A stretch of 40,735 nucleotides of DNA from Cyanophora paradoxa CCMP329. Lineage: Eukaryota > Plantae > Glaucophyta. How positions within the stretch are numbered: position 1 is the stretch's first letter; each line of letters begins with the position of its first letter. Below the pieces are notes generated by a model. That model saw nothing but the letters and a program-made list of their open reading frames with translations, was not told the origin of the DNA and made no database searches. Made by a program: the position numbers and the translations under genes. This document shows positions 1 to 40,735 of this stretch, one piece after another. The stretch is taken from positions 1 to 40,735 of the forward strand of contig QPMI01000371.1 of the NCBI GenBank assembly GCA_004431415.1, in the 5' to 3' direction.

Positions 1-758
1 GCCGCCCTCGACCATCACCGAGCGGGCGCCCCGGGCCCGCAGCCGCCCCAGAAGGTCCCCCAAGTCCACGCGCCCCTCCCCCGCCGCCCTGCACACCACC
101 ACCGACGCCCCCGCCGCCTCCAGCGCTTCCCTCCGCGCCCTCCACTCCCCCGCAGCGCCCGCCGACGGCTCTGGCCCCCGCCGTCAGGGCCCCCGCTCCG
201 ATCGGGGCCGGGCTCGGCACGAGCGCACCGACCGCGGCGAGCAGGGGCCGCCGGCACTTGGGAGAAGTGAGCAGGTTGCAGCTCAGCGGCGTGCGCAGCT
301 GCGAGTCCAGCACGACCGGCAGCGGGTTGTCGCCTGCGGGGCCGGGTTGGCGATGCGGGCGCCGGTTGAACTAGCGGCGCACCTTGCACGTGCCGAACGT
401 TGAGAGACGGGTTATCCGCAAGAAGAGTGCCTGAAGCAATTGCCGTCAGTCGAAGCTGCGTCACGTGGCTAAAGATCGGCCCGTCCCGCACCGATGCCGA
501 CCAGAATGGCGTCGTGCATGGCTCGCAGCGCGTGTGTCATGCGCATCGAGTCCGTCCCGCTCAAAATGAGCTGGGAGCCTGCGCACGCGCGAGCAGGCTG
601 AGCCAGGGCCAAGATCTAGATCGGCCGGCACCGCGCGCACCGGCCCTGGCAGAGATGCTGCCGTCCAGAGACTGCGCCCATGTCAGCGTGACGTGTGGCC
701 GCTCCGCATCCGCCGCCTCGGCGGCCCTTTGCTTCACGAAGCTGAGCACGTCGTCCAT
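1..758 (-). CDS. RIB7: RibD C-terminal-type pyrimidine reductase (RIB7-like, riboflavin biosynthesis); spliced, 3' end runs off the window
   Basis: ATG at 758. Spliced translation MDDVLSFVKQ...RPHVTLTWAQSLDGSISARA/GSQLILSGTDSMRMTHALRAMHDAILVGI/GTLLADNPSLNVRHVQ/GDNPLPVVLDSQLRTP matches the RibD_C motifs (AxSLDG, HxLRxxHDAILVGxGT, DNPxL, PxxVVLDS). Short GT-AG introns. Confidence 0.88.
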
Positions 759-984
759 TTTCGGGGCTCAGTCGTTCGAGCTCTCTTGCCCCCCCCCCCC
801 CCCGCTTTCGGGAGCAGCTGTCCTTTTCACTTCCATCGACATCCGTCAGCAAGCTAGCTGCACTGCTGCAGCAGCTGCAGCCCTTGGAGCGCTCGAAAGC
901 AACCCAGACATTCACCGCCGCCTCGGTTCTTGACGCATTGCGGCGAACCCAAAAACAGCTCGTCCGGAAGACAGCGGCGGCACG

Positions 985-3845
985 ATGAGCAAGAAGGAGA
1001 AGCTGGATATGACGCCGCAGGTGCGCGCATGCGCAATGCGTGCCTCCCGCGGCACCTGACGAGCTCTGCGTGTAGGAGATGGAGCGCTTCATGGAGTGCC
1101 TCAAGCAAGAGGAGTTCAGGAAGCTGCTCAACGACTACGCCAAGGAGATCTCCGATCCCGCTCACAAGGCGGTGTGTGCGCGTGCTGGCCGCGTCGCGTG
1201 CTCGACTGACGGCCTGCGCAGGAGTACGACGCGTACATTGAGCAGCTGGAGCGGGAGGCGAACGAGAACCCGGACAAGCGCGAACAGACGACGCTCATCA
1301 AGCCGGAGCCGGGCTTCGTGCTGAAGACGAAGAATGAGAAGACGGGGAAGAAGGTCTTCATCAACGTGTGCCACAGCTCGAAGATGGACACCGGCTCGGA
1401 GCAGAAGGTCAAGGGAGGCGCGCAGCTCAACTTCCCGTACGGCCTCGCCGGCCCTCGCGAGGCCAAGGACAACGGTGCCGGCTGTCCGCTGGCCGCCAGC
1501 CGCCCGCCTGCGCCGACGGGGGCGGCAGAGGGTGAGGTCGTGCCGGCGTGGGACGTGGTGTTCGGGACGGCGAACTACGAGCGGGCGGACGCGAACGCGC
1601 GCGTCAAGGAGCTCCTCATCGAGATGGCCCTCGAGGCCGTCGAGCGCCAGAGCGGCCACAAGCTCGCCAAGAGTGCGCCCCGCGCCCCGCGCGCCCTCCC
1701 CCGCCGCCGGCGCCGCGCCGCCCACGCCGGGGCGCCGGGCAGAGCCGAAGGTGATCAAGGGAACGTACCGGAGCGACCGGCCGGAGCCGGCCCTGCTCGC
1801 CGTCAAGAAGGAGGTCAAGGGCGGCGCCAAGAAGCCGGCGGCGGACCCCGGGCCGCCGCCCCCGCTCGAGGAGGCGCGCCCGAAGCCGGCGGCGGCGGCG
1901 GCGAAGGCGGCGCCGGTGCGGGACAAGCTGCAGGAGGAGGTCATGGCGATGCAGCGGGAGATGAAGGCGGCGGAGCGGGCCGCCAAGGGCCGCGCCCCGC
2001 AGCCGCCCCCGGCCCCCGCGGGCGGCCCCGAGCGCCCCAAGGTGGAGATCGTGGAGCGGGGCGTGATGGACGTCGGCGGGTTCCTGGAGTCGCAGGAGCG
2101 GGGCCGGGCGGCGCGGCCGCGGGAGCTGGCGGTGCGGATCTCGCTGCCGAAGAAGGCGGGGGCCGGGGACGTGGACCTGGACATCGAGGAGCGCGCCCTG
2201 ATTCTCGCCGACGCCGCCGGCCTCTACGCCCTCTCCATGCCCCTCCCCTACCCCGTCGACCCCGACGACGGCCACGCCAAGTTCGACACCAAGACGTGCC
2301 CCGCCCCGCCCCGCCCCGCCCCGCCGCCTCCGCGGGGCCCGATCCGCGCGCGGCAGCCGCGTGCTGGAGGTTGTGCTCCGCGTCCAGCCGCCCCCCAAGC
2401 CGGCGCCGGCCGCGCGGCCCCTCGTCGAGGAGATCCCCGAGGCGCGCCCCTGCCCCTCGCCCCGCCCCGCCCCGCGCAACCCGCGGCGACTGAGCGCCGC
2501 GCAGGCCGCCCCGCGCTCTCCGTGTCGCCCCCCGAGCGGGCCCCGGAGGCCGGCTCCCCAAGGGCGCCCCCGTCGCGGAGCCGGGGCGCCTGAGCCCCGA
2601 GCCGCGGGCCGGCAGGCGCCGGCCCCCGCCGGCGGCCTTCAGCGGGCGAACAGCGCGGTGCCGGGCTGGACGCAGGAGGCGGCGGCGGAGGCGGCGGCGA
2701 AGCACCCGCCGGCCCCATCGAGAGCGCGGGGATCCGTCTGGCGCGGGCCACGCAGGTGACCCCCGCGGGGAGGAGCCGGCGCCGGCGCGCGCGGAGCGGC
2801 GGCGAGGGAGCCTGAGCCCTGAGCCGGACGGGGAGGCCCCGCGGGGCCCCATCGCGACGGCGAACGGGGACCTGCCGGGCTGGAGGGCCGAGGACGCGGA
2901 GGCGGCGGCGGCGCGGCACCCGCCGGCCCCCATCGAGAGCGCGGGGATCACGCTGGCGCGGGCCACGCAGGTGACCCCGCCCGAGGGGGCGGCGGCGGCA
3001 GCGGGCCCCGAGGAGCGGCCGGCGCACAGCATGACGCAGTCTCACCTCAACGTGACGGTCCACATCGCCGCCCCCGCGGCCCCCGCCCCGGAGACCGTCC
3101 GAGCATTCTTCGCCCCCCGCAAGGTCCCCTCTCCCGCCCGGGGCGCGCGCCGGGGGCGGGGCGGGAACCGACGAGCGGGGCGCGCAGGCCGAGGTGCGGT
3201 TCGAGGCGGGGGGCCGGCGCTGGCGCCTGACCCTCGCCCTCGCCCACGACGTCCTCCCGGCCGCCTGCCGCCTCGCCCCGGCCCGCCGCCGCCCGCCGGC
3301 GCCCCGCCGCCGCCCTCCTCCTCGTCCTCCGCAAGGTGCCCGCCCCTCGCCGCCCCTCGTCCCGCGGGGCGCGAGCGAGCCGGCCGGCGGGCGTGCGCAG
3401 GCGGACGCGCACATCACGTGGGGCACGCTGGGCGCGCCCGAGGCGGGGCGTGGGAGGGGCGCCCACGGGGCCCCCGTGGTCGCCACCCTCGCCGGCTCCG
3501 CCCGCAACCCCGCCTACACCGCCCCGGCCCCGCACCCCGCCGCCCCCGCCCGGCCCTCCTCGCCCAAGCCCCCCGCCCCGCCCCCGCCTCCGCCGCTCCC
3601 GCCCGCCGCCCCCGCCTCGGCCGTCTCCTCTTCCGCCCCTGCCGCCCCGCCCCGCCCGCCCCGCCCCCGCTGCCCCTGCCGACCCAGCGCCGGGACCGGC
3701 GGGGCTGGGCGGGGCGAAGGCGGGGCCGGCGGGCAAGGGCTTCGACCCGAAGGCGGCGCTGGGGCTGCGGAGCGCCCCGGGGCCGGCGGCGGCGCCCCCG
3801 CGGCCCGTCAAGTTCACCAACACCCTCCTCACCGAGCTCGACTAG
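985..3845 (+). CDS. DNAAF2: Kintoun / dynein axonemal assembly factor 2 (PIH1 + CS domains); multi-exon
   Basis: Exon 1 985-1020 (MSKKEKLDMTPQ), intron 1021-1075, then EMERFMECLKQEEFRKLLNDYAKEISDP..EYDAYIEQLERE..IKPEPGFVLKT..KVFINVCHS (PIH1). CS domain RELAVRISLP..YALSMPLPYPVDPDDGHAKFD. C-terminus KFTNTLLTELD* resembles the kintoun FxNxLLxxLD end. The middle exons are uncertain because of likely homopolymer indels. Confidence 0.88.
2685..2978 (+). repeat. Internal ~80-nt direct repeat in DNAAF2 (copies ~2685-2763 and ~2896-2978)
   Basis: Both copies read gcggaggcggcggcg..cacccgccggcccc(c)atcgagagcgcggggatc..ctggcgcgggccacgcaggtgacccc and encode AEAAA.HPPAPIESAGI.LARATQVTP. Copy 1 lacks one C. 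Confidence 0.85.
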
Positions 3846-4326
3846 CGCCCCGCCCCGCTCGCCCCCCGCCCGGGCCCCTCCGAGCCGCTGTGTCCCCGCC
3901 CCCTTCGACCTCCCGCGGCAAGGATCGGATCTCTTCGACGGCGTCGATATCAGGTTCTCGGTCCCGTGTTGCACAAGGACAAGGGATCGGTGCGCGCTGC
4001 GTGCGGCATATGCATACAGCTGCAGCGGGAGACTACAAGGCTAAATACACATACACGTAGAAGAGACACACCGCACTCCTTATATCTGGCTATCATAGTA
4101 TCTACAATACCGGTAATACCTATCGCAAGGCGACTAGCGTGATCGCAAGATCGGGCCCGCGCGGCCACCCGATCGACATTCAAAAAAAGGATTATTAAAA
4201 TCACTGAAACTGAAGTCCATAAAACAACGTCCGGCACTTCTCAAAACTCAAGCTCAGGGTATCCTGCGTGCGGCTATAAAACACTGTGACATGGGCGGTA
4301 GAGCGAGTGACCGAAACGGAAGGGGG

Positions 4327-4349
4327 GAGAGAGAGAGAGAAAGAGAGAG
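4327..4349. repeat. (GA)n microsatellite in the convergent intergenic region
   Basis: gagagagagagagaaagagagag. Confidence 0.8.
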
Positions 4350-4414
4350 GCGTGCTCAAACTAGCCCTGAAATCGGAGGAGCAGGGGAGAGCGAGAGGGG
4401 TAGGAGTGAAAAGA

Positions 4415-7400
4415 CTACCTGCAGACTCGCGGCGGCTCCGGTCCGGCGGGGCCGGGTGCGACGGCGGGGGCCGGGGTCCAGGGGGGCTGCTGCGCGGTGT
4501 AGGGGTAGAGGTAGGCACCGCCGGGGGCGCTGACGAGGAGGGCGCCGGTGCCGGCGGGGCCCTGGAGGATGGCGAGGCCGGGGATGGGGGCCCCGGCCCC
4601 CTGGGGGCCCGGGAGGCCCCCCGGGAGGGCGAGGAGCTGGCGGTGGACGTCGGTGTGCGCCTCGAGCTGCTCCTGCCGCCGCCGCGCGTGCGCCGCGATC
4701 GCCCGCGACGTCACCGGCCCCCGCCCCGGCCCCGCCTCCCCCGGCCCACGCGGCTTGCCCCCGGCGGCGCCGGCCGGATCGCCCGCAGGCTGCTCCCCGC
4801 CTGCGGCCCACCCGCGGGGCCGCCGGGCCGGCCAGGGGCAGGGCGCCGGCGAGGGGCGCGGGGGCGGCGGCTGCAGGCGGGGGCGGCGAGCAGGGCGGGG
4901 CCGCGGGAGCGGCGTTGAGGGGCGCGGAACGAAGCGCTGCTGGCCCGCCCCGCCGCCATTGCCTGCTGCATCCACGCCGGCCCCGCCGGCCCCCCAGCCC
5001 CGCCCTCGCCCCACCACCAGCTGCACGCCCGGCGGCGCCGGCACCAGCACTCCAGGAGGCGGCGCGGCCAGCTGTGCGCCCGGCGGCGCCGGCCGCGGTA
5101 CGAGCTGCAAGCCCGGCGGGGTAGGTACCAGCTGCACACCGGGCGGCGCCGGCACCAGCTGCAGGCCCGACGGGCCGGCCAGCGCCTGCAACGGCGCCGG
5201 CGCCGGCGGCGCCCTGGGCGGAGCGGTCGGTACTGGTGCTGGCGGGGCGGAGCGGGCGGGCGGGAGCCTGGGGCGGTGGCGGGGCCGACGGGCGGGGGGC
5301 GAGCGGACGCGCTTCAGGGCGGGAGCCTCGGGGGGGCCAGCGCCGGCGCCGCGGGGGCGCCCCGGGGCACGGGTGCGTCGAAGGGCAACGGCAGCGCTGG
5401 CGGCAGCGGCGGCGCCGGCGGCAGCGGCGGGAACGATGAAGAGGTGGGGAGGCGCTTGGGCGGCCGCGGGGCGGGCGCGGGGGCGGGGCGGGGGCGGGGT
5501 GGGAGGAGGAGAGGGCGAGGGGACGGGAGGGCGGGGTCGGAGGTGAGGGGGGCGGGGCGGCGGGGGCGGGGCGGGCGGGCGTGCGGGGAGAGGCAGAGCG
5601 CATCGACGCCGCGCCGGGCGGCCGCGTTGCCCGGGTCCGAGGGCGCCGGCGAGGGCGCCGCGTGCGGCGAGAGCGCCTGCGAGGCCGCCGGCGACAGGTG
5701 CTCGAGGGAGGCCGGCGGGGAGGCCCCGGGCGACGTTCCCGAGTCGGGCGACGAGCAGCTCGGCGCCCGAGGCCCTCCGCGAAGCCCTCGAGCGCGGCGC
5801 CGCCCTCGGGCGCGGCGAGGGGCCCCAGGGGCGCCAGGGGCCGCAGGGGCCCGAGGGGCAGGGGGCCGATGGCCGGGATGGCGTCCAGCGTGGGGAGGTG
5901 CGGGAGGTGCGGCAGGGGCGCGAGGGTCGGGAGCGGGCCCAGGGCGTCCAGCGGGCCCAGGGAGCCGTCGAGCGCCCCGAACGTCTCCAGCGCCCACCGC
6001 GCCACCGCCTCCGCGTCCGGCTCGCCCTCGCCCTCCCCCGGCTCCGCCCACGACCCCTCCGGCTCCGGCGCGGGCGCATGTGGCTCGGGGGCGAGGAGCG
6101 GCGCTGGGGCCGGTGCCGGGGCCGGGGCTGGCTGGTGCTGGAGGTGGGGCGGCGGAGAGAGCTCCGGGGCGGCGAAGGAGCGCTTGCGCTTGCAGGCGGC
6201 GCTGGGGGCGGGGGCGTGGGGGAGCGGGGCGAGGGGCGGGCGGGGCGGGGCGAAGGGGCCCCAGGGGCGAGCGGCGTCCTCGGAGCCGCGGCGGCGGGAG
6301 ATGTAGAAGGAGCGCCAGGCGGCCACGATGCCCTCCACCTCGCGGTCGGCGAGCAGGCCCGCCCCCTCCGCCTCGCTCGCCAGCAGCTCCACGTACGCCC
6401 CGTCCTCGTCCTCCTCCAGCAGCGACGCCAGGCCCACGGGGCGCGCCGTCCCCGCCAGGCCCGCCGCCGCCTCCTCCACGCTCCACGCGCCCCCCGCCAC
6501 GTAGCGGCAGTAGTCGCTGAAGTACCGCACCAGCATCCGCGCTGCCGACCCGCCTCAGCCCCGGCCCCGCCCCCAGCGCGGGGGCCGGGAGGTGCCCGCA
6601 CTGAGGAAGCCGCGGAAGCCCTGCGGCTGCTTGTTGGGGAGCGGGAGGGCGCTCGGCGAGCCGGCGTACTCCATGAAGGTCGCTGCGCGGCGCGGCGCGG
6701 CGCGGCTCGACCGGCAGACGGCGGGCGCGCGGCGGGGACGGCGGCGGGCGCACTGAAAACGACGTCGCAGGCGCCCGCGCTGCTCTGTTGGGGTAGGAAC
6801 TGCCAGTCGCTGTGGCAGACCAGCCTGCGGGGCGTGAGGCCGGCCAGCGGGGCGGGCCGGGGCCGACGCACCCCAGGCTGTGCCAGGGGTTGGAGGGGTA
6901 CGGGAGACCGTGCTGGGGGGTCATGAAGGTTGTCGCCGTGACGCACGAGTCGTGGCACCAGGACTGTCCGCGGCGTCGGGGGCAGGGGCGGGGCGGGGCG
7001 GGGCAGGGCGGGCGGGGCGGACGAGATCGAGGGAGACGGAGCGGGTGCGGAGGAGTCCGGAGAAGGTGCGGTACGTGCGCTCCACCACCTGCCGCCCTCT
7101 CAGCGGCCTCGCGGCGCCCCGCGCGCCGCCGCCGCGCACCAGGAAGTCGCTCTCCAGGCCCTTCTGGAACTCGTCCAGCGCCAAGACGCTCACGCAGCCG
7201 CTGTGCCACTTGTTCTCGTGCCGTCGTAGTGCGTTGGCCAGCAGATCTGCCGCCGTGTTCAGCGGAGGGCGGCCCTAGCCGTGAGGCTCTATCCTAAAGG
7301 GTGGAGAAAGGAAAAGAAAAGATTCGAAAGCTAAAACATGGCGTAGGGATCGATGCTGCAGCGATGCTACGGCAGGCGGCGGAAGATATCCAACGTGAAA

Positions 7401-7852
7401 GCAGCGGCGGCGATGGTGGCAGCGAGGCTCATGAGAGACATGAGACTCGATTAGATGTGGATCTTATCGTGGTGTGTGCAAGAGCATTGAGGCGCCCGCA
7501 GCTCAAACGACCAAAGACCACGGCGGGCGGGGGCGATACCAAAGTTAACGCACCAACGCGAACGACGCCGGCCATCCACGGATCCGTAACAGTGAGGCCC
7601 TTCACGGAGCAGCGCAGAGCCATGGTCCCGTCGTCCAGAGTGCAGACCAGCGCGTGCACTCGGGGCCCGTCGTCGCACTTGGTCGGTACTGGCTGCTCGA
7701 GGATGCAAGTCGTTAGTTCAAAAGATCGCGAGCCAGAGCGAGCTCCGCACCAGCCATCCTCTGCCCTCCGCCTCGACCGCCCAAACCCTCATGGAGGCCG
7801 CCTTCACTTCTTGATACGCCTTCACCGACTTCCATCGTTCGGCGCGGTCCAT
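4415..7852 (-). CDS. Hypothetical protein; N-terminal globular region possibly START/SRPBCC-like, long Pro/Ala-rich C-terminus
   Basis: Spliced model MDRAERWKSVKAYQEVKAASMRVWAVEAEGRGWL/PVPTKCDDGPRVHALVCTLDDGTMALRCSVKGLTVTDPWMAGVVRV/DLLANALRRHENKWHSGCVSVLALDEF..VVERTYRTFSGLLRTRSVSLDL/SWCHDSCVTATTF../LVCHSDWQFLPQ..CDVVF/..FMEYAGS, with typical GTGCG/GTCCGC..CAG introns. The START resemblance is by eye only, and the stop is taken from ORF 4415..6958. Confidence 0.6.
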
Positions 7853-8070
7853 GCTGCTCGCCCGAGTGCCGGCGATCGGTGGGGACGGCCCCGACTAGCT
7901 AGGTCAGCATCCGAAGTTTTGATTCCGAACACTCGACTAGCTGCGGGAAATCCGCAGCTGCAAGCGCAGAGCGCGCCCTCCCGCTTGTCGACAGAGCGCT
8001 GTCGTCGTTTGTCGACTCTGTGGAGTCAGACTCAGAGTCAGTGACGAGTCTTGCGAGCTCGGAAATTTCG

Positions 8071-8106
8071 AAGGGGAAATCCTAAAGGAAGGGGAAATCC
8101 TAAAGG
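8071..8106. repeat. Perfect 18-nt tandem duplication (AAGGGGAAATCCTAAAGG x2) in a divergent spacer
   Basis: 8071-8088 is identical to 8089-8106. Confidence 0.9.
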
Positions 8107-8210
8107 AGGGGTAGGCCCGGATAGGGCTGTTCAGGCCAACAGCCGCACGCGCGGCAACCAACATCGACGCGCACTATGAGCTCAACCGCGCATTCGCATT
8201 GTGTCAGTCG

Positions 8211-9547
8211 ATGCCACTCGACTCGATGGCGCCGCACTCGCGCGATATCGATACGCCCGCGCCCCAGTGTGCAGTGTGCAAGGAGGCGATTCCGATCGTG
8301 AGCTTCTCGGACTTGCAGAGCGCGGACGCGCGGCAGCGTGTCGGGACGCAGCTCGTCGCGGCGCTGCGCGACGTCGGCTTCGCGTACATCTCCGGCGTCC
8401 GTGACTTTCTTGAGCCGGCGTGCGTTGAGCGCGTCTTCGACGCCTCGCGGCGGTTCTTCGAGCTGCCGCTGGAGGAGAAGGCGCTGTACCGCAGCGGCGC
8501 CATGCGCGGCTTCGAGGCCGTCGGCGCCGAGTCCCTCGCGGTCTACAGGTGCCGCCGGCTGCCTCGCGCCTTCAGCCTGCGGCGCGCGCGTCGGGTTAAC
8601 GCTGCGCAGGAAACCGGACGTGAAGGAGTCTTACACGCTGGGCGGGGAGCAGACGTACGGCGTGCCGCGCTGGGACGAGCGCTTCGGGGCGCGCAACGTG
8701 TGGCCGGGCGAGGGCGCCGTGCCGGGCTTCCGGGAGGCGGTGGAGGAGGCGCGGGCCGGGCTAGGGCGGCTCGCGGCGGAGGTGCTGCGCGCGTGCGCGC
8801 GCGGCGTTGGTCTGCCGGAGGACGTCTTCGCCGCTGCGCACCGTCGCCAGGACCATTGTGTGCCATCGCTGCTGCATATTGGAAGCGATCTGTGGTAACA
8901 AAAAGCGCAGCGTTCCGGCTGCTGCACTACCCCGCCGTGCGCGAGGATGAGCTCCTGCCCGGCCAGCGGCGCTGCGGCGAGCACACCGACTACGGTCCGC
9001 CTCTCCGCCCGCGCCGCCTCGCCGCGCCCTCACGCGCCGCCCCGCAGGGAGCATCACGCTGCTGCTGCAGGACGAGGCCGGCGGGCTGCAAGTCCGCACC
9101 CGCGCCGGCTGGCGCCACGTGCGGCCCATCCCCGGCACAGGTGCGCCGGCCGCCCGGCAGCGCGGCCTTGCAGCGGGGCCGGAGCACGCGCTGACTGCGG
9201 GCGGGGTGGGGGTGCAGTGGTTCTGAACTGCGGGGACCTGCTCGCCGCCTGGACAAACGAGCTCTTCTCGAGGTGCGCCGCAGCGCCCGCCCGACGGCTG
9301 CCCGCCCCGCCGACGAGCGCGCGGCGCCGCGCGCAGCACGCTGCACCGCGTGGGGGCGCCGCCGGCAGCACCCGGGGAGGGCCCGCGGGAGCGCTACTCG
9401 GTGGCGCTCTTCTGCAGCCCGGACCTGGACGCGACGGTGGAGCCGCTGCTGGCGGGGCCCGGGGGCCGGCCCCTCCACACCGCAACCACCACGGGGGACT
9501 ACCTCCTGACGCGCCTCACGTACACCGCCGCCTCCAGCGCCCGCTGA
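8211..9547 (+). CDS. 2-oxoglutarate/Fe(II)-dependent dioxygenase (IPNS/DIOX_N family); multi-exon
   Basis: IPIVSF..LVAALRDVGFAYISG..VFDASRRFFELPLEEK (DIOX_N), then FRLLHYP, HTDYG (HxD), ITLLLQDEAGGLQV, VVLNCGDLLAAWTN, STLHRV (distal His), RYSVALF (RxS). Start could be 8211 or 8226. Confidence 0.92.
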
Positions 9548-9738
9548 GCCCGGCGCCCTCCCCGCCCCGCCCCCTACCGCCCCCTACCGCCCCCCGCCGC
9601 CCCGCGCGGAACTCGAAGCGGAAGAGAAAGCGGCTGCACTCGCGTAGCCGGCCCGGCGGCGGAACCGAGCGGCGACTGCCGGCTAAGGCAAGCGCACGCT
9701 TTTGACCAGAAAAAAAGTGAAAAAGGGAAGAGCGGGGA

Positions 9739-12558
9739 CTAGGCCTCGGAAGCTGGGGCGGGGGTGGGGGCCCGGGCCTGCTCCGGGCGGGGAGGCGAGA
9801 GGAGGGCGTTGACGCGGGAGAGGAGCTCGTCGCGCTTCGCGCTGTCCGCCGACGGCCGCCGCTCGGCCTCCGCCGGGGAGCCAGAGGGGCCGGCCTTCGC
9901 GGGCGTCGCGTGGGCGGAGCGGGCGGGGCTCTCGTGGGCCCCGGCCTCGTGCGTCGCGTAGCGCGGCACCGAGGGCGAGGAGACGACCTGGGAGATGCGG
10001 GGGGCGATCTGCGGCGAGCCGGCGCCGCCGCCCACGCGGGGCGAGCTCCGCCGCGGCGTCACCTCCTTCTCCAGCAGCAGCGTCTTGTCGACCTCCGCCT
10101 GGTTCTTGTCGTGCCGCGTCCACACCTTTACGGGGCCCGCCGGCGACTCCTTTACCTTGTACCCCTGGAAGAACTTCGCCGCGTCAGCGCGGGGCGGCGA
10201 GGGGCGGGCGGGCGGGGCGGGCGTGCCTGGTAGCCCGGGGCGTCGGTGGCGGTGTCGAAGCCCGGCGGCTCCTCGCCGGGGCTCCGCGCGGCCCGCGGCG
10301 TCGGGGCCTTCTTCGCGGCGCTGCCGCGCGGCACCGCCGGGGAGGAGGGCACCGACGACTTGCGCGGCGTCGCCTCCGCGGGGGCCGCCCGCGGCGTCCG
10401 CGGCGTCGCCGCCTTGCGCGCCGAGACGGGCGTCGAGGCCCCCGGCGGCTTCTCCGCCCGCGCGGGCGTCTTGGCCGGCGAGGCGGGGGTGGCCGCGGCG
10501 CGGGCCTTGGAGCGCAGCTCCGAGGCGCTGTGGATCTGGTCCCGCACCGGCGACTCCGGCGCCTTGTGCGACGCCGACGGCCGCGCGGGCTTCGCCGGCA
10601 GCGCCCCCTCCCCGCCCCCGCGCCCGGGCCCGCCCCCGCCGAGGCCGAGGCCGAGGCCCGGGGCTCGATGCGCGGGGAGACCTGCGCGCGGCTCGGCGGG
10701 GCCCCGCGGGGGGCGCGGGGCGGGGAGGCCGGCGGACCGACTTCTGGGGGCCGTCCGCGACCTCGCCCTCCCCCTGCGCCTCCTCGCCCGTCCCGCCGTC
10801 CTTCCGCTGCCGCTTCTTGGGGATGCCCAGCGCCGGCACCTTCGCCCGCGTCGCCCCCGCGGCCGCCCCCGCCCGCCGCCCGTGCGGCAGCGTCACCGGC
10901 GGCGCCGGCCGCTTCTTCGCCGCCGACACGACCGCCGCCGCCAGCTGCACGGGCCGCGAGACCCGCCCCTGCAGCGCCTTCGCCTTCCGCGCCGGCGCCG
11001 GCGCGTGCGCCTCGCCCGCACCCGCCGCCCCGCCGCCTCCTCGCCCTCGCCGTGCGGGTCCGCCGAGTGCTTGCGGCTGCGCGGCGCGTGAGACGGCGCG
11101 CGGCGGGGCGGCGGGCCGGGCGCACAAGGGCGTCATCTTCCCCAGGCGTGCGGCGCGCTCCGCCTCGATCTGCTGCCGCCGCGTCTGCGCCGCCGTCTGC
11201 GCCGCGCTCGCCCCCGCCGGCTTCGCCGCCGGCTTGGACGCCTTCGGCACGACCTGCACGAGCGCCAGCTTGTTCGCCGCCGCCGCCGCCGGCTTGCGGG
11301 GTGGCGCGGCTGGGGCCGTCGCCGGCCTCGCCGGTGGCGCGGCCGCGGCGGAGGACGCCGCGGCCGGCGCCGGCTTGGCGGCGGCGGGCTTCGCGGTCGC
11401 CGGCCTTGCGGGCGCCGGCTTGGCGGCGGGCTTGGCAGTGGCCGGGCGGGCTGCTGGCTTCGCGGCCACCGCCGGTTTGCTCGGAGCGGGCTTCTCCGGC
11501 GCCGGTTTCTCCTCCGCGGGCTTGGGCGCGGCTGCGGCGGGCTTGGGTGCCGCGGCATGGGCGGTCGCAGGCTTCAGGGCGCCGGGCTTGGGAGCCGACG
11601 CAGCCTTGGCGCCTGCGGCGGGGGCCGCGGGTTTGGCCGCCGCAAGGGCGGCAGGCTTGGCGGGCGCAGGCTTGGGAGGCGCCGGCTTGGGGGGCGCTGG
11701 CTTGGCCGTGGCAGGACGCGGAGCGGGAGGCTTGCTTACAGCCTCCTTCTTGGCGGCCGCCGTCCCAGGCCGCGCCGCCGCGGGGGCGGTCGCGGGGCGC
11801 ACCGCCGCCTTTTTGCTTTTTTCCTCTTGCCGCGGCGCCGGAGTGACCGGCGGGGCGACCGGCGCGGGGGTCGCCGGCACGCCGGAACCGGAAAGACCGG
11901 CAGAAGGAACGGAGAGCGGGGGCGGGGTGTTCGTCACGTTGGCCATGCGTGGGCTGCCGACCACGACGGCCGCAGGGCTCGAGATCTCTTTCCTGTGCGA
12001 TGTCGCTTAGCATACGCGGTACGGCGCACCAAGAAAATGCACGCGAACCCCTGCTGAGGGCCTGCGGGGGACGCCTGCGGCGAAGCTTCGAAACGGCGAT
12101 TGTGAGCGCAGGCGGGCTGGGCCCACCGTCTCGCGCGGCATAGGGGATCTGTCGAGAGATTCCCTCTGCTTTGCCAAAACTTCCAGCTGCGTACGGCGGA
12201 AATGTGGGCACGGGAAATGGAATGGCCGCGAGCTGGCCCGTTCACCTTCGTGTAGAGCTGTAGATCGGTAGGGGACAGCCGCCATGAACGCGGGAAATGC
12301 AATCAGGGACGCGAGGGCCGATCGCGTAGGCGGGGCGCGCACCTGTTGCGTGAGCTGCTGCACGGACGCCTCCGAAGGCTCGCGGGGTCCACCACCGCCG
12401 CGCGATGCTGGCGCGCCTGTGCCTTGCGAAGACGCCGCCGGGGCGCTTGCTCCGCCTGAAATCGCAGCTGACGGGGCTGGCGCTGTCGGAACGGCGAGCG
12501 TTGCAGGATCCGTATGAGTCCCGTTTGTAAGGGCGGCCGTGCCGCTCAGCGTCGCCAT
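9739..12558 (-). CDS. Low-complexity Ala/Pro/Lys-rich protein with many S/T-P-x-K/R sites; function unknown
   Basis: ATG at 12558: MATLSGTAALT..SVQQLTQQ/LYTK/LEVLAKQRESLDRSPMPRET, with GT-AG introns. Long exon with RPATAKP repeats; SPAK, TPAR, TPRK, SPAR, TPAK motifs; ends PAPASEA*. Confidence 0.65.
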
Positions 12559-12658
12559 CGAGCGACGGGACTCGGCGTGTTTCTGTTGCACGGCCTCTGA
12601 GTCTCTACCCCGTTGGGCCTTGAACCCCCTTGGGTGACTGGGGGTACGGAGCACGAGC

Positions 12659-12676
12659 TTTGAAAGTTGGCGCGCC
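12659..12676 (+). promoter_or_regulatory. Candidate CHR-like (TTTGAA) plus E2F-like (TTGGCGCG) element upstream of POLD1
   Basis: TTTGAA at 12659-12664 and TTGGCGCG at 12667-12674, 65-80 nt upstream of the POLD1 ATG. Resembles the known cell-cycle elements, but the arrangement is not the canonical CDE-4nt-CHR. Confidence 0.35.
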
Positions 12677-12738
12677 GGGCCCTTCTCTCCTGCGGGCAGC
12701 TTTCTCTTGCAGGGAAGCAGTTCTAGCAGCGCAGCATA

Positions 12739-15700
12739 ATGCATCGCGGTGGTCGCGGTGGCCAGACCGCGGGCGCGAAGCGCGGGCCGGAAGCAACGCC
12801 CGATATGCCGAAGAAGGCCCGGAGGGACGATGACGACGACCTGGAAATGATCGATGACTACTTAATGGATGAGGAGATGAACGCGTACGATGAGATGTGC
12901 ATGCCGCCGGAGTCCGACGATGTCGGCCAGGACGACAGCGCGGTCGCGTTCGACCGGGCGCTCCAGCGCCCGCCGCTGCGGCAGCTCGCTCCGCTGATGG
13001 ACAAAGTCGGTGCGCACGCCGTCTAGCGCTTCATTGGTGGGCGCTGAGCGCTCGCGGGCAGTGTTCCAGCAGACGGATGCCGACTTCTACGAGGAGGGTG
13101 CGGGGCCGGTGATTCGGCTGTACGGAGTCACGGCAGAGGGCAACACGGTGATGGTGCACGTGCATGGATTCCAGCCGTACTTCTACATCCAGGCGCCGCC
13201 GAACTGCCTGCCGAGCGATTGCGCGGCCATCAAGCAGACCTTGAACGTGCGCGTTATCGCCGCGCGCGGCCACGCCCTGCTCGCCGGCGGCGCTGATCGG
13301 GCTCGCGAGCAGAAGCGCGCGGGCGGCACGGTGGCGGACGTGTTCCTCGAGACGAAGCAGTCGATCCTCTACTACAGCGGATCGAACAGCAAGACCTCCT
13401 TCCTCCGGATCACGCTGAAGTCGCCCAAGGACATGAACAAGCTGGCAAATATCCTTTCGGCCGCTGTGTCTCTTTTTCGTGCGCGGTCTCGCCGCACGCC
13501 TTGACCCGGGGGCGCACGGGACCTGGAGAGCGGGCAGATCGACCTGGACGGGAACGGGCAGCGGTCGTTCCAGACGTACGAGCGGGACCTGGACTTCGTG
13601 CTGCGGTTCATGATCGAGGTGAAGCTGGTCGGCTGCAGCTGGGTCGAGCTCCCCGCCGGCAAGTGGAGCCTGCACAACGACCGCACCTCCCGCTCCCAGC
13701 TCGAGGTGCGCCCCCCGCGCCGCGCCGCTCCGGCTCGGTGCCTGAGCGGGGGGCCAGGCGGCGGTCAGCTACAAAGACGTGATCGCGCACCCGGCGGAGG
13801 GCGAGTGGTTGAAGATCGCGCCGCTGCGCATCCTCTCGTTCGATATCGAGTGCGCCGGCCGCAAGGGCATCTTCCCCGAGGCGAAGCACGACCCGATCAT
13901 CACCATCGGGTGCCACGTGAGCGTCTACGGGCAGCCCGACAAGCCCATCTCCCGCGCCGTCTTCAATCTCAAGTCCTGCGGGGAGATCAACGGCTGCAAG
14001 GTGCACTGCCCCGGCCCCGTCCTGGCCCCGCCCCCCGCCCTCCCCGACGCGGCCGGCGGCAGGTCGTGAGCACGAACGAGGAGGTCGAGCTGCTGCGGCA
14101 GTTCAAGAACTACCTCATCCAGGTCCCCTCTCTCGTCTCCTTTCCCTTTTCATTCCTTTTGCCGAGGGGCAGGCAGGTGGACCCGGACGTGATCACGGGG
14201 TACAACATCATCTGCTTCGACATCCCGTACGTGCTGGACCGGGCGGAGGCCCTTAAGGTCAACGACTTCCCCTTCCTCGGCCGCCTCCTCAAGTCCCGCG
14301 TCCGCCCCGCCCCGCCCCCCGCCCCGCCCCGCGCGCCCTCAAGCCCTCGCGCCGGGCAGACGCGGATGCGGGACACGAAGCTCTCGTCGAAGGCGTTCGG
14401 GACGCACGAGAGCAAGCAGATCAACACCGAGGGCCGCGTCATCGTCGACATGCTGCAGGCCCGCCCCCCCCCCGGGCCCGGGGCTCCCCGCCCCCCGCCG
14501 CCCCGGCGAGCCCTGCGCAGGTCGTGCAGCGGGACCACAAGCTGCGCTCCTACACCCTCAACAACGTCTCCCAGGAGTTCCTCAAGGAGACCAAGGAGGC
14601 CCGCCCCGCCCCCCCGCGCCCCCCGCCACCGGCCCCCGGCGGCGCGTGACGGGCGGGGCGCAGGACGTGCACCACAGCAAGATCTCGGACCTGCACGCGG
14701 CGTCGGAGGACGGGCGGCGGCGCATCGCCTCGTACTGCCTGAAGGACGCCTACCTCCCCCAGCGCCTCATGGACAAGCTCATGTCCCTCGTCAACTACAT
14801 CGAGATGGCCCGCGTCACGGGGTCCGCCCGGCCCCCCCGTGCCTCCGCCCCCCGACCGCCCTCACGCGGCTGCGCAGGGTGCCGCTGGGGTACCTGCTGC
14901 AGCGGGGCCACATGATCAAGGTCGTCTCGCAGCTGCACCGGAAGGCGCGGGACATGGACCTGCTGATCCCCGACATGCCGCGCACGGGGGCCGCCTCGGG
15001 CCCGCAGTACGAGGGCGCCATCGTGATCGACCCGAAGAAGGGCTTCTACGACTCCCCCATCGTCACCCTCGACTTCGCCTCCCTGTACCCCTCCATCATG
15101 ATGGCCCACAACCTCTGCTACTCCACCCTCGTCCCCAAGACCCGCCTCGACGCCCGCGGCGCCCCCGTCCCCCAGCTCAACCTCACCCCCGACCAGTACA
15201 CCAAGGCGCGCCCGCGGCCCTGGCCCACGGCCCCGCGCGCCCGCGGCCCTGGCCCACGGCCCCGCGCGCCCCGCCCGCCTGAATCCCCCGCAGACGCCGA
15301 ACGGGGACGTCTTCGTGAAGTCCGAAGTGCGGAGGGGCATCCTGCCCATCATCCTCGTGCGCCCGCCCCGCGCCGCCCCGCGCCGCCCCGCGCCGCGCCG
15401 GGACCCCGCGGGGCGCCGCTGAGGGGCGGGGCGGCAGGACGAGCTGCTGAAGGCGCGCAAGAAGGCGAAGGCGGACCTGAAGGAGGCGAAGGACCCGTTC
15501 CTGAAGGCCGTGCTGGACGGCCGCCAGCTCGCCCTCAAGGTCTCCGCCAACGCCGTCTACGGCTTCACCGGCGCCACCGTCGGCAAGCTCCCCTGCACGG
15601 AGATCGCCGGCAGCGTGACGGCCTTCGGGCGGACGATGATCGAGCGGACGCGCAACGCGGTGCAGGAGCGCTACACGGTGGCGAACGGCTACTCGGCCAA

Positions 15701-17200
15701 CGCGGACGTCGTGTACGGCGACACGGACTCGGTCATGATCAACTTCAACGTGCCGGCCGAGGGCGACGGCATGCAGCGCGTCTTCGAGCTCGGCCGCGAC
15801 GCCGCCAGGGTCCGCCCCGCCCCGCCCCTCGCCCCGCCGCCCCGCCCCGCCCCGCCGCTGAGTGCCGCGGGGCGCAGCACGTGACGGAGCAGTTCCCGAA
15901 CCCGGTGAAGCTGGAGTTCGAGAAGGTGCTCTTCCCGTACCTCCTCATCAACAAGAAGCGCTACGCCGGCCTCTACTGGACCCGCCCCGAGAAGTACGAC
16001 AAGATGGACGCCAAGGGTCCGCCCCCCCGCCCCGTCCCCCGCCCGCCGCCCGCGCGCCGCCCGACGCCAGACGCGGGGCAGGGATCGAGACGGCGCGGCG
16101 GGACAACTGCCGGCTGCTGGTGGAGGTGATGAACAGCTGCTTGCACCGGATCCTGGTGGAGCGGGACGTGCAGGGGGCCATCAACTACGTCAAGGCCATC
16201 GTCTCCGACCTCCTCCAGAACCGCATCGACCTCCAGATGGCCCGCCCCCGCCCCGCGGCCCCCGCCCCGCCCGCCCCTCACGCCCCGCGGCGCAGCTGGT
16301 GATCTCGAAGGAGATCACGCGGGCGGGGGACGACTACGACTCGAAGCAGGCGCACGTGATCCTCGCGGAGCGCATGCGCAAGCGCGACGCCGGCACGGCG
16401 CCCTCCATCGGCGACCGCGTCCCCTTCGTCTTCATCAAGGGCGCCGCCGTGCGCACCCCGCTCGACCCACCCCCACCTCCGCCCCCGCCCCCGCTGACGC
16501 GGGCGCAGGGCGCGAAGGCGTACGAGAAGGCGGAGGACCCGATCTACGTGCTCGAGAACAACCTGCCCCTCGTGCGCCCCGCCCCGCCCCGCCCCGCCCC
16601 GCCCCGCCGCCCTCGCGGCTGCCGACGGGGGCGGCAGGACACGGCGTACTACCTGGAGCACGTGCTGAAGCAGCCGATCATGCGCATCTTCGAGGCCATC
16701 CTCCCCGACCCCGCCGTCCTCTTCAGTCCGCCCCGCCCCCCGCAGCGCCCCGCCGCGGGACCCCCCCCACCGACCGCGCGGCGCAGCCGGGGAGCACACG
16801 AGGAAGATCGCCATCTCGACGCCGACGAACAGCGGCCTCATGAAGTTCGCGCAGAAGCAGGCGACGTGCCTCGGCTGCCGCGTGCCCCTCGGGCCCGGCA
16901 ACAACCGCGCCGTGTGCGCCCACTGCGTGCCGCGGGAGGCGGAGATCTACCAGGAGAAGCTCGGGGTGGTGACGCAGCGCGAGAAGCTCTTCAACCAGCT
17001 GTGGACGCAGTGCCAGCGCTGCCAGGGCTCCCTCCACCAGGACGTCCTCTGCACCAGGTGCCCCGCCCCGCCCCCCGCCCCGCCCCGCCCCGCCCGAGCC
17101 GGGGGGCGGCAGCCGGGACTGCCCGATCTTCTACATGCGGGTCAAGGTCCGCAAGGACGTCCAGGACGCCACCGAGGTCCTCCGCCGCTTCGATTTCTGA
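12739..17200 (+). CDS. POLD1: DNA polymerase delta catalytic subunit; 19 firm introns plus 1 candidate
   Basis: Complete spliced ORF with ExoI SFDIEC, Exo[10 protein letters not shown], Exo[50 protein letters not shown], CysA CLGC..CAHC, Cys[15 protein letters not shown]. Introns: 13010-13061, 13247-13312, 13449-13517, 13706-13757, 14001-14062, 14123-14176, 14300-14359, 14459-14520, 14599-14663, 14822-14877, 15206-15293, 15357-15437, 15810-15877, 16017-16081, 16240-16295, 16449-16508, 16572-16637, 16726-16786, 17058-17112. Confidence 0.97.
13449..13517 (+). other. U12-type (minor spliceosome) AT-AC intron in POLD1
   Basis: 5' end ATATCCTTT, branch site GCCTTGAC (13498-13505), 3' end CGCAC. 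Removal restores [13 protein letters not shown] in frame. Confidence 0.9.
15206..15263 (+). repeat. Perfect 29-nt tandem duplication at the 5' end of a POLD1 GC-AG intron
   Basis: GCGCGCCCGCGGCCCTGGCCCACGGCCCC at 15206-15234 and 15235-15263. Confidence 0.9.
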
Positions 17201-17827
17201 CCCCGGGGCCCGCCCCCCGGCCCCTCCCCTCCCCCACCCCGGCCCCTCCCCCCTCTGCCCCTCCCTTCGTCCGCCGCGCCCCGCCCTGGGCGCGTCGCTC
17301 CGGCCTCGGTCGCACTCGCCGTTGCCCGGTCGCGTTCCGTCTGTGACCGGCCCCCGCATCCCACTCCCGGCCCCGCCTATATGGCTACGCCCTTCTATGC
17401 CTTCCTTTCCACTCGTCCTTCAGCGCTTGCCCCTCCGCGTCTCGGGGCCCCGCTGGTGTGTTCTTATCATGTACTACGGTATCTACGCGTATTAGACGGA
17501 TCCGGACTTGCGTTGAGTGTTCGTTGGGGCCATCGCGGGCGTCAGGCGTGGGGGCGCGGCAGGGGCGGAAAAGGACGGGAGCGCCGGTGCATTTGATCGC
17601 AGCCACGGAGCTCAGCGCTAGCTATAGCGCTCTGCAGAACCTACACAGCATGCACAGGGAAAGGGGGCTCCAGAAGCTGCGCTGGGCTGGCGCTGGGCGG
17701 AAAGAGGCTGCGGCTGGCGACGGCTCTTGCTGCGCCCTTGCTGCGCGCTTGCTGTGGACCGGCTGGCGCATAATGATGCTTCGTTCTCGGGATCGGATGA
17801 GCGGTCGATGCGCCCCAAGGCAGCTGG

Positions 17828-18208
17828 CTACCCTTCTCGCCAGCGGAACTGGCACTTCTCGTTCGTACAGCGGAAGAAGAGCGTCGCCGGCTCGTCCGCG
17901 GAGCGGATCTGCAGTTGCATGAAGTACGCTTTCGGGTTGTTGCACTTTGGGCACTTGGCTGCGAGGCGCGGCGTGAGCGGGGGTCGCTGGCGGCCGCGAT
18001 CGTGCGCACCTTCCGTCTGATCCACGTTCTTCCAGGCCTCCTCGCCGCCGAGCACGTCGTCCACCTTCTTGCGCTTCAGCTGGACCTTCTTCACGACCTT
18101 GTCGACGACGTTGTAGATGTACGGGCAGGTCTGGCAGAAGAAGCGGAGCGTGTTGCCTCCCACTGTCTCCACGAAGAGGATGTTCGCGCACGTTGGGCAG
18201 AACAGCAT
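17828..18208 (-). CDS. POLR3K: RNA polymerase III subunit RPC10/C11
   Basis: MLFCPTCANIL..FFCQTCPY..LKRKKVDDVLGGEEAWKNVDQTE/AKCPKC..AYFMQLQIRSADEPATLFFRC..CQFRWRE. One in-frame 51-nt GT-AG intron at 17959-18009. Confidence 0.96.
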   Translation of the reverse strand: MLFCPTCANILFVETVGGNTLRFFCQTCPYIYNVVDKVVKKVQLKRKKVDDVLGGEEAWKNVDQTEGAHDRGRQRPPLTPRLAAKCPKCNNPKAYFMQLQIRSADEPATLFFRCTNEKCQFRWREG

Positions 18209-18442
18209 TTGTGGATTGTGCTGCTGCAAGCGCTTGTCCGCCCCGCGCTCGACGATGACTGTGGCGCCGGGCGAGGTTCTTGCGGGCGGCCAAGCAGAAT
18301 CGACAACAAGAGTGCTACGCGCTCGTCGACTCGTTGTCGAGTCGAGTTCTTAGTCCTAGCCGAGGGGGGTAGAGGAGGCGGCAGTCCAGTGCGCTGTAGC
18401 AGTCGGCAGGCGAGCCTCTGAGCCCGAAGCTCAGCACGCATC

Positions 18443-19379
18443 ATGGACGATCGCCGTCGAAACGAGGTCTCCGCATACTTCGCGGTCCTTCGGGCCTTCA
18501 ATCAGCAAGGCGAGTTGAGCAAGGACCGCGAGCGCATCCTCGGCGAGCTGAGGAGCATCCTTCACATATCGCCCGAGCGCGACTGGAGCCTTCGGAACGT
18601 CTGTGGGGTTCCGCCGCCCGCAGCCAGCGCCCACCAGTCCGCACCGCCCGCCCTCTGCTTGCCTTCTTTGATCCTTTTGCAGTGCTCCTGCACCCGCGTA
18701 TCAACCGGAGGTCGTGAAGCGAGAACCGGAATCCGCCAAGCCCCGCGCGGGTGGGCTTAACCGCGTAACGGCGCCACGCCCGCTGAAGCTCGTGCAGGCC
18801 CCCAGGGAGCCCCTCCGCTTGCAGCCCCGCCGCGAAGCAACCCGGCGCCGCCCCCTGCACCGGTGCCTCAAGCGTCTCCCCCATCTTCCCCGAGCTGACC
18901 GCACGCTCTTTGCCCCACACAGGCCTCGCTCGAGGAGTCGACGGTGCGCCGCCGACTCCTACCGGCGGCCCCTATAGCGCAGCGCCGCTCACTGCCCGAG
19001 CGCAGGAGGCTCTGCAGAGGCGCATGGAAGCGCTGGACAGGGAGCTCGCGCACGCGCGCGCACAGGGGAACACGGCACGCGCCCAGAACATCGTGAAGTG
19101 CCCGCTGCGGCGCCCCGCGCAGGCCGCGTGACCTGAGGGGCCCTGCAGCGAAGTGCAAGCGCTGCGGCAAAGGCTCACGGAGCGCCTCGCTTCGATGGAC
19201 GACGACTCGGACGAGGAAGACGACGAGGAGGAGGCCGGTGCGCCGCACGGCCGTCCCCCACACGCCGCGCGGGAGGCGAACGGGGCGCAGCGGCAGGGAC
19301 GCACGGGGGCCACAACGGGCCGCACGCGCAGGCGGCAGGGGACGACTCGGAGTCGAGCGAGGCGAACAGCGACGAGTGA
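18443..19379 (+). CDS. ENT (EMSY N-terminal) domain protein with coiled coil and acidic tail
   Basis: EVSAYFAVLRAFNQQGELSKDRERILGELRSILHISPE matches the ENT pattern (E..AY..VLRAF..Q..LS...E..L.ELR..L.IS). Spliced downstream exons end DDSESSEANSDE* at 19379. Confidence 0.78.
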
Positions 19380-19767
19380 CGCCCTGCGAGGCGCCCCGCG
19401 TGTCTGTCGGAACTTTCCGGAATTGCATATTAGCAGGATCTCTCGAGCTCGGGGCCCGCTGCTGGAGCGCTGTTGGGGCGAGCGGCTCTCTAACGAATTC
19501 GAAGGGCACGCCGTGACGCCGCACGCAGCGGGGCCGCTAAGGAACGTGGAATATAACCATATGCAGGAAGGCAGGGGTTGTGATTGGCTAAGTGTTGCCC
19601 AGCTTCAAAGATCAGAAAAGACGCTTGGTACTCACTTCGGATTCCCGCGGCCGGGCCAAAAAAAGGGCGCCCCTGGCAGGCTGGCACCACGGCATCGCGG
19701 ACTGCGTGTGGCTCTGTTCAAATGAATCGTGCATGGAGATCTACAGGAAAGGGGGCGGGGCGCCGCG

Positions 19768-20986
19768 CTATTCGTGGCTGGGGGTCTCGGGGCGGGAAGC
19801 TTCGGGGGAGAGGGCCTCGGTGGGGGAGAGGATGCTGGGGGTCGGCTCGGGCTGGAGGGCGTCGCCGGGCTCGAAGGCGGGGCGGGGCAGCTCCTCGCCC
19901 GAGGCCGCCTTGTCCTCCGCGATCGCCGGCATGGGCGGCGCGAAGCTCCACGTGCCGGGGTCCTTGCCCCCCGAGGGCGAGGGCGGGAAGGAGACGGGCG
20001 GGCTGAACGCGTTGGAGGCCTCGAGGGGGCGGGACGCCTCCCCGGTGGGGGGCCCCGCCTCGAGGTTCTGGGGCGAGGCCGGCCGCGTCGTCCACGCCGG
20101 CGTCTGGCTGCTGGAGGCGTGCGCCGGGGTCGGCGGGGCCGAGGTGTCGGGGGCCGAGTAGGGCGGGGAGAAGGGGTTCGCCCGCTCCACGAGGGCCCCC
20201 GCGCCGGTGGGGCCCGACTCGGCGTCGAGGCCGGCCGAGGCGGAGGTCCTCCGGTGCGTCGGCGAGGCCGCCTCCGTGCGCGGCGAGAGCGGCTCCATCC
20301 CCTCCGCATCCAGGTCCGGCGCCCGCTCCGTCTCCGGCCCGATGTCCTCGTGCTCCGACGCCCCCCGCTCCTCCTCGGGCGCCGCCGCCGCCGCCTTCCG
20401 CGCCGCCTCCTCCTCCTCCGCCCTCCTCGCCGCCTCCTCGGCCTTGCGCGCCGCCTCCTCCTCCTCGGCCCTCCTCGCGGCCTCCTCGGCGGCCTTGGCG
20501 GCGCGGGCGGCCTCGTCGGCGTCGGCGGCGGCCTTGGCGGCGAGCTGCTTGCGGGTGAGGTGGCCGCGGGCGAGGGCCTGGATCTTGGTGGCGGCCGCCG
20601 TCGCGTCGTACTTGACCCCCGCCTCGTCCTCCACGATCGCCTCCATCTTCTCGATCTCCCCCAGCACCTCCTCCGTCACCTCCTCCGCCGCCGCCGTCCG
20701 CGGCGTCGGGCCCCGCGGCACCTGCCCCGCCGACGACGGCCGCTCCCGCTGCCCGACCCTCCCGTCAGCGCCGAGCGGGCGGGGGGGCGGCGGGCGGGGC
20801 GGGGCGGGGCGCACGACGGAGGGCTCGGGGCTCGGGGGCGGGCTCAGCTCGGGCTCCCGCTCCTCCTGGGGCTCCTCCGCCAGGCGCTCCACCTCGCCCA
20901 TCTCCGGCGCCACGTCCTCCGCCGGCGGCGGCTCGACCTCCGGCTCCGGTTCCGGCTCCGGCTCGGGCTCGGGCTCGGGCTCCTTG

Positions 20987-21024
<38 letters not shown>

Positions 21025-22807
21025 CTTGGGCGGCTCGGGCTCGGGCTCGGCGGCCGGCTCCTCGGGCTTGGTCTCGGGCTCGAGCTCCGGGGGCGCGGGG
21101 CTCATCTCCTGGCGGCGGGAGAACATGGCGTCGGCCTTGCCGCCGGCCTTGGGGTCGTCCTCGAACTCGACCTCCCCGGGGGTCTTCGTCTCGCCCTCGC
21201 CCTCGGGGGCCAGCTCGGGCTCGGGCTCGGGCTCGGCGGGCAGCGGGGCGAGCTCGACGTCGCCGGTCGGCTGCGCGGGGGCGTCCTCGTCGATGCGCGC
21301 GGCGGCCTGGAGCTCCTCCTCGGCGAAGGTGCTGTCCTCGTCGCCCTCCCCGACGATGTCCGCCAGCTGGCCCTCCTCCGGCGGCGGCGGAAGGTCCCCC
21401 ACGTTCACCCCGCCCTCGCTCTGCGGCCTCCTCTCCCCGCCCGCCCCGCCCCGCGCCGCCCCCGCCGGGGCCGTCATCGGCGCCGCGTAGGGGTCGTAGA
21501 AGCGCGAGCCGAACTCGTCGGACTCGCGCATGGCGCCGACGGGGGCCGACGCCGGCGGCTGCCCGTACTCGTCGTACCCGCCGTCCTCCCGGTACTTCCG
21601 CAGGAACCGCGCGTGCGCCGCCGTGCTGCCCGCCCCGTCAGCCACGCCGGCGGCGGCTCGGGGCGGCGCGGGGCACCTCTTCGGGCGGGGGAACTGGGAG
21701 ATCATCTTGAGGTACTCCTCCGTCTGGGCCCGGTCGTTCTCCCAGTCGGCGTGGTTGTAGTAGGGCGGGCGGGCCTGGATGCGGCGCAGCAGGGCCTGGT
21801 TCTCCTGCGTGATCCGCATGAGCTCCCGCCTCCGGTGGTCCTTGTTCAGGCTCCGCGGCTCCACCGCGTAGCCGGCGTAGATCGTCTGCTCGCTGATGTC
21901 TGCGCCCCCGCCCCGCGTCACGGGCGAAAGGAAGGGAGGAGGAATCCGCGGCAAGCGGACGCACAGTTGTCGATCACAGGGACCTGGTGGCGGTTGAGCC
22001 GCAGGCCCGGCTTGTACTCCGTGGAGCGCATGCGCTCCCGCGGCGACGTCTGCATGATCCGGCTCATCTTCTCCAGCAGGATTGTGTTCTCCCGCTCAAT
22101 CTCCAGGAAGCGCTCTGCGCGAGGAGGCTCAATGACCGCGCGTGCCTTAGCGGTTCGGCCCCCCGGACCTTCTTCGAGCTGCGCCCGCTTCAGATTTCTC
22201 CGCAGATGGCTCATGCCTACTGTCCTGGGCTGGCTCGTGTCCATGTGCGGCGACGCATTTGTTCGCGACGTCGGCTTCATGTTCCTGAGAGGCCGGGGGT
22301 CAGCGCCCCGTCAGACACAAGGAAAGGGAGGGATGTGCACCGTATACGCTCCCTGTGCATGTCCTGAGAAAGGCGACATAGTCAGCGAACCGCAGCGTGG
22401 CGCCTTGGCGACCGCTCTAAGAACAGCTCCCAAAGATAGCGGCCGCACGGCACCCAACGGGGGGGACGGCTTCTCTGAGCGGCACTGATAGACACGCCTG
22501 ACCCCCTGCAGCCTAACAAGAGAGCCGGCCGCCCCGCCAGTTGTCACTAGCTAAAGGAGCCAGCGCGCTGGGAGCTAGAACGTGCCACGGGCGGCGCGGC
22601 GGACCTGCAGGTGCCGCTGCCATCTCTCGTCGCAGATCTTGTTTGGTACTGCGCAGGGAGAGGCGCCAGGTCAGCCGCGGAGAGCGGGCCGCGATCCGAC
22701 CAGCCGACCAGAACGGTCGGGTGTCGGAAGGGGGCGGCTAGGGGGCCACAAGATGCAAATTCTCGCAGCTGGAGGCAGCAGAACCCACCTGGTATCGCTC
22801 GGTACAT
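19768..22807 (-). CDS. CFAP97/hemingway (KIAA1430)-domain ciliary protein with IQ motif and Glu/Pro-rich tail
   Basis: Spliced MYRAIP/VPNKICDERWQRHLQ/DMHRERIR/NMKPT..HLRRNLKRAQLEE/ERFLEIERENTILLEKMSRI..SLNKDHRRRELMRITQENQALLRRIQARPPYYNHADWENDR. IQ motif AAATKIQALARGHLTRK; (EP)n repeats. Confidence 0.82.
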
Positions 22808-23038
22808 CGCTGCTGCTGTTCTTCTTCCACTCCCAAAATACGGGTCTGTGGGGGGGTTTATCGTCAGCCGGGTACAGATTGAGAGAGGTTCACGCTTGTT
22901 CGAGCGCTCGTGCGAGTCCAGCCGATGAGTCCAAATCGACAATAAGAAGCTACAGCGCACCGCAGCCCGGCGCCAGCGCCAGCGCCTCGAGAAGCTGCTC
23001 TGGTTCGGCCCGCCACGGCCAGCCGCTCTGCTGCCGTA

Positions 23039-23817
23039 ATGCCGGATGTGATAATCGACATCGCATCGCTCGCTCTGAACCCCGGCAAGCTCGGCGCCGT
23101 CATAGGCTCTATCCTCGACGCAAACGTGCGCCCTGCTGGTTGTGAACTCTGAGCGCCCCTTGACGGCGCCCCTTGTGAACTCAGTGGGACGCGTCGACCC
23201 AAACAACCGACATTTGTTCTGTAGCAGCTACGGAATGCGACGAGAACGCTCTTCCGTGCTGCTTCTGTCGGGCGGGCCGTGCGCGGCTGCCGCCGCAGCG
23301 GCGGGCTACGGAGGCGCTCCCTGTGCACCAGAGCGGATTTAGGCCTCGCTTCGGTCTGGAGTACTTCCAGTGCGTCCCTCCGCTCGCTGCAGCGTCCCTC
23401 CGCTCGCTGCAGCAGGCTCCCGGCCTCACTCCGCTGCCCAGCTGCCTGGCTTGCGGGCACTGCCTCCCGATGGGGAGCCTGGAGCACGACTGTTCGCGGG
23501 GCGCGATCGACAGCTTCTGCGCGGAATGCGACGGGGGTGATCTCTTCACGGAGGAGGGGCGGCTCGTGCAGCCCGGCGGAGATGGACCGGGACCTCCAGG
23601 CCGCCAGGTGAGTGAATTGACTAGTCGTAGTCAATTCACCTCTATATCGTGGTGCTTTCGCGGTGAGGTCGGGGATGTGCGGCGCGCTCGGCCGCTCACG
23701 GGTGGGGCGGCGGGAGCAGGGTTCGCGCGGCGGAGCGGCATCTGCCCGACGTGCTGGTCCGAGGCGCACGCCCTGGGGCCCGCCGAGTGCGACGCCCTCC
23801 CCCCGCCCCACTCCTAG
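23039..23817 (+). CDS. Small hypothetical Cys-rich (putative Zn-binding) protein; 3' exon structure uncertain
   Basis: Exon 23039-23125 (MPDVIIDIASLALNPGKLGAVIGSILDAN), intron 23126-23184 (GTGCGC..CAG) joining in frame to ORF 23323..23817, intron 23370-23441. Motifs CCFC, CLACGHC, CAEC, CPTC. Confidence 0.5.
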
Positions 23818-23950
23818 CCCCGCCCGAATGGCGTGCGCTGCGACGTGCACCGGCCGCGTGCGCGCGCGTGCAGCACCAGCTGAAGTAGGCAGAAGATCTG
23901 GCGAAACACGGCGAGACCATACAGATAGCACTAGTTGGGCAGCAGGAGAG

Positions 23951-24020
23951 CAGTTTCTGTAGCTATAGTTTAGGTAGCTAGACTCGATGCAGGTGTCAGT
24001 TTCTGTAGCTGTAGTCTAGG
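23951..24020. repeat. Imperfect 24-nt direct repeat in the convergent intergenic region
   Basis: CAGTTTCTGTAGCTATAGTTTAGG (23951-23974) vs CAGTTTCTGTAGCTGTAGTCTAGG (23997-24020). Confidence 0.8.
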
Positions 24021-24070
24021 ATATCTCCCAGGACGGGGCGGCGAGCGGAGGGAAGAAGGCGGCTCGGGGG

Positions 24071-26144
24071 CTAGTCGAGGACGAGGCGGGCGGCGGGGGG
24101 GCCGCCCTCGCGCCCGGGCCTGCGGGGCGACTCCCAGAGGAGACCCGCCACGGCGGACCAGAGCGGGCTCCCGCCGGCGCCCCCGGCCCCCTCCTTGGAG
24201 CCGCGTGCGGAGGCGGTGCGGGCGAGGCCCACGGAGCGGGGCCGGACGCGCTCGGTGCGCGGCCCGCCCGGCGTGGCGAGCGGCTGCGGGGCGGCGGGGA
24301 TCAGGATGTCGAGGTCTGCCGCCCCCGTCAGGCGCGCCGGGCGGCGGGGCGGGCGGGGGGCGCTCCGGCGCACCGCTGGCGAGGCGCGGGCTGGAGAGGA
24401 CGGAGACGGAGGAGAGGCCGGAGGAGGAGGAGGGGAGGAGGGGTGCGAGGCGGGCCCCGGCGAGGCGGCGCGCCCCGGGGCGGCGGTGTCACCTGAACTC
24501 GACGACGAGTGCGAGGGCCGCGGCGAGGCCGCGTTCAGCGGCGCCGGCGGCGGGGCGGGAGCGGCGGGGCGGCGGCGGGCGGGAGGGCGGGCGAGGGACG
24601 TCCGGGCGGCGTGCGGAGGCGCGGATGACGCAGTGGAGCTCGCAAGTCGACGGGCCTGCGCCGCCCGTCAGGCGGGGCCAGGGTGTGGGCGGGAGGAGCG
24701 GGCGAGGCGGGGCGGGCCGCCGCGGGGGTCGGTCATGGAGAGCCACTCCTCGATGCCGCCGGCGCGGAGGAGGGCGGCGAGGGGCACGAGGGCCCGGGCG
24801 ATGGGGAGGTCCATCAGCGCGCCCCGCTCCCACAGCTGCCGTCCGGCGGCCGTCGGGCCGGGGAGGCGGCGGAGCGCGGGGGGCGGGGGCGGGGGGGCGG
24901 GCCTCGAGGGAGACGTGCTCGGCGCCGAGGCCACGGGCGTCCACGCAGAGCGCCGTGTGCACCCGCGCCGCCTCCTCCCACACCGCCTCCGCCCCCGGCC
25001 GCGCTGCACGCCGCTCAGAAGGGGGGCACGGTGCGGCGCGCCGGCTGGGGCGCACTCTTGATGGAGGAGGAGAAGGAGGCGCGGCCGGCGCGGAGGAAGA
25101 CGTACGGGTTCGGGCGTCTGGGCGAGGGCTGAGCAGGGGGCAGGACGGGAGGGTCGGGCCGGCGGGGGCGCGGGAGGCACCCGAAGCGGGTGAGGAGGGG
25201 CAGGCCCCGGGCGGCGATGACGCGCACGTAGAGCGAGAGGACGTCGAGGGCGCCGCCCCCGCGCGGCGCCGGCGGCGTCGCCAGCCCCGACCGCGGCTTG
25301 CCGTCCGGCCTGGGGCTCCGGGGGCTGACGTTGGGGGAGGGGGCGAGGGTGCCGGCCCACTGGAGGGCCTCCGCCTCGGAGCCGGCGAAGAAGCTGGCGA
25401 CGAGGAAGACGCGCGCGAGCTGCGCCTCCCCCGCCCCGTCGTACAGCCGGTGCCAGCCCCCGAACGGCTCCGCGTACGAGTCCACGGGGATCGTCGTCTG
25501 CGCCGGCGGAAGCACTGGTGGGGGCGGCCGCGACTTGAGGAGGCGGCGCACGGGGCGGACCTGCGCGACGAGCTTGTCCCTGGGCCACCGCACGTCCATC
25601 ACCTCAATGTGTATCTGATGCACCGGCACGTCCTCGATGTGGGTGCTGCAGCGAGATGCCCCGGTCAGCCGGCCGCCGCGAAAAAACTACAAGCGAAGCG
25701 CGAGGAAACTGCAGAAGAAGCGAGACTGGCAGCGCCGCGCGCGCTCTGCACGAACAAGTGGAGCGATGAGTTGAAGGCGAGCACAGAGCGCTCGTCGTCG
25801 TCGTCCGCGTAGACTGTCAAATTGGGCGACCGCTTCTCGCGCCTGCAGGAGCCGAGGCCGATGCTCACGCGCACGTAAAGCTCCGCCTGGGCAAACCGAA
25901 TACGAATTACACAGCACGGAAACGAATTATTGACGCGCTCAGCTCGAGCTTGGTTATCGCGTACGTGCACGCGCAGCGAGAGTTTGCTCCGCACCGCTCC
26001 AAAAAGCCACGCAGAGCCGGCCAGACCATCGACTGTGAGCACTGCGGCACGCGACCACTCGTCAGAGCGGCGGCGCATGCGGCGGTAGGACCACTTCGGC
26101 GCACCAGAGACTTTGAGGTGACGCGGAGCGGCCGCGGCAGCCAT
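24071..26144 (-). CDS. Tandem C2-domain-like protein
   Basis: MAAAAAPRHLKVS/VLTVDGL../AELYVRVSIG..LAFNSSLHLF/..IHIEVMDVRWPRDKLVAQ/TTIPV..GWHRL (C2 #1); [11 protein letters not shown]../PNPYVFL..AVWEE..VSLE/LWERGALMDLPIARALVPL..EEWLSM (C2 #2). Confidence 0.65.
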
Positions 26145-26366
26145 ATTTGGGAGGCGGTTCAGCGGCGATTGCAGAGGCCTAGAGGGGCTGCGGCTTGGCG
26201 GGTAGTGCGAAGTTCGGGCAAGAGCTGGGGGATACGCGATTTCGGGAGGCAAACGGCAAAGATGCCGCGCATCACCGGCGCCGATTCGCACGCGTAGTAT
26301 TCATTTTAGGTTTAGTCCCTTCACTCTTGCAATCCCCAGCTCGGCGTGCGACGAGCGGCGGTGGCC

Positions 26367-28824
26367 ATGTCGCGCCCGAAAACCCCAGAGCGCGGCACCC
26401 AGCCACCGATGCTGGTTCTGGCCGGCGTCGCGGATGAAGCCCTCCGGGAGCAGTACATGCAGTTCCTGACGCTGGGAGGCGTCCAGTTCGTTCCGACTGC
26501 TGACGGCTTCTTCGTGGCCACCGTGCGGGTGCTGCTGGATGGAGAGAGCCCGCCTATGACGGCGCGACGACCGGAGCGGCTGGAGTCGCAGCCCGGAAGC
26601 CGCACGGCCTCCCCACACCATCATCACGGCGTCCCCTACGTCGAGGACCCTGCCGCGTTCTTCCAGAGCATACTCCGAGCCTATCCAGACGCGGAGCGCG
26701 ATCTCCGGTCGTCCAGCAGCCGCGCCCCGTCTACCAGGCCGCACTCCCCAAGCCACGCCAGCGCGCACAGCGCCGCCACCAGCGGCCGCTTGCCCGCGGC
26801 GCCGCGGCAGGGCGCCTCGCGGCCCTCGCCGCCGCGCCGCACCGCCGAGCCGCGGGCGTGCGTCGACCAGGCGGACATGGCGGCGCTGCACCAGTTCCCG
26901 AGCTTCTGCGCGGCGGCGGAGATCGGGCGGAGCGGGCCGCCGCCGGCGAGCAAGCGGCGCTCGCTCACCTGGCTCCTCCGCCTCATCGACGAGATCTACG
27001 ACGGTGCCCGCCGCCGCCCCGCGCGCCGCGCGCGCCGAGGCGGGGCGCCGCGCAGAGCGGATCGCGGTGGAGAAGATCGCGATGGCGCTGGAGGCGGACG
27101 AGTCGTACCAGCTGTGGCACGACCCGCACGAGGCGGGGCGCCTCGCCGAGCTCCGCTCCGCCTCCTTCCCCGCCTTCGTGCACCACGTCCTCAAGAAGAA
27201 GTTCGGGCTGCGGAGCCTGGTGGAGCAGGCGGCGGTGGACGTGGCGGCGACGGCGGACGCGGCGAGCGCGAGCCACCCGGCGGTGCGCGTCTTCGCCGGC
27301 TTCCTCTCGGAGCTCTTCGACCGGGAGGCCCTGGAGTTCTTCCTCGCCGCCCGCCGCTCCGCCCTCGTCGCCCTCCGCCGCTCCGCCCCGCCCCGCGACA
27401 CCGCCCTCAAGGCCCCCCGCGTCCCCGAGGAGATCGCCCGCGGCGTCGTCAGGACCGTCCTCGGCGGCACCTCCCTCGAGGCGGCGGCGCAGGCGGCGGT
27501 GCGGGTGCACCATGCGCGGCACCGGCGCCGCTTCGACTCGTACGTCATGGAGCTCCACGTCTTCCTCGACCTCCTCCTCGACCTCTTCATCCGGTCCGCC
27601 CCCGCCCCAGGCCCCGCCCCCGCCCCCGCCCCGCCTCACGCCGCGCCCGCCCCGCAGCGCCCAGTTCGAGGCGCGGTCGCCCCCCGCGCCCCGCCCCGCC
27701 TCTCCCGCCGGGCGGCTGACGTTGGGCCAGATGCGGGCGAGCCGGCCGGGGATCGCGCAGGAGACGATGGACCCGCGGGCCGGCGGGGCTCGCGCGGGGG
27801 CCCCGCCTCGCCGCCCCGCCACCCCTCGAGGCCGTCCGCGAGGACGACGCCGAGGAGGCCCCGCCCCGGCCCCCGCCCCGCCCCGGCCCCGGCCCCGGGC
27901 CGCCCGCAGCCCCCGCCGCCCCGCCCCGCCCCGCCCTCGGGCCCCCGGCCCGCGTCCCCGTCACCGCCCCTCCCGCCCCGGCACCCGCGCCCGTCCCCAG
28001 CTCCGCCCCCGCCCCGCCCCCGCCCCTGTCCCCGCCCCAGCCCCGTCACCGCACCTGGCCGCGGAGAGCGGGCAGCTCCGTGGCCGGCGGCGGCCGCCGC
28101 GGGGCCCGCCGGCTCGCCCGGGGCCTCGCGGAGCACGCACCCCGACTCGCCAGGCGTCGAGGGCCGCGCCGCCACCCGCGCCCCCGCCCCGCCAGCCCAT
28201 GCGCCGCTGCCGACCCCGGCCTCGCCCCACGCGGAGTCGCCGCCTCGCGTGGCGGGGGCGGGGGCGGGGCGGGGCGGACGGGAGCCCGCCGCGGACGCAG
28301 CCTTCAACGCCCCCGCGGCCGGCGGCGCGCCCCGCCCCCGCCTCCGACCAGTCGCCCCTCGACCAGTCGCCCCCCGCCCGCCTCGGCGTCTACCCGGTGA
28401 GCGCCGAGCTTTATTCTCGACCCTCGCCTCGCCCCCGGGGCCTGACGGGGCGGGGCCAGGCGACGCCGGTGGACGCGCCGCTGACGCCGCTGCGGGGGCC
28501 CCAGGGACGCCCCCGCCGGCGGCCCCGTCGCCGCCGAGCCCCAGCGCCGTCTGGCACCTCCGGGGCGGGGCGGCCCCCGGGAGCGCCCGCAAGTCGCCGC
28601 GGCGGGGGCGGGCGGGCCAGGGGGACGAGAGCGGGGGGTCGTACGATGGGGACGGGGAGCGGGCGGGGCCCGGGGGCGAGGGGCGGCCGCCCTCGGAGGT
28701 GGAGGAGGGGGAGATCCTCTCGGGCTCCGAGCAGGGGACCCCCGGCGGGGCGCCCGCCCCCTGGCACCCCCAGCGCCTCGCCTCCTCCGGCCCCTTCTTC
28801 GTCCGCTCCTACGCCCAGAGCTGA
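26367..28824 (+). CDS. Uncharacterised protein; central helical domain resembling the TSNAXIP1-type region of ciliary proteins, Pro-rich tail
   Basis: MSRPKTPERG..SLTWLLRLIDEIYD/ERIAVEK..SFPAFVHHVLKKKFGLRSLVEQAAVDV..HPAVRVFAGFLSELFDREALEFFL; ends PFFVRSYAQS*. The family resemblance is by eye only. Confidence 0.62.
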
Positions 28825-28973
28825 GCCCCGTCCCCCCGCCCCCGCCGCACCCCCGCCCCGCCGTGCTTGCGCGCATGCGTACTGGCTGCTTCTGAATGAA
28901 TGAAAGAAAGAAGAGCCCTGGAGGGAGAGCGAGGGGCACAGGCTCGCGGGGGGAGGGGGCCCGGGCGGGGGCC

Positions 28974-31392
28974 TCAGAGGGGCCCCGTGGAGATGCCGCC
29001 GCCGGTGGCGCAGCGGACGGAGACGTTGCCCGCGGGGTCGGCGACGGCGGGGCGGAAGGGCCCCGCCGCCTCGCTCTCCTCCCGCAGCAGGCCCTCGAGC
29101 GCATGAAAGGCCTCCCGCCGCCGCTCCTCCGCCCCCTTCTCGGGGGCCCCGCCCCCGGGGCGGGCGCCCCAGCCCTCGGCCGTCTCCCCGCCGAGGTAGC
29201 CCGAGCCCGGGGGGAGGGCGGCGAAGGAGAGGGAGCCGGCGGCGGCCCCGAAGGAGGCGCTCATGCCGGCGGCGTAGGCATAGCGGGCGAGGGCGCGCTG
29301 CTGCCGCGCCTCCGCCCGCACCGCCGCCGCCTGCTGCTTCGTCGCGATCCGCTGCTCGATCCGCCACCTGCCCGCCCCCGCCCCGGCCTCGGCGGGGGGC
29401 CGCGAGGAACGGGAGGGCGGGCGCGTGGGGGCGCACCCGGGGATGCGCCCGTCGGGGAGCGGGGCGGGGAGGGCGGGGGCCTGCTGCTCCCGCTCCTTGG
29501 CGATCTGGCGGAGGGACTTGGTCGGCACGCCGCCCCCGATCACGTGCGCCGGGCTCCGGCTCCGCGTCACGTCGAGCGCCCCCTCCGGGTGGTACGCTGC
29601 CGCGCCCTCCGTCAGCGGGCCGGGCGGGGGTGGGGGCTGGCGGGGCGCCGGCGGGGGGCGGACCGGGCCCCGGGGAGACGCTGGCGCCGAACTCGAGGCC
29701 GAGGCGCTGCGCGGTGGCCATCTTGACGCCCTTGGAGCGGGGCTTCACGAGGTACTCGCTGGGGCGGTACTTGGGGCCGGGCCCCGCGTCGTCGAGGCGG
29801 CCCTGCGTGAGCCACGCGCTCCGCTTCCAGAGCTCGTCGCCGTGGAGGGTGAAGGCGGGGCGGCTCCTCCCCACCGCCCGCACCCCCTCGCTCACGTCCA
29901 GCCCGGGGCCCGGCGAGGCCGCCCCGGGGTACGTCCCCGCGGGGTCCCGGCGGGCGGCGCGGCCGATGACGGTGCGGGGCGGGGAGCGGTGGACGGCCTC
30001 CTGCGGGGGGCCCCGGATGTCGAGCGCCGCCGGCCCCGGCGAGCACGCGATGTCCCGCTTCGTGTACACCGCGTGCCCGAAGCGCGTGGCGGGGCCGGTG
30101 GGGTTGACGGGGGGGCTGAGGACCTCGGCGGGGGGCCGGGAGGCGCGGGCGAAGGAGACGGGGCGGGCGGCGGGGATGCGGTTGGAGAGGACGGTGTTGG
30201 CGCGGTCCGGGTCGTACTGCGGGCCCGGCACGCCCTCGCGGTGCACCGAGGGGCGCAGGCCCGTGCCGAAGGAGGGGGCGTAGTGGGAGCGCCGCGTGAT
30301 GTCCACCGAGGGCAGGTACTGCGGCCCGGGGCTCTCCGTCGGCAGCTCCGGGAACTGCAGCGGGTACCGGTGGTGCGTCGACCACTCCTGCCGGCCGCAG
30401 GCGTCAGGCGGCGGGGGAGGGCGGGGCGGGCGGGGCGGGACGGGGGCGGACGGGGCGGTGGGGGTAGCGCTCGATGGGGGGGTGGACGAGGGCGTCGTAG
30501 GCGGCCTCCGAAGAGGAGCGCGGGCGCCGCGAGGACTGGCCCCCGGCTCCCGCCGAGGGCCCCGAGCGATGCGACGTCGACCGCAGCGAGCGCTGCGAGC
30601 GCTGCGAGGCGTCCACCCCCAGCGCCCCGCTGCCTCGCCCCGCCTCCTCCCCCTCCGCACCAGCGCCCGACTCCTCGATCAGGTAGCTCGCGAGCTCTGC
30701 GCGGCCCGTCAGCGGGCGGCGCCGGCGGTCGCGCGGCGGGGCGCACCGGCGATCGGCCCGTGCGCTCCCAGGCCCGGCTCGGACTGCGCCCGCCCGAGCT
30801 GCCGCGGTTCCGACGTTGACGCCGCCGCCGCCGTCGCTGGCGCCGCCGCTGGCGCCGTCTCCGACGTGGATGCCTCCGCCGGCGGGGCCGGGGCCGGGGC
30901 CGGGGCCGGGGCCGGGGCCGGGGCTGGGGGCGGGAGAGAGGGCGCGAGGTCGAGCTGCTGCGACGAGTCCGGCGGGGTGGGGTCCGCGAAGTGCGCGTGG
31001 GCGTGATCCAGCCGCCGCTGCGACTCCGGCGCCCCCTGCGCCTCCTCCTCCGCCTCGTTCCCCGGCACAAAGAGCACCACAGCACTCCGCGCTGTCCTCG
31101 CCGTCTCCTCGCGGGCGCTCGCCAGCTGCTGCGTGGCATCGGGCTGCGCTGCTGTCGCCTCCACCGCCTCCTCCCTGAGCTGAGCCCCGTCGTCGTCTTC
31201 CTCCGCTTCAGAATCCGCGCCCGCGCTCCTTCTGCTTGGGGACGCGGCCTCGAAGTCATCTTCGTACGCCATGGACTTGCTAGCATCCACGCCATCCGGG
31301 TCCGCCTCAGCCTCACCAGCCTCAGCGTCCCGCTCCGCGGACGGCTGCTGCTCCGCCTCCTCCTCGCGCGGGGCTTCGTCCGGCTCGCTCAT
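28974..31392 (-). CDS. SHIPPO/sperm-tail PG-rich repeat (ODF3-like) protein with acidic N-terminus
   Basis: ATG at 31392 (MSEPDEAP). Repeated SPGPQY, VPGPQYD, SPGPAA, SPGPG, GPGPKY units, most followed by PSFG/PVSF/PAFT-type motifs typical of SHIPPO repeats. Confidence 0.75.
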
Positions 31393-31614
31393 TACTCTGC
31401 TGTGCCAGCGCCGCTGACTGTAGCTGCCGCTTGCTGGCTTCACGCGTTGGCTCAAATGGGAGGTCCGCGCTCTAATTTGCTCACTCGGTGCGTTTGTCTA
31501 CCCCGGTCGTCTAAAGAGCCTCTACCCCCTTCACGTCTGAGCGAGATGCTTATGTTGCGAGGCCTGGAACGATCCAGGCGATAGCGCCCGAGCCGGGAGC
31601 ACGACGAATCAGAG

Positions 31615-34600
31615 ATGGCGCGGCCCCCGCCAGCCGCGGCGGTGGTGCTACTTTTCCTCGTGTTCGGCGCTGTTGTGGTCGAAGTCACGGAGGCGATGTC
31701 GATCCGAGAGCGCATACGATTGCGGTGCGTTGTTCGGTCTGCCGCTAGCGCTCCGGGGCGCTCCCGCTGTCATCATCGAGCTTTGGCCTGCCGCCGCCCT
31801 CGCTGTCATCTTCGGGCTTCGCTGACCGGTTCTGCAGAGAGGAGGTGCGGCGGATGTTTTATCACGGCTACGAAGGCTACCTGAAGTACGCCTTCCCTGC
31901 GGACGAGCTCGCGCCGGTCTCCTGCAGCGGTGCGTGCGCCCGGGCGCGTCAGCGCTTGCCGAGGGCGCCCCCGGCTCACCCCGCGGGCGGCAGGCATCAA
32001 CAACTTCGGCGGCTACGCGCTGACGCTGATCGACGCGCTGGACACGCTGATGGCGCGTCCGGGGCCGCCCCTGCAATCCCCGCGCGCGGGGGGGGGTCGA
32101 GTCGCGCGCCCGGGCCGCTGAGCGGGGCGCACGGGCGGGGCGCAGGTGCTGGGCAACGCCACGGAGTTCGGGCGGGCGGTGGGGGTCGTGCTGAGCCGCT
32201 TCCACGACTTTGACATCGACGCAAACGTCTCGGTCTTCGAGACGAATATCCGGATCCTGGGCGGCCTCCTCTCCTCCCACCTCCTCGCCATCCGCTACGT
32301 TCCCGTGAGCCCGTCGCCCCTCCTCCTCCTCCCCCCCCCCCCCCCCCCCTCCCCGCTTGAGGCGGAGGGGGGCGGCAGGGGTACGGGGGCGGGCTGCTGG
32401 AGCTGGCGCGGGACCTGGGCCACCGGCTGCTGTGGGCCTTCCAGACGCCGACCCTCATCCCCTACGGCACCGTCAACCTCAGGCGCCCCGCCCCGGCCCC
32501 CGGCCCCGCGAGGCGTCTGACCCGCCCGGGCAGGTACGGGGTGCCGCCTGGGGAGACCCCCGTGGCCTCCCTCGCCGGCGCCGGCACCTTCGCCCTCGGT
32601 GCCCCCGCGTCTCTCCCGCGGCCCGCGGGGGCCCCGCTGACGCGCCGGCGCGCGGCAGAGTTCGGGCTGCTCTCGCGGCTCACGGGGGACCCCCGCTTCG
32701 AGGCGGCCGCCCGGGGCGCCCTCCGCGGCCTCTTCCGCCGCCGCTCCCCGCTCGGCCTCTTCGGCATGCACATCGACGCCCTCAGCGGTCCGCCCCTGCT
32801 CTGCATCGCCGCGCCCCGCCCCCGCCGCGCCCGCCCGACGGGCCGGGCAGGGGAGTGGACGCAGAAGGAGGCGGGGATCGGGGCGGGGGCGGACTCGTTC
32901 TACGAGTACCTCTACAAGGGGTACCTGCTCTTCGAGGACCGGGAGTACCTGTGGATGTTCGGCGAGGCGTACGCGGCGGTGCTGCGCCACCTCAAGAAGG
33001 ACGCCTGGTACGTCGACGCCAACATGTACTCCGGCCAGATCGTCTGGTGCCCCGCCCCGCCCGCCCCGCTCCGCATCTTTGCTGAAGGCGGGCTGGGGCG
33101 CGGGGGCGCAGGCCGATCTTCAACAGCCTGCAGGCGTTCTGGCCGGGGCTGCAGGCGCTGTACGGGGACGTCTCGGCGGCGGCGGAGACGCACTACGCCT
33201 TCCACTGGGTCTGGCGCAAGTACATCGGCATCCCCGAGGGCTGGAACCTCCACTCCCAGCAGGCCCAGGCCGGCCAGAAGCGCTACCCGCTGCGCCCCGA
33301 GCTCGCCGAGTCGGCGTTCTACCTGCACGCGGCGACGGGGCGGGGCCGGTACCTGTACGTGGGGCGGGACATGGTGCGGAGCCTGCAGCACTTCACGCGG
33401 ACGCCGTGCGGGCACGCGGAGGTGGACGACGTGGAGACGGGGGCCCTGGCCGACGCCCAGGCCTCCTTCTTCCTCTCCGAGACCTGCAAGGCCCGCCCCC
33501 CCCGCCCCGCCCCGCCCCGCCCTCCTGCCCCCAGCTGGGGCTGACCCCCCCGCAGTACCTGTACCTGCTGTTCGACCCGGAGCCCGGGACGCTGGGGAAG
33601 CGGGGCGTCGTCTTCACGACGGAGGGTCACCTCGTGCCCCTCGACTACAACGCCACCATCCCCTACACCTGGACCGCCTGGGAGACCCAGCCCCAGCCCG
33701 GGCCCCCGGCTCATTTTGAGGACGGGGCCCTCCCCGCCTCGGCCCCGGCCGCGGGCCCCCACAACGAAACGGCGCCGGCCGTCGACCCGCTCACGGGCAG
33801 GCCAGCGGTGGCGGGGGCGGGCGGGGCAGGGCGTCGGCGGCGGCGGGCGGCGCGGGTGTCGGGGCTGAGGCGGCAGCCGGTGGAGGTGGACTTTGCGCGG
33901 CAGTGCCCCGCCCTGCCGCCCCACGAGCGGCCCCTCTACAGCCGCTCCGACGCCCCGCCCGCCCTCCACTCCGAGCCCCCCGCCGTTGCAGGCAGCGGAG
34001 GCGGCAGCAGCGGCAGAGGCAGCAGCGACGATGGCAGCAGCGGCGGAGGCAGCAGCGGCGGTGGTGGGGTCGGCATCGGCAGCGATGCCAGCAACGGCGG
34101 TGGCAGAAGCAGCAGCAGCAGCAGCAGCGGGGATTTTTTTGAAGGGGGCGGGGGCGAGTGGGAGGAGGTGGAGGTGGATCTCGAGGACGGGGGGTGGGGC
34201 CCCGGGGATGAGGAGGAGGAGGGGAGGAGGCGGGGCTGGACTGGGAGCTGGAGGCGAGCGTCGAGTCCGACGCCCTCGTGCGCGCCCCGCGCCCGGCCCG
34301 CTGCCGCCGCCTTCGCCGCGTCCTCCGACGCCGGCGGGGCGCGGGGGCGGCAGGTGGTGGCGGCGGAGGTGGACGCGCTGGTGGCCGCGCAGGAGCGGCG
34401 CGGGCGCGACGAGCGCGTCTTCCAGCACGTCGCCGCCGCCGCCCTCAACGCCGCCGCCGCCAACGCCAAGGGCTCCGTCCGCCCCGCGCCCCCCTTGGCT
34501 CCTCTCGGCCCGCGCTGAGGCCGGCCGCGCGGGGCCGCGCGCGCAGGTGCAAATCGTGGTGCAGGGACCCGACGGGCGCGTCTCCCAGATCACCGTCCCC

Positions 34601-35140
34601 GCCCCGCAAGCCGGCAAGGAGCTCCCCGGCGAGGCCGGCCCGGCCCCGGCGGGGCGGGGCGGCGGGGAGGGGGCGGAGGCGGCGGCGGCGGCGGCGGCGG
34701 TGCAGGGGCTGGTGGCGGCGGGGCAGGGCGGGGGCCCGGGGCACGCGCAGGAGATGCAGATGGTGCAGGCCATCATGAACTTCCTCCAGAAGCAGTTCCA
34801 GCCCGCCCCGCACGCCCCCGCCGCCCCCGCCGGCGAGGGCGGGCCCCCGCAAGGGCCCCCCGACCCCGCGCCATCGGAGGAGGCAACGGCGGAGGCAGCG
34901 GCCTCCGAAGCGGCGGCGGAGGCGGCGGAGGCGGCAGGGGAGGCCGGGGCGGCGGGGGCAGCGGGTGGGGGCGGGGCGGGGCGGGGCGAGGCGCCCATCT
35001 CGGCGGAGATCAACGAGCCGTGGCCGGAGGAGGCGGAGGAGGCGGACGAGGCCGGCGGCTGGGTCGACGCCGAGGCCCTCGCCAGGAGGCCCGCCCACGA
35101 GGAGGCGCCCCCGCCCCCCGGGCCCGCCGGCCAGCCCTGA
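31615..35140 (+). CDS. EDEM2: GH47 alpha-1,2-mannosidase, EDEM2/plant MNS4-like (ERAD), with signal peptide and low-complexity C-terminal extension
   Basis: Hydrophobic N-terminus, then [117 protein letters not shown]. Confidence 0.92.
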
Positions 35141-35505
35141 TCATGACCCCCGCGCCACCCTCTGCGGCCGCCGATATCGATCCCGCATTGTTTCTCGTCC
35201 ATTTTTCCTGGGGTACACGCGTAGGGGCCCTTGGTCATGATCACTTCTCTCTTTCACAGTGTAACAGCTGCAGTGTGTCAGTGTAGTGTGAGAGTTTTTG
35301 AAGCGAGCTTGAAGGAGGGAATTCAATGACTCAGTGATTTGAATTGAAGCGATCGCGAGTAGCTATAGAAGTCTGAAGCGAGCCCGATGGCCATGGCGAG
35401 CACAGCCTTTCTAAGTTCATTTTGCCAAGTTGCAAGGATCATCGGATCCTTGCAAATGAATAGAATTCGCCGAGTCGAAAAGCCTTGAAACTTTTGAGAG
35501 GCCGC

Positions 35506-35550
35506 GGCCTCAGGGCCTCAGGGCCTCAGGGCCTCAGGGTCTCAGGGCCT
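35506..35550. repeat. (GGCCTCAG) x5.6 tandem repeat
   Basis: ggcctcag ggcctcag ggcctcag ggcctcag ggtctcag ggcct. Confidence 0.9.
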
Positions 35551-36110
35551 GATCATGAAGTTCATGATCACGGATTGGAACCTGGAATTTTAAAGTGGAT
35601 GGGCCCCTGTTCAGCCCTTCCGAGTTCTTCGGAAGCCTTGATCGACTCGGCAGTGAATTCGAAGGGCCTTTTGAGCTTCGGAAGAGGCCCGAGGCCTTGC
35701 ACTTGATGCTCCTTCCGAGTTCCGAAGTTCTTTGGAAACTACGGTCCGAGGGCACTGCGGCATAATTGATCATTCTTCTTCGGTTGATCATTCAAGGGCC
35801 CGAGGGGACTCTGACCACGATTGTGATCGGCCTCATGATCCGATGATCAGTGCCCGTTAAATTTTGAACCTTTCGAGTTTGTGACCCGCCACTGGGCCAA
35901 TTGTGTGAGGAGGGGCCCCGGGCCCATTTTGACCGGGGGACCCCGGGCCCAGCTGCAGGCCCTTCCGACGCCCTCAAGTAACGGGAGAGTTACGGGATCG
36001 CGGGCCGCCAGGCTAGAGGGTCAAGCTGATTTCCTTACTTACACTACACAGGCGTGGGTGCCCGCACGCATTGAAACTACAGGACTACGTAAACTCCACG
36101 CGGCGGTGGC

Positions 36111-39100
36111 CTAGCGGCTGCGGCGGAGGGCGTCGTAGGCTGCGCCGTCGAGGGGCACGAAGTGCGGGTCCGAGTCGAGGACGATCTCCCGCTTCAGCCG
36201 CTCCCAGTCTGCCCGGTGGTCCTGAGGGGCCGTCAGAGAAGCTGATGGGAGGCGGCGGGGGTGGGCGGGGCGCACCCTGGCCTCGGCGGAGAAGCAGCGG
36301 GCGGCGGTGGCGGACTCGCGGCGGAGGCGGGCGAGCTCGCGGCGCAGGGCCTCCACCTCGGCCCCGCACGCGCGCTGCTGCTCGCGGTAGAGCTCCCGGT
36401 ACATCCCCGCCTCGCTCGCCGCCGCCGCCCAGCACCGCTCCTGGCCCTGCCCCGCGTCAGGCGCGCGTCAGGCGCGCCGGGGCCGGCGGCGGGGGCGGGG
36501 CGGGGCGGACGGCGGCGGCGGCGGAGGCGGCCTCGTGGCGGGCGAGGAGCGACTCGTGCTCGCCCCTGAGGGCCTCCAGCGCCCGCCCGCCTCCTCCGCC
36601 CCGCCCGCAGCGCCCCCGCCTCCCGCTCGAACGCCCTGCGCCCCCGGCCTCGGCGGCGGCCCGACGCATGCACGGAGGGGAGGGGCGCCCGCACCGGCTC
36701 TGCTCCTCGAGCGCCGCCTCCGCCGCCGACCGCAGCGCGGCCGCCCGCCACGCGCCCACCGCCCGCGCCGCGCGGAGCCGCTCGGAGCGCTGCGGGGCGG
36801 GTGAGGGGCGCGGGCGGGCGCGGGGGGCCGGCGGGGCGCACGGCGGCGAAGAGGAGCGCGGCGGCGCGCAGGAGGCGCTCGCGGCCGGCGCGGGAGCGGA
36901 GGGCGGCGAAGGCGGCGGCGGCGCGGCGGCGGGCGGCGGCGGCGGCGGCGAGGCCGGCGAGGCGCTCGGCGAGGGCGTCGCCGCGGGCGGCGGCGCGGGC
37001 GGCGGCGTCCGACGCGGCGAGGGCGCCGAGGCGCGCCTCCTCGAGCTCCGCCGTCGCCGCCTCGCTCGCCCCCCGCAGCCGCTCCGCCCGCGCCTCCGCC
37101 GCCCCGCACGCCTCCTGCGGCACGCGGGCCGTCAGCGGGGGCGAGGGGCGGGGAGGGGGGCGGGAGGGGCGGACGGCGGCGCGGGCGGCCTCCTCCTCGG
37201 CGGCGTCGAGGCGGGCGCGGAGCTCGCCGGCGGCGCCCTCGACCGCCTCCCGCCGCCCCCGCTCCTCCGCCGCCTCCCGCTCGCACCGCTCCGCCACGCC
37301 CCGGGCCGCCTCCGCCTCGGCGCGCGCCGCCTCGAGCTCGGCGCGGGCCTCGAGGGCGACCGCCTCGGCGGCGGCGGCGCGCCGGTCGGCGGCGGAGAGG
37401 GCGGCGGCGGCGTTGCGGAGGGAGAGCTCGCGCGCCGCCAGCTCGCCGCGCAGCAGGCGCGCCTCCCCGCCGCCTCCTCGAGGGCCGCCCGCGCCGCCGC
37501 CTCCGAGCAGCGGAGGGCGCCGATGGCGGCCTCGGCGGCGGTGGCGGCGCCCTCGGCGGTGGCGGCGCGGGTGCGGGCGGCGAGGGCGGAGCAGTCGGAG
37601 ACGACGGCGCGGCGCTGCGACGAGGCGGCGCGCTCCCGCAGCTCCTCCACCTCCAGCAGCTCCGCCTCCGCCTCCCCGGCCCGCCGCCCCGCCTCCGCCG
37701 CCTCCCGCGCGCCGCCTCCAGCTCCGCCTCCAGCGCTCCGCACCGCTCCTCCGCCCCCGCCGCCGCCTCCCGCGCCTCCTCCAGCTCTGCCCGGACCGCC
37801 TCGAGCTCCGCCTCCGCGGCGGCTCGCAGCTCCGCCTCCGCGGCTGCCGCCGAGCGGGCCTCGATCAGGGCGATCTCGGCGTCTTCCCGCTCGCGCCGCG
37901 GTCCCGCCAGCGCCTCCGCCCGCTCCGCCGCCCGCTTCGTCTCCCGCTCCGCGTCGGCCGCCCGCCTCTCCGCCGCCGCCGCCGCGTCGGCCGCCGCCTC
38001 GGCCTGCTCCCTTGCAGCCTCCAGCTCTGCCTCCATTGCGGCCGCGTCGCCCCGGGCGGCCCGCAGCTCGGACGAGAGGGCCTCGGCGCGGGCGGCCGCC
38101 GCCTGGGCCTCCGCGCGAGCCGCCTCGAGCTCCGCCTCGAGGGAGGCGCGTCGCTCCGCGTCCGCAGCGGCAGCCACCCACGTGGCGTCGGCGTCGGATT
38201 TGGCCAAAGCGAGTTCCTCCTCGGCGCGATCGGCACGCTCCGCGGCCGCCTCCAGCTCCCCCTCGAGCGAGGCGCACCGCGCCGCCGCCTCGGCCGCCGC
38301 CGCGCGCGCCAGCTCCAGCTCCTGCTCCGCCCGCTCGGCCACCGCCTGGAAGCCCTCCCGCGCCGCCTCGAGCTCCGCCTCCGCGGCGGCTCGCAGCTCC
38401 GCTTCCGCGGCCGCCGCCGAGCGAGCTTCCTCGGCCCGCGCGACGGCCTCCTCGAGCTCGCGCCTCAGGCCCGCCAGCGTCGCCTCCGCGATTCCGGACG
38501 CCTCCGCCGCCCGCCGCGCCTCGAGCTCCGCCTCTGCCGCGCGCCCTTCCGCGTCCGCGCACCTCTGATGCACCGCCGCGAGCTCCGCCTCGAGCTCGGC
38601 GAGGCGCCCCTCGGCCCGCTCCGCCCGCTCCTCCGCTGCCGCCGCCGCGAGCTCCTCCCGCGCCGCGTCGGCCTCGGCCCTGGCGGCCTCGAGCTCGGCC
38701 TCGGCGGCCTCGCGCATCTCGGCCTCGGCGGCGGCGACGGTGCGCGCCTCGACGAGGGCCGCCTCCGCCTCGGCCGCCCGCTCCACCGCCCGCCGCGTTT
38801 CCGCCTCCGCCTCGGCCGCCCGCCGCTCCGCCGCCGCCGCGTGCTCGGCGGCGGCCTCGAGGGCGGCGGCCTCGGCGGTTCGCTCGCGGAGCAGGGCCGC
38901 CTCGAGCTCGCGCTGCAGCGCCGCCCCCGCCCGCTCGGCCTCCGCAGGCGGCCCTCCAGCCGCCCCCGCTCCTCCAGCGCCCCGCCAGCGCCCCTGCCGC
39001 CTCCCCGCGCGCCTCGGCAGCCGCCTCGCCGCCCGCAGCCGCTCCTCCTCGAGCGCCGCACGCGCCTCCGCCGCCTCCCGCCGCGCCTCCTCGGCGGCCT

Positions 39101-40735
39101 CCTCCAGCGCCGCCCGCTCACCGGCGGCGGCCGCGAGGTGCGCGGCGGCCTCGGCGGCGCGGGCCTCGGCCTCGCACAGGCGCCCGGCGAGCTCCTCGCG
39201 CGCCGCGTGCGCTGCCCGCAGCTCCGCCTCCAGCGCCGCCCGGCCCCGCCCGCGGCAGCGGCCTCGGCGCGGGCCTCTTCGGCGGCGTCGAGCGCCTCGG
39301 CCGCCTCCTGCGCGGCCGCACGCCGCCGCTCCTCCGCCGCAGCCCGCGCCCGCTCCGTCTCCCGCAGCTGCCCCGCCCGCCGCCCCGCCTCCGCCTCCGT
39401 CGCCTCGAGCTGCCGGCGGGCCTCGGCGGCCTCCTCGGCGGCGGCCTGGGCGGCGGCGCGGGCGGCGCGGAGCTCGGCGTCGAGGGCGGCGCGGGCGCGG
39501 CGGGCCTCGAGGGCGCCGGCCTCGGCCGCCTCGAGGCGGGCGCGAGCTCGTCCGCCTCGCGCGCCGCCCGCGCCGCGCCCTCGCCGCGCTCCTCCGCGAG
39601 CCGCGCCCGCGCCTCAGCGAGGCCGCGCTCGAGCTCGCCGAGGCGCCGCTGGAGCCGCGCCGCCTCGCCCCGCGCCTCCTCCTCCTCGCCCCGCGCCGCA
39701 CGCAGCGCCGCCTCCAGCTCCCCGCGCTGCGCCCCGGCCCCGCGTGAGGCGAATGGGGGATCGGGGCGCGCGCATGTAATCCGGTGCACCTTGCGCTCGG
39801 AGTCGGCGAACTTGGCGCGCAGCTCGGCGAGGCAGGCCGCTAGCCGCTCGCCCTCCGCCCGCGCCGCCCCGGCCTCCGCGCTCGCCTCCGCCGCCCGCTC
39901 CTCCGCCTCGCCGCCGGCGCGGCGCGCCTCCTCGAGGGCGCGGCGCGCCTCGCGCAGGCCCCGGCGCGCCGCCTCGAGCTCCTGCCCCAGCGCCGCCGCC
40001 TTCTCCGCCGCCGCGTTGCCCTCCTCCCGCGCCTCGTGCAGCTCCGCCGCCAGCGCCGCACCCGCGCCGCCGACGCCACCGCCCGCTCCGCCGCCGCGGC
40101 CGCCTCGCTCCGGGCCGCCTGGAGCTCAGCGGCCACTGTCGCCGCAGCGTCGGCACGGGCGGCCCGCAGCTCCGACGCGAGGGCCTCCCGCGGGCCGCCG
40201 CCGCCTCGGCCTCCGCGCGAGCCGCCTCGAGCTCCGCCTCGAGGGAGGCGCGTCGCTCCGCTCCGGCCAACGCCGCCGCGCGGACCGCCTCGGCCTCGGA
40301 CGCCTTCGCCGCGAGCTCCTCCCGCGTCGCCTCCAGCTCCGCCTCCACTGCTGCCGCGCCGGCCCGGGCCGCCCGCAGCTCGGACGAGAGAGCGTCAACC
40401 TCTGCAGCCGCCGCCTCGGCCTCCCCGCGAGCCGCCTCGAGCTCCGTCTCGGCGGAGGCGCGTCGCTCGGCCTCCGCAGCGGCAGCCGCCCGCACGGCGT
40501 CGGCGTCGGATTCGGCCGCCGCAAGTCGCTCCTCGGCGTGATCGGCCCGCTCCGCAGCCGCCTCCAGCTCCGCCTCGAGCGAGGCGCACCGCGCCGCCGC
40601 CTCGGCCGCCGCCGCCCGCGCCAGCTCCAGCTCGTGCTCCGCGCGCTCGGCGACCGCCTGGAAGCCCTCCCGCGCCGCCTCGAGCTCCGCCTCCGCGGCC
40701 GCCCGCAGCTCCGCCTCTGCGGCCGCCGCCGAGCG
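36111..40735 (-). CDS. Long Ala/Glu/Arg-rich coiled-coil protein with internal repeats; 5' end outside the window
   Basis: Recurrent AEAELRAAAEAELEAAR and ERRASLEAELEAAR units. C-terminal exons MYRELYREQQRACG..CFSAEAR/DHRADWERLKREIVLDSDPHFVPLDGAAYDALRRSR*. Several apparent frameshifts. Confidence 0.75.
38040..40735 (-). repeat. Large internal duplication in the coiled-coil gene (~38040-38422 vs ~40350-40735)
   Basis: Near-identical blocks, e.g. cctcgagcgaggcgcaccgcgccgccgcctcggccgccgccgc..accgcctggaagccctcccgcgccgcctcgagctccgcctccgcggc in both. Confidence 0.85.

Follow-up and report, generated by a model that had tools for sequence, protein, structure and literature searches.

A run of 15 strictly alternating genes in a 41-kb window of nuclear DNA from Cyanophora paradoxa: a probable local example of the opposite-strand neighbor excess of compact genomes

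The stretch of DNA analyzed here, a window of ~41 kb on nuclear contig tig00001545 (QPMI01000371.1) of Cyanophora paradoxa, contains 15 protein-coding genes (Table 1), the strands of which read - + - + - + - + - + - + - + - along the window. Every one of the 14 steps between neighbors is a switch of strand (14/14), and same-strand (tandem) pairs number 0. A preliminary description made from the letters alone had proposed such a strictly alternating set of 15 genes, and codon statistics, Pfam, spliced RNA and a published model bear it out. Strands were called from codon log-likelihood combined with a two-strand exon-chaining gene finder; from Pfam matches to single exons (g1, g2, g4, g6, g7, g8, g9 and g14); from RNA contigs spliced at GT..AG or CT..AC joints (g9, g10 and g12); and from a published 908-amino-acid model (g3). 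Searches with spliced models took one exon at a time, and the RNA check covered 21800-27700 only (5.9 kb), with unstranded contigs whose depth is unfit to rank genes.

Table 1. Genes of the window and selected spacers between head-to-head starts. All positions are window coordinates.
Feature	Position	Strand	Basis or remarks
g1, RIB7/RibD_C-like reductase	<1-758, ATG 758	-	Cut by window start
g2, PIH1 + PIH1_CS (DNAAF2/Kintoun-like), ~10 exons	985-3845	+	Pfam, gene finder
g3, hypothetical, 908 aa	4418-7852	-	Equals published model tig00001545_g9334.t1
g4, 2-oxoglutarate/Fe(II) dioxygenase	8226-9547	+	DIOX_N 5.6e-15; gene finder 70 vs 3
g5, low-complexity Ala/Pro/Lys-rich protein	9739-11946	-	Codon-LLR blocks on minus strand only
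g6, POLD1 (DNA polymerase delta catalytic subunit), ~19 exons	12805-17200	+	Pfam, gene finder
g7, RPC11/POLR3K-type small RNA polymerase subunit, 2 exons, 110 aa	17828-18208	-	
g8, ENT-domain protein	18443 to ~19380 (3' end approximate)	+	End set by small gene-finder exons
g9, CFAP97/Hemingway-like with IQ motif	CDS 19768-22280	-	First exon starts right of 22789
g10, Cys-rich, 215 aa, 3 exons	RNA ~22877-24100, CDS 23039-23817	+	RNA joints
g11, C2-domain-like	24071-26144, ATG 26144	-	Minus-strand codon blocks
g12, hypothetical	RNA from 26243, ATG 26367 or 26409, end 28824	+	RNA, codon LLR
g13, SHIPPO-repeat-like (PGPxY repeats)	28974-31392	-	Gene finder 201 vs 8
g14, glycosyl hydrolase family 47 (EDEM/ER mannosidase-like), ~13 exons	31854-35140	+	
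g15, long Ala/Glu/Arg/Leu coiled-coil protein	36111 to beyond 40735	-	Leaves window end
Spacer g1/g2	759-984		226 bp, GC 0.62; GC trough 793-1402
Spacer g3/g4	7853-8225		373 bp; GC trough 7243-8250
Spacer g7/g8	18209-18442		234 bp
Spacer g13/g14	31393-31853		461 bp; GC trough 31441-31552

The left half of the window combines genes with clear domain matches and genes identified by other means. For g1, three minus-strand exon open reading frames (ORFs) match parts 1-23, 21-54 and 111-139 of the RibD_C profile, with E-values of 0.024, 0.013 and 0.0041 that are weak singly, but the matches are collinear. The g2 protein carries PIH1 (5.6e-14) and PIH1_CS (1.3e-13), and its gene-finder score is 330, with the opposite strand at ~1. 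For g3, the exon at 5754-6539 was used in an exhaustive HMMER search, which returned one protein, 100% identical (EP00741_Cyanophora_paradoxa_P009636 / tig00001545_g9334.t1), and tblastn with this published protein places residues 1-34 at 7852-7751 and the end at 4418, all on the minus strand. No Pfam match was found for g5, which scores 124-134 in the gene finder against 10 on the other strand. POLD1 is supported by DNA_pol_B (4e-43), DNA_pol_B_exo1 (1.3e-16) and a gene-finder score of 725, and the small subunit encoded by g7 by Zn_ribbon_TFIIS (1.6e-19) and Zn_ribbon_RPB9 (2.7e-6). In g8, codon bias is weak and the ENT match (2.1e-11) lies on the ORF at 18422-18757.

Spliced RNA contributes to the calls in the middle of the window. 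The minus-strand g9, with Pfam matches to Hmw_CFAP97 (1.2e-6) and IQ (3.2e-5) and a gene-finder score of 474 versus 41-49, has CT..AC joints at 21899/21965, 22114/22169, 22283/22340, 22362/22604 and 22648/22789, so that its 5' untranslated region (UTR) contains three introns and exons extending to at least 22789. The weakest link of the alternation, g10, a plus-strand gene between two minus-strand genes and lacking a Pfam match, is transcribed and spliced on the plus strand: RNA contigs from three runs begin at 22877-22891, GT..AG joints occur at 23125/23185 and 23369/23442, and by local translation the ORF is open across both introns. No Pfam match was found for g11 either, and its 5' part has no RNA contigs; it scores 73-76 in the gene finder versus 9-10, and an atlas feature search placed it with C2 clusters at 0.94 (28/30 matches). 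Support for g12 comes from a GT..AG joint in RNA contigs that span 26243-27002 and 27055-27593, from a codon LLR of 146 for 26998-27591 and from a gene-finder score of 162 versus 20-24. Further right, g13 lacks a Pfam match and falls with SHIPPO-rpt clusters at 0.95 in the atlas search (30/30 matches), g14 matches Glyco_hydro_47 (4.4e-15; gene finder 313 versus 5.5), and g15, with weak coiled-coil Pfam matches only, scores 611 on the minus strand versus 230-245 on the plus strand and contains internal 300-nt repeats of 82% identity.

No missed same-strand gene emerged from a search of the gaps by tRNA, Rfam, codon bias, Pfam or GC troughs. There are no detected tRNA genes or Rfam families in the window, and the long ORFs of the spacers have neither codon bias nor a Pfam match. 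Two such ORFs were rejected as hidden genes on these grounds, one at 12007-12744 on the minus strand and one at 7301-8044 on the plus strand, the latter also overlapping the opposite-strand 5' exons of g3. Large inverted duplications were excluded as a source of the alternation. Of the compositional markers, GC skew was dropped because its sign in g15 follows amino acid composition and not strand, and strict donor and acceptor patterns, counted on each strand, failed to separate the two; C-rich (CCCCG)n tracts favor the sense strand in g2, g3, g5, g6, g11, g12, g13 and g14. GC troughs match 12 of the 14 proposed gene boundaries. Away from boundaries, low GC is found in coding exons of RIB7 and POLD1 and in one 8-bp dip in g14, and no internal trough was seen in g2, g3, g5, g9, g11, g12, g13 or g15. 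That g2, g13 and g15 are each single genes is judged from reading-frame continuity and this lack of an internal trough.

The alternation yields the seven divergent pairs that had been proposed, g1/g2, g3/g4, g5/g6, g7/g8, g9/g10, g11/g12 and g13/g14, with ATG-to-ATG distances of 226, 373, 858, 234, 758, 222 and 461 bp, respectively. In one published definition, pairs count as bidirectional when at most 1,000 bp separate their start sites (PMC2648788), and by ATG distance all seven fit it, these distances being upper bounds if UTRs do not overlap. Transcript 5' ends were seen, in unstranded contigs, for three genes only (g9, g10 and g12), and those of g9 and g10 lie within ~90 bp or less of each other. 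The start spacers have a GC content of 0.60-0.66, compared to ~0.8 in gene bodies. A k-mer search for a motif common to the seven spacers gave nothing specific, and a scan for bacterial promoters and terminators, irrelevant to this nuclear DNA, was empty. The proposal that head-to-head partners are functionally unrelated holds within the window. The further suggestion, that the genome is made of obligate bidirectional units with a promoter for each pair, is supported in part and for the window only: the gene starts do face each other across short, AT-richer spacers, and the k-mer search gave no specific motif common to these. Obligate pairing across the genome would go beyond what the window shows.

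Between the pairs, genes meet tail to tail, with stop-to-stop distances of 149-970 bp across seven spacers; the stops of g4 and g5, for instance, are 191 bp apart. Continuous RNA contigs (23599-24315) cross the spacer between g10 and g11, and the end spacers contain practically no AATAAA, ATTAAA or TGTAA. The genome paper describes Cyanophora genes as "often oriented end-to-end" and presents a convergent glgX/glycogenin pair with 3' UTR in common (PMC6704402). The window is similar to that pair in its stop-to-stop gaps of 149-253 bp and in the RNA contig over the g10/g11 gap, although the genome paper offers examples and a phrase, without orientation counts, alternation or shared promoters.

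Comparison with other genomes places these features in context. Bidirectional pairs of humans, Arabidopsis and fungi likewise have starts less than 1 kb apart (here measured by ATG) and partners that are often functionally unrelated, but there they are a minority amid tandem neighbors, whereas in the Cyanophora window every gene is paired and also has its 3' end opposite that of another gene. An excess of opposite-strand neighbors was reportedly noted in Ectocarpus by Cock et al. in 2010. In brown algae, more than 60% of adjacent pairs are on opposite strands, a feature described as typical of compact genomes (10.1101/2024.02.19.579948). Ectocarpus and other brown algae resemble the window in the tendency of neighboring genes to lie on opposite strands and in short divergent spacers, yet theirs is a genome-wide tendency given as "greater than 60%," whereas the Cyanophora figure is 14/14 in a single window; brown algal genomes are also far less gene dense than that of Cyanophora. 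The preliminary description knew of no account of strict alternation. The opposite-strand excess is in fact already published, for compact genomes and brown algae, but we too found no description of strict alternation.

How much weight the run can bear depends on how it was found. Under random orientation, 14 switches out of 14 have a probability of (1/2)^14 = 6.1e-5, and the figure of about 6e-5 put forward earlier is correct arithmetic for one window but ignores the ~1,623 windows of this genome that were surveyed. Among these, perfect windows are expected to number 0.1, 3.9 or 29 if the switch fraction, q, is 0.5, 0.65 or 0.75, respectively. If the window is taken without selection, the switch fraction has a lower bound of 0.81 (one-sided, 95%), and with a fraction of 85-90%, 1/10 to 1/4 of 15-gene windows would be perfect. 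Because so many windows were surveyed, one perfect run among them is only modest evidence for orientation bias. It is improbable, and slightly more so than any other explanation weighed here, that orientation is simply random (switch fraction ~0.5) and that the survey picked out an extreme tail. Extremes do get noticed when windows are this numerous, ~250,000 overall, but only ~0.1 such window is expected in the genome at q = 0.5, and a nonrandom layout is indicated by spacers that are short throughout and by published remarks on genes lying end to end and sharing UTRs (PMC6704402).

An improbable alternative of another kind is that the alternation is an artifact of modeling, with at least one junction hiding a tandem pair, whether through a small gene or through g2, g13 or g15 being split. 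The RNA check, spanning only 5.9 kb, leaves room for this, and POLD1, named evm.model.tig00001545.7 in an independent EVM annotation (10.1101/674762), is model 7 on the contig but the sixth gene in the window. One additional upstream model may therefore exist, left of the window or within its first 12.8 kb; the former may be the case because the window cuts RIB7. Word-indexed, length-limited protein searches with ORFs of g9, g13 and g14 recovered no homologues and not even the proteins of the window itself, and our models may therefore deviate from the published ones. In the g2 model, the stretch between 2522 and 2810 has to be either an intron of 289 nt or the site of a low-scoring exon. Nevertheless, frame 2 is open at 2357-2755 and phase compatible with the exon at 2811, and an internal duplication of ~220 bp (2590-2765 versus 2812-2970) covers the doubtful stretch, which at the level of sequence favors reading g2 as one gene. 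Also speaking against an artifact are the long genes, which lack an internal GC trough, stop-plus-ATG structure and opposite-strand coding signal; the annotation of g3 as a single gene; and the spacer ORFs without codon bias or Pfam match. At the other extreme, alternation could be rule-like in this organism, with at least 85% of neighbors on opposite strands genome-wide and a near-unbroken chain of shared start islands and end spacers. The 14/14 switches, with the lower bound of 0.81 if the window is treated as unselected, the shortness of every spacer and the phrase in the genome paper (PMC6704402) all point this way. Still, we consider it unlikely, as the highest published figure found is "greater than 60%" (10.1101/2024.02.19.579948).

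We favor, with a probability of about 0.6, the reading that the run is a strong local case of the opposite-strand neighbor excess known from compact genomes, an excess that is possibly stronger than usual in Cyanophora. From each start island (222-858 bp, GC ~0.62), two genes would leave back to back, and each island is most likely one nucleosome-free, inherently bidirectional promoter region. At each end spacer (149-970 bp), two genes would finish face to face, their 3' UTRs probably abutting or overlapping. A tandem junction, by comparison, would need a terminator and a protected promoter within one spacer. The published mean intergenic distance in the C. paradoxa genome is 770 bp, and with such tight packing selection presumably disfavors tandem junctions, or they are just less common; it is this disfavoring of tandem junctions in a packed genome that makes a strong local case of the known excess the most likely account of the run. 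What the window shows is the gene models with their strands, the sizes of the spacers and that g10 is transcribed and spliced; promoter sharing, the selective reason for the layout and any genome-wide bias are what we infer.

If the bias proves modest, the window is a neat example of compact-genome layout. If a switch fraction of at least 85% holds genome-wide, it would be far above the ~60% of brown algae, with promoters used both ways as a rule and termination normally taking place between converging genes. A strong genome-wide bias would also affect annotation, as a same-strand neighbor would become suspect in a very GC-rich genome in which antisense "shadow" ORFs are common. Cyanophora would then be the clearest natural case in which to study how inherently bidirectional promoters come to yield two productive genes, how closely converging genes terminate, and whether the exonic small RNAs described for this alga arise in part from 3' ends that overlap.

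Strict strand alternation of the 15 genes (g1 to g15, left to right), as claimed in the preliminary description, is borne out by codon statistics, an exon-chaining gene finder, Pfam, RNA, and a published model of g3, and the most doubtful link, g10, is backed by RNA. GC content is 58-85% per kb, with exon third codon positions near 100% GC and many short introns. A codon log-likelihood table, self-trained on windows whose GC1/GC2/GC3 pattern was as expected, was used to segment all six frames. The gene finder required an ATG, GT..AG introns of 40-450 nt, and a stop, and was run on each strand separately, without and then with splice-site matrices. The two approaches agree on the blocks, and model-strand scores are well above those of the opposite strand (see table). 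Pfam was searched with single exons or exon-bearing open reading frames (ORFs), not joined models.

Gene models, scores on the model strand and the opposite strand, and Pfam matches, with examples of C-rich tracts
Feature	Position	Strand	Score	Best opposite-strand score	Pfam match
g1, RIB7-like (truncated)		-			RibD_C (three weak matches, collinear)
g2, DNAAF2-like	985-3845	+	330	about 1	PIH1, PIH1_CS
g3, hypothetical	4415-6674 (extended by published model)	-	103	none predicted	
g4, 2OG dioxygenase	8226-9547	+	70	3	DIOX_N
g5, low-complexity	9739-11946	-	124	10	
g6, POLD1	12805-17200	+	725	22	DNA_pol_B, DNA_pol_B_exo1
g7, RPC11/POLR3K-type	17828-18208	-	47	none predicted	both zinc ribbons of RPC11-type subunit
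g8, ENT		+			ENT
g9, CFAP97-like	19768-22280	-	474	41-49	Hmw_CFAP97, IQ
g11, C2-like	24071-25599	-	73	9-10	
g12, hypothetical	26409-28824	+	162	20-24	
g13, SHIPPO-like	28974-31392	-	201	8	
g14, GH47/EDEM	31854-35140	+	313	5.5	Glyco_hydro_47
g15, coiled coil	36111-40735	-	611	230-245	
(CCCCG)n tracts	2299-2321, 14305-14329, 15815-15852, 16577-16604, 17061-17095, 27600-28037, many more				

The strand and 5' end of g3 are settled by the published 908-aa model, which spans 4418-7852 on the minus strand and starts at an ATG at 7852. The names "C2" (g11) and "SHIPPO" (g13) drew no Pfam match, but leads from a language-model feature search, placing g11 exons among C2 clusters (0.94) and g13 exons among SHIPPO-repeat clusters (0.95), agree with them. 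In POLD1, an intron is predicted at 13466-13537 by the finder, which takes GT..AG only, and exon borders around 13449-13517 are tentative. Among the 15 genes, three or four are cilium related, namely, a PIH1/DNAAF2-like dynein assembly factor (g2), a CFAP97-like gene with IQ (g9), a SHIPPO-repeat gene (g13), and perhaps the long coiled coil (g15); none is paired with another of its kind.

One exon is 100% identical to EukProt EP00741_Cyanophora_paradoxa_P009636, named tig00001545_g9334.t1, which places the window on tig00001545, a contig of the 2019 assembly. An expression-atlas preprint (10.1101/674762) lists DNA polymerase delta as evm.model.tig00001545.7, and here POLD1 is the sixth gene. 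Because RIB7 is truncated by the window edge, the contig extends leftward, and the extra EVM model may lie there; alternatively, it could be a split or an added model somewhere in the first 12.8 kb.

The critical link is g10, which lies between two minus-strand genes, g9 and g11, has almost no codon bias, and was missed by the gene finder; were it not real, its neighbors would be tandem. Contigs from four runs, two of them clearly RNA because spliced joints are present, were examined over 21800-27700 (5.9 kb). On the minus strand, g9 has CT..AC introns within its coding sequence at 21899/21965 and 22114/22169, and three further RNA-supported introns in its 5' untranslated region (UTR), at 22283/22340, 22362/22604, and 22648/22789 (56, 241, and 140 nt), so that its first exon begins to the right of 22789. 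This exon starts beside the point where g10 begins on the other strand. Contigs of three runs form a second group, which starts at 22877-22891 and has GT..AG introns at 23125/23185 and 23369/23442, which indicates plus-strand origin, and local translation gives an open 215-aa Cys-rich frame at 23039-23817 across both introns. The proposed plus-strand Cys-rich gene is thus real. Contigs also run unbroken over 23599-24315, from the g10 coding sequence across the 253-bp stop-to-stop gap as far as the final exon of g11, so the converging 3' ends abut or overlap. The RNA of g12 (+) starts at 26243 and has a GT..AG intron independently predicted by the gene finder; no unexplained transcript was seen in the RNA-checked 5.9 kb.

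Searches for tRNAs, Rfam families, spacer ORFs, and GC troughs revealed no hidden same-strand gene. The window has no tRNA and no Rfam family at gathering score, and the longest spacer ORFs, at 7301-8044 (+), 12007-12744 (-), and several in 35150-36100, have neither codon bias nor a Pfam match; that at 7301-8044 also lies antisense over 5' exons of g3. In a fine GC profile, 12 of the 14 proposed gene boundaries coincide with a trough below 0.62, the other two being the tightest tail-to-tail spacers (191 and 149 bp). The remaining troughs mark coding exons of low GC in RIB7 and POLD1 and an 8-bp dip in g14, and none is internal to the long genes g2, g3, g13, and g15. The doubtful stretch of g2 (2296-2811) is open in frame over 2357-2755, phase-compatible with the next exon, and bridged by a tandem duplication of ~220 bp (2590-2765 versus 2812-2970). 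The first copy has a C run that differs by 1 nt, which puts the repeated peptide (…HPPAP IESAGI…) in another frame; the repeat may be genuinely frameshifted, or the long-read assembly may contain a homopolymer error here. In g15, 300-nt repeats of 82% identity, 2.3 kb apart (37973-38272 and 40285-40584), and weaker copies are as expected of one long coiled-coil gene and point to recent internal duplication.

A partly independent strand marker is provided by (CCCCG)n tracts, seven times commoner than in shuffles; the word CCCCGCCC, mostly within them, occurs 169 times versus 23 expected. Largely in predicted introns, the tracts favor the sense strand of the gene that holds them (for example, POLD1, 18:2; g12, 13:3), following it in eight genes and never clearly opposing a model. 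They resemble a C-rich version of the polypyrimidine tract.

Whether the run reflects chance, bias, or a rule depends on how many windows are considered. The probability put forward earlier, (1/2)^14 or 6.1e-5, holds for one randomly oriented window, but about 1,623 windows of the genome were read. Over that number, 0.1 perfect windows are expected if the switch fraction (share of neighbors on opposite strands) is 0.5, which counts against random orientation roughly tenfold, and the figure rises to 1.3 at 0.6, 3.9 at 0.65, 29 at 0.75, and 370 at 0.9. The 14/14 run, from one window, therefore fits a modest bias as well as a rule. As for novelty, no description of strict alternation was found in the searchable literature, but this kind of layout is already known. 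A brown algal study reports a strong tendency toward opposite-strand adjacent genes (10.1101/2024.02.19.579948), and the Cyanophora paradoxa genome paper describes many genes with overlapping UTRs and shows one convergent pair, with no orientation counts (PMC6704402). Among 64 eukaryotes surveyed, most showed random gene orientation, and in some it was less random.

The head-to-head spacers, or start islands, measure 226, 373, 858, 234, 758, 222, and 461 bp from ATG to ATG, with GC of 0.60-0.66, and no motif common to all seven was found; within the 758-bp island, the g9 and g10 RNAs start about 90 bp apart or less. Three are of near-equal length (759-984, 226 bp; 18209-18442, 234 bp; 26145-26366, 222 bp), a size that would fit little beyond one nucleosome-free region and very short 5' UTRs. 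The tail-to-tail spacers measure 569, 191, 627, about 388, 253, 149, and 970 bp from stop to stop. GC falls to its lowest level in the window (0.44-0.55) in the longest of these (35141-36110), which lacks coding signal and Pfam matches and may be a decayed insertion.

A compact-genome layout is the most likely mechanism; the sharing of promoters, a selective reason for the layout, and its extent across the genome are all inferred. Each start island would be bidirectional and common to two genes, and each end spacer common to two converging genes, with tandem junctions disfavored because a terminator and an insulated promoter would have to fit into a few hundred bases.

What the first reader, a model, noticed from the sequence alone, without database searches (positions are those of the whole stretch)
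758..31615. Divergent spacers have a nearly fixed length (~222-234 nt between start codons)
Seen: the nt between opposed ATGs are 226 (758/985), 234 (18208/18443), 231 (22807/23039), 222 (26144/26367) and 222 (31392/31615). The two outliers are 180 (12558/12739; 246 if POLD1 starts at Met 12805) and 358 (7852/8211). Convergent gaps vary widely, from ~150 to ~970 nt. The spacers are visibly lower in GC than gene bodies. Inference: a geometrically constrained bidirectional promoter, such as one nucleosome-free region between +1 nucleosomes with very short 5' UTRs.
Basis: partly seen in the sequence, partly recalled or inferred. Interest (0 to 1): 0.8.

Follow-up and report, generated by a model that had tools for sequence, protein, structure and literature searches.

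The report
Near-constant-length shared promoters between head-to-head genes
In this 40-kb stretch of a very GC-rich alga (other agents of this scan call it Cyanophora paradoxa), all 15 genes sit in back-to-back pairs, and in five of the seven pairs the DNA between the two start codons is 222-234 letters long, which suggests a length-constrained two-way promoter but needs a genome-wide count and RNA start mapping to prove.

Summary
All 14 ATGs are at the stated coordinates, and the gaps are 226, 358, 180, 234, 231, 222 and 222 nt. These are all seven head-to-head junctions of the window, so nothing was cherry-picked. Five of seven values within 12 nt has P of about 1e-4 to 3e-3 under broad length distributions.

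What I added:
- The 15 genes alternate strictly in orientation (7 divergent and 7 convergent junctions, no tandem pair).
- The spacers are not copies of each other, but they share short motifs, TCGACAA (central) and TCTACCCC.
- Sense-strand A>T skew and ATG depletion reach only about 50-75 nt upstream of each ATG; the middle of the spacer is strand-symmetric.
- The micro-insertion "scar" patterns in every convergent gap are absent from the divergent spacers (1 event against 12-19 expected).

Best reading: these are compact bidirectional promoters whose length is protected from indels.

Not shown: that nucleosomes set the length, or that the 5'UTRs are very short. The low-GC trough is about 1 kb wide and is not bounded by the ATGs. 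One start (22807) may open only a tiny first exon or a uORF.

No RNA data or genome-wide test could be obtained. Unchecked notes on other windows of this genome report head-to-head spacers of 316 and 34 bp, so the length is not universal.

The parts
759..984 (.). Divergent spacer 1, 226 nt. Lies between a RIB7-like pyrimidine reductase gene (ATG 758, -) and a PIH1-domain gene (ATG 985, +). Holds a C15 run at 789-803 and ATCGACA at 835-841.
   Evidence: Residues 19-43 of exon 1 align to residues 19-43 and 20-44 of PDB reductases 9l1f and 9l1h.
7853..8210 (.). Divergent spacer 2, 358 nt (long outlier). Lies between an unknown gene (ATG 7852, -) and a 2OG-dioxygenase-like gene (ATG 8211, +). Holds an exact 18-nt tandem duplication at 8070-8105, two TCGACAA sites and one CCTACCCC site. 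Both genes have a nearby sense upstream ATG (58 and 35 nt).
12559..12738 (.). Divergent spacer 3, 180 nt (short outlier). Holds TCTACCCC at 12604-12611 and an E2F-like TTGGCGCG at 12667-12674.
18209..18442 (.). Divergent spacer 4, 234 nt. Lies between RPC11 (ATG 18208, -) and an ENT-domain gene (ATG 18443, +). A near-central inverted repeat, GAATCGACAACAAG / CTCGTTGTCGAGTC, sits at 18297-18343. TCTACCCC is at 18366-18373 (-).
   Evidence: Both starts are fixed by homology: Pfam profile position 1 falls on residue 1 of RPC11, and ENT profile position 8 falls on residue 8.
22808..23038 (.). Divergent spacer 5, 231 nt. Lies between a CFAP97/IQ gene (first ATG 22807, -; this start is uncertain) and a small unknown gene (ATG 23039, +). 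Holds AATCGACAATAAGA at 22934-22947.
26145..26366 (.). Divergent spacer 6, 222 nt, between two genes with no recognisable family (ATG 26144 on -, ATG 26367 on +). Neither shared motif is present.
   Evidence: GC3 periodicity in frame with ATG 26367 is seen from 26281 to 26640.
31393..31614 (.). Divergent spacer 7, 222 nt. Lies between an acidic unknown gene (ATG 31392, -) and a GH47 mannosidase-like gene (ATG 31615, +) with a hydrophobic N-terminus. Two TCTACCCC sites are at 31497-31504 and 31521-31528.
   Evidence: The codon score is +14.9 immediately after ATG 31392, and the coding call ends at that ATG.
7985..8015 (-). Two TCGACAA sites (7985-7991 and 8009-8015), part of a direct repeat CG(C/T)TTGTCGAC. 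They lie 43 and 19 nt from the centre of spacer 2.
18297..18343 (.). Two TCGACAA sites in inverted orientation (18300-18306 on +, 18334-18340 on -), 22 and 11 nt from the centre of spacer 4.
22789..22807 (-). Possible very short first exon of the CFAP97/IQ gene: ATG plus 16 nt, followed by the donor CAG|GTGGGT.
   Evidence: sequence reading. No RNA evidence.
22278..22288 (-). Strong splice acceptor (two CTGAC branch-like sites, a pyrimidine tract, then CAG) ending at 22286. ATG 22280 lies 5 nt downstream, just before the CFAP97 domain.
   Evidence: Pfam Hmw_CFAP97 profile positions 7-68 fall on residues 11-90 of ORF 21957-22289(-).

Best explanation
[quoted passage not shown] In this region the genome is built entirely from such pairs: promoter-to-promoter, then tail-to-tail.

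Each spacer appears to have three parts. An A>T-skewed, ATG-poor leader-like stretch of about 50-75 nt lies next to each start codon. Between them is a strand-symmetric core of roughly 80-125 nt that carries short shared elements (TCGACAA near the centre, TCTACCCC).

The total first-ATG to first-ATG length has a preferred value near 225 nt. It is kept there by purifying selection against insertions and deletions. The same small insertions accumulate freely in the convergent (3'-3') gaps, which is why those gaps vary 6-fold while most divergent spacers vary by only 12 nt.

Shown: the lengths, the gene alternation, the skew pattern, the motif enrichment and the exclusion of insertion patterns.

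Inferred: that transcription starts about 50-75 nt from each ATG, that selection acts on length as such, and that a single nucleosome-depleted region or the geometry of two back-to-back initiation complexes is the ruler.
For: - Lengths and ATGs.
- All head-to-head junctions are included, and the 15 genes alternate strictly. Random orientation would give this with P = 2^-14.
- Clustering has P of 1e-4 to 3e-3 under broad nulls.
- Starts fixed or supported by homology: RPC11 and ENT, the reductase and the dioxygenase domain. A GH47 domain lies downstream of a hydrophobic N-terminus.
- In-frame codon scores beat the other frames after 13 of 14 ATGs.
- Only 1 sense-strand ATG lies within 50 nt upstream of the 14 starts, against about 8 expected from composition (my arithmetic).
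- AT skew is +0.33, +0.17 and +0.13 in the 0-25, 25-50 and 50-75 nt bins and about 0 from 75 to 175 nt. In each gene's own half of the spacer, A = 372 against T = 272 (P = 9e-5).
- TCGACAA: 8 sites in the window against 1.35 expected. Five of them lie in the spacers, which make up 4% of the window, and all five are within 45 nt of a spacer centre.
- TCTACCCC: 4 of 5 window sites lie in spacers.
- The spacers are not homologous to each other.
- X-X'-X and X-C-X'-G-X insertion patterns: 34 merged events in 3,045 nt of convergent gaps, with every gap holding at least one. The 1,673 nt of divergent spacers hold 1 event, against 12-19 expected (P <= 7e-5).
Against: - There are only seven pairs from one window, and two of them (180 and 358 nt) do not fit.
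- Unchecked notes on other windows of the same genome mention a 316-bp head-to-head spacer (eL24/Rlp24) and one of 34 bp.
- No transcription start, RNA or chromatin data could be obtained.
- Five starts have only weak support from codon scores and none from homology (12558, 12739, 22807, 26144, 26367). 22807 may be a uORF or a 6-codon exon.
- Splice-acceptor-like sites just upstream of ATG 8211 and ATG 12739 leave room for 5'UTR introns. These would change the inferred architecture (sequence reading).
- The absence of insertion scars shows constraint on the spacer, but not specifically on its length.
- The motifs were found post hoc in 1.7 kb of sequence.
Confidence: 0.5

Rival explanations
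1. This is an ordinary compact bidirectional promoter and the clustering is a small-sample coincidence. Genome-wide, head-to-head spacers would have a moderately narrow but unremarkable distribution (for example median about 230-250 nt, SD 30-60). The five near-identical values in this window would be luck, helped by the post hoc choice of '5 of 7'.
For: - With SD 15-30 the pattern arises in 2-20% of samples.
- Two of the seven values are far off.
- Other windows are reported to hold 316-bp and 34-bp head-to-head spacers (unchecked).
Against: - With the sample's own SD (55), or any broad distribution, P is at most 3e-3.
- The exclusion of insertion patterns shows that these spacers really are constrained.
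Confidence: 0.27
2. Pile-up at a floor. There is no preferred length, only a minimum functional size for two core promoters plus leaders. A deletion bias or a selective premium on compactness pushes most pairs against that minimum, and rarer longer spacers form a tail.
For: - The values are right-skewed: 222, 222, 226, 231, 234, then 358.
- A floor of 215 with an exponential tail of scale 15 reproduces the clustering in half of the simulations.
Against: - The 180-nt spacer lies well below the supposed floor. ATG 12739 is the first sense ATG in that spacer.
- The region is not otherwise under compaction: convergent gaps reach 970 nt and are filled with small insertions.
- A floor of 200 or less with a tail of scale 40 gives the pattern in only 6% of samples.
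Confidence: 0.13
3. The ATG-to-ATG measure is partly an artefact of gene models read by eye. Several true translation starts or first exons lie elsewhere (5'UTR introns, uORFs, non-coding first exons), so the measured lengths do not describe promoter geometry.
For: - ATG 22807 is followed by a splice donor after 19 nt, and the CFAP97 domain begins after ATG 22280, just behind a strong acceptor.
- Codon support is weak for five starts.
- The genome paper reports 9.2 introns per gene and says its gene models need curation (PMC6704402).
Against: - Randomly mis-called starts would scatter the lengths, not tighten them to within 12 nt.
- 13 of the 14 ATGs follow one objective rule, the most upstream in-frame ATG of the first ORF.
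- Four starts are supported by homology to varying degrees.
- ATGs are depleted in the 50 nt upstream of the starts.
Confidence: 0.1

Closest known systems
[quoted passage not shown] Trinklein et al. 2004; the definition is also given in PMC3082894, seen)
   Same: Two protein-coding genes lie on opposite strands and share a short upstream region. The partner genes have no obvious functional link. The TSS-to-TSS spacing inferred here (about 80-125 nt) is in the range described for divergent start-site pairs.
   Different: - The mammalian definition sets only an upper bound (<1 kb); I recall a broad peak of start-site separations, not a window about 12 nt wide.
- They involve roughly a tenth of genes, not every gene in a row.
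- The regularity here is seen between start codons, which chromatin does not read directly.
Yeast divergent gene pairs sharing one nucleosome-depleted region (own knowledge, e.g. Xu et al. 2009; related papers were listed but not read)
   Same: The proposed mechanism is the same: one open region flanked by two +1 nucleosomes drives both genes.
   Different: Yeast divergent intergenic lengths are broad (hundreds of nt), and tandem gene pairs are common. No chromatin data exist here to show a single depleted region.
Start-to-start intergenic regions in very compact genomes, e.g. Paramecium (PMC8997361)
   Same: The intergenic length is comparable to nucleosome-scale features, and genes with adjacent starts are treated as sharing bidirectional promoters.
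   Different: In Paramecium, start-start spacers are reported as a graded range that tends to be longer than start-end spacers, with no fixed size. The present genome is about 100 Mb with many introns and is not globally compact (PMC6704402).
Published description of the Cyanophora paradoxa genome (PMC6704402)
   Same: It reports densely packed genes 'often oriented end-to-end', a mean intergenic distance of 770 bp, overlapping 3'UTRs and many short introns. This matches the tail-to-tail half of the pattern seen here.
   Different: It says nothing about head-to-head spacing, strict alternation or spacer length, and UTRs were not predicted.

Membership tests
Bidirectional (shared) Pol II promoter of a head-to-head gene pair | Two genes on opposite strands with adjacent 5' ends | tested here: met
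   The codon-model strand blocks alternate - + seven times. Strands are confirmed by Pfam domains for PIH1_CS, DIOX_N, DNA_pol_B, RPC11, ENT, CFAP97 and GH47.
Bidirectional (shared) Pol II promoter of a head-to-head gene pair | Transcription start sites less than 1 kb apart | tested here: inconclusive
   The ATG-to-ATG distance is 180-358 nt. The start sites are therefore less than 360 nt apart unless the transcripts overlap or first exons lie beyond the partner gene.
Bidirectional (shared) Pol II promoter of a head-to-head gene pair | Both genes are actually transcribed from the shared region, often co-expressed | not testable with these tools
   No MNase, ATAC or 6mA data were on hand. Sequence composition does not delimit such a region, because the GC trough is about 1 kb wide.
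   The A>T skew and ATG depletion suggest leaders of about 50-75 nt, not very short ones. This is indirect evidence.
Duplicated promoter cassette (equal length through common descent) | Sequence similarity between the spacers along their whole length | tested here: not met
   All-against-all blastn gives only matches of 8-26 nt. The best is 26 nt at 85% between spacers 4 and 5.

The most novel reading that the evidence does not exclude
In this glaucophyte, nuclear genes are organised genome-wide as head-to-head pairs around a promoter module of quantised length, about 225 nt from first AUG to first AUG with an SD of a few nt. The length is held by stabilising selection even though an active micro-insertion process inflates all other non-coding DNA. 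This would imply uniform leader lengths and a fixed-geometry two-way initiation unit (one nucleosome-free region or two back-to-back pre-initiation complexes) acting as a molecular ruler. I know of no eukaryote for which this has been described.
Probability: 0.25. Interest if true: 0.75.

Novelty: new variant of a known kind. Interest (0 to 1): 0.55.

Why it matters
A sharp genome-wide mode near 225 nt would be an unusually clean natural case of a promoter whose length, rather than its sequence, is under selection. It would give a direct handle on what sets the size of a bidirectional initiation unit.

It would also have practical uses in a genome whose published gene models are acknowledged to need curation. 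The spacing could serve as a rule for finding true start codons and first exons, and as a ready-made compact two-gene promoter for engineering glaucophytes.

The strict alternation of gene orientation, and the contrast between scar-free promoters and scar-filled 3' gaps, are independent observations that deserve a genome-wide count.

Tried and rejected
- **RNA evidence.** I did not try again, so read laying was never used. No place was named as human-like.
- **Walking along the genome for more head-to-head pairs.** This organism's own proteins are not in the protein collection. There was no self-hit for RPC11, and the searches for the CFAP97/IQ exon and the 450-aa ORF at 26367 were blank. The exact-product look-ups were also blank.
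- **Cross-species test of spacer length.** A metagenome scan with the closest RPC11 relative gave no hit above 68% identity, so no glaucophyte locus was found.
- **Spacers as duplicated cassettes.** Rejected.
- **GGGGTAGA (the reverse of TCTACCCC) as the splice donor of a 5'UTR intron.** Rejected. GTAGAG occurs 0 times on the sense strand and 9 times on the antisense strand of the gene bodies. The genome's biased donor is GTGCGC, at 52 against 31.
- **Alternative starts to repair the outliers.** The sense upstream ATGs in spacer 2 (35 and 58 nt) would give a gap of 265 nt, and the one at 8176 is out of frame with the dioxygenase domain. For the polymerase gene, Met 12805 would give 246 nt. A PDB sequence search of its N-terminus gave nothing usable.
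- **Other blanks.** There is no helical-phase rule in the lengths. There are no tRNA or Rfam hits in the window. Inverted and direct repeats within the spacers were unremarkable apart from those listed.
- **Literature.** Searches found no description of fixed head-to-head spacing in Cyanophora or other algae.
- **Spliced models.** They were searched exon by exon, by reference only.
Full report
**What the window is**

The window is 40,735 nt and 74.6% GC, with no N. Frame-specific GC periodicity changes frame every few hundred bases, so the genes are rich in introns. Earlier agents of this scan name the genome Cyanophora paradoxa. I did not verify this. It is compatible with two things:
- The RPC11 ORF matches an MMETSP transcript product at 97 of 109 aligned residues.
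- The published genome description reports many short introns and densely packed genes 'often oriented end-to-end' (PMC6704402).

**Checking the observation**

All 14 start codons exist where stated, and the gaps are 226, 358, 180, 234, 231, 222 and 222 nt. Each ATG is the most upstream in-frame ATG behind an in-frame stop. The exception is 12558(-), whose only upstream alternative would overlap the partner's ATG.

I trained a codon log-odds model on the window. It gives clean strand blocks in the order - + - + - + - + - + - + - + -:
- 1-758 (-)
- 985-3845 (+)
- 4415-7852 (-)
- 8211-9547 (+)
- 9739-12558 (-)
- 12739-17200 (+)
- 17828-18208 (-)
- 18443 to about 19700 (+)
- 19768-22807 (-)
- 23039 to about 23900 (+)
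- 24071-26144 (-)
- 26367-28824 (+)
- 28974-31392 (-)
- 31615-35140 (+)
- 36111 to the window end (-)

Pfam domains confirm strand and identity for seven genes: PIH1_CS, DIOX_N, family-B DNA polymerase, RPC11, ENT, CFAP97 plus IQ, and GH47.

Fifteen genes with 14 junctions and no tandem pair has probability 2^-14 under random orientation.

**Is the clustering more than chance?**

The smallest range holding five of the seven lengths is 12 nt. Simulation gives:
- 1e-4 or less for uniform distributions over 100-500 or 100-1000
- 1.6e-3 for a uniform over the observed range
- 3e-3 for a normal with the sample SD
- 0.02 for SD 30
- 0.2 for SD 15

Allowing a few-fold for the post hoc choice of 'five', broad distributions are rejected. 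The real distribution must be narrow or piled up. A floor at 215 with a short tail reproduces the pattern easily. However, the 180-nt spacer lies below any such floor.

**How good are the starts?**

Well supported:
- RPC11: Pfam profile position 1 falls on residue 1, and the N-terminus MLFCPTCAN is identical to that of a 109-aa relative.
- ENT: profile position 8 falls on residue 8.

Reasonable:
- The reductase at 758: residues 19-43 align at the same offset to residues 19-43 of PDB 9l1f, though at E = 0.075.
- The dioxygenase at 8211: the domain starts at residue 27.
- The GH47 gene at 31615: it has a hydrophobic N-terminus.
- 31392: strong coding signal begins right at the ATG.
- 985 and 23039: short first exons that end in the genome's favoured donor GTGCGC.

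Weak: 12558, 12739, 26144 and 26367.

Doubtful: 22807.
- Nineteen nt after that ATG comes CAG|GTGGGT.
- About 500 nt further on, a textbook acceptor (two CTGAC sites, a pyrimidine tract, then CAG) ends at 22286.
- An ATG at 22280 follows, and then the CFAP97 domain.
- If the two splice sites are joined directly, ATG 22807 would open an 8-codon uORF whose stop overlaps ATG 22280.
- Either way, the donor implies that transcription of this gene begins in or near the spacer.

Taken together:
- Only one sense-strand ATG lies within 50 nt upstream of the 14 starts, against about eight expected from composition.
- Four genes have no sense ATG anywhere in their spacer.
- Mis-called starts would scatter the lengths, not tighten them.

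**Anatomy of the spacers**

- They are not copies of one another. All-against-all blastn gives only 8-26-nt matches.
- Read in each gene's sense direction, A exceeds T only in the 75 nt next to the ATG. The skew is +0.33, +0.17 and +0.13 per 25-nt bin. The stretch from 75 to 175 nt is strand-symmetric.
- This suggests leaders of roughly 50-75 nt on each side of an untranscribed core of about 80-125 nt. That is an inference, not a measurement.
- Two short words are concentrated in the spacers, which make up 4% of the window.
  - TCGACAA has 8 sites against 1.35 expected. Five are in spacers 2, 4 and 5, all within 45 nt of the spacer centre, and in spacer 4 they form a near-central inverted repeat. 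A 26-nt version, AATCGACAAYAAGA..., is shared by spacers 4 and 5.
  - TCTACCCC has five sites, four of them in spacers 3, 4 and 7.
- I tested and rejected the idea that the complement of TCTACCCC, GGGGTAGA, is a splice donor.
- Spacer 6 has neither motif. These motifs were found post hoc.

**An independent sign of constraint**

Other agents had noted that non-coding DNA of this genome is full of tiny insertions of the form X-revcomp(X)-X or X-C-revcomp(X)-G-X. I counted these patterns in my window.
- After merging neighbours, the seven convergent gaps hold 34 events in 3,045 nt. Every gap has at least one.
- The seven divergent spacers hold one event in 1,673 nt, which is what shuffled sequence gives.
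- At the convergent rate, 12-19 events were expected (P <= 7e-5, even without the largest gap).

The insertion process that makes convergent gaps range from 149 to 970 nt therefore leaves no trace in the head-to-head spacers. This fits purifying selection on the promoters, including their length. It does not by itself isolate length as the selected trait.

- The low-GC zone is not the spacer. GC is 62% in the spacers, 65% in the first 200 nt of the genes, 71% at 500 nt, 78% at 1 kb and 81% at 1.5-2 kb. This is a V-shaped gradient about 1 kb wide on each side, so composition does not outline a 225-nt nucleosome-free region.
- Very short 5'UTRs are not favoured by the skew and ATG data.
- Nothing here bears on nucleosomes.

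**The outliers**

- Spacer 2 (358 nt) holds an exact 18-nt tandem duplication and sense upstream ATGs close to both genes. No alternative start brings it to about 225 nt.
- Spacer 3 (180 nt) is the polymerase promoter and carries E2F-like sites at 12667 and 12772. Using Met 12805 would give 246 nt, but 12739 is the first sense ATG.
- Unchecked notes on other windows mention head-to-head spacers of 316 bp (eL24/Rlp24) and 34 bp.
- The length is a preference at best, not a law.

**What could not be done**

There is no RNA, start-site or expression evidence.
- The genome's own proteins are absent from the searchable collections, so I could not walk to further loci.
- No glaucophyte relative turned up in metagenomes.
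- The decisive genome-wide histogram therefore remains to be made.
- Spliced models were only searched exon by exon, by reference.

**Verdict**

It is strengthened by two regularities found here: strict orientation alternation, and scar-free promoters against scar-filled 3' gaps. The most likely reading is a compact bidirectional promoter module with a preferred length near 225 nt. The nucleosome-ruler mechanism is plausible but untested. I found no published description of such fixed spacing, in Cyanophora or elsewhere.

Noticed in passing
window 1-40735: All 15 genes alternate strictly in orientation: 7 head-to-head and 7 tail-to-tail junctions, with no tandem pair. Random orientation would give this with P = 2^-14. 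The genome paper only says genes are 'often oriented end-to-end'.
   Followed up: partly
window, all 14 genes measured from their ATGs: There is a steady 5'-to-3' rise in GC along the genes: 62% in the promoter, 65% in the first 200 nt, 71% at 500 nt, 78% at 1 kb and 81% at 1.5-2 kb. Each head-to-head promoter therefore sits at the bottom of a V-shaped GC profile about 2 kb wide.
   Followed up: partly
convergent gaps 3846-4414, 9548-9738, 17201-17827, about 19400-19767, about 23900-24070, 28825-28973 and 35141-36110: Every tail-to-tail gap holds micro-palindromic insertion patterns (X-revcomp(X)-X and X-C-revcomp(X)-G-X), 34 merged events in 3 kb. The 970-nt gap at 35141-36110 is densest and also has a short tandem array of the 8-nt unit GGCCTCAG around 35506-35550. 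The head-to-head spacers lack these patterns.
   Followed up: yes
window 22278-22807 (-): In the CFAP97/IQ gene, the first ATG (22807) is followed after 19 nt by the donor CAG|GTGGGT. A strong acceptor ends at 22286, 5 nt before ATG 22280 and the CFAP97 domain. Direct splicing of the two would make an 8-codon uORF whose stop overlaps the main ATG (ATGA).
   Followed up: partly
window 17828-18208 (-): The RPC11 gene has a 51-nt in-frame intron with the donor GAG|GTGCGC. This is shown by a 17-residue insertion relative to a 109-aa relative that matches at 97 of its 109 residues. GTGCGC is also the donor of the first introns at 1021 and 23126, and it is the most sense-biased GT hexamer in the gene bodies (52 against 31).
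   Followed up: partly
window 12667-12674 (+) and 12772-12779 (-): E2F-like sites (TTGGCGCG and TTCGCGCC) flank the start codon of the family-B DNA polymerase gene, as expected for an S-phase gene. The pattern is otherwise under-represented in the window (9 sites against 23.5 expected).
   Followed up: no
window 8070-8105: An exact 18-nt tandem duplication (GAAGGGGAAATCCTAAAG, two copies) lies inside the longest head-to-head spacer.
   Followed up: no
window 789-803: A run of 15 C lies in spacer 1, 31-45 nt from the reductase ATG. G or C runs of 5-8 nt also occur in spacers 3, 4 and 5.
   Followed up: no
window 8196-8210 and 12696-12712 (+): Splice-acceptor-like sites lie just upstream of two start codons: ttgtgtcag sits 3 nt before ATG 8211, and ctttctcttgcag sits 26 nt before ATG 12739. 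These may be 5'UTR introns or pyrimidine-rich promoter elements.
   Followed up: no
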